Source of the DNA: Poseidonia sp.
GTDB taxonomy: Archaea; Thermoplasmatota; Poseidoniia; Poseidoniales; Poseidoniaceae
Length of the DNA: 64,000 nt
Direction of reading: 5' to 3'
Assembly: GCA_030741355.1 (NCBI GenBank)
Contig: JASLVM010000001.1
Coordinates: 76,087 to 140,086, forward strand
Shown here one piece after another: positions 1-64,000 of the stretch. The notes beneath the pieces were generated by a model. That model did not search any database and was not told the origin of the DNA. It saw only the letters and a program-made list of their open reading frames with translations. Each line of letters opens with the position of its first letter. Position 1 is the first letter of the stretch. A program made the position numbers and the translations under genes.

Positions 1-373
1 TGGCGCCGGTTTGGTTGTAGAAGGTGTCGTAGTTGTGGTTCTTGCCTTCAGCAGCAGCGAAACCAGCGAGCGTACGGAAGGAACCGTCGCTCTTCTCGGC
101 GTTCTTGCCGTTGGTGTAGATGTTCTTTGCTTCATCCCAGTTGCTGTCAGATGCAGCGGTCTTGATGTCGCAGAGGTCCTGCATCAAGGACCGGTGGTTG
201 TCCACGTTTGATGCGTAGGTGTAACCCGCATCAGAAGCATCGAGGAAAGCCGCTTTCGTCTCCTCCGCCTCTTCGGTCGTTTCGTCTTCTGTGCCGATGC
301 ATCCTGCCATAGCGGCGATCAACATCAACAGTGCTAGCGTCATTCCTTTGATTGATTTTCTCTTCAATTCCAT
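1..373 (-). CDS. Lipoprotein, N-terminal part; the gene continues beyond the window start. Function unknown.
   Basis: ATG at 373 on the minus strand, with GGAGGG 7 nt upstream. Translation MELKRKSIKGMTLALLMLIAAMAGCIGTEDE... is a signal peptide plus a lipobox Cys. It is absent from the ORF track because it runs off the window edge. Confidence 0.5.
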   Translation of the reverse strand, partial: MELKRKSIKGMTLALLMLIAAMAGCIGTEDETTEEAEETKAAFLDASDAGYTYASNVDNHRSLMQDLCDIKTAASDSNWDEAKNIYTNGKNAEKSDGSFRTLAGFAAAEGKNHNYDTFYNQTGA

Positions 374-386
374 GTTCAAACCCTCC

Positions 387-439
387 GGTTTAGGTCACCC
401 TAAAAGTGGGCCGAATATAAGGTTTAGGTCACCCTAAAA
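387..439 (-). promoter_or_regulatory. Two 19-bp direct repeats, GGTTTAGGTCACCCTAAAA (387-405 and 421-439), flanking a TATA-like AATATAA (414-420), immediately upstream of the lipoprotein gene.
   Basis: Exact 19/19 repeat read directly. Each copy carries the dyad GGTnACC. Placement around a TATA-like element and the RBS suggests an operator-promoter arrangement. Confidence 0.35.
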
Positions 440-480
440 ATGCACAGATGATGATGTGGAGCCCTTTTGCAGGGTTGCGG

Positions 481-556
481 TGGTAGTCCCTCCCGGATTT
501 GAACCGAGGTCGGAGGAACCAGAATCCTCCATGATGGACCGCTACACTAAGGGACT
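481..556 (-). tRNA. tRNA-Gln (anticodon CUG), with the 3' CCA encoded.
   Basis: The reverse complement folds as a cloverleaf. The acceptor stem is AGTCCCT/AGGGACT (A1-U72). The anticodon stem is GAGGA/TCCTC with loop TTCTGGT. The T-arm is CTCGG-TTCAAAT-CCGGG, followed by discriminator A plus CCA. Confidence 0.8.
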
Positions 557-609
557 ATGGCCCTGCGAAAACCATCGCCTTCTTCAATTCAACGGTAAGT
601 CGTCGAAAT

Positions 610-804
610 TTAGACCGTCGCAAATCTGAACATGACCTTGGAGACCCAAGAGAGCATCATGATGATCATAAAGGAAGCCAAGGCATACTTTGCCCACGGA
701 CGTGCAGGCTTGGTTTCGGGCCACAAATCCACACCCATGGCCTCGGCTTGTGCGACCAATTCGGCCAGTTCAGCAAGGTGTTCCTCGACCGAGTCATGAG
801 CCAT
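610..804 (-). CDS. Possible small protein of 64 aa with a C-terminal hydrophobic tail. Low confidence.
   Basis: An in-frame ATG at 804 lies inside the long ORF 610..1053, and only the C-terminal part avoids overlap with the 905 gene. Translation is MAHDSVEEHLAELAELVAQAEAMGVDLWPETKPARPWAKYALASFMIIMMLSWVSKVMFRFATV. No RBS was seen. Confidence 0.2.
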   Translation of the reverse strand: MAHDSVEEHLAELAELVAQAEAMGVDLWPETKPARPWAKYALASFMIIMMLSWVSKVMFRFATV

Positions 805-904
805 GTTTTTTCGTTCATCCCGCTTTATTTGAATCCGCCGCAACCCTGCAACGTCTGACCGCGTCTTCACAAGACTTTGAAAGGACGGCCCCTGAGGGAA
901 CTGT

Positions 905-2413
905 ATGAGTGAGGTTCCTGAAGGGGTTGACATGGCCTCCCGCAGTCGGGGAGCACCACGCCCGACGGCCACCATGACGCTCACTCGAGATGGGCCAGAG
1001 GGCGTTGAAGTCCTTCTCGGCTTGCGTGCAAAAACCATGCGAGCCTTCCCCAACTACTGGGCTTTCCCAGGTGGCGGCGTCTCGTCGGTGGACCGGGCCG
1101 CCATCGAAGCCCTCCCTGCGTTGGCAGGGCCGGAAGCGGCCTCAATCGCCTGCATCATGCGGGAAATGAGCGAGGAACTTGGCCTCGTCCCGTCCGGTCT
1201 GGGAGCGATGGCGATGGAACCATCAGCACGTCTCGCCATTGTTGCAGACAAAAAACAGTGGCTTCCTCTTGCCCTTGAGGGAGCCTTTCCCGTTGAGCGA
1301 GCGCACATCAAAACCCTCAGTCACCGCATCACGCCCCCGTTCGGGCCGGTTCAGTTCGACAACGCCTTCCTTCACCTCCACCTCGGTGATTGGAACGATG
1401 TTCCCGAGATTGATTTGGAGCCTCAAACCGAATTCACGGAAGTGATGTGGGCAAAGCCCGTTGACATCCTCGGCCGCTGGAAAGCCCATGAAATCAAAGT
1501 CGCTCCTCCTGTTGTTACCTTGCTCATGGAAATTGAACGCACCCTCGACCGTTGCGAGCGAGACATGAACAAAGCCGCCAGCGACATTGCTGAGCGTTTA
1601 CCCGGGCGACGTTCAATTCTCTTTGCACACGGTGTTGAAGTGGTGCCCATCAAAACCGCAACACTTCCCCCCGCTGACCATACCAATTGCTACCTTGTGG
1701 GTGACCCAGAAGGCGATTTCGTGTTGGTTGACCCAGCGGTTCGCATGCGAGAGGACATGGAGGCCTTGGCCACGGCCGTTGAACGACACCGTGGAAACCT
1801 CATCGCTGTTGTGTTCACGCACAGCCACAGCGACCATTTGGCTGATATGTCGCTCCTCAAGGAAGCGTTTGATGTTCCGGTTTGGGGAAGCGAATACACC
1901 TCACGTTCCGTGCCCTGTCAGCGAATTCTTGCCGATGGAGAGGACTTGAAGTTGGGTCGACAAACATGGAAGGTTTTGATCACACCCGGCCACCATCCCG
2001 GCCACGTGTGTTTGTTCAGTGGGGCCGGATTGGTCGCCGGAGACATGGTAGCCGGCATCGGCACCATCCTCATTCCTCCTCAGACGGGCGACATGAATGA
2101 ATACATCAGCCAATTGAAGAGGTTGAAGGGACTCAAGCCTCACTTGGTGTTCCCAAGTCATGGTCCCGTGGTCGCCATTCCTGACCGGTTGATGGAACAC
2201 TACATCACGCATCGCCTTGCACGACACGAGCGCGTCCTCAACGCCGTTAGAGAAGGAACGGGTCAGTTGGAAGACATCGCCGTTCACGCTTACGCCGACA
2301 CACCTGATGCCCATCCCGGGCTTGCACTTGACCAAACGCTCTCGCATTTGCTCGCACTTGAGGCATCAGGTAAGGTCAAACACCACCAGTCCGCATGGCA
2401 TATGGAGGGATAA
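905..2413 (+). CDS. NUDIX hydrolase fused to a metallo-beta-lactamase-fold hydrolase domain.
   Basis: The N-terminal Nudix box is GGGVSS...REMSEELGL (Gx5Ex7REUxEExGU). The C-terminal MBL motif is THSHSDH (HxHxDH), with later His residues. A GAGGG RBS lies 7 nt upstream. Confidence 0.8.
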   Translation: MSEVPEGVDMASRSRGAPRPTATMTLTRDGPEGVEVLLGLRAKTMRAFPNYWAFPGGGVSSVDRAAIEALPALAGPEAASIACIMREMSEELGLVPSGLGAMAMEPSARLAIVADKKQWLPLALEGAFPVERAHIKTLSHRITPPFGPVQFDNAFLHLHLGDWNDVPEIDLEPQTEFTEVMWAKPVDILGRWKAHEIKVAPPVVTLLMEIERTLDRCERDMNKAASDIAERLPGRRSILFAHGVEVVPIKTATLPPADHTNCYLVGDPEGDFVLVDPAVRMREDMEALATAVERHRGNLIAVVFTHSHSDHLADMSLLKEAFDVPVWGSEYTSRSVPCQRILADGEDLKLGRQTWKVLITPGHHPGHVCLFSGAGLVAGDMVAGIGTILIPPQTGDMNEYISQLKRLKGLKPHLVFPSHGPVVAIPDRLMEHYITHRLARHERVLNAVREGTGQLEDIAVHAYADTPDAHPGLALDQTLSHLLALEASGKVKHHQSAWHMEG

Positions 2414-2415
2414 AG

Positions 2416-3450
2416 ATGGGGAAGCGAGTTGTGATCACCAAAGCCGGTGGGGTTTCAGCCATCACCACTCAACCGATGGAACCGACCGCACCCGGCGAAG
2501 GTGAAGTGAGGATCAAAGTGGCGTACGCCGGCATCAATTTTGCTGATTTGCTCATGCGAATGGGGTTCTACCAACCCCGTCCGCCCTTCCCCTTCACACC
2601 AGGCTACGAAGTGAGCGGGGTGATCGATGCCCTGGGAACCGGTGTTTCTGGCTTTGAGGTGGGTCAACGGGTGGTGGCTGCCATGCGAAACGGCGGTCAA
2701 GCCAGCTACGTGCTCTCACCGATGGACCGCGTCATACCTCTTCCCGACGGTCTTTCTCTTCAAGCGGCCGCCTCCACACCGGTGACCTACATGACGGCCC
2801 ACCACATACTCCATCACCTCGGCCATCTTCGTCCAGAGGACAAGGTGCTGGTTCACGGAGGAGCTGGTGGCGTTGGAACCGCTGCCTTGCAACTCTGCAA
2901 GTGGGCGGGCATCGACCGGGTTTGGGCGACCTCATCCAAATCAAAACATCACATCATCGAGGGGTACGGTGCTCGGGCCATCGACCGACACAACGAAGAT
3001 TTCGTCGCCATCATCAAAGCGGAGACCGACGGCAAGGGAGTGGACCACGTGCTTGACCCCATTGGGGGCGACAATCTACGACGGAGTCTATCCTGTCTTG
3101 CGGAAGGAGGGCGGCTCTACACGTACGGGTTATCAGCCGCAGCACCCTCAGGAAAACGTTCGTTGTTGAAAGCCTTCTTTGCCATGCGAAAAACACCCAA
3201 ATTTGACCCCCTCCGCCTGATGACACGGAACCGTGCTGTGTTTGGCGTCCATATGGGCACCTGGTCAAACGAAGTGGTCATGCAAAGCCAACTCGCACGT
3301 ATTGTTGAGGGCATTCAAACCGGGCACCTGGAGCCCATTGTTGACCGTGTCTTCGCTGCTGAGGACGTGCAGGCTGCGCATCAACACATCCACGATGCGA
3401 AGAACATTGGCAAAGTGCTGCTGAAGTTCGAGGATGTAGACGGAGAATAG
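2416..3450 (+). CDS. NADPH:quinone oxidoreductase / zinc-type alcohol dehydrogenase superfamily (MDR).
   Basis: Rossmann motif GGAGGVGTAALQL. GGAGGG RBS 6 nt upstream of the ATG at 2416. The ORF-track start at 2395 overlaps the upstream gene. Confidence 0.8.
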   Translation: MGKRVVITKAGGVSAITTQPMEPTAPGEGEVRIKVAYAGINFADLLMRMGFYQPRPPFPFTPGYEVSGVIDALGTGVSGFEVGQRVVAAMRNGGQASYVLSPMDRVIPLPDGLSLQAAASTPVTYMTAHHILHHLGHLRPEDKVLVHGGAGGVGTAALQLCKWAGIDRVWATSSKSKHHIIEGYGARAIDRHNEDFVAIIKAETDGKGVDHVLDPIGGDNLRRSLSCLAEGGRLYTYGLSAAAPSGKRSLLKAFFAMRKTPKFDPLRLMTRNRAVFGVHMGTWSNEVVMQSQLARIVEGIQTGHLEPIVDRVFAAEDVQAAHQHIHDAKNIGKVLLKFEDVDGE

Positions 3451-3520
3451 GTGCTGTGGCGGTGCATGGTCCTGAAACCTTCTTCACACCTCGAGACTTG
3501 GAAACGACGAAGGTGAGACC

Positions 3521-5680
3521 GTGAAGAAAGCCATGTCAGGGTTTGACCTTCGCGTGATGGCGCGAGAACTTGACGCCTTGAAGGGGGCCTATGTCAAGAA
3601 GGCCTACATGCCTCATTACGAACAAATTGTACTGAGGGTCAACCCAAAGGAAGCAGACCAGCGTGACATGGTCTTCGTTCGAGGGGCTCGCATTTACACC
3701 TCAAAGCGAGACCGCCCCATGCCGATGACACCTCCACCTTTTGCGATGGTGCTTCGAAAGCACTTACGAAACGCCCGACTGACCGGAGTGAAACAGGTTG
3801 GCTTTGACCGCGTCCTGGCGTTTTCTTTTGATACAAAGAACGGCCAACGCACGCTCTATGTGGAGGTGTTTCGAGATGGAAACATCATCCTCGTAGATGA
3901 AAACGGGATCATCATTCAGCCCCTGACGCACGCATCGTATGCAGGTCGGACCCTCAAGAAAGGCGTCGAGTACACGCCTCCACCTCCGGCTATGGACCCC
4001 TACGAACTCGACGAAGCAACGCTCCAACAACTGTTGAATGAATCCGACCGAGACCTCGTGTCCACCCTCGGTGGCAAGGTCAATTTGGGGGCAACCCACG
4101 CCAACGCCGTCTGTGCTGTGGCCAACCACGAACCCAATTCACCCACGCAAGAAGCCGACGCCTCGGCTGTTTACGCTGCGCTTCATCAACTGCTCACTCA
4201 ACTTGACAACAGCGAGATGGCCCATCTTGTGCTCAAATTGCAAGAAAAAGATGCGCCGGATTGGAACCCTTTCTACCAAGGCCTGAGCGTCGCAGAACAG
4301 CAGGCGTGGTTGGCTGAACGCTCGGTGGAAGCCACGCCCATTCTCCTCCCACAACACGCCGATATGCCCCAAGTAAGTTTTCCTTCACTTTGTGAAGCCA
4401 TCGATACTTGGAAGGGGTTGCACGATGCCCACGCACTGCAACGTCGGGAAGAAGAGCGCTTTGAACAAGCCGGGCCTGGACGAGGGCAATCCACTGAGGT
4501 GGAACGTTTGGAGCGTCGTAAGGCGCAGCAAGAGAAAGCCCTGGGTGGTTTTTCTGACAAAATCGAGAAGCAACAGCGGCTGGGGCATTTGATTCAAGAG
4601 CACTGGGGCCATGTTGAAGGGTTGTTGGAACAAACGAAAGAAGCCGTGGAACGTGACGGTTGGAGCACCGTCCGAAAAGCCATCAAAAACATCCCATGGA
4701 TCGTCAACGCCGCCCCAGCAGAGCGAACCATCACGGTGGTCCTTCCGGATGAAAACAGCGAAGCCAAAGGACCGCAGGTCTTGCTGGAGTTGGACGCCAC
4801 CGTGCATCAAAACGCTCAACGCTATTTTGAGTCCGCTCGCAAACAGAAGAACAAGACCTCAGGTGCCGTACAGGCCCTTGAAGACACGGAACGGAAACTC
4901 AAGCGAGCACGGAAGAACGAGGCGAAACAGAAGGCGAGTGGCAAACTCAACCGTCTCAAACGGAGCAAACGCATGTGGTTTGAGCAGCACCGATGGGGAA
5001 TGGTCGAAGGAGGCCATCTCATCGTGGGAGGAAAGGACGCCAAAGGCAACGACGCTGTCGTCAAAAAACACCTCTCCGGCGACGACATGTACCTGCACGC
5101 CGACCTGCACGGCGCACCCTCTTGCAGTTTGAGAGCCAGCCAAGGTTTTGCGCTTGAGGAGCGCCGTCCTGCACACCTCCCTTCCGATATTCCAGCCTAC
5201 CGCTTGGTTGACAAATTGGAATCGCCTACGCTTGATGAAAAGAAGCTCCAACAGGCGGCTGTCCTCGCTCTTTCTTGGAGTCGTGCATGGAATGGAGGAG
5301 GTGCGCATGGCACGGTCTATAGCGTCAAACCGGCGCAGGTTTCCAAATCAGCACAAACCGGCGAATTCGTTGGTAAAGGAGCGTTCGTCATTCGAGGTCA
5401 ACGCACATGGTACAAAGACATGGATGTTCGAATCGGGATCGGCATCATCGCCGTGAACGGGGTTCCAATGGTGGTCTCTGGCACGCCCGAACACGTTCAA
5501 AACATGTGCCCTCGCTACGCCATCCTGACGCCTGGCCAAACCAAAAAGGACCAACTGGCCAACAAAATTTACCGCAATACAGGACTGTCAACCGATGATT
5601 TGCTGGCCGTGCTTCCCGGTGCCTGCGATGTCATCGAAGAACACGGGATACTCACGCCACCTCCTTCCGAAGAGGAATGA
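3521..5680 (+). CDS. NFACT-family RNA-binding protein (archaeal Rqc2 / FbpA homolog).
   Basis: The N-terminus MKKAMSGFDLRVMARELDALKGAYVKKAY... is typical of archaeal NFACT proteins. A central coiled-coil and a C-terminal NFACT-R-like region are present. GTG start; an alternative ATG is at 3533. Confidence 0.8.
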   Translation: MKKAMSGFDLRVMARELDALKGAYVKKAYMPHYEQIVLRVNPKEADQRDMVFVRGARIYTSKRDRPMPMTPPPFAMVLRKHLRNARLTGVKQVGFDRVLAFSFDTKNGQRTLYVEVFRDGNIILVDENGIIIQPLTHASYAGRTLKKGVEYTPPPPAMDPYELDEATLQQLLNESDRDLVSTLGGKVNLGATHANAVCAVANHEPNSPTQEADASAVYAALHQLLTQLDNSEMAHLVLKLQEKDAPDWNPFYQGLSVAEQQAWLAERSVEATPILLPQHADMPQVSFPSLCEAIDTWKGLHDAHALQRREEERFEQAGPGRGQSTEVERLERRKAQQEKALGGFSDKIEKQQRLGHLIQEHWGHVEGLLEQTKEAVERDGWSTVRKAIKNIPWIVNAAPAERTITVVLPDENSEAKGPQVLLELDATVHQNAQRYFESARKQKNKTSGAVQALEDTERKLKRARKNEAKQKASGKLNRLKRSKRMWFEQHRWGMVEGGHLIVGGKDAKGNDAVVKKHLSGDDMYLHADLHGAPSCSLRASQGFALEERRPAHLPSDIPAYRLVDKLESPTLDEKKLQQAAVLALSWSRAWNGGGAHGTVYSVKPAQVSKSAQTGEFVGKGAFVIRGQRTWYKDMDVRIGIGIIAVNGVPMVVSGTPEHVQNMCPRYAILTPGQTKKDQLANKIYRNTGLSTDDLLAVLPGACDVIEEHGILTPPPSEEE

Positions 5681-5738
5681 TTCAGAGGTGAGAAAGGCTC
5701 ACCCATGGCTTGATGGCATGGTTTGGGGTGGGGTGACC

Positions 5739-6065
5739 ATGCGCTTTTACCACAACCCGCGGTGTTCAAAATCCAGACAAGCCCTTGCCCTGCTTGAAGA
5801 ACGGGGTGTTGAAGTGGAGGTGATTCGTTATCTCGAAACGGGTGTCTTGGAAGACGATCTCAACATTCTGGCCCAACTTGAAAACGTTGTTCGTAAGAAA
5901 GAGGCGGGTCCAGAGGCGATGGCGGCCCTTCAGAGCCCTGATGACGTCATCACACTCCTTCGAAGCCACCCCAAAGCGCTTGAGCGCCCAATCCTCGTGG
6001 TCAACGGTGAGGCCGTCATCGGCCGACCGCCTGAAAACGTGTTGACCTTGCTCAAGAACGAATGA
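5739..6065 (+). CDS. ArsC/Spx-family protein (arsenate reductase / YffB-like), 108 aa.
   Basis: MRFYHNPRCSKSRQALALLEERGVEVEVIRYLE matches the ArsC-family N-terminal CxxS/redox motif. A GGTGA-type RBS is upstream. The ORF-track start at 5595 is less likely. Confidence 0.7.
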   Translation: MRFYHNPRCSKSRQALALLEERGVEVEVIRYLETGVLEDDLNILAQLENVVRKKEAGPEAMAALQSPDDVITLLRSHPKALERPILVVNGEAVIGRPPENVLTLLKNE

Positions 6066-6069
6066 ACGC

Positions 6070-7266
6070 TCACGATGGCCTGCGCACGTACATGGCCACG
6101 GCGTTGCCGCCACCAAGGCAGAGGGTGACGATGCCCGAATTCGCTTCAAGCCGGCGCATGACGCCCAGCATCGTGATGAGACAACGCGTTCCGCTGGCTC
6201 CCAAAGGATGGCCAAGACTGACAGCTCCGCCATGAAGGTTGAACCGATCGTCCGGTATTCCGATCTCCTGTGCAACCGCACAAGAGGCTGAGGCGAACGC
6301 CTCGTTGTGCTCGTAAACATCAACGTCCAAGACGTCCAAGTCGTTGCGCTCCAAGAGCATCTTGACGGCTGGAATCGGAGCGCTCATCACACGAGCGGGT
6401 TCAACGCCCGAGGTGCAGTAATCTTCGATGGTGGCCAGAACTTCCCATCCTTGGGCCTTGGCAAATTCGGCCTCGGCGATGAGCACGGCGCTGGCTCCGT
6501 CATTGAGGGTGCTGGCATTCCCTGCCGTCACGGCCCCGTTCTTGTCAAACACCGGGCGCAATCCAGCCAACGACTCAGCCGTGGTTCCGGCACGTACACC
6601 TTCATCGTTGCTCAAGACAATGGGGTCGCCTCGCCGTTGGGGCACCTCCACGTCAAACGTTTCCCAATCGAACCAACCCTTTTCCCAGGCGGTCGCCGCT
6701 CGTTGTTGGCTTCGTGCGGCAAAGGCATCCATGCTGGCACGGTCAATGTTGCATTCCTGAGCGACCGTCTCTCCGGTGGTTCCCATGTGGACGTCGTTGT
6801 AGACATCCCACAATCCATCATGAATCATTGAGTCCACCAGCGTAGAGTTGCCCATTTTCGCACCCTTGCGCTGACCCATCAAGAGTTGTGGAGCGTTACT
6901 CATGCTCTCCATACCCCCGGCGACAATGGCCTTGTATTCACCAGCACGAATGCTGTTCGCAGCCATCATGGCGGCTTTCAACGAGGAACCGCAGACCTTG
7001 TTCACGGTCACGCACGGTGTGGAGGCGGGAAGGCCGGCTCCCAAGGCAACTTGACGAGCGGGATTTTGACCAACGCCTGCCTGCAGAACCTGTCCAAAGA
7101 CGACTTCGTCCACCACGCCGCTCTCAGGTTCAATCCCCGCTCTGTTGAGAAGTTCCTTCACGGAAAGAACCCCGAGGTCAACGGCGCTCATGGAGGACAG
7201 TGTTCCCATGAATTTTCCGATGGGCGTGCGCGCCACAGCACAAATGACAGCCTTTGGTTGACTCAT
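6070..7266 (-). CDS. Acetyl-CoA C-acetyltransferase (thiolase).
   Basis: Thiolase N-terminus AVICAVARTPIGKF, active-site region NKVCGSSLKA and C-terminal CLGGGNAVAMYVRR. The start was moved to the ATG at 7266 (MSQPKAVI...) to avoid a divergent overlap with rph. Confidence 0.85.
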   Translation of the reverse strand: MSQPKAVICAVARTPIGKFMGTLSSMSAVDLGVLSVKELLNRAGIEPESGVVDEVVFGQVLQAGVGQNPARQVALGAGLPASTPCVTVNKVCGSSLKAAMMAANSIRAGEYKAIVAGGMESMSNAPQLLMGQRKGAKMGNSTLVDSMIHDGLWDVYNDVHMGTTGETVAQECNIDRASMDAFAARSQQRAATAWEKGWFDWETFDVEVPQRRGDPIVLSNDEGVRAGTTAESLAGLRPVFDKNGAVTAGNASTLNDGASAVLIAEAEFAKAQGWEVLATIEDYCTSGVEPARVMSAPIPAVKMLLERNDLDVLDVDVYEHNEAFASASCAVAQEIGIPDDRFNLHGGAVSLGHPLGASGTRCLITMLGVMRRLEANSGIVTLCLGGGNAVAMYVRRPS

Positions 7267-7346
7267 GAACAAGGGAAGCCAGTTCACACCTTCAACCTGA
7301 CCTCTTCCCATCCTCAGGCTGAGGAAGGGTTGATGAGGGCCACGCA

Positions 7347-8183
7347 TTGGCACGAAACATGGGGAAATTCAAAACCGAACTCAACCTTTCTCGAGCCAAC
7401 GATGAGATGCGAACGCCAGAAGTCACCTTGAACTTCACGCCCAACGCCCTTGCCTCGGTGTTGTACAAGCAGGGCGACACGGTGATTTTGGCGTGCTGCA
7501 CAAAGGAAGCTCGGCTTCCCGGCTGGTTCCCCCGAGACGCCACGAAAGGCTGGGTACACGCCGAATACTCGCTTCTTCCAGGTTCCACCGATTCTCGTTT
7601 TCGCCGTGAGCGACGCGGTGCCAAAGGTCGCACGCAAGAAATTGAACGCCTCATTGCTCGCTCACTCCGAGCAGCCGTTGACCTTGAGGCCCTGGGCCCC
7701 ATCGCTTTGAACGTGGACTGTGATGTCTTGAACGCCGACGGAGGAACCCGCTGCGCTTCCATAACAGCGGCCAATATTGCCCTCCGCTTGGCCGTTCGCC
7801 GATTGATTGCCCAAGGCGTTTGCTTGCCAATTGACCTTCGACCGACTCCCGAGCAGCGGAAGGAAGGTTGGACGCCCCCTGCGCTCGATTCTCTCGAACG
7901 CGAGAACCATGAAAACGCCGTCATTCCTCATGACCTTGCGGCGGTTTCCGTCGGACTGATCGACGGGGAAGTCTACCTTGATTTGGACTACATTCTGGAT
8001 TCCAATGCCGATGTTGACATGAACATCATCAAGACCAACGACGGCAAGTACGTCGAAGTGCAAGGCACTGGAGAAGAATCCACCTTTTCAGCCGATGAGT
8101 TATCCGCTCTGCTCGCCGGCGCTGACAAAGGACTCGAAAGGTTGTTTGCGTTCCAAAAGGAAGCCCTTGAAGGAGCAGAGTGA
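7347..8183 (+). CDS. rph: Ribonuclease PH (tRNA nucleotidyltransferase), bacterial-type.
   Basis: EIERLIARSLRAAVDLEALGPIALNVDCDVLNADGGTRCASITAANIAL is near-identical in pattern to the bacterial RNase PH core. Confidence 0.85.
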   Translation: MARNMGKFKTELNLSRANDEMRTPEVTLNFTPNALASVLYKQGDTVILACCTKEARLPGWFPRDATKGWVHAEYSLLPGSTDSRFRRERRGAKGRTQEIERLIARSLRAAVDLEALGPIALNVDCDVLNADGGTRCASITAANIALRLAVRRLIAQGVCLPIDLRPTPEQRKEGWTPPALDSLERENHENAVIPHDLAAVSVGLIDGEVYLDLDYILDSNADVDMNIIKTNDGKYVEVQGTGEESTFSADELSALLAGADKGLERLFAFQKEALEGAE

Positions 8184-8269
8184 AACATCCACCATGGTCA
8201 AGGTCCATCTCGGAGCCAGTTGCTCCATCGGAAGGCTTGATATGGCGAGGGCGTTGGCCAACCTTGCAC

Positions 8270-8345
8270 GGGTTAGTAGCTTAGTTGGGAGAGCGCGGCA
8301 CTGAAGATGCCGAGGTCGCTGGTTCAAGTCCGGCCTAACCCACCA
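8270..8345 (+). tRNA. tRNA-Phe (anticodon GAA), with the 3' CCA encoded.
   Basis: Acceptor stem GGGTTAG/CTAACCC. D-arm GCTT-AGTTGGGA-GAGC. Anticodon stem CGGCA/TGCCG with loop CTGAAGA. T-arm GCTGG-TTCAAGT-CCGGC. Discriminator A plus CCA. A TATA-like TTGATATG lies about 30 bp upstream. Confidence 0.85.
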
Positions 8346-8387
8346 ACACATGAGCACCTTCCAGTGCAACATGTGGATTGTGATGAT

Positions 8388-8425
8388 TTCTATAGAAAGG
8401 AGTCTATCGTATTGAACCCGATAGA
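8388..8425. repeat. Compound dyad element: the palindrome TTCTATAGAA (8388-8397) followed by the inverted repeat TCTATCG-N9-CGATAGA (8403-8425).
   Basis: Read directly. Both share TCTAT / ATAGA half-sites. It lies in the AT-rich spacer between tRNA-Phe and the downstream membrane-protein gene. Confidence 0.5.
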
Positions 8426-8468
8426 ACCAGGGAAAAGGATTCTTGAACTTGAGCGGGCATGCAACATC

Positions 8469-10589
8469 ATGGCGAAGGAGACCGACTCGGAATCCGGCGT
8501 CAAAGAAACCTCCGAGGAGCACGCCAAAGCCAAGGACAAAGAGGCCAAGGAACTCCAAGAAATCCGGCAACGTCGAAGTGGCGGCGGCAAGATGTTCCTT
8601 TCCAAGATCGAAGACTTTGTCTTGATGGGCGGCGTCGTCTACGGGTTGTTGTTTGCCCTCCTTTTGTTCTCGATGTCGTCAGGCATGCTTGGCAACACCA
8701 CCAGCCTTGACCATACGGCCTCAACCACCTTCCTGGATATCGGCGATGAGTGCACCGAAATCACCGATGAGCCTTGGCTCAACATCTTCCCCGACCCAGA
8801 CCAGGAGTTGTTCTCCATTGCGGGCCACAACCTACCCAACGGCGAAGCCTATCTGAACTACACCTTCTTTTCCGTGTCGAGCGATGATACGAAAGCCGTC
8901 GTATCCGAAGACTACGGCTCCAACGAAACCGTGCGAACCATCAACAAAGTTGACCAATCCTACGGGCGTGCGTACTTCAAAGCCCCCTATTCCGAACTCC
9001 CAGAAGGACACTATGAACTCAAATTCACCGTGACCGTCTACGAAGAGCGGAACACCTCCTCAAACAGGACCATGGAGCCCCAATCAAAGAGCATCAAGTT
9101 TGAACACACGCTTTCCAAGGAAGCCCTTGCCTTCCTCCCCTTTGTGAACGATGCCGAGCATTCTGAGGTGAGAATTGAAGACGCTGGACCTCGCTCCTGC
9201 TGGACCGTCCAAGATTTGGGTGATTGGGGCTATATCTTGATGGGGGCAGAACTGGGTGGAGGACGTGAAACCGCCATGCTCACCGGTGGTGCCGCCGGTA
9301 TTCCCGCATGGTGGATGGCGTTCATTTCACTCTCCCTTTCCATCATCACCTTACTCATCATCTACCCGGTGATGTACAAAGTCTACCACCAAGACGCAGA
9401 CGACATCCTCTCCCGAACCCACATTGTTCGCCTGGTTGAGGACACCGTCGAAGAAGTCGGTGAAAAATTGGGTATTGAAATCGATGATGACCTGTTCAAA
9501 ACCGAAGTCAGAGAGCTCTCCATCGACATCATGGTCCCCTACAAAAACACGGAAAACACCCTCTCAGATTCCAGTGAGGTGCGGGCCGAACTGCTCCGCT
9601 CCTTGCTGGAGGAGTTTGCGATCTTCCGAGTCTTCAAGCCCGTTCAACTGAACGTCCGGGTGATCGGCGACGGCCAGATGGTGGACTTTGATTCGGGTGT
9701 TGGTGTCGGATCCCAGGGCCAAGAAAAGGACCTGAAATCCGAGCAACAGGACTATTCAAGTTTCTTTTCCGAACTTCATTCGCTTTCCAGAATTGAAGAC
9801 GACGTTCGAGACAGTTTGGACCTGTTCTTTACCCGCCGTTCTGACGTTGAGATGACCGGTGCTGTGGTGACCAGCGACGACCGTGTGGTCTTCGTCTCTG
9901 TGATTTTCCGGCCCACCCAGCGCTTTGCATGGTTGAGATTCCGCAAAACATCCACACAGATTAAAGATGAATTGTATCGATTCATACACGAGCGTAACGA
10001 GGACCTCCTTGGCTCACAAGAATTGGTTGTTAAGACCCGAAATGAGGTCTCGACGCTCGCCGACAGGTCCGGTGCCGGTCGTGTTGAGCGCCGGTCGCAA
10101 AAAGACGACGAACGCATCGTGGCCGTGGCCAAACAAGATGGATTGGGTGGCAGAGTTCTGCAAACCAAATTCCTGGGCGATACGCTCTCAACGGTGGAAT
10201 ACATGGCCAACGAGAAGCGAGAAATGATCAACAAGTGGGGCTTTTGGGGTCTCATCTTCTTTGTATGGATTCCGTTCATGGCCTCGGGCGTGTTGGTCGG
10301 TGCTATGCTTGGCCTTCTCTCACGTATGCAATTCATGCGTGTGCTGGTGGCCACGTTTATCGGCGGTTCCATCGCTTCCGTCACCTGGGCCTACACGGCT
10401 GAAGGAATTGTAAAATTCATGCACCAATACAAACTCGAAGTGTTCATCCCGTTGGTCATTGGTGTGTTTATTCTGATGGCCGTGTTGCACATACGTTCAA
10501 CCAAGATGCGCCGACAAACCGAATTGTTCGAGGACACACTCCTCGACAACTTCCATGCCGACATCGTGGCCAAATACGGCGACCAGTAG
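8469..10589 (+). CDS. Hypothetical multi-pass membrane protein with a glycosylated-looking ectodomain, a cytoplasmic coiled-coil region and a C-terminal 3-TM domain.
   Basis: Hydrophobic segments include VVYGLLFALLLFSM, AWWMAFISLSLSIITLLIIYPV and C-terminal WGFWGLIFFVWIPFMASGVLVGAMLGLL. Several NxS/T sequons are present. The ORF-track start at 8307 overlaps tRNA-Phe, so the in-frame ATG at 8469 was chosen. The start remains uncertain. Confidence 0.45.
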   Translation: MAKETDSESGVKETSEEHAKAKDKEAKELQEIRQRRSGGGKMFLSKIEDFVLMGGVVYGLLFALLLFSMSSGMLGNTTSLDHTASTTFLDIGDECTEITDEPWLNIFPDPDQELFSIAGHNLPNGEAYLNYTFFSVSSDDTKAVVSEDYGSNETVRTINKVDQSYGRAYFKAPYSELPEGHYELKFTVTVYEERNTSSNRTMEPQSKSIKFEHTLSKEALAFLPFVNDAEHSEVRIEDAGPRSCWTVQDLGDWGYILMGAELGGGRETAMLTGGAAGIPAWWMAFISLSLSIITLLIIYPVMYKVYHQDADDILSRTHIVRLVEDTVEEVGEKLGIEIDDDLFKTEVRELSIDIMVPYKNTENTLSDSSEVRAELLRSLLEEFAIFRVFKPVQLNVRVIGDGQMVDFDSGVGVGSQGQEKDLKSEQQDYSSFFSELHSLSRIEDDVRDSLDLFFTRRSDVEMTGAVVTSDDRVVFVSVIFRPTQRFAWLRFRKTSTQIKDELYRFIHERNEDLLGSQELVVKTRNEVSTLADRSGAGRVERRSQKDDERIVAVAKQDGLGGRVLQTKFLGDTLSTVEYMANEKREMINKWGFWGLIFFVWIPFMASGVLVGAMLGLLSRMQFMRVLVATFIGGSIASVTWAYTAEGIVKFMHQYKLEVFIPLVIGVFILMAVLHIRSTKMRRQTELFEDTLLDNFHADIVAKYGDQ

Positions 10590-10597
10590 GTGAAGCC

Positions 10598-11191
10598 ATG
10601 GAGGCCAGCACCACGTTTTCAGGCAGTGAAGACCACGTGGGAGATCCGGTTCGTTTGGGCATCGTAACGGTCAGCGACCGAGCCAGTCGAGGCGAATATC
10701 AGGACGAAGGCGGACCAGCGATTCTCGGATTTTTTCAAGCGGCCATCAAGAGTCCTTGGACCGCCCACTACCGTTGCGTAGCGGACGAGCGCGAGGCTGT
10801 GGAAGCGGCGCTGATTGAACTCGTGGACGAAGAGGGGTGTCATGTGGTCGTCACCACCGGCGGCACCGGCCCTGCACCTCGTGACATAACACCAGAAGCA
10901 ACCGAAGCGGTTTGCGACCGGATGATGCCGGGGTTCGGCGAACAGATGCGAAGTATTTCGCTTGCCTTTGTGCCGACCGCCATTCTCTCTCGACAGGTCG
11001 GTGGTCTGCGAGGTGAATCCCTCTTGTTCAACCTCCCCGGTCGACCGAAAGCCATTCGGGAAACCATCGATGAAATATGGAAAGCCGTGCCGTACTGCGT
11101 TGACCTCATGAACGGCCCGTACATGGACATGAATCCGGTGATTTGCGACGCATTTCGTCCAAAAAAAGCCCGCCGCCCTCCTTTTGAATAA
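10598..11191 (+). CDS. mogA: Molybdopterin adenylyltransferase (MogA/MoaB family).
   Basis: VVVTTGGTGPAPRDITPEATEAV...MMPGFGEQMR is the characteristic MogA/MoaB GGTG motif region. An AGGTGA RBS lies 6 nt upstream. Confidence 0.8.
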   Translation: MEASTTFSGSEDHVGDPVRLGIVTVSDRASRGEYQDEGGPAILGFFQAAIKSPWTAHYRCVADEREAVEAALIELVDEEGCHVVVTTGGTGPAPRDITPEATEAVCDRMMPGFGEQMRSISLAFVPTAILSRQVGGLRGESLLFNLPGRPKAIRETIDEIWKAVPYCVDLMNGPYMDMNPVICDAFRPKKARRPPFE

Positions 11192-11235
11192 CACATCACA
11201 TTCAATAGCCTCACACCACTGGAGGATTACAGAGG

Positions 11236-12651
11236 ATGAGCATGACGGGGAATCTCTTGATACATGGTGCAACGATGGTCCTGCCCAACGAAACGGGTGT
11301 TGGCGATTTGAGAATTCGCAACGGCGTCATCGAGACCGTGGCTCTTGGAGCCACGCTTGAACCGAAGGATGATGAGTTGTTCATTGACGGGCGAGGTTTG
11401 CACCTCCTGCCCGGCATCATTGACCCGCAAGTCCATTTCAGAGACCCTGGCCAGCCAGAGAAAGAGGATTTGGGTTCTGGTTCGGCAGCCGCCGTCAGTG
11501 GCGGTGTGACCTCTTTCTTGGACATGCCCAACAACAAACCTTCCATCACCACATTGGAAGGGATGCGAGGTAAACTGAAGACGGCTTCTGAAAAATGCGT
11601 GAACAACTACGGCTTCTTTATTGGGGCCACATCCAACAACGTGCCCGACCTACAGGAAGCGGTTGGAACCCCCGATGCTCCACTGGGTATTCCCGGTATT
11701 TGTGGCATCAAAATTTTCATGGGTTCATCGACAGGAACCTTGCTGGTCAACGACCGAGATGCTCTCGAAGCCATCTTCGAAGGAACGGGTGGCCTCATCG
11801 CCGTCCACGCAGAAGATGAACAGCGCATGATCGAACGCCTTGACGGCATCAAGGGCCGAACGGACATCGCAGCACATGCAGAATGGCGCGATGACGTGAC
11901 CGCCCTCTTAGCCACGCAACTGGCGGTTGAGTTGGCACAGGAATTCGGTCATCGATTGCACGTGCTTCATTTGACCAGTGGTATCGAGGCCGATTGGTTG
12001 GAAGACATCACAACCCTGCCCTCTCTTTCCAGCGAGAACAGCGCCATCATCACCACCGAAACCCTCCCGCAACACTTGACCTTTGATGAGACAGATGTGG
12101 CACGAGAAGGCACTCGTCTCCAGATGAACCCTCCTATTCGATACGCAAAAGACAGGGAAACCCTGTGGAAACAACTCAAGAAAGGGACGATTCAATGCAT
12201 CGCTACGGACCATGCCCCGCACACGCTCGAAGCCAAAGGACTCGGATTCCCGAACGCCCCAAGCGGTATGCCGGGTGTGGAGACTTCGCTGGCCGTCATG
12301 CTCACGCATGCAAAGGACGGTGCATGCAGCATTGAGGACGTCGCAAAATGGATGTCGACCAACGTCGCCGACTGCTTCAACATGGTTGGCAAGGGGAAGT
12401 TGGAAGAAGGCATGGACGGGGACATCGTGCTGGTTGACATGGACAACGCACGGGAAGTCAAAGACGAACATTCGTGGGCTCGAGTGGGCTGGAATCCGTT
12501 CCGTGGTCGTTCCTTGGTGGGCTGGGCTCAAGTTACGGTTGTTGGAGGCGTACCCGTCTTTGAGCGAACCGAAGCTACGGGGCCAAAGGGTGCCATTTTG
12601 GTGGAACCCGGTGCTGTGGGCGAACCCATTGTGATGACGCCATGGCGTTAG
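11236..12651 (+). CDS. Cyclic amidohydrolase, dihydroorotase-like (dihydroorotase/allantoinase family).
   Basis: Metal-binding motifs IDPQVHFRDPG and ATDHAPH, with an overall amidohydrolase pattern. The exact substrate class was not resolved. Confidence 0.7.
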   Translation: MSMTGNLLIHGATMVLPNETGVGDLRIRNGVIETVALGATLEPKDDELFIDGRGLHLLPGIIDPQVHFRDPGQPEKEDLGSGSAAAVSGGVTSFLDMPNNKPSITTLEGMRGKLKTASEKCVNNYGFFIGATSNNVPDLQEAVGTPDAPLGIPGICGIKIFMGSSTGTLLVNDRDALEAIFEGTGGLIAVHAEDEQRMIERLDGIKGRTDIAAHAEWRDDVTALLATQLAVELAQEFGHRLHVLHLTSGIEADWLEDITTLPSLSSENSAIITTETLPQHLTFDETDVAREGTRLQMNPPIRYAKDRETLWKQLKKGTIQCIATDHAPHTLEAKGLGFPNAPSGMPGVETSLAVMLTHAKDGACSIEDVAKWMSTNVADCFNMVGKGKLEEGMDGDIVLVDMDNAREVKDEHSWARVGWNPFRGRSLVGWAQVTVVGGVPVFERTEATGPKGAILVEPGAVGEPIVMTPWR

Positions 12652-14228
12652 CCAAGCTGGTAAAGCGCACTGTATTTTTGCTCAACATAGCGCAAGAAAG
12701 GTTCAGGGCTGGGCGGTGAACCCGTTGCGTCCTCAATGAGTTGGGCAGGAGAGACTTGACTGCCTCGTTGATGAATACGTGGTCGAAGCCATTCCAACAT
12801 CGGTTTCCAGTCTCCTGAAGCAACCATCTCGTCCATATCGCCCAGATCTTTGGCCATGGCTTCCAGTAATTGGGCAGCATAGAGGTTTCCAAGGGTGTAG
12901 GTTGGGAAGTAGCCAAAAGCACCCATGGACCAGTGAATGTCTTGCAAGCACCCCAGGCGGTCTTCCGGTACATCAATGCCAAACCATGCCTTGAACATGC
13001 TGTTCCAAGCCTCGGGAAGATCGTCCACATCCAATTCGCCGTTGAAGAGTTGCTTCTCAATTTCATACCTTAGCATAACATGTAAGTTGTAAGTGACCTC
13101 GTCCGCCTCGACACGAATAAAGCCTTTCTCAACCCGATTGGCCAGCCGATTAAGCGTGTGTTCATCCCAATCAGGAGCATCAGGGAAATTGGCTCGGAAC
13201 CAGGGCAACACCACTTTCCAAAACGAAGGTGTCCTTCCAATTTGGTTTTCCCAAAAACGACTTTGAGACTCGTGAACACCTAACGAAACGGCAGCCCCTC
13301 GTGGCGTGAATCGGTGATCGTGGTCCAACCCCTGTTCATACAGAGCGTGCCCGGTCTCGTGCATGACGGCATACAGACAGGAGAACGGGTCCACCTCGTC
13401 GAACCGCGTGGTGAATCGGGTATCGCCTGGCCACAAACCTGCCGAGAACGGGTGCGTGGAAGCGTCCATCCGTCCTGCCTCGAAATCAAAGCCCATGTGC
13501 TTTGAAACGGCCTCGCAAAACGCTTTCTGGGCCTCGATGGAAAACACAAGTCCGTCTGGCATCGACGGTTCTTCTACCGTGTTCTGAGCCCGTGTGATGG
13601 CCTCAAGCAAAGGTACGAGGCGCTCTCGCAAACCAGCAAAGAGTGGGTCGTAATCCTCCACCGTCATACCGACTTCGTATTCATCGAGGAGCACATCATA
13701 GGGCGTCGATTGCACACCGAGAAGACCAATCTTTTCATGCGTCAATTCAATCAAACGACGCAAGGTGGGTTTGAAGGCCTCAAAATTCGACTCGGAACGT
13801 GCAGACTGCCATGCGACGAGGGCTTCGGAGCGAGCCTGTGCAAAGGTCTCTACGAAGGATTTCGGCAGACGGACGGCTTGGTCGTAAGTGCGACGCATTT
13901 CACGGACGTTCGCGAGTTGGTCCTCGTTCAGGGTCTTTCCTTCCAATTCGTCAAGCAATTCACCCATTCGTGAATCGGTCAATTGCTCGTGCCGCTTTCC
14001 GGCCAACCATGCCATCATCTCGCCTCTGGAAGACGCTCCCTTGGCAGGCATCAGGACTTCTTGGTCCCAACCAAGATGGCCTTGTAAAGCACCGAGCCGG
14101 TGAATGTCTTGGACGCGCTGGAGGAATTCATCGTAGGGTTCCATGACGAGTTCATGCCTCTGTGCTTCTTCAACACTCCCATGCATTGGCATGGAGAAAC
14201 GCCCTCGGAACATGAAACAAAAAAGCAC
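12648..14228 (-). CDS. M32 carboxypeptidase (carboxypeptidase Taq family).
   Basis: HEXXH in HETGHALYEQG. Family signature DIHWSMGAFGYFPTYTLGNLYAAQ. The true start is possibly the internal MEPYDEF... (14144). Confidence 0.85.
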   Translation of the reverse strand: MLFCFMFRGRFSMPMHGSVEEAQRHELVMEPYDEFLQRVQDIHRLGALQGHLGWDQEVLMPAKGASSRGEMMAWLAGKRHEQLTDSRMGELLDELEGKTLNEDQLANVREMRRTYDQAVRLPKSFVETFAQARSEALVAWQSARSESNFEAFKPTLRRLIELTHEKIGLLGVQSTPYDVLLDEYEVGMTVEDYDPLFAGLRERLVPLLEAITRAQNTVEEPSMPDGLVFSIEAQKAFCEAVSKHMGFDFEAGRMDASTHPFSAGLWPGDTRFTTRFDEVDPFSCLYAVMHETGHALYEQGLDHDHRFTPRGAAVSLGVHESQSRFWENQIGRTPSFWKVVLPWFRANFPDAPDWDEHTLNRLANRVEKGFIRVEADEVTYNLHVMLRYEIEKQLFNGELDVDDLPEAWNSMFKAWFGIDVPEDRLGCLQDIHWSMGAFGYFPTYTLGNLYAAQLLEAMAKDLGDMDEMVASGDWKPMLEWLRPRIHQRGSQVSPAQLIEDATGSPPSPEPFLRYVEQKYSALYQLG

Positions 14229-14242
14229 ACATTCAAGAACAT

Positions 14243-15409
14243 TTGAACAGTACCCGAAACATGGTCCTCCCTTTCCGCCGAAAAGGGTCGGACGAGGACG
14301 ACGACGATATCGTTGACCAAGATATCGAGGACATCATGAACGAGGCAGAAGGTTTGGGTGAAGAATCCGGCGTGACAATTCCTGAAACCTCGGGCGAAGA
14401 TGATGACGTCGACAACGTTGACCCGGCGGAAAAAATGGCAAGAAGCGCACGAACCGTCATCGACACCTGCATGGACGTGCGCCGGGGAGAAAACATTCTG
14501 ATCGTTTGTGACTCAACAACCACCGAAATTGGGCAGGCCCTCCATGACGCTGCAAGCCTTCGCTCGGACCGTGTTCTCTTGGTGGTGATGCCCAAGGGAC
14601 GCCATCATGGCGACGAGCCCCCAACGCCTGTAGCCAACCTCATGAGGCAACAACAAGTCGTCATTGCCCCTACCCGCTATTCGCTCACCCATACCAAAGC
14701 TGTCCGTCAAGCCATCAAAGACGGGTCTCGTGTCGCCACCATGCCCGGTATGACCATTGAAATGTTCACCGAAGGCGGAATGTCGGCCGATTTCAACATC
14801 ATCAAAAAGAACATCGGGGAAATGAGTAACCTCCTTCGAAGAAAGCGAATCATCAACGTGAAATCGGAAACGGGGACCAATGTTACCTTCGAAGTAAACT
14901 GGCGAGAATGGAAACTTGATGATAACGGCATTTGCAATCGCCCCCGCATGCTCACCAACCTCCCAGCGGGCAAAATCTTCACCCTTCCACGAGAAGGAAC
15001 GATGAACGGCACCATCGTGATTGATGGATCTTGGGACTCCGACCTCGTGGACGAACCGGTGGTGCTCCAGATCGAAAACGGACTCGTTATTGATGTGAAA
15101 GGAGGAACGGCAGCAGCTCAAATTCGCCAAACCTTCGGGGAAGCAGCCAAACGCCTCAAGAGCAAAGACCAGGAAAACGTCTGGACCATCGCTGAATTTG
15201 GGTTTGGCATGAACCCTAACGCACGTGTGGCTGGAAATGTTCTAGAAGACGAGAAGCGTTTGGGCACGGCCTATTTCTCGATCGGTGATAACACGACCTT
15301 GGGGGGTTCAGCAGCCGTTGGCATCCAAATATCGGGCGTGCTTGAACGTCCCAGCATCTGGATGGACGAAACATTGCTGTTTGAAGAAGGACAATTCGTG
15401 GCCCATTAA
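14243..15409 (+). CDS. Aminopeptidase, M29-like (COG2309 AmpS family), with a highly acidic N-terminal extension.
   Basis: The C-terminal two-thirds resembles thermophilic M29 aminopeptidases (IAEFGFGMNPNA, AYFSIGDNTTLGG). The N-terminal 60 aa are Asp/Glu-rich (DEDDDDIVDQDIEDIM...). An alternative start is the ATG at 14435. Confidence 0.5.
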   Translation: MNSTRNMVLPFRRKGSDEDDDDIVDQDIEDIMNEAEGLGEESGVTIPETSGEDDDVDNVDPAEKMARSARTVIDTCMDVRRGENILIVCDSTTTEIGQALHDAASLRSDRVLLVVMPKGRHHGDEPPTPVANLMRQQQVVIAPTRYSLTHTKAVRQAIKDGSRVATMPGMTIEMFTEGGMSADFNIIKKNIGEMSNLLRRKRIINVKSETGTNVTFEVNWREWKLDDNGICNRPRMLTNLPAGKIFTLPREGTMNGTIVIDGSWDSDLVDEPVVLQIENGLVIDVKGGTAAAQIRQTFGEAAKRLKSKDQENVWTIAEFGFGMNPNARVAGNVLEDEKRLGTAYFSIGDNTTLGGSAAVGIQISGVLERPSIWMDETLLFEEGQFVAH

Positions 15410-15413
15410 GGCC

Positions 15414-16898
15414 TCAGTATCCCAGATTTTGTTGTCCGCAAACCGGACAGAATCGCCAATAAGGATCCAATCCAATCCCGCAGCCTCGGCAGTGCACGCC
15501 TGAGCGAATGGTGGGCTGAACCAAGGGTGCTTGTTGACGAGGCCATCCCTGCTGTGGCTGCTGTTGCTGAGGCCATCCTTGCTGAGGCTGCTGTTGCTGA
15601 GGCCATCCCTGCTGTGGCTGCTGTTGTTGCTGTTGCTGCCAAGGTTGCTGAGGCAACGGTTGAGGCCGTTGCTGCGGAGGTGCTTGCTGCGGAGCGGGTT
15701 GCTGTTGCCCGCCGAGCGGCCGGCGAACGGGAGCCACTGGCTTGGGTAGAGCAGCCGTCTTTTCAGCCGCAGGTGAAGCGATGAATTCTGAAAGCGTCAC
15801 CACGCCATCGCCATCGGCATCTGCCTCGGCGTGAAGTTCAGCCGCTTCCTCAAGACTGGTCCCCGTCGCTTGTGCCAATTCTTCGACATCCAGCGCTCCG
15901 CTTCCGTCCTCATCGGCTGCGATGAAATGTTCCGCTGCGCTGACAAACTCGGTTTCCTCTTGCACCGGTTCGGGTTCCATCTCCGGCGAGGCTGGAGCAG
16001 GAGGTTGCTCATCAGCGGCCAATTCGGAACGAAATGCCCCGGAAAAGGCATCCTGCGTGGCTTTCGCCACTTGCTTTTGGCTTTCGATGTTCAACTCCGG
16101 TTCGACCGGTTCGGCCTCAGGAAGATCGGGCAAGGCGACCGTGCTGGAAGGAACGGGGACAGGGGGAGAAACCTCTGCTGGTTTGGGTTCGGGGGTGACC
16201 GTGGGAAGAGGCACAGGCTCTGAAAGAGAGGGGGCGGGTGCAGGTTCTTGTGCTGCAGGGACGGTTTCTGCTGGAGGGGGTGCGGGCAAGGATGCGTTCT
16301 CAGGAACGTCAACGCTGGCTGCTGATGCACCGCCACTGGCCAAACTTGCAATCGGGATGACCTGGCCAACCACATCGAGGGCTGCATCCAGTTCTCTGTT
16401 GATGGTGGCAAGCGCTTCGACTGACCCTTCGACGTTATTGAGCAGCCCTTCAAAGGAGGTGAGATACTTCACGACTTCGTCTTTGGATCCTGTTTGAAAG
16501 GCCACGGCAAAGAGTTTCATCATGCGCATGGGGTCGGCCAATTGTTCCAAAGAACTTCGTAGGTTCGCGTCGATACCGCCCATGGCCTGACCCGCTTCAC
16601 CGCTTGAATCCGGCATGCCGAGAGCTTGCAAAAGCGGATCGGGCATGCTCATCAAACCGAGATGCCCGGCGACGAGGTAGTAGATCTCACCGCCCTCGCA
16701 TTGCATACGTTCACTGGCCGCTTCAAAATCAAAATCTCCGGGCCGTAATACGATGTCTGAGAGCAACTCAAAGAACTGAACCATCGCCTCTTCTCGGGGC
16801 ATGGCCATCATCGCATGGAGGACATCGCTCGATTCAGTCGCACCGAAGTAAGCTGCGGCATCATCAACCTCAATCACGTTGGAGGAAGTGGGGTTCTC
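15414..16898 (-). CDS. Cytoplasmic protein with a canonical EF-hand pair, a Pro-rich linker, a poly-Gln (QQPQQGWPQQ) repeat and a C-terminal zinc ribbon.
   Basis: EF-hand loops DEDGSGALDVEE and DADGDGVVTLSE. C-terminus HCRGCGIGLDPYWRFCPVCGQ. No signal peptide. Start ATG at 16898 with the strong RBS AAAGGAGGGAGAAGG. It sits 67 nt downstream of the stop of the 2112-aa gene. Confidence 0.6.
   Translation of the reverse strand, partial: ENPTSSNVIEVDDAAAYFGATESSDVLHAMMAMPREEAMVQFFELLSDIVLRPGDFDFEAASERMQCEGGEIYYLVAGHLGLMSMPDPLLQALGMPDSSGEAGQAMGGIDANLRSSLEQLADPMRMMKLFAVAFQTGSKDEVVKYLTSFEGLLNNVEGSVEALATINRELDAALDVVGQVIPIASLASGGASAASVDVPENASLPAPPPAETVPAAQEPAPAPSLSEPVPLPTVTPEPKPAEVSPPVPVPSSTVALPDLPEAEPVEPELNIESQKQVAKATQDAFSGAFRSELAADEQPPAPASPEMEPEPVQEETEFVSAAEHFIAADEDGSGALDVEELAQATGTSLEEAAELHAEADADGDGVVTLSEFIASPAAEKTAALPKPVAPVRRPLGGQQQPAPQQAPPQQRPQPLPQQPWQQQQQQQPQQGWPQQQQPQQGWPQQQQPQQGWPRQQAPLVQPTIRSGVHCRGCGIGLDPYWRFCPVCGQQNLGY
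15539..15628. repeat. 30-bp tandem repeat, 3 units, degenerating to about 15710. It encodes QQPQQGWPQQ on the minus strand.
   Basis: Units GAGGCCATCCCTGCTGTGGCTGCTGTTGCT, then a 2-mismatch copy, then a 1-mismatch copy, read directly. Confidence 0.8.
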
Positions 16899-16965
16899 GT
16901 CTGACATCCTTCTCCCTCCTTTTACTTGCGACCGCTGACCCCCATTTAAGCCCTCATGATACGAC

Positions 16966-19900
16966 TCACGAGCGCTTGTTTTTTGCGAGGTTGAAAATGG
17001 CTCGGGATTGTTCAGCACTCCATCCAGTTTCTTGAAGTTGCATCAGCATCGTTCGTTCTTCTTCACCGTCGCCCATGGCGCCGACCACCCAGTCAACTGC
17101 AGCTTCTCTGTCCTCGGTTTGCCAATCTTCAAAGATGCTCAAGTCAACCTGAATCTTGGCTTTCCGGACCTTCGTTCCCGCCGGTTCATCTCCACCCTGC
17201 ACCACTTTCTTCCTGCTTGCTTTCTTTGGCTCTGCAGATTGTTTTGCCACCGGTGACTTGCTTGGACCTCGTCCGGGAGGGCCGCCCGTTCCTCGCTTGG
17301 GGGGACCTCCGCTTGCGCGACCTGGAGGCGAGGTCGGTCCAGGGCCTGAGGGGCCCTTTGCCCGTGCAGGCGCCTTTCGCTCCGGGGCAGCCCGGGTGCG
17401 AGTTGGTGTTGCAACGGCCTTTCGGTCGAGGCGGTCAAGGAAACTCTCCTCTTCTTCCTCGTCATCGTCAAAGAAGTCGTCGTAATCGTCATCATCTTCA
17501 TCGTCATCATCGCCCCCTCGGAGCACACGAACGAGCACCAACGTCAGGATGAGGAAGACCCCGAAACCGCCGAGTGCGAGCATGATGGTGCCCGCATCAA
17601 CTCCGAAGAGTCCTTCCTCACCGTCGCCTGAAGCCGGAATGTATGGGCACCCATCGTCGTACCCATCAACGCCTTTCGGGTCGTTGGGGCAGTTGTCCGA
17701 GTCGTCCATGACGCCGTCAAGGTCGGAGTCCCGTTCGGAGATGTGGCAACCTTCCTCGTCAACCTGCAAGCCAGGTGTGGTTTTCGGACAGAAATCCGCG
17801 TTGGTGGCACCGGCCACGAATTGGCCGGGCCAAGAAGGATCTCTCGTGGCGTTCCAGGACGGGTCGCCCCAGTTGTCGCCATAGCCGTCAAAGTCGGAGT
17901 CTTTCCATTGCGTTGGGTCACCTCGAAGGGCAGCGGGTTCGTTTTCATCGCGCCACCCATCACCGTCATCATAGCATCCCAAGAAATCTATAGAAGAGGT
18001 CCCTGTTTCGGTGGGGCAGTCGTCAGCGTTGTTGGCTGGCGATGGATTGTCGCCGTAGCCATCCCCGTCTTGGTCAAACCACTGGGTCGCATCGCTGGGG
18101 AAGGCATCACCGGTTTGGTTCACATGCAGACCGGACACCGGGTCGATGTCGTAGGTGTAGACACCGCTGTAGCCATCACCGTCAAGGTCGGTATCAAGCG
18201 CACTCTCATCGGTGCACCCGTTAGCGAGGATGGGGAAGCCGGGCGGCGTATCGTCGCATGCGTCGTCCAAGTCGGAAAGACCGTCGCCATCAGTATCTCG
18301 CTGTGCTTGAGAACATCCGTTTTCGTCGACTTCTTGCCCAGCACCGGTGTTGGGGCAATCGTCCAGCGGGTCGTTAAGCCCATCACCGTCTGAATCAGAG
18401 GTGCGTTGTTCGTTGCTGCAACCATCGCCATCGACGGCAATACCGGACGGTGTATCGGGACACAGGTCAACGTTGTTCTTCACGCCATCATCGTCATCGT
18501 CGAGCTCGGATTGGGAACAGCCTTGCTCGTTGACCGATTCGCCAGCAGGCGTGTTCGGACAGAGCGTGTCAAGTTCGTTGATCACACCGTCGCCGTCGTT
18601 ATCCGCCACGTCAATGAGGCGGCATCCGACACCGTCGGTGCCGTCGAGCACACCGGCTTCATCGGGGCAGAAATCACCCTCAAAGCCTGTGGGATTGTCA
18701 CCAAAGCCGTCACCGTCCCGGTCTCGAGACTGGGTCTTTTCGGACGGGAAGGCATCACCGAGTTCGTCAATACGCAGGCCGGTGTCTTGGTCGATGTCGT
18801 ACACATAGGCGTCCGTGTACCCGTCGCCGTCAGCGTCAGGACACCCGTAGGCATACACCGACAAACTACGGCGGGTTGAGTTCCCCCATTCGGTTGGGCA
18901 GGCATCGAGTTGGATTCCTTCAGCGTTGGAGCCGTTGTACAGGGCCGTCCAGTTGTCGGCGTATCCATCGTCGTCCGTGTCGTTGGCCGCCGCTTTGCGA
19001 AGTGGGAAGCGGTCAGGATTGGTGGCGTTTTCCGATTGGTTATCGCCAAAACCGTCGCCGTCGCTGTCCTTCCATTGCGTGGGGTCAAACGGCCAGACAT
19101 CAGCCCCGTGAACGGTGGCGTTCCATTCGAAGATGCTCCCCTCATCCGAGGGATCGCTGGCGCCGTCTGCGTCGCTGTCAAGGCACCCGTTTCGGTCCCT
19201 GTACGAAGTCCCAAAGTCCCACGGGCAGTAATCACCGTGAACGGTATCGGTGTCGTTATCACCGTACCCGTCGCCATCGTAATCGGCATATTGTGAGGAC
19301 AAGTAAGGGAACAAGTCGCCTGGACCTGCGTTCGGGTCAAAGACGGGCACTGCACAGCAATCGACACCGTGATTATCGCCAAAGCCGTCATCATCGGTAT
19401 CGAGGGCTTGCTTCCAATTACTCTTGAATACATCACCGTCGAAATATTGAGCATCGTTGTCAGACCAGCCGTCCTGGTCGAGGTCCTCACAGCCAAAGCG
19501 GTCAATCCAGGATGTACCGCCTTCGTCATCGCACCCGTCGATTTCGTCCCGGTATCCATCGGTATCGTAATCGGCACAGCCTTGAATCACGAACGAGGAG
19601 GTGCCAAAAGATGTCGGGCAGGCATCAGGCAGAGGTCCAAGCGGGTTGTCGCCGTAGTTGTCGCTGTCACTGTCCTTCCATTGGTTGCCCACCGCTGGCA
19701 TGGCGTCGATGATGTCAAACACCAGGTCTCGGTCTTGGTCAGCGTACAATCGCAGCATGACCACGTCGTCATCGACCGTATCCCAATACGCCATGTGAAC
19801 GGTCCCGTTGCTGTCAAGCGTGGCGTGAACCGGTTCGTTGGTGGTGATGTCTCCGAACATGACCGACATCCAAGAAGCCGTCTGGTGCGAATGGTTGAGT

Positions 19901-22900
19901 TCAAGGGTGTTCACCGTCAATTGCTGAGTTGCGGGGTCGCTGGTCAACAAGAGCAGATGGTCGTCCACATGGACAAGGTCCCACGCCCCGTCGGCGGCCG
20001 CAGCGGGTCGCTCAGCGAGCGTGGCCCACACACCCGTTTCGTTCAGTCCCAGAACAGAAGAGATGGCGTTTCCACGGACGGCCAACATCGGGTGGTCGCC
20101 ACCAAGAAGGTCCAGACGGTATTCGTTGGTGGTACCGCTGGGTTGTGGTACCGTGTGCTCCTGCCAGTCGCTGCTTCCCGGCCACAGCTCATGCACACTC
20201 AGGGAGCCATCCGTGGTCAGGCTTGCCAAAAGAAGAGAACCGTTGGCCAAGGTCGTGAGTTGAAGTTCGCTGTTCAAATCAGAATGGTTGGTGATGTTGT
20301 GCCGGCTCAAGGTGCTTCCATCGTACACCCAAACAGCAAGGTGGGTACCGCTGCCGTTTGATGCGACCAAAGCGACCGCCAAGGAATCGTTTGAGAGCAC
20401 GGCAGTTGAGTGTTGCTTGGAAACGGCTTCACCCTCTTCTCCAAGGGTGGTCAAGGACCAACTTGAACCGCCTACGGCCAACTCCAGTTGGCTGGTTGGG
20501 TCGTGCCTGTAGACGAGATGAGGTGTGTCTTGGCTGTCAACGACAACCTCGATCGGAGCGGCGAGGTCGGCACTGTTGCGAACCATCTCGGTTGACCAAC
20601 CGGTAGCGCCTTGTGTGGCGGCAAAGATTTGTCTTCCAGCACCGGACGTGTAAGCAAGCACTTGTTCGTTATCGTGAGTGGACGTAGAGCCGAGCCATTG
20701 CCCCATGGTCCCGGTGGTAGCGACGTCTTGTTCCAGCGCGGTCATCGAAGAAGTGCTGTGCAGAACCATGGAGGTTCTGTTTTCAACCAACAGTACGGGT
20801 TGACCTGATGAGCGAACGTCAAAAGTCACCCCAAGGTGAGTGGTGTTGAGGCTGACCAAAGTTTGGTCGACCCATTGTCCCGATGGCGTGCCGTCGTTCA
20901 TGTGTTCAATCTTTGAAACGTGATGTCGTAGCGCATCAGCGTGCGTGAAGACAAGGCTGGTTTCGCCTCGTTTCGCCGTACCCAAGTCAAGACCGTTCAC
21001 GGTCCCCTGCTGGTTGAAGTTGATGGATTCCCAATCTCGCTCACTCAACAGGAGGTAGTCGAGACCGTAAGCATCACCACGAGTAGAAGAACGCAATGAG
21101 TAGGCCAAGTCGCTTAGACCGTCGCCGTCCACATCGCCATCAGCAGCCATTCGCATACCAAGGCGTTCGCTGCTGTTGCCCTCTGCGAGCAGTTGTCGGT
21201 CCGTGCTCAATCCGGTCTCAGAGCCGAGGAAGATCTCGATGCGACCCGAGGAGGAGCCCATACGACTTGAGATGTAAACGTCGTCGTAGCCGTCTTCGTT
21301 GATGTCGCCGGCCGCCACGACGGTTTCACCCACACGGGTGTTTGGGGTCGTGGGTTCAAACTTCCAATCAGCGTCGCCAGGGAGCAACCCGTTGGTTCCT
21401 TCAAACAGCCAGAGGACACCTGTTCCAAAGGCAGAGGAGGCGTTGAGCGGTTCCGTGATGATGTGTTCATCGTAGCCATCCCCGTTCAAGTCGCCAACGC
21501 ACGCCACGACCAAGCCGAATAATTTGCCCTGTATGAGCGAAGCCAGGGTATGGTCGGGCGTTCCGTTGTATCCGGTCGAAGAGCCGTAAAAATACTCGAT
21601 CGAGGAATAGGAAAGTGCGTCTTCGAATGAACCCGTGTTGCCTACGATGAGTTCATCGAAACCGTCGTTGTTGATATCGCAGCCCTCCAAAGAGCGCCCA
21701 AACAAGTCACCTTGTTTTGTTTGAGTGAGGTTTCGTAAGAGACTCAAGCCCGTTTCATTACTGGAATAGAGGTTCACTTTACCGGCATCGGGTTCAGAAG
21801 AACCGGTGTCCATGGAGTAATTGAGGGCCGTTATAGCGAGATAATCGCCAGCACCCGTGTGGTGAAGGACTTCAACCGCACTTCCAAGGGACTCGTTATC
21901 GAGCCCGGAAACTGTTGTCCAGGCTGTCGAGGAAACCCCCGATTCGTTGCCCAAAAAGACCTGAACCTGCCCGTGGCGCACCTCTGAATCGTTGGCGTGC
22001 GCCCAACCCGGAGCGCCAATGGCCAAATCCATGATGCCGTCGTTGTTGAGGTCGCCATGGTCCATGCCCGCACCGAAGTGGACGCCATCCCCCTCTCCAG
22101 CAAGAATCACATCGGGGACCTGAGAAAGCCCCTCCGTGGAGCCGTAGTATACGTCCACACGGCCGTTGTCAACATAGGTAAGGAGATCGGCATGGGGGGT
22201 GGAGATGACCAAGTCATCAAACCCGTCGTGGTTCAAATCCGAAAAGAGGAGGGTGCCTTCTTGCTCGTCGGTTTCACCTTCTCGAACGTCCTTTGGCGTA
22301 GGGTCCACGCGACCCGTGTCCTGCCCGGAAAGTGAACGGATGAGATTGAGGGTAAAGGTTGAGCCTGTCTGGGATGCGGTCGCCACCTGTTCGATGTTAT
22401 TGGCGTCCAGGTCCATGCCCAAGGCGTCAACGAGGTGTTCATCGCTCAGCAAGATGCGTACATCGTGCGTAAATCCATCAACACGAAGCAACACGACATC
22501 GCCGGTGTTCGTCCGCGAATACAGGACGTGGGCCACGCCATTTTCATCGATTTCCAGTTCGAAATCCTCTCCAACCGGACCGGCATCCAGAAGGTAGTTT
22601 GTCCAATATGCGCCGCTAAAGTTCACCTGGTGAAGGGCACCCGAAGCGGTCCTCATCAAGCCCCATTCAAGACCGCCCGGGGTGATGTCGAGGGCCAAAT
22701 GCGTTGGGTACACGTCTTCCATGATGGTTCGAATGTGCCAGCGTGCACCGTCCCAGTAGGTCGGGTTTTGGAGCGCATAGCGCCCCATTTTCAGGTCATC
22801 ACCATCGGCGTAGAGCACACGTGGAAGCTCGTTGGCGGTGATGGCGATGGCACAATCCACCAAATCAGAAGTGTTGGATGATGCGACCGTGTCAACCAGG

Positions 22901-23304
22901 GTGGTCGACCACTGGCCGTTTGGACGATGGGTGGCGGTGCGTACTGGGCCTTCCTCTGTGCTCCAGCAATAATGCTCCTTGTCGTGTCGCGTCAACTTCA
23001 TGTCCGGCGTCCCGTGATGTTCACTGCTCGAGGTGTTGAATTCTGTCGTCATCCACAGGTCAAACATGGACTCTTCCCGCACACCAACTTGGACCAGCCC
23101 GTCCACGTCGATGGTGGACGAACCAAGGTCATGCCCGTAGCCTGATTCCAGCGAATAAGGAGCGGTTTGAAGGACTGAATTGGCTTCATCCAGCGGTTCT
23201 TGTTCGGGTTGTTGGGACAGGACAGGGGCCCACAAGGAGACCACAAAAAGGAGGGTGAGCATGACGCTCTTGAGTTGAATATTCTGAAATTCGACGCCCG
23301 CCAT
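16966..23304 (-). CDS. Giant (2112 aa) type-I membrane surface protein with integrin-alpha-like FG-GAP repeats and many thrombospondin-type-3 Ca-binding repeats, a single C-terminal TM and a roughly 190-aa cytoplasmic tail.
   Basis: Signal peptide MAGVEFQNIQLKSVMLTLLFVVSLWAPVLSQ. FG-GAP blades are GDLNGDGYDEHII, GDINEDGYDDVYIS, CDINNDGFDELIVGN and GDLNNDGIMDLAIGAP. More than 20 TSP3-like DxDxDGxxDxxD repeats (WKDSDGDGFGDN, DSDGDGLNDPLDDCPN). TM GTIMLALGGFGVFLILTLVLV is followed by acidic then basic low-complexity tail. Confidence 0.85.
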   Translation of the reverse strand: MAGVEFQNIQLKSVMLTLLFVVSLWAPVLSQQPEQEPLDEANSVLQTAPYSLESGYGHDLGSSTIDVDGLVQVGVREESMFDLWMTTEFNTSSSEHHGTPDMKLTRHDKEHYCWSTEEGPVRTATHRPNGQWSTTLVDTVASSNTSDLVDCAIAITANELPRVLYADGDDLKMGRYALQNPTYWDGARWHIRTIMEDVYPTHLALDITPGGLEWGLMRTASGALHQVNFSGAYWTNYLLDAGPVGEDFELEIDENGVAHVLYSRTNTGDVVLLRVDGFTHDVRILLSDEHLVDALGMDLDANNIEQVATASQTGSTFTLNLIRSLSGQDTGRVDPTPKDVREGETDEQEGTLLFSDLNHDGFDDLVISTPHADLLTYVDNGRVDVYYGSTEGLSQVPDVILAGEGDGVHFGAGMDHGDLNNDGIMDLAIGAPGWAHANDSEVRHGQVQVFLGNESGVSSTAWTTVSGLDNESLGSAVEVLHHTGAGDYLAITALNYSMDTGSSEPDAGKVNLYSSNETGLSLLRNLTQTKQGDLFGRSLEGCDINNDGFDELIVGNTGSFEDALSYSSIEYFYGSSTGYNGTPDHTLASLIQGKLFGLVVACVGDLNGDGYDEHIITEPLNASSAFGTGVLWLFEGTNGLLPGDADWKFEPTTPNTRVGETVVAAGDINEDGYDDVYISSRMGSSSGRIEIFLGSETGLSTDRQLLAEGNSSERLGMRMAADGDVDGDGLSDLAYSLRSSTRGDAYGLDYLLLSERDWESINFNQQGTVNGLDLGTAKRGETSLVFTHADALRHHVSKIEHMNDGTPSGQWVDQTLVSLNTTHLGVTFDVRSSGQPVLLVENRTSMVLHSTSSMTALEQDVATTGTMGQWLGSTSTHDNEQVLAYTSGAGRQIFAATQGATGWSTEMVRNSADLAAPIEVVVDSQDTPHLVYRHDPTSQLELAVGGSSWSLTTLGEEGEAVSKQHSTAVLSNDSLAVALVASNGSGTHLAVWVYDGSTLSRHNITNHSDLNSELQLTTLANGSLLLASLTTDGSLSVHELWPGSSDWQEHTVPQPSGTTNEYRLDLLGGDHPMLAVRGNAISSVLGLNETGVWATLAERPAAAADGAWDLVHVDDHLLLLTSDPATQQLTVNTLELNHSHQTASWMSVMFGDITTNEPVHATLDSNGTVHMAYWDTVDDDVVMLRLYADQDRDLVFDIIDAMPAVGNQWKDSDSDNYGDNPLGPLPDACPTSFGTSSFVIQGCADYDTDGYRDEIDGCDDEGGTSWIDRFGCEDLDQDGWSDNDAQYFDGDVFKSNWKQALDTDDDGFGDNHGVDCCAVPVFDPNAGPGDLFPYLSSQYADYDGDGYGDNDTDTVHGDYCPWDFGTSYRDRNGCLDSDADGASDPSDEGSIFEWNATVHGADVWPFDPTQWKDSDGDGFGDNQSENATNPDRFPLRKAAANDTDDDGYADNWTALYNGSNAEGIQLDACPTEWGNSTRRSLSVYAYGCPDADGDGYTDAYVYDIDQDTGLRIDELGDAFPSEKTQSRDRDGDGFGDNPTGFEGDFCPDEAGVLDGTDGVGCRLIDVADNDGDGVINELDTLCPNTPAGESVNEQGCSQSELDDDDDGVKNNVDLCPDTPSGIAVDGDGCSNEQRTSDSDGDGLNDPLDDCPNTGAGQEVDENGCSQAQRDTDGDGLSDLDDACDDTPPGFPILANGCTDESALDTDLDGDGYSGVYTYDIDPVSGLHVNQTGDAFPSDATQWFDQDGDGYGDNPSPANNADDCPTETGTSSIDFLGCYDDGDGWRDENEPAALRGDPTQWKDSDFDGYGDNWGDPSWNATRDPSWPGQFVAGATNADFCPKTTPGLQVDEEGCHISERDSDLDGVMDDSDNCPNDPKGVDGYDDGCPYIPASGDGEEGLFGVDAGTIMLALGGFGVFLILTLVLVRVLRGGDDDDEDDDDYDDFFDDDEEEEESFLDRLDRKAVATPTRTRAAPERKAPARAKGPSGPGPTSPPGRASGGPPKRGTGGPPGRGPSKSPVAKQSAEPKKASRKKVVQGGDEPAGTKVRKAKIQVDLSIFEDWQTEDREAAVDWVVGAMGDGEEERTMLMQLQETGWSAEQSRAIFNLAKNKRS

Positions 23305-23351
23305 GGCCGAAGCAGAGCCTCCAACCTAGAAAATCATTGTTCAGCCCGGCC

Positions 23352-23370
23352 TGACCCCCATAGGGGGTCA
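23352..23370. promoter_or_regulatory. Perfect 19-bp palindrome TGACCCCC-ATA-GGGGGTCA in the divergent intergenic region between the giant surface-protein gene and the thiamine pyrophosphokinase gene.
   Basis: 8-bp arms with a 3-nt centre, read directly. It cannot act as a terminator for either diverging gene. Operator-like. Confidence 0.4.
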
Positions 23371-23427
23371 AATCACCCATTGGCGCCCACCGCTGGTTTG
23401 AGAAAGGCGAGCCCAGCGTCCAGTTGC

Positions 23428-24084
23428 ATGAAGTCCGCAAGCTGCGTCATTTTCACAGCGGGCGACTGGTGCAACCTCGACATGATTCGGCCACATCTCG
23501 AACATCAGCCAACTGTCCTTGCTTGCGACGGGGCACTTGCCACCTGTCTGGAAAATGGTATCGTTCCCGACGCCGTCGTCGGCGACATGGACAGCGTCGA
23601 TGCGTCCGTCGTCAAACGATTTGTTGATCTTGACGGCCGGGTTCATCGAAGAGAAGAACAAGACAGCCATGACTTGAGCAAAGCCTTGGTGTTGGCCGAA
23701 GAATGGGGCCATCTGTCATGCCTCGTCGTGGGGGCAACGGGAGGAGACCGGGAACACGAGTGGGCCAACCTCCTGACGTGTGCGGCCTCAACCATCGACA
23801 TTGAATGCCTCGGAAACCTCCATACGCATCGGTTTTTCTCCCATGACAAGGAACATTCTATAGAAATTGGAGCGGGAGAAAAGTTCTCACTCTTTGGCCT
23901 GCCGATCGCTGAAGGCATCTCCCTCTCCGGGGCAAAATACACGCTCGAAAAAGCAACGCTGAACATGGGCTCCAAAGGGCTTCATAACGTCGCCGTCGGC
24001 TCGGCGTTGAACATCACGTACTCGGAGGGGCGACTCATGCTTCTGAAACATCATCCTTCGGTGAAGGCGGAAGAAAGGTCCTGA
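23428..24084 (+). CDS. Thiamine pyrophosphokinase.
   Basis: LACDGALATCLENGIVPDAVVGDMDSVD matches the TPK catalytic motif (aDGGan...ivGDfDSi). The start was moved to the ATG at 23428 because ORF-track 23200 overlaps the divergent giant gene. Confidence 0.65.
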   Translation: MKSASCVIFTAGDWCNLDMIRPHLEHQPTVLACDGALATCLENGIVPDAVVGDMDSVDASVVKRFVDLDGRVHRREEQDSHDLSKALVLAEEWGHLSCLVVGATGGDREHEWANLLTCAASTIDIECLGNLHTHRFFSHDKEHSIEIGAGEKFSLFGLPIAEGISLSGAKYTLEKATLNMGSKGLHNVAVGSALNITYSEGRLMLLKHHPSVKAEERS

Positions 24085-24916
24085 GCATCGCTGAATAATC
24101 CTCTTCGCCATCCCAAGCCTGAGCCTTTTCATCGATACGGGCTTTCTCAAGCGTGGTCTCAAAACCGCCCCAATCCTCAATGAGTTTGAGACGGAACGCG
24201 GCTTTTGGCGTGTATCCTGGAAGGAAATTCCTCCAAAGGAAAGGAATACGTCCGGGCGTGACTTTGTTGACGATCTTGACGATGGAGGTGTTACATGTGG
24301 TCAACAAGGAGTGATACCATTCGGGGTTCACGGCCAAGTCGTTGAGTTTCCGAATCATCCCAAACAGCAATTCCTTGTCCTTACCGGGCGGAGTAACGGC
24401 TCGGAACATGTAGTCGCGGTTCTTTCTTCCGTGGGTTCGAAGTCCGGTAACATCTCGCTCAAACCCAACCAAGAGGTAGAGTTCGTAAGCCCGCCACATT
24501 CCGTCCCAGGGGTGGTAGCGCTCGTTTTTTTCACGACGTGTTTCAAAGGAAAAAGAAAGACACGTGCCGCAGCCAAATTCGAACGTCAAGTAGGTGTGAG
24601 CAAGTCCTTTCAAAGAATGGAAATGGTCAACCATGAACCAAATGTGTTTGAGGTCGTTCCCGTCAACTTCGACGTTCTCAACCCAATTTTCATCGCGGTC
24701 GCGGGTGGTCCTCCAGGTGAAATCACGAACCATGTGAAAGGTGATTTTTGAGCCTTCAACCGTGGCGGTCGTCAGGTGCTCACAATCGGCAGCCCACTCA
24801 AGTTCCAAGGAAGGCTCAAGTGGGCGAATACGGGTGTACCAGACGTAGAAGAGACGAATCGAGACCACAAGAGCAAGGCCGGCGACAGCCATCAAGAGAT
24901 AATTCAACCAACCCAT
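24035..24916 (-). CDS. Hypothetical N-terminally membrane-anchored protein, last gene of the TSP3 operon.
   Basis: N-terminal TM MGWLNYLLMAVAGLALVVSIRLFYVWY. No recognisable catalytic motif. Its start abuts the stop of the upstream gene. Confidence 0.45.
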   Translation of the reverse strand: MGWLNYLLMAVAGLALVVSIRLFYVWYTRIRPLEPSLELEWAADCEHLTTATVEGSKITFHMVRDFTWRTTRDRDENWVENVEVDGNDLKHIWFMVDHFHSLKGLAHTYLTFEFGCGTCLSFSFETRREKNERYHPWDGMWRAYELYLLVGFERDVTGLRTHGRKNRDYMFRAVTPPGKDKELLFGMIRKLNDLAVNPEWYHSLLTTCNTSIVKIVNKVTPGRIPFLWRNFLPGYTPKAAFRLKLIEDWGGFETTLEKARIDEKAQAWDGEEDYSAMLRTFLPPSPKDDVSEA

Positions 24917-26230
24917 CTATTCCCACCTGTGCCAAATGCTCCATTCTTGGTCCCACCAGTCAACCTCTCCACCGGGGTGTTGACGCCAAAGCACGCCTTG
25001 GTCGTCGAGGGTGGTCGGCAGCCCTTGCGTGTCAGGTGAGCCATCGGCAAGGACCTGGGGGGTGGGCCCAAGGGCCGGGAGTTCGAGAGCCTCGGGCTCT
25101 TTGTTTCGCACCAAGACGACAAAGACCACGATGGAAACAAGGAACGCCAAAACACCGATGGAAAGCCAACCGACCGATTCGGTTGGCGTGTCCATTCCGA
25201 GCGAGGAAGACGGGAGGTTTGCCGATTCATTGGCTGAAAGGTCGGCGGCTGGAAGACGGATGAGGTTCACGCCCTCTATGGACGAGATCATCTTCTCGGT
25301 TACAACTTCAAGGGTGATGAGGTGGGCCCCAGCAGGAAGGGTGGAGCAGTCAAAGGTGCTGCCGTTGGCGCCATCAATCCGTTGACCCCTCACCGACCAG
25401 ACCTTATTCAAATCCGCATCTGAGCGCCCATCCTCAAGGATCATGCGAACCATGCATGGCGTGTCAGTGGCGTTTTGATGACCTGAAACCGAAAGCGAGA
25501 AATCGGGGGCTGGACGGTTGTTGATGGTGAAATTCAACGTACTCTCTGCGGTTTGCCCAAGGCCGTTTCGGTAGGTCTCTTTGAGCTCATAAGCACCCGC
25601 AGGCCACGAAGAACAATCCAACACACCGTGCGTGTCCAAGACACTGAAGGGGGCGCCGGTGAAGGTTCGAACGCCGGTTTCGCCGTAGCGAGGACCGGTT
25701 TCATCGGAAAATTCTCTGACGATTTCGCAGGTTTCGCCGGTTTGAAGTCCATTACCTGCATTGAGTTTGAGGGCTACTCGAGGCACATCCAAGGAAGGCG
25801 TGAGCATGAACGTCGGAAGCGGGTAGGAAGCGATGAAGTCGCCGTTTTCGTCCAAGAAGTCCAAGCGAAGGACATGCTCGCCTTTGGACCATGCATCGTA
25901 AACAAGGGTGATGTTGGTCTGTCCTTGGAAAGAGATTTCCTGGGTCTCAAGCACTTCTCTTTCCTTGTGCAAGCCTCGGAGTTTGACGATCAAGTCGTTG
26001 GATGCAGCGGTTGAATTCAAAACGACCACAACACGAACGGCATCGATATCGCCGTCTTGATTGGTATCGATGGTGTCGTTGCGAAGCGCGAGAAGGGTCA
26101 ACCCTTGTTCTGCCAACTGTTCTTCAGTGCTCAATTCAGCGGTGGCGGGCAACGGGAGAAGAAGGCACACCAGCAAAAGACCGATGAGAACGGCTCGAGG
26201 GCGGCTAGAGGCGTCATGCATTGGCATCAC
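24917..26230 (-). CDS. Secreted Ig-like / beta-sandwich type-I membrane protein with a Trp-rich cytoplasmic tail.
   Basis: Signal peptide MMPMHDASSRPRAVLIGLLLVCLLLPLPATA. C-terminal TM WLSIGVLAFLVSIVVFVVLV. Tail ends ...GGEVDWWDQEWSIWHRWE. The start overlaps the upstream gene's stop by 17 nt. Confidence 0.55.
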   Translation of the reverse strand: MMPMHDASSRPRAVLIGLLLVCLLLPLPATAELSTEEQLAEQGLTLLALRNDTIDTNQDGDIDAVRVVVVLNSTAASNDLIVKLRGLHKEREVLETQEISFQGQTNITLVYDAWSKGEHVLRLDFLDENGDFIASYPLPTFMLTPSLDVPRVALKLNAGNGLQTGETCEIVREFSDETGPRYGETGVRTFTGAPFSVLDTHGVLDCSSWPAGAYELKETYRNGLGQTAESTLNFTINNRPAPDFSLSVSGHQNATDTPCMVRMILEDGRSDADLNKVWSVRGQRIDGANGSTFDCSTLPAGAHLITLEVVTEKMISSIEGVNLIRLPAADLSANESANLPSSSLGMDTPTESVGWLSIGVLAFLVSIVVFVVLVRNKEPEALELPALGPTPQVLADGSPDTQGLPTTLDDQGVLWRQHPGGEVDWWDQEWSIWHRWE

Positions 26231-28730
26231 CCTCCGTCGCCAATGGCAGTGGTGGCAATTGTTCCAATGGTATCAGTTCGGGAACGGGTGCACCGATGCC
26301 GGGCGTGTTCATGAGTTCGGTTTCCTTCTCTTGCATCAACTGCTCAAGAAGCATGCTACGACGGCGTGTTCCTCGGACGAAGAACGCACCCATCGCACCC
26401 AGCAGGAAGCCAGCGCTCATGACCGCGTACGTCAACCACGAGGCGGCTGGGTCTTCCCCCATGATGGCGACTGCAGCCGCAAAGCTGCCGTAAGCGTCCG
26501 ACCAACCGTCCCCGTTTTCATCAGGACACCCTTGGACGTCCCGCTTCGAGGAACCTGAGGTCTCCGGGCAATCGTCTCGGAAGGCCCCGAGCGGAAGGTC
26601 GCCAAAGCCGTCTTGGTCGGTGTCCATCCATTGAAGGGACTCCGTAGGGAAAGCATCGGCCAGTCCAAAGGGATGAGCTGCCCACGAATCCGTAGGGTCG
26701 GACCAACCGTCGCCATCGGTGTCGCGGCAACCCAATCGGTCCAAAAGCGAGGTACCACGCATCTCCGGACACGCATCCCCTTGATGTCCGTTCAATCGGT
26801 CTCCAAAGCCGTCGCCGTCAGAATCTCGCCATTGCGTTGGTTCGTGAATGAAAGCGTCGCCGAGGTCAGACCAGCCATCACCGTCGGTGTCCTTGCAACC
26901 CCAACGGTCACCGCCGGAGGAGGGCCCAACCGAGGTGCCTGCCACCGATGGACAAACATCGGCCGTCGTTCCACGCGGGTTGTCTCCGCGTCCATCGCCG
27001 TCAGAATCGTGCCACTGTGTTGGGTCATCGGGCCAGGCATCGCCTGAACCGCCCGGACTGGCCAGCCAGTAAGAGGTGGGGTCGGACCATCCGTCGCCGT
27101 CAGCATCAGGGCAGCCCCATCGGTCGAAGGTGGATTCGCCCTGCGTGGTGCGGCATCCATCAGGGCGATAGGAAGTACGCCATGTCTGCCCGTCGAAATA
27201 TTCCTCGTTATCGCCGTAGCCATCATCATCGGTGTCGTGCCATTGTGAGGGATCATCGGGGAAGGCGTCGGCAAAGCCCGATGGGTGGGCGATCCAAAGT
27301 TCAGTCGGGTCTGAAAAGCCGTCCTTGTCAACGTCGCGACAACCAAGCCGGTCGAAGCGACTGATCCATCCGGAGTCAACCTCTTCGGGGGTCGAATCCA
27401 TGCATACATCTCCTTCGAAACCGGTTAAGTTGTCACCATAACCATCGCCGTCAGAATCTCGGAACTGGGAGGGTACGAAGGGGAAATCGTCGATTTGGGT
27501 GGCGCCGTAGGTTTGGTTATCACCCCATCCGTCCTCATCGGTATCCCGCCATTGCGTTGGATTGAACGGGAAATCATCGATTCGCTGAGCACCGAGGGTT
27601 TGGTTGTCTCCCCAACCGTCTCGATCGGTGTCCTGCCACTGTGTGGGCTCGAGTGGGAAAGCATCGGAGCCGTTGTCGATGGTCCAATTTTCATCACCGT
27701 CGGAGAAGGTGTCCATGTCCGTATCAACGCACCCGTAGCGGTCAGCAGAGGAAGAACCGCGAATGAAGGGGCAAGCATCAGGTTGGGTTGCATTGTCCAC
27801 AAATTGTCCAATGTCCCAAAGCATTCGCGTGACGTTGAGGGAAGGGTCGTCCCAGTTGTCTCCAAATCCGTCCTCGTCGGTATCGTTCCATTGGGAAGCA
27901 TCGTAGGCAAAGGCGTCCGCCTTTCCATCGGGGTGAGCAAACCACGCCTCGTAGCCGTTGAGACCTCCGGGGTCGGGGTCAGAATACGAATCTCCATCTG
28001 AATCCACGCACCCAAATCGGTCCGAGGTGGAGTAGCCACGGCTGAACTGACAGTGGTCGCCTTGGTAGCCCTCGAGGTTGTCGCCATAGCCGTCGTTATC
28101 GGAGTCAAGCCATTGTGAGGATTCACTTGCAAAGGCATCTGCTCCGTTTTGAACGCCCCATCCGCTGTCGGGGTCTGACCAGCCATCACCGTCAGAATCG
28201 GTGCAACCCTTGCGGTCATTGGTGGAGGTCCCTACCAAGTACGTGCAATCGTCCTCTGTGTCAACAAATCCGTCCTCATCAGAGTCTCGGTTGGTCTTGT
28301 CAATGGAAGGCGTGAGTGTATAATCGAACCCGTCGTTGCACCAGGAATCTTTGCCCTCCACTTTGATGAGGACCTCACCCGCTGTTGAGAGGGTCGTTGA
28401 GAGGGCGGCGGTTGGAGAGCCGTCATCGACGTTTTGCGAGACGGAACCCATCGTGAAGGTCCCTTCCCATCCGTCATTGATGCACCACCATGCTGGATTA
28501 CTCATGCTGCCAGAAAAAGAGACTTGGACGATGTCGCCCATTTTTCCTTGAATTTTCCAATAGTCTCGTTTGTCGTTTGGCGAACACCCATCAGGGTCGC
28601 AAACATACCCGCTTGAGGAGACGCCGTCGGTCAATCCATTGGCGCTTGCAGGTGCGTCGTCAGCACTTGCGATCGGTAAATGAAGCAACGCGAGGCCGAG
28701 GAAAAGCACAATGGCGACTCGACCGGCCAT
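26214..28730 (-). CDS. Thrombospondin-type-3 repeat (Ca-binding) type-I surface protein, 838 aa.
   Basis: Signal peptide MAGRVAIVLFLGLALLHLPIASA. About 15 repeats of WxD[ST]DxDG[FYW]GDN (for example WNDTDEDGFGDNWDD, WQDTDRDGWGDNQT). C-terminal TM AGFLLGAMGAFFV plus RRR. Confidence 0.8.
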   Translation of the reverse strand: MAGRVAIVLFLGLALLHLPIASADDAPASANGLTDGVSSSGYVCDPDGCSPNDKRDYWKIQGKMGDIVQVSFSGSMSNPAWWCINDGWEGTFTMGSVSQNVDDGSPTAALSTTLSTAGEVLIKVEGKDSWCNDGFDYTLTPSIDKTNRDSDEDGFVDTEDDCTYLVGTSTNDRKGCTDSDGDGWSDPDSGWGVQNGADAFASESSQWLDSDNDGYGDNLEGYQGDHCQFSRGYSTSDRFGCVDSDGDSYSDPDPGGLNGYEAWFAHPDGKADAFAYDASQWNDTDEDGFGDNWDDPSLNVTRMLWDIGQFVDNATQPDACPFIRGSSSADRYGCVDTDMDTFSDGDENWTIDNGSDAFPLEPTQWQDTDRDGWGDNQTLGAQRIDDFPFNPTQWRDTDEDGWGDNQTYGATQIDDFPFVPSQFRDSDGDGYGDNLTGFEGDVCMDSTPEEVDSGWISRFDRLGCRDVDKDGFSDPTELWIAHPSGFADAFPDDPSQWHDTDDDGYGDNEEYFDGQTWRTSYRPDGCRTTQGESTFDRWGCPDADGDGWSDPTSYWLASPGGSGDAWPDDPTQWHDSDGDGRGDNPRGTTADVCPSVAGTSVGPSSGGDRWGCKDTDGDGWSDLGDAFIHEPTQWRDSDGDGFGDRLNGHQGDACPEMRGTSLLDRLGCRDTDGDGWSDPTDSWAAHPFGLADAFPTESLQWMDTDQDGFGDLPLGAFRDDCPETSGSSKRDVQGCPDENGDGWSDAYGSFAAAVAIMGEDPAASWLTYAVMSAGFLLGAMGAFFVRGTRRRSMLLEQLMQEKETELMNTPGIGAPVPELIPLEQLPPLPLATEGDANA

Positions 28731-28785
28731 GACCGCTGATGGGCATACGGATTATCAAGAGAACGCCTGCGTATGTCGTGCGCAA

Positions 28786-30189
28786 TCAGGGCAATCGTTG
28801 CTTCCCAAGGCATTGACGGAGGCAACTTTCGAGGTCGTTGTGCTGGAAAACATAGCCGCTTTCTAGCAAACGGTTCGGAAGGACCCGTTGACCATCCAGC
28901 ACCAAGGCCTGAGCCATCTCGCCGAGCATGATTTTGAGCATGAATCCGGGAGCCGGTGCGAAGGCTGGACGACGAAGGACGCGCCCCAGGACCTTGGCAT
29001 ACTGCTTTTGAGTGACGGGTTGAGGCGCCGTGAAGTTGTAGACGCCCTCGCAATCTTCGTTCATCATGAGATGATAGGTGGCGTAGATTTGGTCGTCCAA
29101 CGAGATCCACGAATAATATTGGCGACCGCCTCCTGCAGGGCCGCCTGCACCAAGTTGGGTTGGAAGCAAAAGTTTCTGCAACGCTCCGCCCATTGGAGTG
29201 GTTACGATTCCAGTTCGAATCCAGGCTGTCCGAATTCCTGCGTCCTTTGCCGCTGCGCCGGCCGCTTCCCAATTGAGGCAGGTCGTGGCCAGAAAGTTGT
29301 CGCCGGGAGCCGAATCTTCCGTCAATTCCTCATCACCTCTGTTGCCGTAAATACCGACGGCAGAACCGCAAAGGAAGGTCTTTGGCGGCTGTTCAAGTTG
29401 GGAAAAAAGGTGAACCAACTTCTCAGTCGGCACCGTTCGACTCGATTCGATGAGGGCTTTACGTTGAGCGTTCCAACGCTTGTCACCGATGCCAGCGCCA
29501 GCAAGGTGAATCACGGTGTCAAATCCTTCCATGCTTCCTTCCAACACCTCGCCGGTTTGGTCGTTCCACACGACACAGGGTTCATGCTGAACGTCTGAAG
29601 GCAACTTCGTCGAAGGACGGACAAGGCGTGTAACTTCATGGCCTGCAGCTTGGAGAAAAGCCGTGAGTTGCATCCCAATAAGTCCAGTTGAACCGCTGAT
29701 GAGGACGCTTTGTTTTGGTCGGTCTGCGTACAGAGCGATGCGTTTCAAGTCCTCCTGCACTCGAAGCGTTCGGTAAGCAAACATCTGGTTCATTCGGCCT
29801 TTCACCGTGAACGGGGCCGTCCAAAAGGTCAACGGATGAAAAGGAAGTTTCCAATCAATCGTATCGTGGATTTCGCTGGTGTTGGACCCTGTGGAGACGA
29901 AACGATGTTCGTGGTCCCACTTCCCGAACGGGCCTTTTTCCATCACGTCGTTGAAGACCTCGCCAGATACCACGCCGTAATGTCGGGCGACCCACATGGG
30001 GCGCAATGGGCCGAGTTGAACGCGGAACTTGGTCTTCGCACCGTCCACCAAAGCCCCCGCTTGGACCGGTCGAATCCCCTCCCATTCAGGCATGATGCGA
30101 CGGAAAGCACCGGGGCTGTCGTACCATGCCCAAACGTCATCGACCGAGGCGTCATAAGCGGCGACGTGCTTGTAGACGGGCATGGACAC
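28786..30189 (-). CDS. SRPBCC (polyketide-cyclase-like) domain fused to a TIGR01777/YfcH-type NAD-dependent epimerase (DUF1731).
   Basis: Rossmann motif VLISGSTGLIGMQLTAFLQAAGHEV. The C-terminal DUF1731-like region and the N-terminal ~150 aa START/SRPBCC-like region were assigned by recall. Confidence 0.75.
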   Translation of the reverse strand: MSMPVYKHVAAYDASVDDVWAWYDSPGAFRRIMPEWEGIRPVQAGALVDGAKTKFRVQLGPLRPMWVARHYGVVSGEVFNDVMEKGPFGKWDHEHRFVSTGSNTSEIHDTIDWKLPFHPLTFWTAPFTVKGRMNQMFAYRTLRVQEDLKRIALYADRPKQSVLISGSTGLIGMQLTAFLQAAGHEVTRLVRPSTKLPSDVQHEPCVVWNDQTGEVLEGSMEGFDTVIHLAGAGIGDKRWNAQRKALIESSRTVPTEKLVHLFSQLEQPPKTFLCGSAVGIYGNRGDEELTEDSAPGDNFLATTCLNWEAAGAAAKDAGIRTAWIRTGIVTTPMGGALQKLLLPTQLGAGGPAGGGRQYYSWISLDDQIYATYHLMMNEDCEGVYNFTAPQPVTQKQYAKVLGRVLRRPAFAPAPGFMLKIMLGEMAQALVLDGQRVLPNRLLESGYVFQHNDLESCLRQCLGKQRLP

Positions 30190-30192
30190 ACC

Positions 30193-31737
30193 TCATTGAT
30201 GGGCAGAGTAGTATGATGGGCCAGAGCCAAGAACGGTGGGCGCTTCACCGAGGGTGTTGTACTTCTCAACATACGCCTTTGTCTTGTATTTCCGGGCCGT
30301 GGAAGCACTGGTCATGCACCGAATCTTTCCGTAAACAGCACGCTCGGTCCAACCTCGGTCAAACTTGCCCATCACCCAACCAATGCCGGTGTAAGAGTTG
30401 GGGTCTCGACCGTCAAGCGCCCATTTGTCATTGAGCGCAATCATCCATTCCATGGCCGTTTCTGGGTTTGGAGACCATTCGAGAATTTTCTTGCCCCAAA
30501 GCATGCGCAAGTAGTTGTGGATGATGCCTTCATGGCGCAATTGGTTTTGAGCAGCGTTCCAAAGCGGGTCGTGGGTGGATGCTGTTTCCAGCTCTTCGAG
30601 CGTGTAGAGATAGGGTCGCTCGTCCTCGGCATGTTCGGCGAGGGTCGTCTTGGCCCACTCCGGGAGGGATGCGTATTCGGTGTGATTTTCAACCATGGCG
30701 CAGTGAATGAATCCAATGTCTCGCCACGTGATGATCTGGTCCAGGAAAGCTTCCACGGGTTCGGAAAGCCCCCACCATCCTTGTCGACGGCCATCGTTGG
30801 GGGGGTTGACCATGCTCACATCCCAGCCGTGATGCGTGAAGATGTCGCTGAGGATGGCATGGACGCTGATATGACCAAAATGAAGCCAGGGCGAAAGACC
30901 GCTCGCCCCACGTTCCTGTGGCTCGTTTCGCTTCTCGTGATAGGTCTGAAGTCGGTCAGCGAAGAATTCCTTCCATCGACGTCGTCCTTCGACATAGCCT
31001 CCCCGCTTGCCGATGACCGGATGGACTTCATGGTCAATTCGAAGCGTGGAGAGGGCTTGTTTGCCGACGTCTCCGCCTTCGGAGACACGCCAGAGAAATT
31101 CGTAAGGCGTCATGGGTGTGTTGGTTTGAGCGAAAATCGCCTTGGCCACCGCCATGTCAAAGTCGCGTAGATTTTTCGCCAATTCCAGCGGCCGGCGATG
31201 GGGGAATTCGTGCATGTGTTCGCGTATGGTTTTGTGCAAGTGCCTGCGCAACGAATACGCCGTGGAGAAGTCTCTTCCTTGGGCACGCATGGCCATGAAA
31301 CCGTTTGAATCCACGACGTGAATTTCACAGGGAATCACCGAAAGGGCGGTGTCAAGGACGTGTTTTGGATAGTAGGTAGGATAGTCATCGATGACGCAGA
31401 GGCGAGCGTGTTCGAGCCAACCTTTCAACAGGCCCGACGCTTCTTTCCGCTTTGTTTCGACGTAGGGGATGTAGGTTACGTTGGTGCCCGAGAAGGCGCT
31501 TCGGTTGTCAACCATGCCCTGCAACACAAAGGTCGAGATTCGATCGTTGGCCCATCGATGTTGAAGAGCGAGGCATTCGATGACCACCAGCGGAAGATGG
31601 TGTTCGTCGGCCAAGTTAATGGCGTGTTCAAGCGCATGATTCCACTGTGCGCGTCGGGCGGCCGTCATCCAATAAACGACGACATCACCGTTTTCGTTGG
31701 GAACGCCGTGAATTTGTAGACGGCTGCTGGGAATCAT
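30193..31737 (-). CDS. phr: DNA photolyase / cryptochrome family protein.
   Basis: Photolyase N-terminal alpha/beta domain and FAD-binding-domain pattern (WREF-type region, HNYLRMLWGKKILEW). It overlaps the NUDIX gene stop by 4 nt. Confidence 0.85.
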   Translation of the reverse strand: MIPSSRLQIHGVPNENGDVVVYWMTAARRAQWNHALEHAINLADEHHLPLVVIECLALQHRWANDRISTFVLQGMVDNRSAFSGTNVTYIPYVETKRKEASGLLKGWLEHARLCVIDDYPTYYPKHVLDTALSVIPCEIHVVDSNGFMAMRAQGRDFSTAYSLRRHLHKTIREHMHEFPHRRPLELAKNLRDFDMAVAKAIFAQTNTPMTPYEFLWRVSEGGDVGKQALSTLRIDHEVHPVIGKRGGYVEGRRRWKEFFADRLQTYHEKRNEPQERGASGLSPWLHFGHISVHAILSDIFTHHGWDVSMVNPPNDGRRQGWWGLSEPVEAFLDQIITWRDIGFIHCAMVENHTEYASLPEWAKTTLAEHAEDERPYLYTLEELETASTHDPLWNAAQNQLRHEGIIHNYLRMLWGKKILEWSPNPETAMEWMIALNDKWALDGRDPNSYTGIGWVMGKFDRGWTERAVYGKIRCMTSASTARKYKTKAYVEKYNTLGEAPTVLGSGPSYYSAHQ

Positions 31738-32240
31738 TCGTGGCCACCTCTGGGTTGAAGCGATGAGGCCATGCTTGAACGGTAGACGGCGTAGGGAGTC
31801 TGCCGTTGGGTCAACCCTGAATGGTTTCGAATGACCATACGATGCGTTAGACCGTCAACGGCAAGTTGTTGCATGGTTTCAGAGACCCATTGGACGGAGC
31901 CCAGTTCGGTCAGAGAAAACCACTGCGATGAGGAAATTTCGCCCGTGTCCGACGGTTGGTGGTCGCCCTCAATGTGAACATCATAACACAGGAAGACGGC
32001 GGGATGGTCTTTCCTTAGAGCGGTCCGAACCCCAACGAGACCCATGACCGAGCCAGAATACCCGGCTTCCTCCTGAAGTTCACGAAGAGCTGCTGTCTCG
32101 GGACTCTCGCCCGGGTCGACGTGCCCTTTGGGCAGGCCCCATTTTCCCTGATGGCTTCCAGTGGCTTCTTGAACGAGCAAGATTTTACCGTTTTTTACCA
32201 CTCTGGCTGCTACCCCAAGGTCACAAAGTAGCGAAGCCAT
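31734..32240 (-). CDS. NUDIX hydrolase.
   Basis: Nudix box GLPKGHVDPGESPETAALRELQEEAGY. The start was set to the ATG at 32240, which lies 25 bp downstream of a TATA-like box. Confidence 0.75.
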   Translation of the reverse strand: MASLLCDLGVAARVVKNGKILLVQEATGSHQGKWGLPKGHVDPGESPETAALRELQEEAGYSGSVMGLVGVRTALRKDHPAVFLCYDVHIEGDHQPSDTGEISSSQWFSLTELGSVQWVSETMQQLAVDGLTHRMVIRNHSGLTQRQTPYAVYRSSMASSLQPRGGHE

Positions 32241-32260
32241 GACCGTGTTTCTGCACACCG

Positions 32261-32268
32261 AGTATATC
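32261..32268 (-). promoter_or_regulatory. Archaeal TATA-like box (GATATACT on the minus strand) about 25 bp upstream of the NUDIX ATG. Leaderless promoter.
   Basis: It stands out as an AT-rich patch in a GC-rich genome. The spacing is typical of archaeal leaderless mRNAs. Confidence 0.45.
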
Positions 32269-32305
32269 AAGAACGGTTTAAGCCCAAGTAAGGAAAAGAC
32301 GAGTG

Positions 32306-32313
32306 TTTATATA
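32306..32313 (+). promoter_or_regulatory. Archaeal TATA box TTTATATA about 26 bp upstream of the ribA ATG. Leaderless promoter.
   Basis: Consensus TTTATATA read directly. The distance to the ATG at 32336 equals the canonical TATA-to-TSS spacing. Confidence 0.6.
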
Positions 32314-32335
32314 CAAACTCGGCTGATTTTGTAAC

Positions 32336-32947
32336 ATGGAACCACCTCAACATTTTCCACCAGACCACGCACCTGAAGCCGATGCTATTTTGCCCACAGA
32401 ATTCGGAGATTTTCGAATTCGAGCCTTCCGAGATCCTGTCGGGGGCGAAGAGCACGCCGTGTTGTATCTCGGCGACCTCAGCGAAGGTTCACCCTTGGTT
32501 CGAATTCACTCAGAATGCCTCACCGGTGATGCCTTTCATTCGCTCCGCTGTGATTGCGGGCCGCAACTCCACGCCTCCATGAAGGCCATTCAGGAACGAG
32601 GCAAGGGAGCCATTGCCTACATGAGGCAGGAAGGACGAGGCATCGGTTTGTATGCCAAAATGCAAGCTTATGCTCTGCAAGATACCGGCCTGGACACGTT
32701 GGACGCTAACCTCGCCCTTGGCCTACCAGCAGACGCTCGCAAGTATGATTTCGCCGCTGAGATGTTGTACTCAATGGGTGTGTCGTCGGTTGAACTTGCC
32801 ACCAACAACCCCGACAAGCGAAACCAACTCATGGACCAGGGCATTGAGGTGACCAACCGAATTCCCATCATCGTCGGCCAGTGCGCTCAAAACCGCCATT
32901 ACATGCAAACCAAGGGTGCTCGAATGGGGCACATCCTCCCAAACTGA
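32336..32947 (+). CDS. ribA: GTP cyclohydrolase II.
   Basis: RIHSECLTGDAFHSLRCDCGPQL (zinc Cys triad) and YMRQEGRGIGL, characteristic of RibA. Confidence 0.85.
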   Translation: MEPPQHFPPDHAPEADAILPTEFGDFRIRAFRDPVGGEEHAVLYLGDLSEGSPLVRIHSECLTGDAFHSLRCDCGPQLHASMKAIQERGKGAIAYMRQEGRGIGLYAKMQAYALQDTGLDTLDANLALGLPADARKYDFAAEMLYSMGVSSVELATNNPDKRNQLMDQGIEVTNRIPIIVGQCAQNRHYMQTKGARMGHILPN

Positions 32948-32950
32948 GGC

Positions 32951-33424
32951 TTGAGCATGAAAGTGAATATCGTTGGCCAGCAAGCGCCAAGTTTCGCCCT
33001 TGAAAACGAAGATGGAGAGGTCTTCCAGAGCAGTTCCCTCGATGGGACATGGCGTATCGTTTTCTTCTACTCCCGCAACAACTCGCCCACGTGCAAGCGA
33101 GGCTGCCTAACGTTCAAAGAACAACACGACTTGTTCTCATCCGTAGGTTGCTCCATCGTCGGCATTGGCCCGGGTACTCGAGAGGAATTAGCTGGATTCA
33201 AAGCCTCACTGGGAGACTTACCGTTCCCACTTTTGGCCGACCCAGAGCGAACCGTGGGGAAACAATTCAACGTCCCACTCCACCTGGGCCAATTCCCCGC
33301 AAAGTCATCCTTCCTCATCGGCCCGGACAACACGATTCGCTACGTCTACGATTGGTTGTTCCGTCCACGGCGCCATGTCGCCCGAATCCTGGCTGATATT
33401 TCGGTCGTCAGGGGGGACGATTGA
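32951..33424 (+). CDS. bcp: Peroxiredoxin (Bcp/AhpC-TSA family thiol peroxidase).
   Basis: Redoxin fold with peroxidatic-Cys context FYSRNNSPTCKRGCLTFKEQ. It starts 3 nt after the ribA stop. Confidence 0.65.
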   Translation: MSMKVNIVGQQAPSFALENEDGEVFQSSSLDGTWRIVFFYSRNNSPTCKRGCLTFKEQHDLFSSVGCSIVGIGPGTREELAGFKASLGDLPFPLLADPERTVGKQFNVPLHLGQFPAKSSFLIGPDNTIRYVYDWLFRPRRHVARILADISVVRGDD

Positions 33425-34825
33425 ATGTGGGACGAGTTGCTGCTTGAGGCCGGTTTGAATGAGCGAGAAGTTCGCTCCATCATGATCCTCGGTTCCCGCC
33501 CCAAAATGAAAGCCTCTGAGCTCGCCAAGGAGTTGAACACCACCCGGTTGGATGCCTACAACAGCCTGTCTCGCCTTCAGGAGATGGGCATCGTCACGGC
33601 CACAGCTGACCGACCGATGCTCTTTTCCAGCCTTCGTATCAACGAGGCAATGGAACACATCATTCAATCACGAAAACAACAACTTGACCGTCTTGTGGAT
33701 GGGTTTGATGAACTCTCCAAAGGCATCACAGAAACCGACGCCTCCTACGAGAAACAGCGCAGGGACATCGACGACCCTCGTTTCGCCGTCCTCAAAGAGC
33801 GCACCCACATTTACAATCGGCTCCAGAAGATGGCCAACGAAGCCGAAGAACGCTTGATCCTCCTGCTCGGCCAGTTTGGCATCCTTCACCTCTGCCGAAG
33901 CCCGGATGCCCTGGAAGCCGTCAACACCGCCGCCGTTCGTGGCGTGGTGGTCCAAATCATCACGCACTTGGACGGACGCACCTTGCGCTTCTTTGAACAA
34001 CTGGACAAGAGCATCGACGTTCGACACTCGGACGAACTTGATTCGTTGGGCTTCGTTCAAGACCAATCGGAAGTCATTCAATACCTCAACATCGAAGACA
34101 ACCCGGTCGGCCGTGGAAAGGAAGACGCTGCCCTCATCATCGAATCCGGTCCGTTTACGCAAGCTCACCTCCACCTGATCGATGCCATCTGGGAAGGAGC
34201 CGTTCCGCTGGCGACCGCCCGTGCTCGATTCACTGAAAACCAAATCAACGACCCGCTACGATTGACCATTGGCGAAGGTTCCTTCCTCAAGAACGTCTCC
34301 GTTGCGCTTGGATTTGACGGACAACTCCCCGAAGAAGACACGCCGTTTGACCCGGAGGCGTTCTTCGCCGCAGGGCACGAAGTCAACGAAGCACGGATGC
34401 GTCTCACCGAGGGGAAACTCTCAAACCTCAAAGTTCTGGGAATTGACATCGGTCGAATGCTGCGCCAAATCGGCAACCGAGTGGGCCAAGAAATCGCCTT
34501 CTCGCTTCGTTCTATAGAAAATGACATCGAGTTCCTCGACGAGATGATGGACTGGTGGGAACATGCAGGCCTCGGCATGCTCCAGTACGATGTTGACCCG
34601 CAATTCCATGTTGTTGTTGGCTTGAACCATCCTCCAGTGAATGACCCTGACGCCCTCCCCATGTGGGAAATGGATGACGGTATCATCGAAGGGGCGCTCT
34701 CAACACGGTTTGCCAAAGAAGTCAACGTGGTCATTCAACGCGTCGAAGGAAGCGGTGACAAAGACGACTTGTGGAGATACCTCATCCACCGACATGAACT
34801 GAACACCATCGAACTTGTTGACTGA
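33425..34825 (+). CDS. TrmB-family (archaeal HTH) transcriptional regulator with a long C-terminal sensor region.
   Basis: N-terminal wHTH LNEREVRSIMILGSRPKMKASELAKELNTTRLDAYNSLSRLQEMGIVTA resembles TrmB N-termini. Confidence 0.6.
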   Translation: MWDELLLEAGLNEREVRSIMILGSRPKMKASELAKELNTTRLDAYNSLSRLQEMGIVTATADRPMLFSSLRINEAMEHIIQSRKQQLDRLVDGFDELSKGITETDASYEKQRRDIDDPRFAVLKERTHIYNRLQKMANEAEERLILLLGQFGILHLCRSPDALEAVNTAAVRGVVVQIITHLDGRTLRFFEQLDKSIDVRHSDELDSLGFVQDQSEVIQYLNIEDNPVGRGKEDAALIIESGPFTQAHLHLIDAIWEGAVPLATARARFTENQINDPLRLTIGEGSFLKNVSVALGFDGQLPEEDTPFDPEAFFAAGHEVNEARMRLTEGKLSNLKVLGIDIGRMLRQIGNRVGQEIAFSLRSIENDIEFLDEMMDWWEHAGLGMLQYDVDPQFHVVVGLNHPPVNDPDALPMWEMDDGIIEGALSTRFAKEVNVVIQRVEGSGDKDDLWRYLIHRHELNTIELVD

Positions 34826-34837
34826 GCGGGTGACGAC

Positions 34838-36076
34838 ATGAAACTCGTGACGTTCCTTCGGTTCTTCCGACAACTGAAGGGCAAGAAACCCGTGAACATT
34901 GACGCGATTCAATCGATGGGGCTCCTGGCGGTTAAACTGGGTCAAATTTTTGCTTTGCGCCCGGATTTGATTGAGCCCCAACGGTGCATTGAGTTGCAGC
35001 GCCTCTACAGCCGAGCAGCCACCATTCCCCAGGAAGATTCTGAGCAACTCCTGAACCGCTTTGCTCCATCCGGATTTCGAGACCACTTCCAGAGCATAGA
35101 GCCAACACCCTTCGCCGCAGCCAGTATCGGTCAAATCCATCGAGCCGTCCTGAAGGACGGCACCAAGGTCGTGGTGAAGATCATCAAAGCCGACTTTGAA
35201 GCTTCCTTCCGAAGAGATGTACGTCGGATGAAGCGTTGGATTCGCATGGGTCTTTTCTTCAATCCAAGACTTCGCAAAGTTGGCAATCCAATTGGACTCT
35301 TGGCCCACATTGAAGACTACACGCTGCGAGAGCTTAACTTACTGAATGAAATTGAAGGACGCAATCAACTCATCGCAAAGTCCGAAGCCATCGAAATGCA
35401 CTTCCCCATGCCCAAACTCAAATTCCCTAAAATGTGGGAGGACCTTTCAAATCAACATGTTCTCGTGATGGAAGAAATAACGCACCCCACCTTGGAAGAG
35501 CACCTCGAAAACGGCACCTTCACCTGGCCCGATATGCTGGAACTGTTTCGAATTCACGGAGCGTTCATGTTTGGCCTTGGAACCTTCCACGGGGACCTCC
35601 ACCCTGGAAACGCCATGATGGACGCCGACGGGAACTTCCACTTCATCGACACCGGAGCCATCTGCAATGCGCCCGAACACGTTCGCAACGCCTTGTTTGG
35701 TTTCTTCTATTTCCTCGCCAAGGGTGAACTGAAGAACGCCTTTGATGCCATGCTCACGATGGCGGCTGTGCAACCCGAAGGCAAAACCCTCCAAACCTAT
35801 TACGACTCCATGAACGAACTCTACGAAGGCTTTGTCGGCACTTCGGTGAGCGAAGTTTCCCTGACGGAGCAGATGATGAAGACCGTCAAAGCGGCCGTTC
35901 TCGCAGGGTGCGCCTTCGGTGAAGAGGCCTTTCCAATCATTCGCTCGCTCATGTACATGGACGGGATGGTGCTCAAGGGCCACCCGGAAGTCGATTTGAT
36001 CAGTTCAATGGGTCCGTACCTCGATGAATTCTCGGTTTTGATCGACCCCCACAGCATCATAAAATCCAAAAAATGA
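34838..36076 (+). CDS. ubiB: UbiB/ABC1-family atypical protein kinase.
   Basis: AASIGQIHRAVLKDGTKVVVKI (ATP-binding Lys region) and HGDLHPGN catalytic motif. Confidence 0.85.
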   Translation: MKLVTFLRFFRQLKGKKPVNIDAIQSMGLLAVKLGQIFALRPDLIEPQRCIELQRLYSRAATIPQEDSEQLLNRFAPSGFRDHFQSIEPTPFAAASIGQIHRAVLKDGTKVVVKIIKADFEASFRRDVRRMKRWIRMGLFFNPRLRKVGNPIGLLAHIEDYTLRELNLLNEIEGRNQLIAKSEAIEMHFPMPKLKFPKMWEDLSNQHVLVMEEITHPTLEEHLENGTFTWPDMLELFRIHGAFMFGLGTFHGDLHPGNAMMDADGNFHFIDTGAICNAPEHVRNALFGFFYFLAKGELKNAFDAMLTMAAVQPEGKTLQTYYDSMNELYEGFVGTSVSEVSLTEQMMKTVKAAVLAGCAFGEEAFPIIRSLMYMDGMVLKGHPEVDLISSMGPYLDEFSVLIDPHSIIKSKK

Positions 36077-36080
36077 GATG

Positions 36081-36105
36081 TTATTTTTTGGGAATTTTTT
36101 AGGAC
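36081..36105 (+). terminator. Oligo-T archaeal-type terminator (two T6 runs) after ubiB.
   Basis: TTATTTTTTGGGAATTTTTT immediately downstream of the TGA at 36074-36076. Confidence 0.45.
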
Positions 36106-36115
36106 AAAAACCGCC

Positions 36116-36123
36116 CTTTATAT
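36116..36123 (+). promoter_or_regulatory. Archaeal TATA box TTTATATG about 26 bp upstream of the crtI ATG at 36146. Leaderless.
   Basis: The TATA overlaps the alternative ATG at 36122, which argues that 36146 is the real start. Confidence 0.55.
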
Positions 36124-36145
36124 GCTCAATGAACGACGAGGTTTC

Positions 36146-37759
36146 ATGGCAGGAAGCGCGCGTCCAACAGTAGCAATCATCGGTGCCGGCCCGGGCGGTC
36201 TCGCCTCGGCTCTCTTGCTCGCCAAGTCCGGTGTTGATGTCACGGTGTTCGAGCGTTCATCGGCGGTCGGAGGACGAAACAAGGTCTTTGACCGAGACGG
36301 GTTCAAATTTGACCTTGGCCCCACCTTTTTCCACTACCCGGAAGTCATTGAAGACATCTTCAAGGCCATTGGCATGGACGCTCACGAGGAGTTGAATCTC
36401 CACCGACTCGACATGAACTATCGCCTTATTTTCGGCCAAGGTGGCCAACTGGATTGCACCAGCGACCTTGACGAAATGACCGAGCGTATTCGTGGCCTGT
36501 CAGGCGACAGCAACGCCAACGCCTTCCGTCGCTACGTGGTTGACAACCGACTCAAACTGGAGAAATCAAAGGCCTGCCTCCAGGAGCCATGGTACGGGGC
36601 AACCGACCTTCTCTCCAAGCGAGCCATGCGAGTCGCCACTGTGCTTCGCCCCCAACGTTCGGTTGCTGGCGACCTGATGAAACTCTTCGACGATGACCGA
36701 CTCATGCTCGCCATGTCCTTCCAAACGAAGTACCTCGGCATGTCGCCCTTCAACTGCCCCAGCCTTTTCACCATGCTCGCTTTCCTCGAATACGAATACG
36801 GTATCTTCCACCCCATGGGTGGATTGGGAAGCGTCAGTGAGCGCATGGCCTCCATTGCCAGGGACTTGGGCGTCAACTTCCGCATGAACGAAGCCGTCGA
36901 GTCCGTGATCATGGACGGCAAGACCATCAAGGGCGTGCGCACCTCGCAAGGGGAATTCCACGCCGACAAGGTGGTCATGAACGCTGATTTCGCCAACGGC
37001 ATGACGCAATTGTTCCCCGACAAGGTTCGCAAGAAGTGGAGCAACAAGAAAATTGACAAGAAAAAGTACTCGTGTTCAACGTTCATGATGTATTTGGGCA
37101 TCGACAAAGTCTACGAAGACCTCCCCCACCACCAAATCTACGCTTCTGCCAACTACGAACAAAACCTCGAGGACATTGAGAAGAATCACAAATTGACTTG
37201 GGACGACCCGTCGGTCTATGTTCAGAACGCTTGTGTCGTTGACCCGAGCTTGGCTCCCGAAGGCTGCTCAACCGTTTACGCACTCGTCCCCGTGTCCCAT
37301 ATTCACGAAAACATTGACTGGGACAAGGAAAAAGACGCCTACCGGGACCGCATTCTTGACCAAATTGAAACCAAACTTGGCTACGAGAACCTCCGCGACC
37401 ACATCGTGACCGAGATGGTCATCACACCCGATGACTGGGGCGACCACTGTTATCGTGGTGCCGTGTTCAACCTCGCTCACGGCCTTGACCAAATGCTATG
37501 GCGCCGACCGAAGAACCAGTTCGATGAGATCAACAACCTCTACCTCGTCGGCGGCGGCACCCACCCCGGGAGCGGATTGCCCGTGATTTACGAGTCGGCT
37601 CGCATCAGCAGCAAACTCCTCCTTGACAGCCTCGGCATCATCCCCGATTGGAACGGCGTCGACACCTGGTTTGAGAGTCGTAAGCGTTCCAAGAAAGGTC
37701 GAGCGGCTCTTAACAAAACCTCAAAAGAACCGTCCAGCGGAACACCCACATCTGCATGA
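36146..37759 (+). CDS. crtI: Phytoene desaturase (CrtI-family FAD-dependent oxidoreductase).
   Basis: Dinucleotide-binding motif VAIIGAGPGGLASALLLAKSGVDVTVFER. CrtI-family length and C-terminal motifs. Confidence 0.85.
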   Translation: MAGSARPTVAIIGAGPGGLASALLLAKSGVDVTVFERSSAVGGRNKVFDRDGFKFDLGPTFFHYPEVIEDIFKAIGMDAHEELNLHRLDMNYRLIFGQGGQLDCTSDLDEMTERIRGLSGDSNANAFRRYVVDNRLKLEKSKACLQEPWYGATDLLSKRAMRVATVLRPQRSVAGDLMKLFDDDRLMLAMSFQTKYLGMSPFNCPSLFTMLAFLEYEYGIFHPMGGLGSVSERMASIARDLGVNFRMNEAVESVIMDGKTIKGVRTSQGEFHADKVVMNADFANGMTQLFPDKVRKKWSNKKIDKKKYSCSTFMMYLGIDKVYEDLPHHQIYASANYEQNLEDIEKNHKLTWDDPSVYVQNACVVDPSLAPEGCSTVYALVPVSHIHENIDWDKEKDAYRDRILDQIETKLGYENLRDHIVTEMVITPDDWGDHCYRGAVFNLAHGLDQMLWRRPKNQFDEINNLYLVGGGTHPGSGLPVIYESARISSKLLLDSLGIIPDWNGVDTWFESRKRSKKGRAALNKTSKEPSSGTPTSA

Positions 37760-37768
37760 GGGTTCACG

Positions 37769-38761
37769 ATGGGACAGCACACTCTTGAGCAGGCGTATGC
37801 GTATTGCGAAACGGTGTGTCGAAACGCCTCGACCACGTTCTATTCCTCCTTCAGCGCCCTTCAACCCGACAAACGCAGGGCGGTGCACGCCGTCTATGCC
37901 CTGTGCCGCTGGGTGGACGACATCGTTGACGGCGACGAAGAACCCACCATTCTCGAAACCCTCGAGTTGCGTCAAGCCACCGATGAGCGTCAACGCATCG
38001 TGGACGACATCCACGCAGGCACCTCGCCTTCGCTCACGCCCGACGAGCACCGACGACGCATGATGGCTCTTGTTGACATCCGTCTCAAACTGCATCAAGC
38101 AAGCGAACAAAGCATCTCCCAGAGCGACCATCCCATTTTCATCGCCCTGCAGGATGTTTTTCAGCGATACCCCATCAAACTCAACGACTTTGAAACCGTC
38201 ATCGAAGGAATGGAGGACGATTTGTACCCCGTAGCCAATCAAACGTGGGATGAATTGCGCTCATATTGCTACAAAGTCGCCTCTGCTGTTGGCCTCATTC
38301 TGATTGAAATCTATGGCTATGAAGACCGTGCTGCCCGCCTGCACGCCATCGACCTCGGCATCCAAATGCAACTCATCAACGTCCTGCGAGACATCAACGA
38401 AGACATGGAACGCGGACGAGTCTACCTTCCACTGGACATCCTTGACTCTCACAACATCACCACCGAAATGTTGCGTTCAGGAAACGTGGCCAACACGCTG
38501 GCATGGAAAGGCTTCATGGTGGAATACCTCGAAGTGATCAAGCGTCATCAATCCTCAGCCAATCAGCTGTTCGGCTACCTCGACGGCCGAGCCAGGGTAC
38601 AACCCGAGATCATGGCGGATGCGTACACCTCCATTCTCAGCGAAATTGTCCGCCGTTCGGGCGATGTGTTTTCCCACCCCGTGCGCCTGTCAAAGGTGCG
38701 CAAAGTCATGTTGGGCGTACGCTTGAGTTTGCGTAAACTCCGAGCCCGCATCTTCGCATGA
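37769..38761 (+). CDS. crtB: Phytoene synthase (squalene/phytoene synthase family).
   Basis: Asp-rich motifs CRWVDDIVDG and NVLRDINEDMERGRVYLP typical of CrtB. Confidence 0.85.
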   Translation: MGQHTLEQAYAYCETVCRNASTTFYSSFSALQPDKRRAVHAVYALCRWVDDIVDGDEEPTILETLELRQATDERQRIVDDIHAGTSPSLTPDEHRRRMMALVDIRLKLHQASEQSISQSDHPIFIALQDVFQRYPIKLNDFETVIEGMEDDLYPVANQTWDELRSYCYKVASAVGLILIEIYGYEDRAARLHAIDLGIQMQLINVLRDINEDMERGRVYLPLDILDSHNITTEMLRSGNVANTLAWKGFMVEYLEVIKRHQSSANQLFGYLDGRARVQPEIMADAYTSILSEIVRRSGDVFSHPVRLSKVRKVMLGVRLSLRKLRARIFA

Positions 38762-38768
38762 AGCCACA

Positions 38769-40247
38769 TCATTCCATGATGGGCGTCATCAAACCGAAGT
38801 CCTCGTAGAGACTTGGCCCCGCGGCCAAGTAATACACCGCACCGCGACCGTCTCTGGAATTTTCAGCCGTGGCGTTTTCGTTGGTTGCACATTCTCCCGT
38901 GCAGCCGTCGGCAAAGGCGACATAAACACGACCTTCTCGGTCAATGTGCAAATCGTTGAAGTCAAGCAGGTTTCGGTTGGAGCCGCCGATATCACGGCAG
39001 TCCCCTGAGTTCAAGCAAATCGAGCCCCGTTGAACCGGGTCATCGGTGACTCGATAGGTGTGGAAGATGGGCTCAGGGTCCAGAGCGTTGAGGCTGTAGG
39101 TGATGTAAAGATGGTAGCTGGCGTTGTTGGGAGCGTAGTGTGCGTTCCCGTCCCACGGGTTGCCGTCAATGTCGGACTGATTGAGCATCTCACCGTTTTC
39201 GCTGCCGAGGTAGGTGATGGCGATTCGTCCCGGGTCCCCCGCATCGGTTTGAGGAAACACCGATGAAATGACGCCGGCCGGAGAAATGCGGATGCTCTCC
39301 TGCTCCCATGTTTCACCTGAGTCGGTTGAGCGAGACATGTAAACGCCTTCATCAGCGCCCGTCCAGACGTGATAGGCGTTTGAGGCGGTGTCAGCGGATA
39401 CCTCCGAATTCTTTCGGGGATTTGGCGTGTTAACGTCCTCGCCCATGGTGCGCTCAAACCATGAGAAACCGTTGTCTTTGGAGACGATGACGGTTGGCGT
39501 AGCAACACGAGGCGTGACGTAAACCGTCCCGTCCGGCGCCGTCGAAATGGCACCGTGCAAACCCCCGTTGGTGGTCGCCAAACCGATGATTTGGCCACCG
39601 GTCTCAAAGGTAGCACCGCCATCGAAACTGGTGAAGCAGAAGATACCGGCCAACTTGTTGTAGCAATAATACACGGCGGTTTCGTAGAAACTACCCGTGA
39701 ATTGGCCCAGCGCCCCGTAGCCGCTGTCGGTCCACGGGCCACTGGCGAGTTTGATGTGGTCGTTGAGAGGGGTTGTACCCGAATCGTGGGGGTTGCCCAA
39801 CCATGTCTCGCCATCGTCGTCACTCCAGCAAATCCAGGAGGTTTCCAGGCCGATCATTTGGACGCCGAACACACGGTCCGTGATGGGGTCAACCCAACCG
39901 TACGGGTCGCTGGTGGTGGGGGAACACATGACGGGGTCTTGGGTTTCCTCCCATGCGGCACCGCCGTCACACGAGCGCATCACTTTCTCCATGGCGATGA
40001 AGAAAATGCAACCGCTGGAGGTGATGCCGATGCTGGGCTCTTTGCCCGTTTCACCAACGTCGCTGAACTGGAAGGTCATCTCCACCGGGGGCATGTCGAC
40101 CGGTTCTCCATAGCGGTCGGTGACAAAGATTCGGGGGGAGACCTGTTCTTCTTCGACCGTTGGAGGAGTCACGGTTTCTTCACCGAAACATCCTGAGAGC
40201 GAGAGGGTGATGACCATCAAAGAGAGGAAGAGTGCGCGCCCTTGCAT
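38769..40247 (-). CDS. BNR/Asp-box repeat lipoprotein (sialidase-like beta-propeller).
   Basis: Lipobox LSLSGC. Asp-box repeats SCDGGAAWEE, SDDDGETWLG, SFDGGATFE, SKDNGFSWFE and STDSGETWEQ (SxDxGxTW). Confidence 0.75.
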   Translation of the reverse strand: MQGRALFLSLMVITLSLSGCFGEETVTPPTVEEEQVSPRIFVTDRYGEPVDMPPVEMTFQFSDVGETGKEPSIGITSSGCIFFIAMEKVMRSCDGGAAWEETQDPVMCSPTTSDPYGWVDPITDRVFGVQMIGLETSWICWSDDDGETWLGNPHDSGTTPLNDHIKLASGPWTDSGYGALGQFTGSFYETAVYYCYNKLAGIFCFTSFDGGATFETGGQIIGLATTNGGLHGAISTAPDGTVYVTPRVATPTVIVSKDNGFSWFERTMGEDVNTPNPRKNSEVSADTASNAYHVWTGADEGVYMSRSTDSGETWEQESIRISPAGVISSVFPQTDAGDPGRIAITYLGSENGEMLNQSDIDGNPWDGNAHYAPNNASYHLYITYSLNALDPEPIFHTYRVTDDPVQRGSICLNSGDCRDIGGSNRNLLDFNDLHIDREGRVYVAFADGCTGECATNENATAENSRDGRGAVYYLAAGPSLYEDFGLMTPIME

Positions 40248-40294
40248 GATGCGGCGACCCTTCACCCACTAATGACCTTACGCTCACCGCATCT

Positions 40295-41560
40295 TCACGC
40301 TTCGTACAGCGAGTTGTAGATGGCTTCGTAGGCTTCGGCATTGTGCTCGTAAGTGAACCGGTCCAGCACCCGCTGTCGCCCTTTCTGCATCTGTGAGGTG
40401 CGTTCTTGAGGGTGGTCAAGGCAGTGGTTGACGGCCCGCGCCAAATCTTCGTGGTCGCCGCAGGCAAACAATCCACCCACTTCCTCGTCAATCATTTCCG
40501 TCAAGGGAGCTTGGTCGACCGTGACCACCGGCGTCCCGCTCGCCAAAGCCTCAAGCGGAATCAAGCCTTGTCCTTCGTAATAGGAGGGGTAAATCACGAG
40601 GTCAGCCGACCGGAAATGGAGGGCGAGTTGCTCGAAACTCATCCCGGGTTGAATGTGAACAGCGTGGGCGATGCCCAGACGCTTGGCCTGTTTCATCAAC
40701 GTCTTTCGCATGTGCCCGCGACCGATGATGACCAATCGAGCACCCGGGTGTTGCTTGAGAATGGAGGGCATGGAACGCAAAAGGGTTCGATGACCTTTCC
40801 GAGCCACGAGACGCCCGACGGCCAGGAGAAGTGGGGTTTTCGTGTCCGGCTGCCCCGTCAAGGCGGCTTCATCTGCGGCATCGTAGGACTTGCGAAGCGC
40901 TTCGTAGGCGAGTTGTTCCTCCTCGTGGTCGTGGTTCATGGGCCGGAACACCTTGTGGTCAACACCGTAGAGCACGGTTTCACAGACCCAATCCTCTGGC
41001 GGTTGATACCATTGCTCAAACTCTCTCCGTGTCGACTCGGAAATGGCCACGGAGACACTGGAATGTTCCACGCCTGCTTGCTCGTATTTCGCATAATAGC
41101 CTCCGGTCAGAAGAATGGCCAGGTCGTTCGGGTTCTTCCACGTCGCCGCTTCGTTATGACGGGCGGCCAATTTCATTCCCTCACGCTCTCCAATCCAACT
41201 GCCGTTGAGGGCTGAGACCACCGGGGCGATGTGCTCTTCCACCCAGAGGTATTCTTTGGCGGTCCAACTGACCAAGGGCAGAAGGGTGTGGACCACGTCC
41301 ACCGGTTTGACCTGATGAAGACGGCGGAGTTCGGTCAGGGCGTGCTTCCCGTAGGAGCGAGTGAAGGCCATCGGCGCCTTGAGCCAAGGCACCTGCAACA
41401 CGCTGACACCGGGTTGTTGCGGCGTGGGCTGTTGATGGGTGCGCGTGATGACGGTAACGTCATGCCCTCGCTGAGCGAGATGACCTGCCAAATGGTAGAC
41501 CACCGAGCCAATACCGCCCCAACGAGGAGGATACTCGCCCGAGACCATGGCGATGTGCAT
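40295..41560 (-). CDS. Glycosyltransferase family 4.
   Basis: N-terminus MHIAMVSGEYPPRWGGIGSVVY. C-terminal GT1/GT4 motif YPSYYEGQGLIPLEALASGTPVV. The start was set to the ATG at 41560. Confidence 0.8.
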   Translation of the reverse strand: MHIAMVSGEYPPRWGGIGSVVYHLAGHLAQRGHDVTVITRTHQQPTPQQPGVSVLQVPWLKAPMAFTRSYGKHALTELRRLHQVKPVDVVHTLLPLVSWTAKEYLWVEEHIAPVVSALNGSWIGEREGMKLAARHNEAATWKNPNDLAILLTGGYYAKYEQAGVEHSSVSVAISESTRREFEQWYQPPEDWVCETVLYGVDHKVFRPMNHDHEEEQLAYEALRKSYDAADEAALTGQPDTKTPLLLAVGRLVARKGHRTLLRSMPSILKQHPGARLVIIGRGHMRKTLMKQAKRLGIAHAVHIQPGMSFEQLALHFRSADLVIYPSYYEGQGLIPLEALASGTPVVTVDQAPLTEMIDEEVGGLFACGDHEDLARAVNHCLDHPQERTSQMQKGRQRVLDRFTYEHNAEAYEAIYNSLYEA

Positions 41561-41665
41561 GCAAACAACCACACGGAACCTGCATTTGAATGTCATTGAA
41601 ACCGGTGAGGCGATATGCACGCTTCCAGCCAAACCTTTGAAGGTCAATCCTCGGGTGGGGACATC

Positions 41666-42439
41666 ATGGGCGATGTGCTTCCGGTGTCCGTCACCGTGAT
41701 TTTGCCAACCCGAAACGAAGAGGAAGCCTTAGGCCCAACCATTGACGCCATCCCCCGTGGATGGTGCGAGGACCTCGAAATCATGATCGTTGACGGCAAC
41801 TCCTCCGACCGGACTCGAGAAATCGCTCTGGAAAAGGACATTCGTGTTCACTTGGAGCCCCGCAAGGGCTACGGCCGAGCCTATCGAACGGGCTTTGATG
41901 TGGCCAAAAACGACATCATCGTCACGATGGATGCGGATTGCACTTACCCCGCTGAACTGGTTCCTGAATTGGTCAAGCGCCTCCTTGACGACGACTTGGA
42001 CTTCATCACCTGCGACCGACTCTCTCTCGCAGAAGACGGTTCGATGTCTGGCCTGCACGGCTTTGGGAACTGGGTGCTTTCGTTCACGGCTCGCATGCTG
42101 TTCTGGTACGGCATCAAAGACTCCCAAACCGGAATGTGGGTGTTCAGAAAATCCATCTTTGAAAACGAGAAAATGCGACCCACCAACGACGGTATGCCGT
42201 TGAGTGAAGAGGTCAAAATCCTCGCTCGCCGCCACCTTGGCAAAAAGAAGGCCATTGAAATCTCCGTCCCCTACCGCCCTCGTGTCGGTGAAGCAGAAAT
42301 TCATACTTGGGGCGACGGGTGGAAGAACCTAAAATTCCTCTTCCTTCGTCGATTTGGCCTCCACCGAACGCGAACCGAGTGGGGTGGATTGGAAACCAAT
42401 CCTGATTCGACCAAGAACAACCTCCCCGAACAAGCGTGA
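41666..42439 (+). CDS. Glycosyltransferase family 2 (dolichyl-phosphate mannosyltransferase-like).
   Basis: VTVILPTRNEEEAL and DADCTYP (DxD) motifs. The start was set to the ATG at 41666, which has a GGTGGGG RBS. Confidence 0.75.
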   Translation: MGDVLPVSVTVILPTRNEEEALGPTIDAIPRGWCEDLEIMIVDGNSSDRTREIALEKDIRVHLEPRKGYGRAYRTGFDVAKNDIIVTMDADCTYPAELVPELVKRLLDDDLDFITCDRLSLAEDGSMSGLHGFGNWVLSFTARMLFWYGIKDSQTGMWVFRKSIFENEKMRPTNDGMPLSEEVKILARRHLGKKKAIEISVPYRPRVGEAEIHTWGDGWKNLKFLFLRRFGLHRTRTEWGGLETNPDSTKNNLPEQA

Positions 42440-43086
42440 GGGAATCCCTCATGGAATTCTGGCACAACCGTTGGGTTACCGAACAAATCGGTTGGCATCG
42501 TTCAGAGGTCAACGAGATGTTGGTCAAGCACTGGTCATGCCTCAATCTTGCTCCAGACGCAGAAGTGCTCGTACCGTTGTGTGGGAAGTCTCTCGATATG
42601 GTATGGCTCGCCGAACAAGGCCACAAGGTGGTTGGTCTCGAGTTGGTTGAGCGGGCCGTTGAGTCGTTCTTTCTTGAACGCAACATGCAACCTGAAAAAG
42701 TAACTAAAGGCCAACATGTGCGGTACAAAAGCCCCCCGTTTACCGTGATGCAAGGCGATTTATTTGCGCTCAAGACGAACACGTTCCGGGCCGATGCGTG
42801 GTACGATAGGGCAGCGATGATCGCTCTCCCTGATGCTTCGCGAGCAGCCTACGTTGACCAACTTCGTCAGCAAACCAAAGCCGGTGCGGTTGGATTGCTC
42901 ATCACGTATGCCTACCCTCAACACGAAATGGACGGGCCACCGTTCGCTCTTCACGACGACGATGTCCGACGGTTTTACGCCGAAGGATTTGACCTTGAAC
43001 AACTTGAACAGGTCGAACTTGAAGATGAACGGGGACGGGGCCTCTCAAGCATCACGTTGAGCGTGTTCAAAATCACTCGAACTTGA
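42436..43086 (+). CDS. tpm: Thiopurine S-methyltransferase (TPMT) family SAM-dependent methyltransferase.
   Basis: FWHNRWVTEQIGWH...VLVPLCGKSLDMVWLAEQGHKVVGLELVERAV matches the TPMT family N-terminal signature. Confidence 0.7.
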   Translation: MRESLMEFWHNRWVTEQIGWHRSEVNEMLVKHWSCLNLAPDAEVLVPLCGKSLDMVWLAEQGHKVVGLELVERAVESFFLERNMQPEKVTKGQHVRYKSPPFTVMQGDLFALKTNTFRADAWYDRAAMIALPDASRAAYVDQLRQQTKAGAVGLLITYAYPQHEMDGPPFALHDDDVRRFYAEGFDLEQLEQVELEDERGRGLSSITLSVFKITRT

Positions 43087-43113
43087 GTGCTCTTTGAGAA
43101 ACTGGCTTGCTGG

Positions 43114-46100
43114 TCAATCAAGGTCGAGGTCCAACTCGAGTTCTTCTTGAACTTCTTGCGTGCCATCCATGGCGTTTCCTTCAACAGAAGGCACGTCTTT
43201 GGGACCGTTTTCAGAAGCAGCACTTGGGGCTCTGAAGGCGTCCCATGAAGTCAACAATTCAAGTTCCTCGTTGGCTCGACGACGTCGGGAAACGAGGTAG
43301 GCCACAAAGCCAGCAAGACTGACGAAACCCAAAGCGGAGGTCGCCAGGAGGAGGCCACGGGCATCGCTTTCCGGGGCTTCAACAATGAGGTTTCTCGACA
43401 TGAAGTCAATGTTGGCGCTCTCGCCGACACCGTCCTTTGCAGTGATTTTCAGCAGGGGTCGGCCCGTGGTTTCGGGTCGCCATTCAATGAGGCCTTCCCA
43501 GACGCCATCGCCATCATCATCGCTCAGGTTGGCTTCCCATTCTTGGAGACCAAAGGTGATTTTCACTCGGACATCGTCCGTCGTACCGTCAGGGTCGCTG
43601 AGCCCAACCCGGACCGTCAGCCTGTTGACTTCATCTTGAGTGAAGGTCTCTGAGCTGAGCACCAAGGAATTCCTGTCAAGGGAGGGAAGACTGGACTGGA
43701 TGGTGATGTTGACGTGCTGTTCTACCGAATTCCCTCGGGCATCTTCGACGTAGAGTGAAAGGTGGTATTCACCAGGCAACAATCCCGTCAACTCCTCCAT
43801 GGACCGTGTAGAGAGGACTTCGGGTTCGCTCAACTCGTCGCTCCAGCGCCGCCACTCCCTGACCGTGAGGTCGTTGTCAGCGTCGTAGGAGGCTTCCTCG
43901 AGCAACACCGCACCGCCGGGCTCGATGGATTGCCGGTTTTCTGGCGAAATCATCACGAGAACGGGACCGGATTCAACGACGGTCAGCGAGAAGGTCTCGT
44001 CTCGTGTTGCCCCGGTGGTGTCGGTCAACGTGGCCGTCATGATATGCTCACCTGCGCCTAAGGAGAAGGCATGCTGTCCCTCCGGGTCAACGTCCACCAG
44101 AAGCGGTTCACTTTCTTCGGATGAACGCAGTGTGATGGTGAAGTTGTCCCCGTCGTAATCCACGCTTTCAGAGGCATCAAACATGAACGTCGTGGATGAA
44201 GGGTGGACCGTACCCGCCTGCGGACTGACCAACCCGAGCACGGGTGCTGACTCGGTCACGGTGACCGTCATCGAGACTTCTACGGGGTCGTGAATACCGT
44301 CATCGACACTCAGCGTGATGAGGTGATTGCCGGCCGTCAAGCGTTCTTCGAACAGGAGCCAATCCTCGCCTTCAGGCGTCAACCGGCCGTCAAGATTGCT
44401 CGTCCAAGTGACCACGAGGAATTCCGAACCGGTGGCCGGCTCGAACGGCGCACAAATCCATGTCCCGTCGGTGGGGAACGTGGAACAGGATGCATCGTAA
44501 TCGCCCGAACCGTTGGCCGAGAAGGAAATCAATTCTGAACTGTCGAACGTTTGGGCCAGCGGTGAAGCGATGATCGCCACCGGCTCGGCGTTGTCAACCG
44601 TGAGCAGAAGAGAGGTGGATTTGCTCTGGTTGGCGTGTTCGGCACGATCGTCGGTGACCTCCATCGTGATGGTGTGAACGCCACGAGAGAGGTAACCTTC
44701 CCAAACCAAGCCGTCGGTGGAAAGCACACCGTCGAGCGAGGAGGTGAACATCACGCTGAGCGCGTCACCTTCGGGATCAACCGTGGTCGAACCGTCAAGG
44801 GTCACCATGGCCGCACTGCTGTCGTCGGAGCGGTCAACGGTGAAGATGGGGTCGGGAATTTCGTTGTACAGCATCACAGGGACGGTGTACGATGCGTTGT
44901 TGCCTACGGCATCAAAAGCGAGCACGGTCAATGTAGCGGAGGTTGGAGGCTCTTCAGTGGTGTAGTCAAAGGTGTACGTGAGTTCATTTGGACACACCCA
45001 CTGGTTATCCCAACCCGCACCCTCCCCGTTGAAATCAATGACGCATGCGAAATCGTCACCTTCGGGGTCGTAGGTTCCGGTGGTGTTGATGGTGAGGGTG
45101 CCCGTTTGCGGCATGATAAGTTCGCTCCATGGGTTGAGAGAAGGTTCGAAATCAACCGCCAACACCGGTGCGAAATTGACCAGTTCAATCGTCCGAGTTT
45201 CTGCAACGCAATGGCCGAAGTCGCAGACCTGCAGGGTGATTTCGTGAATGCCGTCTGAGAGTTGGCAGTACGGCGGCACCTGTGTAAAGGGTTCGCCGTT
45301 GGCGAGGAACGGGGCCCCGTTCGAGGGGTGGTCATTGCCGTGGAAAACACCGGCACAATTCGCAACGATGTCGTCATCCAGTGAACTGCGCCACTTGAAA
45401 TCCATGCTGTCGTTGTCGAGGTCCCATGTATCGCTGGCGTTGAAGAACACCTCGGCCCCCGACGGGAAGACGGCCCCGTCCTCAGGAGTTGACCAGAAAA
45501 TGAACGGCGCTTGGTTCGCCAAAGGTAGGTGGCAATAGACGACGCGGTCTTGGTCAAGGGTGGTGGAGGTTGAGTTGGAGACGCCAAAGTACCCACAATC
45601 GATGTTGGCGACGTTGTACGAACTGCCGCCGGTGGACGTCCATCGTTGACCGATGAAATCAGGAAGGAACAACTGCCCGATCATGCTTGCAGGATCGGTA
45701 AGGGCCGGTTCAAAAGCGTCGTACGTGACGTTCACATAAGCAGCAGGAATACCGTTCGAGAAGTTGTTCACAACCCAGACCGTCAAGTCCCAAGCAACAT
45801 CAATCTGGGCGCCGGAAGCGATCACGGCCGATGCATAAGCAACATCGACAGGTCGGTGCAAGTGCAGCGTCGAGGAAGCGTCGAGGTCCAACATGGTCGG
45901 ATTCCCTGACGCTCCACGGTCATCGGTTAACACCGACCAGTTCACTTGGCTGTTCGTGAAGGTGATCCCACCCGTGCAGTCGGTTGAGATACGGTTGCTG
46001 TGGCCTCCGAGCGAAGCGTGACCGTCGAACACCGCACAGTCGGTTCCCGAAAAGACAGAATTGTTGAGAGAGGAAGCGAACTGACCGTTGTTGTCGCCTC

Positions 46101-47943
46101 GCCAGTCCAAGCCGGTGTGATTGCCCGCCATCGTGAGGCCGTCCAAATGCACGGCCGCACGGTGAAGTTTGACGGCAGGTTGACTCGGGCTTTCGGCTTC
46201 AACATGGAGGTTCGTGATGTGAATACGCCCACTGGCTCCTGCAGGCATGGCGTCGCCGTTGTCAATCTCCAGAGCTGGTAGATTCAGCGCATTATCTTCA
46301 AGTTGCACGTTCTCAAGCCAAAGGTCCACGGAATTGACGGCGAGAATGCCGTGCCCCGTTGAACCCGCAACGGTGCACGACCAACATCGGACATCACCGG
46401 ATGAAGACTCAACGTCGTTGGATTCTTCGTAGTACAATCCGGCTTGTTCCTCAGCGCTGGCTGTGGTGGAGGCTCCGTTGTTTTCGGCGGTCAAATTCCA
46501 GAAATCAATGCGTCGTGCATCGAGCACATGAGCGCCAGAATAGCCGTTGTCCGAAAGGTGCATGCCTTCGATGGCAACGGTGGCACGGTCGACGATGATG
46601 CCCTGTTTGGTGTTGTTGTGAAGGAACCAGTCGCTGCCTTGCATGGCACCTCCGGAGGTGGAATGAACGCCAGGGCCAACCGAACCAGAGACTTCCAAAC
46701 CCTCGAAGGTCGGGGCAAAGAACGACGAACGTATGGACACACCAGCCTCGTGTTGACCTTGCCCGGGGTCGCCGGAATCGCGAACCGTCAAATTACGGAA
46801 GGTGGTGGTGGAATCCACGAAATAAAGGCGGACACCCACGGTGGTCGAATCTTCGATGAGCGTGTCGTCAAACCACGCCCCGGTCGCATTCACCTCAAGG
46901 GCTGCATAACCGATGTTGGGTGTTTTTGAATCCGGCCCTCCTGTTCCGGAGATGGTCAAATTGGTGAAATCCGCCGTTTCGTAATTGGTGTAATTCGTGT
47001 GGTTGTTTTTGTCCACATACACCCCTCTGTACATTGAATCGCTGATGTGAGCATGCCGCACCACGGCGTGGGTGTAACCGCCATCGTCAATGTGGCGGAC
47101 CACCATCCCGGTATCGGATTTGGTGATGCTGATGTTGGTCAGCAGCGGTTGACTGTCCTCCACCCAAATACCGGCGACCATGGCCCAAGAAGAGCCGGTG
47201 CAGTTGTCGATGGTGATGCCTTGAATCAGTCCCCCTGAGCCACCCCAGATGTTCACGGCCCGCGTCAAAATATCTGAAAACACGGCCCGTTGAACGATGG
47301 GCGTCGAGCCCGCACCGATGGAGAGTCCCAAACCGTAGCGCCAGTCGCCTTGGAAGCCAAGGTCCCGACCTGCACGGTCAACGTAAAGATCGGTGATGCG
47401 CGGGGCGGCGCTGTTGAACATGTCAACGGCGACGCGGTCAGGATTGACCACGGTCAGATTTTCAATGACGGGATTGGACCCGTAAATGGTGATGCCATAG
47501 ATGGCGTCCTCGATCGTTAAGTTTTGAATCAATGAACCGCGCCCCGAAGAAGAGGTGTTGAACTGGATGCCTTCGTGGTCACCCAAACCAGCGGCTTCGA
47601 AGATGACCGGGCAAGATTGCGTACCAAGAACCGTCAAGCGGCCGTCCACGATGATACGCTCATTGGAAGGCAGTCGGACCACCGTACAGGGTTGAATGAT
47701 GACTTCATCCGCCACGCCGATGGTGTAGGTTCCCGACAGGGTCTGGGTTCCTGACCACGTGGTTTGCGCCCGACCTTCAGCCAATTGCGGGGACGTCGTT
47801 GTGTCATCGAGCGGTGCTGCGGGACCTGCAGGAGCAAGGTGCAACATCATGGGAAGAAGGAACAAAAGCACGAGGCTGAAAGCAAGACCTCTCCCCGAAG
47901 AATTGTGCTCCATAGCCTCAAGGGATACGCTGTCCCTCTTCAA
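43114..47943 (-). CDS. Giant (1609 aa) type-I surface protein with right-handed parallel beta-helix repeats and Ig/PKD-like domains, a C-terminal TM and an acidic tail.
   Basis: Signal peptide ...GLAFSLVLLFLLPMMLHLAPA. Repeated NxT/beta-helix turns (IENLTVVN, ITNLHVE, IQNLTIED). C-terminal TM GLLLATSALGFVSLAGFVAYLV plus RRRR. Tail ends ELELDLDLD. Confidence 0.75.
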   Translation of the reverse strand: MKRDSVSLEAMEHNSSGRGLAFSLVLLFLLPMMLHLAPAGPAAPLDDTTTSPQLAEGRAQTTWSGTQTLSGTYTIGVADEVIIQPCTVVRLPSNERIIVDGRLTVLGTQSCPVIFEAAGLGDHEGIQFNTSSSGRGSLIQNLTIEDAIYGITIYGSNPVIENLTVVNPDRVAVDMFNSAAPRITDLYVDRAGRDLGFQGDWRYGLGLSIGAGSTPIVQRAVFSDILTRAVNIWGGSGGLIQGITIDNCTGSSWAMVAGIWVEDSQPLLTNISITKSDTGMVVRHIDDGGYTHAVVRHAHISDSMYRGVYVDKNNHTNYTNYETADFTNLTISGTGGPDSKTPNIGYAALEVNATGAWFDDTLIEDSTTVGVRLYFVDSTTTFRNLTVRDSGDPGQGQHEAGVSIRSSFFAPTFEGLEVSGSVGPGVHSTSGGAMQGSDWFLHNNTKQGIIVDRATVAIEGMHLSDNGYSGAHVLDARRIDFWNLTAENNGASTTASAEEQAGLYYEESNDVESSSGDVRCWSCTVAGSTGHGILAVNSVDLWLENVQLEDNALNLPALEIDNGDAMPAGASGRIHITNLHVEAESPSQPAVKLHRAAVHLDGLTMAGNHTGLDWRGDNNGQFASSLNNSVFSGTDCAVFDGHASLGGHSNRISTDCTGGITFTNSQVNWSVLTDDRGASGNPTMLDLDASSTLHLHRPVDVAYASAVIASGAQIDVAWDLTVWVVNNFSNGIPAAYVNVTYDAFEPALTDPASMIGQLFLPDFIGQRWTSTGGSSYNVANIDCGYFGVSNSTSTTLDQDRVVYCHLPLANQAPFIFWSTPEDGAVFPSGAEVFFNASDTWDLDNDSMDFKWRSSLDDDIVANCAGVFHGNDHPSNGAPFLANGEPFTQVPPYCQLSDGIHEITLQVCDFGHCVAETRTIELVNFAPVLAVDFEPSLNPWSELIMPQTGTLTINTTGTYDPEGDDFACVIDFNGEGAGWDNQWVCPNELTYTFDYTTEEPPTSATLTVLAFDAVGNNASYTVPVMLYNEIPDPIFTVDRSDDSSAAMVTLDGSTTVDPEGDALSVMFTSSLDGVLSTDGLVWEGYLSRGVHTITMEVTDDRAEHANQSKSTSLLLTVDNAEPVAIIASPLAQTFDSSELISFSANGSGDYDASCSTFPTDGTWICAPFEPATGSEFLVVTWTSNLDGRLTPEGEDWLLFEERLTAGNHLITLSVDDGIHDPVEVSMTVTVTESAPVLGLVSPQAGTVHPSSTTFMFDASESVDYDGDNFTITLRSSEESEPLLVDVDPEGQHAFSLGAGEHIMTATLTDTTGATRDETFSLTVVESGPVLVMISPENRQSIEPGGAVLLEEASYDADNDLTVREWRRWSDELSEPEVLSTRSMEELTGLLPGEYHLSLYVEDARGNSVEQHVNITIQSSLPSLDRNSLVLSSETFTQDEVNRLTVRVGLSDPDGTTDDVRVKITFGLQEWEANLSDDDGDGVWEGLIEWRPETTGRPLLKITAKDGVGESANIDFMSRNLIVEAPESDARGLLLATSALGFVSLAGFVAYLVSRRRRANEELELLTSWDAFRAPSAASENGPKDVPSVEGNAMDGTQEVQEELELDLDLD

Positions 47944-48011
47944 AGGTCGCCTGTTCTGTGAATTCTCTGACGGGAGGAATCCCTAAGTCCCGATTTCCAA
48001 TCCAAGAAACC

Positions 48012-48245
48012 ATGCCCGAAGCGTTTGTGCTGTTCAAAACCGAACCAACCCACGAGCGCGAAGTCTACCTCTCGTTGACAGAACACGAGGACGTCGCTGA
48101 AGTACACGCCCTCTACGGTGAATTTGATTTGCTGGTTCGAATCAGTTCGCCAACCTCAAAGGAACTCTCCAAACTGCTGATGCAATCGTTCAGGAAGATC
48201 GAAGGCGTCAAAGAAACACAGACCTTGATTGCGGTGGAGGCCTGA
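48012..48245 (+). CDS. Stand-alone RAM (Lrp/AsnC C-terminal ligand-binding) domain protein, 77 aa.
   Basis: MPEAFVLFKTEPTHEREVYLSLTEHEDVAEVHALYGEFDLLVRISSPTSKELSKLLMQSFRKIEGVKETQTLIAVEA. An paralog of the next gene. Confidence 0.6.
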   Translation: MPEAFVLFKTEPTHEREVYLSLTEHEDVAEVHALYGEFDLLVRISSPTSKELSKLLMQSFRKIEGVKETQTLIAVEA

Positions 48246-48247
48246 AC

Positions 48248-48481
48248 ATGGCGATTGGCTTTGTATTGATGACGACCTTACCGGGAGAAGAAGACAGCGT
48301 CCGTCAAGCCCTCAGCAAGGTGGATTTGGTCACCGACCACTGGATGTTATTCGGCGAATACGACCTGATTGCTCGCGTGCAAGCGGACGAAGAATACGCC
48401 CTGACCCGTTGCATCGTTGAGGAAATTCGTCAACTTCCGGGTATCAAAGATACGAAGACACTCATCGGCGCAGAATTGTGA
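48248..48481 (+). CDS. Stand-alone RAM (Lrp/AsnC C-terminal ligand-binding) domain protein, 77 aa.
   Basis: MAIGFVLMTTLPGEEDSVRQALSKVDLVTDHWMLFGEYDLIARVQADEEYALTRCIVEEIRQLPGIKDTKTLIGAEL. Same length and pattern as the upstream paralog, with a 2-nt spacer. Confidence 0.6.
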   Translation: MAIGFVLMTTLPGEEDSVRQALSKVDLVTDHWMLFGEYDLIARVQADEEYALTRCIVEEIRQLPGIKDTKTLIGAEL

Positions 48482-48483
48482 TT

Positions 48484-50709
48484 TCACAAGACACGGTGCA
48501 GGCGCTCGGTCACGGCCCGAGCGGCGTTGGTGCAACCCGCCTGCCTGAAACATCGAGCAGCTTCTCGAAGCGCTGCGGCGGAGGCTGAGGGGTCCAGGTG
48601 GCCTTTGAGGTACCACCATCTGGCGGCGTAACGGTGACCGGGTGAACCCGCTTCAGCCCAAACGCTCGGGTTCGGCAAAGAAGCGTGAACGGAACGGGCG
48701 GATTCATGGCCTTGCCCCACCAAATGCTCGGCAAACGTGAGACCGACAACGGCGGCATGAAACGGGGTTGTTTGAGCACCAGCGGCCCGTTCATAGGCTT
48801 CGTGGTGAGCGTCATGCGTCTCTTTTCCAAAGGCAAGACTCGCCTTGAATTTGGCATGGAGGACAATGGGGTCGTGCATGTGACTCAGGGCTTCAAGACC
48901 TTCGACCAGGGCCAGAACTCGGGCTTCATCTCCCTGTAACAAGGCGACTGTAAGTTGAATGAGGGTGATGCTGACGGTGATGCTTCCCCTGGTGTTGAGG
49001 TCGTCGGGCAGTCGCACTTGGTTGAGCAGGGATTGCACCTTATGTTCATCCACGGCAGAGGTTTGGTCAAACACACGGTCTTCAATCCGTTGCACGGCTG
49101 CACGCAAAAGCCAGCGCACACCTTCAAGGTCGGAAACAGCGCTGAGTTGGGCTTGCAACAAACGCTCTGCTTCCTCTTCATCGCCTTCAATACGGGCCAA
49201 TTCGTAGGCCAGTTCGGCCCGTAGGGAATCCGACTGGACCCCTGCCAAATGGTGGCGAGCACGTTCCGCCTCCTGACGATGAACGGCGATCCTTCCGGCC
49301 CAATAATGCAGGTTCTCTTGGTCGGGCCGTTGAACCGTCGCTCGGTCAAAAATCACGGCCATTGCACCGCTCTGCTCCAGCATCAACGCATCAAAGCGCT
49401 CGACCATCTCCTCCACGAATCGGTCATCGTCCAGAGCCATGGTGTGGTAGAGGTGGAGCACCGCGTACGCCGGTTCGTCGAGATGATTGGCCCAGTGGTC
49501 GGCGGCCGCCTGGTGCAACTTCGTCAATCGGTTTTCATCGAGCATGGTGCGTCGAACGTTCCGAATGAGATGCTGGATTTCCAGTGAAACATCCTCTTCA
49601 GTCCACCTCAACAAGGCTCGCTCGTCAAGTTCATCGATGGAGGAAGCACCTGGCACCATCGCTGCGGGAAGCGGACGTGGAAACAACACCATGCCGTCCA
49701 AGGCTTCGAGCGCACCCTCATCCAACCCGTCAAGCATGGTCTGCTCAACGAAGGCTTGGATGTCCTCTCCAGCCTCTGGCAACCGGTCACCTTCTCGGTA
49801 GAGATTCAGGGCCATGGGGTGGCCATCCAGTGCTTTGGCCACTTCCAAGCGAAGGGCTTCATCCAAGTGGTCACCCAAAACCTCCTTTGCATCGTGAGGA
49901 GAAAGTGTGCCGAGTTTGAGCAACGGCCAATCAAACCCTTCGGGAAGCGGCAGGCGACCGGCAAGCACAACGGTATGCTCCTTGGCATGAAGGCCATGAA
50001 GCAGATGTTGAACGGCCTTGAGGTGTCGTGGTTCCACCAAGTGGAGGTCGTCAACAACGAGGACTTGTTTTCCACTTTGGCCGATGTGTTCGATCATGGC
50101 CTCGGGGTCAACGGGGAGCGGCGTGGTCTCGGGGAACCAAGCTTGCATCAAAGCATAGGCATCGCTCAACGGGTCCATGGTGGCCCATCGAACAAGATGC
50201 TGGGTGGACTGCGCAGCCCAGGCCTTCAACAGCGTGGTTTTTCCGACGCCGGAAAGGCCACCGACCACCGCACGACGTTCTTCAAGCAACAACTGAATCA
50301 AGGTCTCCAGTTCTCGCTCACGGCCAATGATGCTGAACTTCGATGCGTCGTTGCTGGTCAACTCCGAAGTTGAAAGGGTGTCTTCCGAAGGGTGTTCAGC
50401 CAACCAACCACGCCCTTTTTCGGTGATGTGATAGACTTGCCGTCGCCGAGAGCCACCTCCCAAAACATGGGCAACCCGTACCACGATGAAGCCCTCATCG
50501 AGCAGCACGTTGAGCGGTTGATTGAGACCCGAACGCACCACGCCCATGGCCTCCGAAAGACCGGGCAAGGAAACCGACCGAGGCACGTCCCAAGCGTTGG
50601 AAAGCGCATCGGGAAAGGTCCCGAGATAGCGCAGCAACTTCTCTTGAGAACGGCTCAACATGGGAACGACAAAACAGGCTCGTGCGTCTCCTTCATCAAA
50701 CATCCCCAC
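48484..50709 (-). CDS. Regulator with an N-terminal PadR/MarR-like winged HTH, a STAND/NB-ARC-type P-loop ATPase and a C-terminal TPR-like helical sensor.
   Basis: wHTH ...GSRRRQVYHITEKGRGWL. Walker A GGLSGVGKTTLLKAW. Walker B VLVVDDLHLVE. Long helical C-terminus. Confidence 0.65.
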   Translation of the reverse strand: MGMFDEGDARACFVVPMLSRSQEKLLRYLGTFPDALSNAWDVPRSVSLPGLSEAMGVVRSGLNQPLNVLLDEGFIVVRVAHVLGGGSRRRQVYHITEKGRGWLAEHPSEDTLSTSELTSNDASKFSIIGRERELETLIQLLLEERRAVVGGLSGVGKTTLLKAWAAQSTQHLVRWATMDPLSDAYALMQAWFPETTPLPVDPEAMIEHIGQSGKQVLVVDDLHLVEPRHLKAVQHLLHGLHAKEHTVVLAGRLPLPEGFDWPLLKLGTLSPHDAKEVLGDHLDEALRLEVAKALDGHPMALNLYREGDRLPEAGEDIQAFVEQTMLDGLDEGALEALDGMVLFPRPLPAAMVPGASSIDELDERALLRWTEEDVSLEIQHLIRNVRRTMLDENRLTKLHQAAADHWANHLDEPAYAVLHLYHTMALDDDRFVEEMVERFDALMLEQSGAMAVIFDRATVQRPDQENLHYWAGRIAVHRQEAERARHHLAGVQSDSLRAELAYELARIEGDEEEAERLLQAQLSAVSDLEGVRWLLRAAVQRIEDRVFDQTSAVDEHKVQSLLNQVRLPDDLNTRGSITVSITLIQLTVALLQGDEARVLALVEGLEALSHMHDPIVLHAKFKASLAFGKETHDAHHEAYERAAGAQTTPFHAAVVGLTFAEHLVGQGHESARSVHASLPNPSVWAEAGSPGHRYAARWWYLKGHLDPSASAAALREAARCFRQAGCTNAARAVTERLHRVL

Positions 50710-50767
50710 CCTTGTTTAGGCTGCATGCAGGGTTGCCCTTTTGAGTTAGGGCAGGTGTGGGAGGACC

Positions 50768-52492
50768 ATGCCCGTGGACTTGGCTTCGGCTGACCTTCCA
50801 CATGAGCCGGGCGTCTATTTGTTCAAAACGAAACAGGGCAGGGTGCTCTATGTTGGCAAAGCGACGCGCCTGAACGAGCGCATACGGTCATACTTTGCAT
50901 CCAATCCTGACCGCCATATGATTCCTGAACTCGTCGCTCGGGCAGACGATATCGAATGCATCGTGACCCAAACGCCGCAAGCCGCTTTGGTCCTTGAGCG
51001 CCAGTTGATTCGGGAACACATGCCGAGGTTCAATTCGATGTTGAAGGACGACAAGTCCTTCCCGTACCTCGCCATGACCAACGATGAATTTCCACGAATC
51101 ATGTACACGAGGCGCCCACCAAAAACCGCCCAGCAATGGGGGCCGTTTCCCAACGCTGGTGCAGCAAAACAGGTGATGCAATTGCTTCGACGCCAGTTCG
51201 GCATACGAGACTGCAAGGAATTGCTTCCTCAGGGTTGTCTCTCAATGCACATCGGTCTTTGCGCCGGACCGTGCATTGACGGTACCGGCTACGACGACCG
51301 TGTGAAAGCCGTGCGGCGCATCTTGAACGGTGACGCTGCACCGTTGCTCGAAGAACTCGTGACCCAAATGGATGCGGCCTCGCAGGCTCAAGCCTTCGAA
51401 GAAGCGGCTCAGCACCGCGACATGATTCGTGCGGTGCGAGCGACTACGGGTCAACACATCGTCTCAAGTAAGGTCTATCGCGACTGCGATGCCATCGGCA
51501 TCACGTCCGAAGGCGACCTCGCCGCTATCGTGGTCTTGCACGCTGACGAAGGCATCGTCCAGGGCCAAGAAGCGTGGCCTGCCGTGCACCGGGGCGACAT
51601 CGGCGAAACCGTGTCGATGTTCATCTCCGAGCACTATGCTCATCGGACACCACCTCGCTTGCTTCTCTCTCCCGTTCCCATCTTTGACGGTCTCCAGTCC
51701 TGGCTGAATGAGCGGCGGGGCTCCTTGGTAGAAGTTCGCATACCGCAACGCGGTGATTTGGAAAACCTCGCCACCCTGGCTCGGCAAAACGCTGAGATTC
51801 AACTTCAACGAATGGCAGCAAAATCCAGCGGCTCTCTCGAACAACGGGCGGCCGATGAAGGTGCGAAAACCCTCGGTATGCAACAGCTTGACCACATCGT
51901 CTGTTTTGACATGGCGCAGTTGCAAGGGGACGAACGCGTCGGAGCCAGCGTCGTCATGCGCAAAGGGCGCCCGGCCAAAAAAGAGTACAGAAAATACATC
52001 GTCAAGGGTGAGGCGCTCGATGATCTTCGAATGATGAAGGAAGTGGTGGTCCGTTGGGCGAAACGCCAGGAAGAATGGCCGGACCTGTTGCTCATCGACG
52101 GTGGTGAGACGCACCTCAGCACGATTCACCAAGCCCTCGAAGAACACGGTTGGGCCGACCGCTTTCCCCTCGCTGCGCTCGCCAAGCGAGAAGAAACCAT
52201 CTTCCGAAACGGAATGGAGCCCCTGGTGCTCGACCGCTCAGGACGGGTGCTGGTTCACGCTCGAGACGAGGCGCATCGTTTCGTCAACACCTTCCATCGC
52301 AAACGACGAAGTCGAAGTCGGCTCGCCGATCCGCTTGAGGGCGTTGAGGGCTTAGGCGCAAAAAAACTCCAAACGCTGTTGCGCCATTTCGGTGGACGAA
52401 AAGGCATCGAGCACGCAACGGCTTCCGAACTTGAGACCGTCCCTGGCATCGGACCTGCGCTGGCCGAGCGAATTTACGAAGCCCTGCGCTAA
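50768..52492 (+). CDS. uvrC: Excinuclease ABC subunit C.
   Basis: GIY-YIG N-terminus GVYLFKTKQGRVLYVGKATRLNERIRSYF. C-terminal HhH GLGAKKLQTLLRHFGG...VPGIGPALAERIYEAL. GGGAGG RBS. Confidence 0.9.
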   Translation: MPVDLASADLPHEPGVYLFKTKQGRVLYVGKATRLNERIRSYFASNPDRHMIPELVARADDIECIVTQTPQAALVLERQLIREHMPRFNSMLKDDKSFPYLAMTNDEFPRIMYTRRPPKTAQQWGPFPNAGAAKQVMQLLRRQFGIRDCKELLPQGCLSMHIGLCAGPCIDGTGYDDRVKAVRRILNGDAAPLLEELVTQMDAASQAQAFEEAAQHRDMIRAVRATTGQHIVSSKVYRDCDAIGITSEGDLAAIVVLHADEGIVQGQEAWPAVHRGDIGETVSMFISEHYAHRTPPRLLLSPVPIFDGLQSWLNERRGSLVEVRIPQRGDLENLATLARQNAEIQLQRMAAKSSGSLEQRAADEGAKTLGMQQLDHIVCFDMAQLQGDERVGASVVMRKGRPAKKEYRKYIVKGEALDDLRMMKEVVVRWAKRQEEWPDLLLIDGGETHLSTIHQALEEHGWADRFPLAALAKREETIFRNGMEPLVLDRSGRVLVHARDEAHRFVNTFHRKRRSRSRLADPLEGVEGLGAKKLQTLLRHFGGRKGIEHATASELETVPGIGPALAERIYEALR

Positions 52493-55400
52493 CGGGACAA
52501 CTCGTCGATGTTGGCCATGTCCTCGATGCTCTCGCCGTGCCGGAGGGCCGGACTCGAGAAGCCGGCCAAGTCGGCGAATTCATGATCGCCAAGTTGAGCT
52601 TTGTTCACCGCCGCTTGCCGGTTGGCCAAGGCGTTCTTTTTCCGCTTCTTCTTCGCTCGTCGTCGCCGAATGTACATCACCAGCAACACCAGGACAATGG
52701 TGGGATAGACCCAGAATTGAATCAGGAAGTAAACCCAACCAATTTGAATCCGGAACGTCAAGTCGTCTGAAAATTCTCCCGGAGGGACGATGTAAGTGAT
52801 GGTTTGGCGACCACCGTCCTCGGTGATGATGACGTTGCCAGCCGAAGAGGAAACGTCCACAACATGAATGCCTCGAGGCAGGGTGAAGGTGATCGGCCCG
52901 GAGTAAGCAGCCCCGTCAATGGGTGATTCCCAAACGCCACCGCCGACTTCACTCGTATCGAATTCGGTGGGAAGTTCGGTGTTGATGAGGCCGGTGGAGA
53001 TGGTGACCGTTTCTTCATTCGTGGGCGGGTAGGTGACGCCATCTGAACCGAAAACAGAGCCTCTCAAGCCTTGTGTGAACACATCCGCAACCATTTGCAT
53101 CGGGCGGTGGAAGACGGATTGGATGCCGCTGGTGACAATACTCACTTTGAGATCTTCAGGGGCCGTTTCGCTCAATTCACCCCAACCGGTCCCCGAACCG
53201 ATGGTAAACTCAACTTCAGGGATGGAAATTGAAAGGGTGATCGGTTCGTCATCACTCACAACTTCATCCGGAGCCTCGATGCCCGAGATTGAGGTGCGGA
53301 TTTCAAAGGCTGAAAGGTCGACTTCTCCAAAGGGGTTGCTTTCGTTTTCTGCGAGGAGAGCCCCGCCACCGTGAATGGCGTCGGTGATGACCTCACCCAA
53401 GCGTTTTGCGAGGTCTTTCATGCCCTGCCGAGTGGCTTCCAATTCAAGGTCGTCGTCGCAGTCATTGAAGTAATCTGAAGCATCTGCAGGTTCGCACCAA
53501 GGGAGTCCCACGCTTGTTCCGAGGGGGTTCTCCATTCGGCTTGAGAGGTCGATGATGAGACGGAGTAAATCCGAGGGCAGAGCCTCCATCTGGCCGCAGG
53601 CCTCAATGTCATCGCCCTCGACGCAACGCTGACCTTCAACGAAGCCAATGCGGTAGATGCTCAAATCCGCTTCGAGCGCCATGGACACGCTGAAAGAAGC
53701 GCTCCATTCGTTGAAATTCACCTTGGAAAGGTCAAACTTAACATCCGACTCGACACAGGTGCTTTGATTGGCAAAACAGAGGACGCGCCCGTCTTCATTG
53801 GTGATTTCATGCTCCCAATCGTAGGGGTCAATACCCGTCAATGAGAGGTTCAGCGAGCCCGACTCATCGACCGTTTTGGTCAAAGTGATGCTGGAGGTCC
53901 CGTCCACGGTGGTCACCCAATTGGGCAAGATGATCTCCACGGTCAAATCAGCAGGCGGCAAGCCACTCAAATCAATGGCGTTGAGGAAGGATTCCCCAAT
54001 GAGCGCTTCTATAGAAAAACCAGCGTTCATGAGGCGCTCGAGGTCGCTGCTTTGGACGTTCTCGAGGAAGTCAATTCCCTCTGAATGGTTCTTTTCGTCC
54101 ATTTGAGCGATGATGATGTCGATGAATCGCATAGAAAACGGCTGACTGGTCGTTTGGAGGTAGATGGGGTAGGTCTCGTCCATCGCGTTTGGCCCTTGCA
54201 AACAATAGTGGAGCACCTGACCGGCAGCGACGGGTTCACTGCATCCCGCAGTATGGCTGTAGTTCAACCCGCCTACGCTATCGTAAATTCCCGTTCCATC
54301 GGCAACGGAAACCCATTGCAAGTCACTCATGGTGATGTCGCCAACGCCCGCAATGGTGTTGCCAAGCCCCTCAACGATTTCACCAACAGGAAACTGATTG
54401 GTGAACTGGGTCAAATCCACGATATCGTTGTGGTACGCCAGTCGAATACCGTCGGAGGTGATGACCGGAATGGAGGCGGAAGAAGAGACATCGAACATGT
54501 TGATGCCCCAATTGTTGAGGGTCTCGGTGTCGAGGTAGGACAGCCCCGCTGCGAAATCAATGGTTGCCGCGTACTCATCTGACAAGTCAAGAACGAGGTT
54601 GAGGTCCACGGCCTTGGTTCCCGGTTCAATGTACACGGTGGGCGTTTCCGAGGAATTCCGATGCGCGAGCTCCAGGTCAACCTTCTGAACCAAATCCGAA
54701 TCGCCCTCCACTGCGTTGAGATGGTCTAACGTCCATTTTGCCGCGTTGTAGTTGGGCGTGCCTGCCCGAAACACCAGGCTGCCGTTTGCGTCGACGTCTT
54801 TCACGGTGGAGTAGGCCGAGGGATTGATGACGAAATCGGCCTTGTGGCCTGGCTTGGTCGTCAAATCAAAACTGGTGTTGATTTCAGCCCCCATCGTGAG
54901 CAGGCCACGGTAGGTCCGCTCCAAATCGAGATTCTCCGAACCCACCAGGTTGAAGTTGCTGGCCAAGAGGTCAACCGAGGCGGTGGCTTGGAAACAGAGG
55001 GGCGGCTCAAACACGTTGTTCTCAGTTGCACCCTCGGCTTGTGAATCCCCGGCAGGGTCAGAGGAACAGGTGGTGGTTAGGCCGCTGCTGGTAAAGGAAT
55101 TCACGTAAGCAGTCGAGAGGCTCGTCACCGTACCAAAACCAGATTCAAGAGCATCCTCGATGGCCTGATGGACTTCGGTTTGCAATTTTTGCCCGACCGT
55201 GGTCGCCCCGTCTGAGGTGTCAAAATAATGGCGAATGAGGTCTGCGGGTGCACCGTCGTTGGCGTCCAGATCATCTCCGTTCGGGTCTTCCAGCGTATCC
55301 CCGACGACCGTCCCTGAACCAAACCCAAGCGAGTCACGCTCAAACTCACGCACAGCCCAATTCAATTCCAACTCAATGGAGGAGGTCGAAATGAGGTTGA

Positions 55401-55608
55401 ATTCGTACGTACCCTCCACCCAATCCTGTTGTTGAGGGGTCATGTCGTCGGCGTGGTCGTAGGTGTCACAGCCGGTCCCGTCGCCCAAGCAGGCATCCAT
55501 CCCGCTTGCGCTGACGATCGGCGCAAGAAGTTGAAGCGTGAACAAGGACACCAACAGCAACGACAGTCCATGGCGAGATGCCTGCTTCCTTGGATGTTGG
55601 GAGGTCAT
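52489..55608 (-). CDS. Large (1039 aa) secreted type-I membrane protein of unknown function with a poly-basic cytoplasmic tail.
   Basis: Signal peptide ...LSLLLVSLFTLQLLAPIVSASG. C-terminal TM WVYFLIQFWVYPTIVLVLLVMYI. Tail RRRRAKKKRKKN... No recognisable catalytic motifs. Confidence 0.6.
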   Translation of the reverse strand: MTSQHPRKQASRHGLSLLLVSLFTLQLLAPIVSASGMDACLGDGTGCDTYDHADDMTPQQQDWVEGTYEFNLISTSSIELELNWAVREFERDSLGFGSGTVVGDTLEDPNGDDLDANDGAPADLIRHYFDTSDGATTVGQKLQTEVHQAIEDALESGFGTVTSLSTAYVNSFTSSGLTTTCSSDPAGDSQAEGATENNVFEPPLCFQATASVDLLASNFNLVGSENLDLERTYRGLLTMGAEINTSFDLTTKPGHKADFVINPSAYSTVKDVDANGSLVFRAGTPNYNAAKWTLDHLNAVEGDSDLVQKVDLELAHRNSSETPTVYIEPGTKAVDLNLVLDLSDEYAATIDFAAGLSYLDTETLNNWGINMFDVSSSASIPVITSDGIRLAYHNDIVDLTQFTNQFPVGEIVEGLGNTIAGVGDITMSDLQWVSVADGTGIYDSVGGLNYSHTAGCSEPVAAGQVLHYCLQGPNAMDETYPIYLQTTSQPFSMRFIDIIIAQMDEKNHSEGIDFLENVQSSDLERLMNAGFSIEALIGESFLNAIDLSGLPPADLTVEIILPNWVTTVDGTSSITLTKTVDESGSLNLSLTGIDPYDWEHEITNEDGRVLCFANQSTCVESDVKFDLSKVNFNEWSASFSVSMALEADLSIYRIGFVEGQRCVEGDDIEACGQMEALPSDLLRLIIDLSSRMENPLGTSVGLPWCEPADASDYFNDCDDDLELEATRQGMKDLAKRLGEVITDAIHGGGALLAENESNPFGEVDLSAFEIRTSISGIEAPDEVVSDDEPITLSISIPEVEFTIGSGTGWGELSETAPEDLKVSIVTSGIQSVFHRPMQMVADVFTQGLRGSVFGSDGVTYPPTNEETVTISTGLINTELPTEFDTSEVGGGVWESPIDGAAYSGPITFTLPRGIHVVDVSSSAGNVIITEDGGRQTITYIVPPGEFSDDLTFRIQIGWVYFLIQFWVYPTIVLVLLVMYIRRRRAKKKRKKNALANRQAAVNKAQLGDHEFADLAGFSSPALRHGESIEDMANIDELSR

Positions 55609-55660
55609 GGTTCAGGGCTAAGGTCGGGAACTTGAAAGCAGTTACCCTCCTGCCCTCGCC

Positions 55661-56797
55661 ATGGAGACCACCGATTTGACGATGTTTCTCGTCGTGAAAT
55701 CAGAGCACGGTGAACACGTTCACGGACTTCTCAAAAACGAAGGTTGGCTTGAGGCGGAGGTTGAAACCCGACGGAGCGATGACGGCACCGTTGGCTTTCC
55801 ATTGGCCTCGCTGTGTCCTGTTGAAGGGGTCATCAATTGGTTAAACTCCACATCGTCCCTCAAGGGCGTTGTTGAGATGCACCAAGGTGTGCGTCGCCCG
55901 ACGGTTGACCCGCATCGTCGACTCCACAAGGCGATTCAAACTTGGCTGGATGAAAACGGACTCGCTCTTGAGGCCATCACGTTGGCACCTGCCAAATGGG
56001 AGAAACTCGGAGACTTGGCCCTCTTGCCTCGCCAAGTCTCCACGACAGAGGCGTGGAAGACGGCCCGGAGTCATGAACATGCTGAGAGCTTATGGGGGGT
56101 GATGGCGGCTGCCCTGAACGTCCGTGCCATTGGGGTTCAAGCCCCCATCGCTGACGATACGTTTCGCTCATCGCAGGTCGAAATGCTCCTCGGTTCGTCT
56201 GAGGTTTGTTTTACCGACCACGGCATGACCTACACCTTCGACGCCGCCAAGGTGATGTTCTCTTCGGGCAACATCACGGAACGACGACGAATAGGCCACC
56301 TCGACATGAGCGGCGAGGTGGTGGTGGACGCTTACGCGGGGGTGGGCTACTACACCTTCCCGATGCTCGTGCATGCTGGTGCGGCTCACGTGCACGCTTG
56401 CGAAATCAATCCAGCATCGCTGGCTGGATTGAAGGCCGGTGCGGAAGCCAACGGGATTCGCCATCAGATGACCGTACACGAAGGCGACAACACCGTTTCA
56501 CTTGCTTCGCTTCAAGGTATTGCTGACCGTTGTCACCTTGGGTTGTTACCTTCGAGTGAAGCCGTTTGGGAGGCCTCGTTGTTGGCCCTCAAACCGACAG
56601 GTGGAATCCTCCATATTCACATGAACGTCGAAGAGGAAAACATCGATGATTGGGTCAAGGACACCGTCGTTCGTTTTGAACAGATGAGCCATAACCATCA
56701 GCGTGGATTCAAGGCTGAAGTGATTCATCTTGAGCGAGTGAAGTGGTTTGCACCACGGGTTCGCCATGTGGTCCTGGACCTCAGCCTTCGTCCTTGA
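55661..56797 (+). CDS. trm5: Trm5/TYW2-family tRNA methyltransferase (archaeal/eukaryotic type) with an N-terminal extension.
   Basis: SAM-MTase core VVVDAYAGVGYYTFPMLVHAGAAHVHACEINPASLAGLKAGAEANGI and upstream KVMFSSGNITERRR, as in Trm5/Taw2. Confidence 0.7.
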   Translation: METTDLTMFLVVKSEHGEHVHGLLKNEGWLEAEVETRRSDDGTVGFPLASLCPVEGVINWLNSTSSLKGVVEMHQGVRRPTVDPHRRLHKAIQTWLDENGLALEAITLAPAKWEKLGDLALLPRQVSTTEAWKTARSHEHAESLWGVMAAALNVRAIGVQAPIADDTFRSSQVEMLLGSSEVCFTDHGMTYTFDAAKVMFSSGNITERRRIGHLDMSGEVVVDAYAGVGYYTFPMLVHAGAAHVHACEINPASLAGLKAGAEANGIRHQMTVHEGDNTVSLASLQGIADRCHLGLLPSSEAVWEASLLALKPTGGILHIHMNVEEENIDDWVKDTVVRFEQMSHNHQRGFKAEVIHLERVKWFAPRVRHVVLDLSLRP

Positions 56798-57806
56798 CCT
56801 CGGTGGAGGGGTCAACCAATTCCGCCACCATCACCATCTCGGCTTGGAGGACGGTTGATTCCTCATCGTTTCGCACCAGAGGATTGTTGGTCTGCTGGCT
56901 GTAAACAGCGTAGGTGATGCCAACACCGATCAACACCACCAAGAGGGGGACGCCCACGATGAGAACGGCGTCTTGAAGCCAAGTGTTGTCACTTTGGGCC
57001 ATGGAAACCGGGTTGCGGATGGTTCCGTCGGGGTCGGCCACACCGATCATCTCCATGGAAACAATTCGGACTTCGATAAGGGGACGCCCACCGGAGGCAA
57101 GTGGATTGTCAAGGTCGGTACCCGTGGGTTCATCGCTCGTTGGTACGTCCGCAATGGCCCGAATATGTGTCATGCCGTGGCGGACGATACCAAAGGTGGC
57201 ATAACCTTCGTCGTCTCGATTCTCGGGGTCAAGTCCGTGCGCTTCGGTTTCGGCGATGTACCACTGCGAATCGGCAGAATCCGGGTCAGCACTTCGCGCC
57301 ATACCGATGGCGCCGTCCACATGGGACAGGTTCTCATTGTGCTCAAGCGGTATGGTTTCGCCCGTTCCGCCGCTTCCACAGGAAGGGCTGGTGGTCGGGT
57401 AGACGCCGATGGTCTTGCAGGTGGGGTCACCTGATTGCGTCACGAAGTCGTTGATGACTCGGTGGAAAAATACCCCGTCGTACAGGGCGGATTCAACATG
57501 AGCGATCATGTTGTCCGTGGTGATGGGAGCCCACTGCTCAAAGAGTTCGATGATCACGGTCCCTTCCACACGGTCGGCGGTCCAACCGGATTGGTAAGAC
57601 ACGTTCATTGAGATGACGGCGTTACCAGTGTAGGACGACATCATGGGTGAATCCTCGGTGGCTGGACGGTCCGTCCACTCCGCCGGGTCAAGGCCGACGC
57701 TGCGCCACATGGGCTCCTCATCATCGGCGGCGACGAACATCGACGACGTCAGCGGCAGCAAAAGCAGCACCAACACCATGGATGCGGCCTGATGCTGACG
57801 AACCAT
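56781..57806 (-). CDS. Cyclophilin-type peptidyl-prolyl isomerase, secreted and C-terminally membrane-anchored.
   Basis: FFHRVINDFVTQSGDP cyclophilin signature. N-terminal signal MVRQHQAASMVLVLLLLPLTSS. C-terminal TM AVLIVGVPLLVVLIGVGITYAVY. The start was set to the ATG at 57806. Confidence 0.7.
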   Translation of the reverse strand: MVRQHQAASMVLVLLLLPLTSSMFVAADDEEPMWRSVGLDPAEWTDRPATEDSPMMSSYTGNAVISMNVSYQSGWTADRVEGTVIIELFEQWAPITTDNMIAHVESALYDGVFFHRVINDFVTQSGDPTCKTIGVYPTTSPSCGSGGTGETIPLEHNENLSHVDGAIGMARSADPDSADSQWYIAETEAHGLDPENRDDEGYATFGIVRHGMTHIRAIADVPTSDEPTGTDLDNPLASGGRPLIEVRIVSMEMIGVADPDGTIRNPVSMAQSDNTWLQDAVLIVGVPLLVVLIGVGITYAVYSQQTNNPLVRNDEESTVLQAEMVMVAELVDPSTEVKDEG

Positions 57807-57888
57807 GCTCCGGGATGGACACCACCCCCATGAAAACACCGGCGACGAAGATTGAAACAACATCAATACCAAAAAGGAGGACGAAGAA

Positions 57889-58269
57889 GTGTGGTCCATG
57901 GACGACAATTCGACCTCCATGCCCGACCTGACGCTTGGCTACGGCTTCTTTCTCTTTGCGTGGGGTATCGTTGCTGGCTTGCTTTCAACATCCGATTCCC
58001 CGACCCGCTTCATCCCGTGTTTGCCCGGCGTGGCGTTGGTGGTCAGCGGTTGGCTTGCTAAAAGCAACCCTGAGCGACGAAAGCTCTGGATGCACGTCGC
58101 CGTTGTCGTTGGTTTGATCACTGCGCTATTGGGCACCCGATTTTTCATGGTCGCAAGCGAAGGAATTAACCTCGCCAGCGGGTCCATGCTCATGCTTTTG
58201 CTCACCGGTTCAGCCTACACCGGCCTGTGCGTTCGCTCCTTTATCCAAGCCCGGAAGGCAAGCGAGTGA
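57889..58269 (+). CDS. Small hypothetical 3-TM membrane protein.
   Basis: Hydrophobic segments LGYGFFLFAWGIVAGLL, VALVVSGWLA and HVAVVVGLITALLG. No homology was recognised. Confidence 0.35.
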   Translation: MWSMDDNSTSMPDLTLGYGFFLFAWGIVAGLLSTSDSPTRFIPCLPGVALVVSGWLAKSNPERRKLWMHVAVVVGLITALLGTRFFMVASEGINLASGSMLMLLLTGSAYTGLCVRSFIQARKASE

Positions 58270-58307
58270 AGCGTCATCCTCATGACGGGGGGGGTCGTCG
58301 TCGGCCT

Positions 58308-60173
58308 ATGGCCGAGGAATCCACGATTCTGGAGGTTGAGCTCAAGTCCACGGACAGCCGGGCTCAGCGTCAACTGAACGCTTCGGCCGGAGCGACCGTC
58401 GCCTTCTCCATCGTTTTTCTTATGATGGCCATGTATTTCGGGCCGTCGGTCAGTCAGGACGTTGGGGATACCATCGATTACGAAACAGAATGGTGGAAAA
58501 CGCCGCTTCATCTTCGCCACACCATGGATTTGCCGATGGATACCCTCCGCGGTCAACTCCCAGAAAACGGGTCTTACGACGTCCTCCCGTTCGAGGAACA
58601 CTTCGTTGAAGTGGAACTCCCCGCCAGCGAACAAGACGCCGGATTCCCGGGACCCGCCTTGATGCACGTTGCGCTTTGGCTCCCCGATGTTCCCGAGGGA
58701 ACGAAAATTCCCGTGATCATGACCATTCATCCGTACTATGACTTCGGTGGCGAAGGCGTGGCTGGAGATGACTCCTCGCCCAACACGGTCCCTGACGGCG
58801 GGGTCGGCAAGTGGGTCTACGACACCTTTGTTCCTCACGGTTATGCACTGGCGCAAGCCTCAACCTTCGGCACCGGCCAGTCAACCCACTGTCAAGACGT
58901 CAAGGGACTTGGAGAACAGACCGGTATCCAAGGCGTGGTTGACTGGTTGGGGGAGCAAGAATGGTCCAACGGAAACGTGGGCTTGATGGGCAAATCCTAT
59001 GCCGGCACGACCAACTGGGAAGCCGCTCAACAACCCTCGCCTTACCTCAAGACCATCGTTCCCATCTCGGGCTCGATTGGCGTCCAAGAAATGTTCTATA
59101 GAAACGGCTCTTCAGAGAGCAGGGCCATGCTCTACGACGCCCTTTACGAAGGCGCAACCACCGACGCCACCACCGACGATATGCGGATGTGCACCGACGA
59201 CGTCATCGGTCCGCTCAACCCGTTCTCCACTTGGGCCGGTGCCGAAGTTGGAGGCGCAGAATGGAACGATTACTGGGACGAACGTCGCCACTTGCCCGAT
59301 GTGCTTGCCAATTACCAGGGCAGCGTCTACCTCGTTTGGGGCATGCAAGACTGGAACGTTGACCCCTACCACGCTTTCCCGACCTACCAACTCATGCGGG
59401 ACGCTGGCATCAATGCTCGAGCCATCGCCGGGCAATGGGCCCACAATTATCCCGACCAACCCGACAGACACAGCGAAATGGGAAGCGGCTACGGTGCAGA
59501 AGCCTATCCCAACATGAGCCGCATGGACTGGGCCGTGGAACTCTACGGATGGTTCGACTACTATCTGAAGGACATCGGCGAGGAGCCCGAACCGATGGTG
59601 CAGATACAAACCCATAACGGAAAGTGGCACGTTGAGGAAACCTGGCCACCCGAAGACATGGAATGGTGGCCAATAACACTCGACGGCGCCGAGGGCTCCG
59701 GCGGCACGGTGAACACGAACAACCAGCGAAGCTTCACGCTGCCCCCCTTGGAAGAAGACATCCACATCTCGGGCATGCCGACCCTCCACCTCTCGGTCAA
59801 CACCTTGGCCTGTCAAGGCGGTCAAGTCTTCGCCACCATGTACGCCGACGGCCTTCGAGTGGGCCATGCCACCATGGACGTCCGCTATCGAGACGGTGGC
59901 TACGAGGCCAAAACGGCCCTGCCGTTTTCCGCTTACACCATGCTCATGGAGTTCAACCCGATGGATGTGGACCTTGACGCCGGAGCGGTGATCGAAGTCG
60001 TGATGACCGAAACCGGTGAAGATTACCTGCCAAGCCCCTGTGCGGTGGTTGGCATGAACGTGAACATTGACGCCTCCTCCACCCTAAGCCTGCCCCTCAT
60101 CGACCGGCCTGTCGACGACGACCGGTGGTTCCTTGCCCCACCTTGGTGGGAACAGCAATCGATTCCATCCTGA
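58308..60173 (+). CDS. S15-family (CocE/NonD, Xaa-Pro dipeptidyl-peptidase-like) alpha/beta hydrolase, membrane-anchored.
   Basis: Nucleophile elbow GKSYAG (GxSYxG). N-terminal signal-anchor ATVAFSIVFLMMAMYFGP. The start was set to the ATG at 58308; the ORF track used GTG at 58227, which overlaps the upstream gene. Confidence 0.7.
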   Translation: MAEESTILEVELKSTDSRAQRQLNASAGATVAFSIVFLMMAMYFGPSVSQDVGDTIDYETEWWKTPLHLRHTMDLPMDTLRGQLPENGSYDVLPFEEHFVEVELPASEQDAGFPGPALMHVALWLPDVPEGTKIPVIMTIHPYYDFGGEGVAGDDSSPNTVPDGGVGKWVYDTFVPHGYALAQASTFGTGQSTHCQDVKGLGEQTGIQGVVDWLGEQEWSNGNVGLMGKSYAGTTNWEAAQQPSPYLKTIVPISGSIGVQEMFYRNGSSESRAMLYDALYEGATTDATTDDMRMCTDDVIGPLNPFSTWAGAEVGGAEWNDYWDERRHLPDVLANYQGSVYLVWGMQDWNVDPYHAFPTYQLMRDAGINARAIAGQWAHNYPDQPDRHSEMGSGYGAEAYPNMSRMDWAVELYGWFDYYLKDIGEEPEPMVQIQTHNGKWHVEETWPPEDMEWWPITLDGAEGSGGTVNTNNQRSFTLPPLEEDIHISGMPTLHLSVNTLACQGGQVFATMYADGLRVGHATMDVRYRDGGYEAKTALPFSAYTMLMEFNPMDVDLDAGAVIEVVMTETGEDYLPSPCAVVGMNVNIDASSTLSLPLIDRPVDDDRWFLAPPWWEQQSIPS

Positions 60174-60182
60174 GGCCAAACC

Positions 60183-60536
60183 ATGCGCGTGCTGGCCTTT
60201 GAGGACCATTACGACATCGAAGCCATCCTCACGGCGGGTGGAGTGAACACGGACAACCTCATCTTTGAACAGCGATGGAATTCAATGGACGCTCTGGAAC
60301 ACATCCGAGACTTTGCGCCCGAGGTCCTGCTGCTTGACCACTACATGCCTCCGTTGAGCGGTTTTCAGGTGCTTGAGATGCTTTTGAATTCGGACATCAA
60401 GCGACCGCTTACCGTCATCGCGATGTCAAGTGCCGCAGATAAAAACGACGACATGGTTGGGCTCGGAGCCGACCGAGGCGTGGTCAAGTTTGACCTGGCT
60501 GAACTCGATGTTTGGCCAAAACAATCCTCTGCCTGA
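60183..60536 (+). CDS. Single-domain response-regulator receiver (CheY-like) protein.
   Basis: MRVLAFEDHYDIE...VLLLDHYMPPLSGFQVLEML has the phospho-acceptor Asp in an LLDxxMP context. There is no output domain. Confidence 0.6.
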   Translation: MRVLAFEDHYDIEAILTAGGVNTDNLIFEQRWNSMDALEHIRDFAPEVLLLDHYMPPLSGFQVLEMLLNSDIKRPLTVIAMSSAADKNDDMVGLGADRGVVKFDLAELDVWPKQSSA

Positions 60537-60575
60537 AGGGAAAACGGCCTAATGCGAGCACTTTGAGGAAGGCCC

Positions 60576-61511
60576 ATGGAGGATGTTATGATGCCCGAAG
60601 AGCAGGATAAGACGCTCGTATCCTTGCTGTGTGCGTTGACGATTACCGCCCTATCGGTGGCCTTCTTCTTCGTGGTTGGCGTCAACGACATGATCAGTGA
60701 AGCAGGGCGTTCTTTCCAAACCTCATCGCTGCCCATGGTGTTCATCGGCGTGTTTCGCTACGCTTGTGCCTACCTTGCTTTCCACACCATCGTGTTCTGG
60801 ATGATTCGAAACCCCGAGCCCGGCCGAATGTTCGTATTCCATCACGAAACGAGTGAAGAGGCCTTAATTCGGACCGAAGGATTTGAGCGAATCGGCACCT
60901 TTAGCAGCTGGACGCTGATGGTGTTCGGGCTTGCTTTTTTCGTCGCAGGTACGGCGACGTGGATGGCCGTCTTCAACGTCGATGTGCCGCCGATGCTCCA
61001 CACGCTGACGGTCGTGTTGATGCCCATAGCCTACGGTGCTGCGTTCATCACCGCCACCGTCGTTCGCTACGTTATCATCCCCTATGAAATCTCAATGGAA
61101 CGACCGTTTGGTACGTTCTTCAAAAACTATGAAATGGTCATGCACAACTACACCGTCATCTTTCTCGCATTGGACCTGTTCTTGGTTCAAGCACAACTCG
61201 AGTGGCAATTCGGCATTTTTCCGATTTACTTTGGCATCGCCTATGTTTTGTTTTCCTATGCCTACGCTCGGGCACCTCGAGGGTACTACATCTACTCCTT
61301 CCTTGACCCCCGCATCAAGATGGCCCCCGTGTACTTGCTGGCGCTGCTGTTCGCTTGCTGCCTGTTCTACATCGGGCTATGGGGGATGAGCATGCTCATC
61401 CACTGGAATGCGTTGCTTGGGGGCATGGCTTTGGCGTTCTGGGTCAGTCGAATCGTGTTGTTCCGCCGACAGGTGAAGGACAACCCCTATGCGTTTCAAT
61501 CCTCATCGTAA
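60576..61511 (+). CDS. Hypothetical polytopic membrane protein (about 8 TM).
   Basis: Multiple hydrophobic helices throughout. No motif was recognised. SD GAGGAAGG upstream. Confidence 0.5.
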   Translation: MEDVMMPEEQDKTLVSLLCALTITALSVAFFFVVGVNDMISEAGRSFQTSSLPMVFIGVFRYACAYLAFHTIVFWMIRNPEPGRMFVFHHETSEEALIRTEGFERIGTFSSWTLMVFGLAFFVAGTATWMAVFNVDVPPMLHTLTVVLMPIAYGAAFITATVVRYVIIPYEISMERPFGTFFKNYEMVMHNYTVIFLALDLFLVQAQLEWQFGIFPIYFGIAYVLFSYAYARAPRGYYIYSFLDPRIKMAPVYLLALLFACCLFYIGLWGMSMLIHWNALLGGMALAFWVSRIVLFRRQVKDNPYAFQSSS

Positions 61512-62245
61512 GGCTGCCACTCGGTTTGACCCTCTTCGCGATACCACCAGTAGCCGTCCTCGTCCTCGAACCATTCAACACCGTCTTCGTCAATGGAATA
61601 ATTGCCATCGTATTCCTCTTCGGGTTCTTCTTCCTCTTCTTCAGGCTGAGCCGCCGGGTTCGCCATGCCGGTTTCTTCGGCAATGCGGCGCTTGGCATCA
61701 TCAACGTCCTCTTCAGCACCGCCAAAGACTCGGTTTGAGGTTCGGATTTCGGCTTCGTGGTCGCCTTGTCGAATGGCGTTATCCGATTCTTGGTAGAATT
61801 CATCGGTCATGCGCTCTCGAAATTCTTCAAACTCTTCTCGGCCAAAGCTGCCCGTGAATTCATCGCCCTTGGCTCTCATCAAATCGTCAAGGTTGGCTCG
61901 CTTCTCCCGCTTGAGTTCAGGGGCGTTGGGGACCTCGCCATCGTAGAAGGCGTCTTCTTCGGAGCCAAGTTTACCGAACACTCGACCTTCCGGGTCGGCC
62001 TCTTCAATGGCTTCAATGATGAGATCGTGCTCTTCTTCGTCGATGTTTTCCTCTTCGTATGCATCGCCGGCTTGGTCGACCATGGCTTCGAGTTGGTTGG
62101 CGAGTTCTTCCTCGTCCTCATCGTACTGATCGACGAGCTTGTCAATCTGCTTGAGCAGGCGTTCGTAAGGCGTTCCGGTGATGGCCCCGAGGAACCGCCC
62201 AAACCCGCTCTTCTTCTTCGCCATGATGGTGCACTTGGGCCACAC
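61496..62245 (-). CDS. Highly acidic hypothetical cytoplasmic protein with a Trp-rich C-terminus.
   Basis: MAKKKSGFGRFL... then about 35% Asp+Glu. Ends ...EDEDGYWWYREEGQTEWQPYDED. Confidence 0.45.
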   Translation of the reverse strand: MWPKCTIMAKKKSGFGRFLGAITGTPYERLLKQIDKLVDQYDEDEEELANQLEAMVDQAGDAYEEENIDEEEHDLIIEAIEEADPEGRVFGKLGSEEDAFYDGEVPNAPELKREKRANLDDLMRAKGDEFTGSFGREEFEEFRERMTDEFYQESDNAIRQGDHEAEIRTSNRVFGGAEEDVDDAKRRIAEETGMANPAAQPEEEEEEPEEEYDGNYSIDEDGVEWFEDEDGYWWYREEGQTEWQPYDED

Positions 62246-62299
62246 TTCTTCAAAGATTGGCCTTCGCGGGTCTTTTGATGGTCGGGCCTATGGCGAATC

Positions 62300-63046
62300 A
62301 TGGTGGAGGCGTGGCTGGAGGACCTCATGACCTCCTACAACCGTGATTCACACGCGCAGCGAGCCGGTTATCTCGCTCAAGTCCACATGCCTGGGGAAGT
62401 GTTCCAGTCCCTTGTGTGGTGGGCCCTTCAGGCCCTTCCCGACGAAATCTTGGTCGGCATCGACATCGACGCTGAACGACCCCACCGTAAGGAGGTTGAA
62501 ACGTACTTTGAGGGCGAAGAGGTGCACTCCAACCTCTTTCAGGGACAGGGCTACCTCATCAAAGAGGCCCACATTGTCAACCGAGGTGATTCCTACTCCG
62601 TCCATCATCTCCCCGAAGACTGGACCGACGACATGTTCTCGGCAGACCGTGGCTCGCGTGCCGGTCGCTTCACGCATTGGCTCCACACGCATCCCAATGC
62701 CCCAGCGATTCCCAGCGGCCCTGATGCCGATGCGGCCCAAGAGACGAGCGGCATCGACATGATCCTCGGCCTACGTTTCTCGCCCGAGGGGCCGCTGCCG
62801 TGGTTTGACGACGTGGAGGGGACACGACGCACACTCAAATCCAGCGAGGAAAAGAAGCCCAGAAAACGCTCCTTTTTCGCACGCCACGCCCTTCCCGTCC
62901 TCGGTCGAGCGCCCAGCGGCCACGCCATTCACGAAATCCAGCTCATCGGTTTCCACAAGTCGGGCGTGGGCGTGAACATCGTCTTCGTTGACGAAGAAGG
63001 CTATCCCTTTGGATGGGACCGTGCGACGGCTCAACTGGTGGCTTGA
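62300..63046 (+). CDS. JAMM/MPN+ family metalloprotease-domain protein.
   Basis: JAMM motif HTHPNAPAIPSGPD (HxHx7Sx2D) with an upstream Glu (DEILVGID). Confidence 0.65.
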   Translation: MVEAWLEDLMTSYNRDSHAQRAGYLAQVHMPGEVFQSLVWWALQALPDEILVGIDIDAERPHRKEVETYFEGEEVHSNLFQGQGYLIKEAHIVNRGDSYSVHHLPEDWTDDMFSADRGSRAGRFTHWLHTHPNAPAIPSGPDADAAQETSGIDMILGLRFSPEGPLPWFDDVEGTRRTLKSSEEKKPRKRSFFARHALPVLGRAPSGHAIHEIQLIGFHKSGVGVNIVFVDEEGYPFGWDRATAQLVA

Positions 63047-63567
63047 ACCGCCACCAGAGCGGCATGAAGACTTTCAAGGCGGTCGGGGTTGACACCGAGG
63101 TCGCTCTGCCCAAGTCGGGAAGCGGAATACAAGGCGATGGCGGTGTCGTCGCCCTGCGGAACGAAATGAACCACCACATCGTCGGGGAAGCGCCAAAACG
63201 GCGTGATGGCGACGCGATGGGAGAAATGTTCGCCGCCCTCTTCAACGTCTTCGAAAGACCCTCGCAGGTCGTTTTCGTCCGACCAGGCCATCCAAGCGTC
63301 CCACACGTCACTGACGTTCGCCTCAATCACCGTGACCAAGGTTGCCTCCATACGCACGACTTCGTTGGGGGAGAGGAAAGCGCAGTTCATCGTTTGCTCG
63401 GGACACGACGGCATCGTCGTGTGCTCGGGGTTTGGGGCGCCGAGGACGATCCAGCCTTGAACCATGACCCAAGGGAGGAGGAGAAACAGGAGGGCGATGA
63501 ACACCGCTCGCTTCTTACCGGCCGCCTCCATGGTGGCGAGTGGAGGTTCTGCTTCTTGAGGATGCAT
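63031..63567 (-). CDS. Hypothetical secreted / N-terminally anchored protein.
   Basis: N-terminal TM AVFIALLFLLLPWVMVQGWIVLGAP. No motif was recognised. Confidence 0.4.
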   Translation of the reverse strand: MHPQEAEPPLATMEAAGKKRAVFIALLFLLLPWVMVQGWIVLGAPNPEHTTMPSCPEQTMNCAFLSPNEVVRMEATLVTVIEANVSDVWDAWMAWSDENDLRGSFEDVEEGGEHFSHRVAITPFWRFPDDVVVHFVPQGDDTAIALYSASRLGQSDLGVNPDRLESLHAALVAVQATS

Positions 63568-63576
63568 CCCCCAACC

Positions 63577-64000
63577 TTAGAGGGTCATGGGGCCCCCAGC
63601 AGGCATTTCTTCCAGCATGGTGATGGCGTCACCGCGCAGGCTTGGACCGATGTTGAAGGTGCCAAAAATGCCCTTGTCCGCAAGGTTGTGCGAGAGCGAG
63701 AACCAGGTGCGACCGTAGGTGTCCACACGGATATCGAGGAAGTCGCCGAGGCCACCGCATCGGTTGTAGCCGCAATCCGGTTCGGTGTCGATGGGGTCGC
63801 CAACGCCGTTGAGTTGGACGGTCGTCAGCAGCGGCGTCTCGTTGAAGGCGTCCGTCGTGTACGTCAAGTAAGCGTTCCAAACCTCGCCCTCACCGGCCGT
63901 TTCCCCGACATAGCCGAAGGCCACGGTGCCCGCATCACCCGCGACCACGACCGGGAAGCCGGTGCCGGAGAGGTTGATGGGCGGGGCGATCATCGTGGCG
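63577..64000 (-). CDS. C-terminal part of a hypothetical protein. The gene starts beyond the window end.
   Basis: An open frame runs to the window edge. Only the tail ...GIFGTFNIGPSLRGDAITMLEEMPAGGPMTL is visible here. Confidence 0.35.
   Translation of the reverse strand, partial: ATMIAPPINLSGTGFPVVVAGDAGTVAFGYVGETAGEGEVWNAYLTYTTDAFNETPLLTTVQLNGVGDPIDTEPDCGYNRCGGLGDFLDIRVDTYGRTWFSLSHNLADKGIFGTFNIGPSLRGDAITMLEEMPAGGPMTL

Follow-up and report, generated by a model that had tools for sequence, protein, structure and literature searches.

A ten-base palindrome conserved at the DNA level in Poseidoniaceae: a putative site for a two-fold-symmetric DNA-binding protein

The window, a 64-kb stretch (64,000 nucleotides) of a Poseidonia genome from the family Poseidoniaceae of the Marine Group II archaea, contains the ten-base palindrome TTCTATAGAA five times in exact form and once with a single mismatch (Table). 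All five exact copies reported by the first-pass annotation were found again; the near-copy reported with them exists too, but its span had been drawn one base too narrow on each side. The three copies in the TPK, TrmB-family and 1039-aa genes are read as S-I-E (T|TCT ATA GAA) and that in the S15 peptidase gene as F-Y-R (TTC TAT AGA), just as had been claimed. The near-copy is read TCT TCT ATA GAT (S-S-I-D), and its one-mismatch form is also carried by a relative (L083). The 8388 copy lies behind tRNA-Phe and ahead of a gene that begins at its ATG at 8469, and is therefore truly intergenic, again in line with the earlier claim. It extends to a 12-bp palindrome, TTTCTATAGAAA, at 8387-8398, with its centre 76.5 nt before that ATG, and apart from the gene in question none in the window has the palindrome upstream. 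An additional A had been noted after every copy; this holds for all five in the window but not as a general rule, as any of the four bases A, T, G or C can come after independent sites in relatives. The A at the 11th base is thus a coincidence of the window or a weak preference, outside the motif proper, which consists of the core TCTATAGA with T/A preferred at both outer positions.

Table. Copies of the palindrome and features flanking the intergenic copy (positions in the window)
Feature	Position	Strand	Context
tRNA-Phe (GAA)	8270..8345	+	upstream neighbour of the intergenic copy
exact TTCTATAGAA	8388..8397		intergenic, 43 nt 3' of tRNA-Phe
conserved block GGGAAAAGGATTCTTGAAC	8430..8448	+	BRE-like and TATA-like promoter, from alignment and promoter model
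downstream gene, 706 aa, start MAKE...	8469..10589	+	C-terminal Sm_multidrug_ex membrane domain
one-mismatch ATCTATAGAA	17986..17995		in 2112-aa FG-GAP gene (minus strand)
exact TTCTATAGAA	23856..23865		thiamine pyrophosphokinase (TPK) gene; CAT TCT ATA GAA = H-S-I-E
exact TTCTATAGAA	34510..34519		TrmB-family gene; CGT TCT ATA GAA = R-S-I-E
exact TTCTATAGAA	54007..54016		1039-aa gene, minus strand; TTT TCT ATA GAA = F-S-I-E
exact TTCTATAGAA	59094..59103		S15 (X-Pro dipeptidyl) peptidase gene; TTC TAT AGA A = F-Y-R-N

The over-representation that first drew attention to the palindrome is borne out under every background model used. Dinucleotide shuffles of the window predict 0.01 copies against the five observed, a number reached in none of 100 shuffles, and a third-order Markov model predicts 0.007 (P=1.7e-13); for the four coding copies a codon-aware model gives an expectation of about 0.014-0.022. 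Among all 1,024 ten-base palindromes TTCTATAGAA is the sole outlier in the window, and across palindromes of 6-12 bp the only outliers are the nested series CTATAG (7 observed versus 0.75 expected), TCTATAGA (6 versus 0.07) and TTCTATAGAA itself. TATA is scarce in the window (16 per 64 kb), and six of its 16 occurrences fall within TCTATAGA. Degenerate variants are not enriched in the window: sites with up to two mismatches number 11 against 8.5 expected, five of them with two mismatches. In the window, as in 0.89 Mb of related loci, the exact motif occurs about once every 12-13 kb, and about 80% of the sites lie inside genes. A restriction-modification target can be rejected, as such sites are avoided, yet CTATAG, TCTATAGA and the 10-mer are all over-represented, the last several hundred-fold; the first-pass annotation had argued the same from enrichment. 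Comparison of 60-nt flanks among all six window copies revealed no shared similarity, and the flanks of 31 site families in relatives likewise differ from each other. Hence the copies belong neither to a duplicated segment, the origin that the earlier annotation had named as fatal to its proposal, nor to a mobile element, and a dispersed repeat, MITE or REP element is rejected since nothing outside the core is shared.

The coding copies are written at a cost in codon usage. In the window ATA accounts for 3.8% of Ile codons, AGA for 4.6% of Arg codons and TAT for 29% of Tyr codons, and ATA occurs in 5 of 11 S-I-E tripeptides versus 28 of 887 other Ile codons (Fisher P=2e-5), counts that agree with the earlier remark on the rare Ile codon. 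The accompanying claim that conservation acts on the DNA and not on the protein is strongly upheld by orthologous sites retained throughout the family without synonymous variation and by retention of the intergenic copy in an unalignable spacer. In an M29 peptidase gene, CTT TCT ATA GAA is free of synonymous change across 21 distinct sequences, and among the 24 other degenerate codons in its vicinity that are fully conserved, 23 vary; a calculation by hand from these counts gives a probability of ~2e-4. Orthologous positions of the motif are occupied in genomes spanning 38-62% GC, within a comparison set of about 2 Mb of related contigs from many independent assemblies. The palindrome is a real DNA signal, whose positions Marine Group II archaea have kept even inside genes where it imposes rare codons.

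The intergenic copy offers a view of the motif outside coding constraints. In all 12 related loci it persists as an island with the invariant alignment columns TTCTATAGA, the only conserved stretch from the 3' end of tRNA-Phe to the promoter block, and the spacers on both sides are unalignable. The distance from TCTATAGA to the promoter block is constant at 33-35 nt, while the tRNA-Phe-side spacer ranges from 33 to 49 nt. As the block is centred ~26 nt before the ATG, a leaderless mRNA is implied. In two other clades TCTATAGA lies nearer the orthologous start, with its centre ~47 nt and ~33 nt before the ATG.

Individual coding sites have different histories. At or beside the 23856 position TCT ATA GA[A/T] is found in 13 of the 14 loci that reach it, as well as in L207, and S-I-E/D is kept while the residues around it are not conserved, so these TPK residues seem to be dictated by the motif. 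The 34510 site is exact in L207 (91% identity, GC 0.48) and coincides with S in place of the commoner G, most TrmB-family orthologues having G-I-E there; other lineages with S-I-E or S-I-D encode it as AGT ATA GAA, AGT ATA GAG or TCG ATC GAC. In six other Poseidoniales lineages TCTATAGA is absent from the 15-21 kb around the TrmB-like gene, which suggests that the system may be lineage-restricted or that many sites are weakly selected. The 54007 site occurs only in the window and in L001 of the same species; in the nine closest species F-S-I-E is written TT[CT] TC[CA] AT[TC] GAA, and the site is a recent gain, specific to one species, made by two synonymous substitutions that introduced rare codons. 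Some sites are labile, such as that in the S15 peptidase, where the protein motif IGVQEMFYRNGSSE is invariant in 80 loci but only 27 of these, spread across GC 0.40-0.61, carry the DNA motif, the rest using TAT CGA or TAC CGC. Where a conserved site departs from the exact sequence, it does so mainly at its outermost bases (ATCTATAGAA, TTCTATAGAT/G and CTCTATAGAA).

That the palindrome is no feature at all, and arose by chance, from a duplicated segment or mobile element, as an assembly artefact or as a by-product of protein motifs, has a next to nil probability. Protein conservation, through the invariant protein motif MFYRN, does account for part of the recurrence of the peptidase site, but this reading is refuted by an excess at P ~1e-13, unrelated flanks, the same sites in dozens of independent assemblies, the conserved intergenic copy, zero synonymous variation inside the motif only, and the S-I-E of TPK, kept without protein context. 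A symmetric TBP-binding site, serving as an internal, antisense or bidirectional promoter or as a TBP sink, is decidedly unlikely. It would explain an A/T-rich core around TATA in a genome otherwise avoiding TATA, a difference of only 2 of 8 positions between TCTATAGA and promoter boxes such as TCTTTTGA, and the position of the two nearer copies before orthologous starts in other clades. Yet promoters of this lineage, modelled from 365-371 upstream regions, carry cTTTtGAag at -30 to -23 together with a G/A-rich BRE, and literal TATA is essentially missing from that position. Not one of the five window copies falls 23-30 nt ahead of a gene start; the copy between genes sits at -76.5, upstream of a separate, conserved BRE/TATA block, and the others are deep in genes. 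No BRE-like flank is conserved beside the copies, and promoters tolerate degeneracy where the motif is exact. An archaeal BRE/TATA core promoter is thus rejected, and TTCTATAGAA is distinct from the normal TATA box of the lineage.

Two further readings invoke a collective process. The pattern could resemble that of the cyanobacterial HIP1 (GCGATCGC), with a methylation-linked or very-short-patch-type repair bias turning near-matches exact, or with an orphan methyltransferase target of epigenetic role; a single site would then have no positional role as a place where a protein docks. We consider this unlikely, though it would account for the all-or-none pattern without excess of degenerate variants, the presence of the motif in coding DNA wherever the frame allows at the cost of rare codons, the two-substitution gain at 54007, the concentration of deviations at the ends and the patchiness among lineages. 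Against it, a density of ~1 per 12 kb is 10-30 times below that of HIP1, one-mismatch forms such as TTCTATCGAA persist at the peptidase site in many lineages when a strong conversion drive should remove them, pure drive leaves the fixed promoter distance of the intergenic copy unexplained, and a DNA methyltransferase gene was not found in the window. Published Marine Group II methylomes list the motifs GATC, CGCG, GTAC, GAAAC and AGCT and none similar to this one (PMC8919816), although a site of ~150 copies could have escaped. Very unlikely, in our estimate, is a recombination, repair or DNA-uptake signal of the Chi, DUS or USS type, in which the exact 10-mer would accumulate by weak collective selection or molecular drive and the recogniser would be a machine working on DNA ends or incoming DNA. 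Exact copies in coding DNA against codon preference, the gain-and-loss turnover of sites and one word common to the whole family are in its favour. But known Chi, DUS and USS words lack symmetry and occur at 5-10 times the density, the window showed no competence or RecBCD-like genes, and several sites have been fixed at orthologous positions for very long, one of them in promoter register, which suggests a function tied to the individual site and not a purely collective one. With a perfect palindrome at lower density and such machinery not seen in the window, an uptake or Chi-type signal is rejected as the class of this element.

The closest known counterparts combine some of these features with clear differences. 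The SegB protein of Sulfolobales binds a 13-bp palindrome, TCTAGA-S-TCTAGA, with a nearly invariant core AGA-S-TCT, at ~40-49 scattered sites of which ~83% are intragenic, and SegAB is found widely among Euryarchaeota, with a motif still to be defined in that group (bioRxiv 10.1101/2025.02.07.637068). The sites described here are similarly short perfect palindromes of TCTA/TAGA half-elements, scattered in tens to hundreds, mostly in unrelated genes with few at promoters, and conserved across genera. Unlike SegB sites, they are 10 bp long (TTC-TATA-GAA) with a TATA centre and without the AGASTCT core, and so do not match the SegB motif itself; CTAG occurs only five times in the window, never in a TCTAGASTCTAGA context, the density is ~5 times higher, and segAB genes and a site cluster are absent from this window. 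HIP1 shares with TTCTATAGAA the exactness of a short palindrome hugely over-represented lineage-wide in coding and non-coding DNA, and likewise gathers its deviations at the outer positions, as Elhai reportedly noted in 2015. It is, unlike the present motif, GC-rich, 8 bp long and present at ~1 per kb, a density not reached in the window or the 0.89 Mb of related loci; the motif here is A/T-rich in a GC-rich genome. HIP1 also embeds targets of known orphan methyltransferases, and we know of no such link for TTCTATAGAA. The sites of Noc, SlmA, matS and parS are palindromic, present in tens of copies, often within genes and conserved at the DNA level across families; they are bound by dimeric proteins and act through chromosomal position and not through the host gene. 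They differ in being 12-16 bp long and somewhat degenerate; they are regional (origin-proximal, in Ter or excluded from Ter), and their binders are bacterial proteins of the ParB, TetR and MatP families. Neisseria DUS, Pasteurellaceae USS and Chi are also exact 8-12-mers, in excess in coding DNA despite codon preference, with family-wide 'dialects' and turnover by point mutation, but they are non-palindromic, denser, in some cases strand-biased, and tied to known uptake or RecBCD machinery of a kind not evident in the window.

We favor, at a probability of roughly 0.5, the reading of TTCTATAGAA as a cis-acting recognition site in duplex DNA for a putative two-fold-symmetric (homodimeric) sequence-specific protein of Poseidoniaceae. 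A perfect palindrome used in two frames and on either strand fits duplex recognition by a symmetric protein, and of the explanations offered at first, a site for a dimeric DNA-binding protein fits best; the part of that proposal concerning the protein found no match, as neither a ParA/SegA nor a ribbon-helix-helix gene, nor any other candidate binding protein, was found in the window. ParA/SegA was not found in the related loci examined either, and no cluster of sites like those beside segAB or parAB was observed in the window. The homodimer would dock at the palindrome on double-stranded DNA, at sites scattered ~1 per 12 kb, mostly in genes where the protein permits S-I-E or F-Y-R and in few cases adjoining promoters, and purifying selection on the DNA itself would hold the sites exact. 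A ribbon-helix-helix type protein would suit so compact a palindrome. Its role would likely be genome-wide, either in organising or segregating the chromosome, as archaeal SegB, which sets a precedent, or bacterial Noc, SlmA or ParB do, or as a global regulator; at least one site, that before the gene following tRNA-Phe, stays in fixed register with a promoter. As regards a classical operator, one conserved promoter-linked site has fixed spacing; most sites are intragenic and degenerate variants are not enriched, and exactness without a degenerate family characterises enzyme sites or drive-generated motifs (HIP1, DUS) more than it does ordinary operators.

With somewhat less than even confidence, we propose that Poseidoniaceae use a previously undescribed genome-wide cis-element, TTCTATAGAA, numbering perhaps 150-200 in each genome and having a dedicated symmetric protein as its reader. 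If so, the element would serve chromosome organisation, segregation or global regulation, and its signal would be strong enough to prevail over the codon choice of unrelated host genes and, in places, over their amino-acid sequence. It would then represent a euryarchaeal counterpart or functional analogue of the chromosome 'address' sites of SegB/Noc type, in a family that is among the most abundant archaea of the surface ocean.

The palindrome TTCTATAGAA is over-represented in the window far beyond chance, as the first-pass annotation had claimed: five exact copies are present, and dinucleotide-preserving shuffles contain a mean of 0.01. Among all palindromes of 6-12 bp in the window the only outlier is the nested series to which it belongs, and the full 10-mer accounts for five of the seven CTATAG. 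TATA is scarce in this 56%-GC sequence, and six of its 16 occurrences lie inside the shorter core TCTATAGA. Sites with up to two mismatches to TTCTATAGAA number 11 (five of them two-mismatch sites) against about 8.5 expected, so that degenerate variants are not enriched. The near-copy reported earlier does exist as the single-mismatch ATCTATAGAA, at 17986-17995 rather than 17987-17994, but the trailing A proposed as an eleventh base is not part of the motif. As the 60-nt flanks of the copies lack similarity to one another, a duplicated segment or a mobile or dispersed element is ruled out as their source. TATA and CTAG are both strongly depleted genome-wide (16 and 5 per 64 kb), and one of the five CTAG in the window belongs to the single TTCTAGAA, which has the arms of the motif with the central TA missing.

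Observed and expected counts in the window and, for the motif, by GC class of the related loci (Markov-3 expectation for the GC classes, whose counts are not independent because the loci are orthologous)
Word or GC class	Observed	Expected	P
CTATAG, window	7	0.75	
TCTATAGA, window	6	0.07	
TTCTATAGAA, window	5	0.007	1.7e-13
GC >=0.53	34	0.04	
GC 0.47-0.53	10	0.14	
GC 0.43-0.47	42	0.32	
GC <0.43	7	0.44	

A search of species-representative genomes with the peptidase as query recovered 80 loci (69-99% identity, GC 0.37-0.63), nearly all labelled Poseidonia, Poseidoniaceae or Poseidoniales, that is, Marine Group II archaea; with 80 further loci from metagenomes (M32 carboxypeptidase query) and ten added through TrmB-family orthologue look-ups, the comparative set reached about 2.2 Mb. 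The motif is in excess in every GC class of these loci. Clustering of the TCTATAGA sites by their flanks gave 31 families, several of which represent the single tRNA-Phe site with its unalignable flanks; the full 10-mer is found in about two thirds, with deviations mainly at the two outermost positions. In six other Poseidoniales lineages TCTATAGA is absent from 15-21 kb around the TrmB-family gene, which indicates that motif density is probably lineage-dependent. One fetched locus (L001, NZEQ01000058.1) is titled 'Verrucomicrobiales bacterium ARS100', yet it shows 99% protein identity to the window and groups with Poseidonia MAGs, suggesting that the contig is probably mis-binned or mislabelled.

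The four genic copies, in the TPK, TrmB-family, 1039-aa and S15 peptidase genes, differ in reading frame, as had been noted: three are read as S-I-E (T TCT ATA GAA) and one as F-Y-R (TTC TAT AGA), and the remaining frame yields TAG on both strands. The ATA codon is indeed rare (3.8% of isoleucine codons in the window), and AGA and TAT account for 4.6% of arginine and 29% of tyrosine codons; with the proteins left unchanged, a codon-aware model therefore predicts only about 0.014-0.022 coding copies against the four observed. ATA is used in 5 of 11 S-I-E tripeptides in the window versus 28 of 887 other isoleucine codons (P=2e-5), and in none of 73 x-I-E contexts. Two further S-I-E tripeptides use ATA within CATAGAG and have no motif; these may be decayed or incipient sites. 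The contig collection has no record that exactly matches the 1039-aa protein.

The contribution of protein conservation can be weighed at individual sites. In the M29 peptidase gene of the GC~0.45 clade, CTT TCT ATA GAA is present in 34 of 37 loci, and its four codons show zero synonymous change among 21 distinct sequences, whereas 23 of 24 others that are degenerate and fully conserved, up to 30 codons away on either side, vary (hypergeometric, calculated by hand, about 2e-4). At the TPK site TCT ATA GA[A/T] encodes S-I-E or S-I-D in 13 of the 14 loci reaching it, and the adjacent residues on both sides are unconserved; here the protein sequence appears to be dictated by the DNA word. L207, from a species 91% identical and with far lower GC (0.48), keeps the TrmB-family site exactly; G-I-E stands at this position in most orthologues, and other lineages with S-I-E or S-I-D use AGT ATA GAA, AGT ATA GAG or TCG ATC GAC. 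The site in the 1039-aa gene is confined to the window and the conspecific L001, and nine sister species write the same F-S-I-E as TT[CT] TC[CA] AT[TC] GAA, which makes it a recent gain through two synonymous changes towards rare codons. At the S15 peptidase site the protein motif IGVQEMFYRNGSSE is invariant in all 80 loci and the DNA motif occurs in 27 of them, scattered over GC 0.40-0.61, the others having TAT CGA, TAC CGC and similar codons; the site is labile, and protein conservation is part of the explanation for it. As the sole cause, protein conservation is ruled out by the intergenic copy, by the motif-confined lack of synonymous variation in M29 and by the TPK site. The proposal that conservation acts on DNA rather than on protein is thereby confirmed and extended to an entire family of archaea that are abundant in the sea.

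The copy after tRNA-Phe is truly intergenic, the start of the next gene being set by relatives. Conservation in this region is limited to three islands in all 12 high-GC-clade loci (M32 identity 78-98%), namely the 3' end of the tRNA, TTCTATAGA(A), and a block in which CATGGCGAAGGA comes after GGAAAAGGnTTCTTGAAC. Motif and block are always 33-35 nt apart, although this spacer cannot be aligned, and the distance from tRNA to motif ranges from 33 to 49 nt. In two other clades TCTATAGA lies closer to the orthologous start, its centre preceding the ATG by about 47 nt in one and about 33 nt in the other; across clades the presence of the motif in this region is kept, and its register is kept within a clade. 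A C/D-box sRNA, considered for the box C-like GTGATGA, is ruled out as this element is not conserved in relatives and is probably fortuitous. In the GC~0.45 clade (L122-L160) a different conserved block, ATCGTTGGGTTCATGTGCTATGCCTTTCTGCTTGAACT, closely precedes the start of the orthologous gene; a promoter, a 5' leader and a small RNA are candidates for it.

A promoter pattern was derived from high-GC loci, using about 365 upstream regions. Relative to the ATG, A+T content, TTGA, TTTT and CTTG are maximal at -30 to -23, and AAAG and GAAA at -39 to -35. The mRNAs are therefore predicted to be leaderless, their promoters having a G/A-rich BRE and a TATA-like box, cTTTtGAag; window-wide, the box is centred about 26 nt before the ATG and the BRE spans -40 to -32. 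The block downstream of the intergenic palindrome matches this pattern: its midpoint precedes the ATG by about 26 nt. It is most likely the promoter of the downstream gene. The palindrome itself is centred at -76.5, and none of the genic copies lies at promoter distance from a gene start. A canonical TATA box is ruled out, since the lineage box is cTTTtGAag and literal TATA is essentially absent at -30 to -23.

Coordinates of features in the window and in two fetched loci (single numbers are start positions)
Feature	Position	Strand	Remark
tRNA-Phe	8270-8345	+	
GTGATGA	8380-8386		directly 5' of palindrome
TTCTATAGAA	8388		intergenic
Predicted promoter block	8430-8448		
706-aa gene	8469-10589	+	downstream gene
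TTCTAGAA	15240-15247		
TTCTATAGAA	23856		TPK
Motif-less S-I-E	24917-26230		TCC ATA GAG
Promoter example	32298-32335		
TTCTATAGAA	34510		TrmB-family
Motif-less S-I-E	34838-36076		AGC ATA GAG
RAM-domain gene	47958-48245	+	
RAM-domain gene	48248-48481	+	
wHTH-STAND NTPase gene	48484-50709	-	regulator-like
Promoter example	50740-50767		
TTCTATAGAA	54007		1039-aa gene
Promoter example	55630-55660		
TTCTATAGAA	59094		S15 peptidase
Promoter example	62268-62299		
ATCGTTGGGTTCATGTGCTATGCCTTTCTGCTTGAACT block	about 5470-5510	reverse	L137, GC~0.45 clade
Tandem repeats	14224-14300		L198, IMG/VR contig

The palindrome is perfect, occurs in two reading frames, in genes of either strand and outside coding sequence, and is kept exact by selection on DNA; these properties fit best with a two-fold-symmetric protein that recognises duplex DNA. 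We infer that it is most likely a putative protein docking site with a genome-wide role. Its all-or-none exactness, site turnover and outer-position deviations equally recall the cyanobacterial palindrome HIP1, which reportedly deviates at its outer positions too (Elhai 2015), and on these features a methylation- or repair-linked origin is a possible rival. The motif is missing from the lists of published Marine Group II methylomes (PMC8919816), and a Pfam scan of the 48 window ORFs detected no DNA methyltransferase gene. For a protein docking site, the closest archaeal analogue described is the set of SegB sites: SegB, a ribbon-helix-helix protein that compacts and bridges DNA, recognises TCTAGA-S-TCTAGA; its sites, about 40-49 in number, are scattered, and about 83% fall inside genes. 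SegAB occurs widely among Euryarchaeota, where its motif is reported as possibly different (bioRxiv 10.1101/2025.02.07.637068). The present motif has TCTA/TAGA elements in common with SegB sites, but not their AGA-S-TCT core or their length of 13 bp. Its mode of action may resemble that of SegB sites or of the bacterial Noc, SlmA, matS and parS sites, without our claiming membership.

The same Pfam scan found no ParA/SegA or ribbon-helix-helix genes; the only DNA-binding candidates in the window are the TrmB-family protein and a wHTH-STAND protein, neither tied to the motif. Next to the gene for the latter, two genes in tandem encode Lrp/AsnC ligand-binding (RAM) domains that stand alone, with no DNA-binding domain attached. 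An IMG/VR scan for two copies within 31 nt, aimed at an operator array or the binder's own gene, gave 38 matches in A/T-rich giant-virus or phage contigs and one 57%-GC contig, none related to Marine Group II archaea. The contig L198 (UViG_3300033112_000368, GC 0.57) has 30-bp tandem repeats with the 14-bp palindrome TGTTCTATAGAACA and GTTCTTGAAC beside a small gene; the array is operator-like and lies on an apparently unrelated, probably bacterial-phage contig. In the library searched, we found no paper treating TTCTATAGAA or TCTATAGA as a prokaryotic motif, or linking Marine Group II archaea to an over-represented palindrome.

Marine Group II archaea are uncultured, and to our knowledge almost nothing is known of their chromosome organisation, segregation and regulation. 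A 10-bp word under measurable DNA-level selection in many independent MAGs therefore offers a concrete experimental handle: TTCTATAGAA can be used to capture heterologously expressed candidate proteins by DNA pull-down or DAP-seq, with TTCTATCGAA and TTCTAGAA as comparison probes; long-read methylomes can be screened for it, and on complete MAGs its location can be compared with that of origins and segAB-like genes. A further possible use is as a lineage marker for binning Poseidoniaceae contigs. As a clear case of non-coding information embedded in coding sequence, the palindrome explains odd rare-codon runs (TCT ATA GAA, TAT AGA) and the conservation of S-I-E where the surrounding protein is variable, and it is an addition to the lineage-wide, selection-maintained palindromic genome signals.
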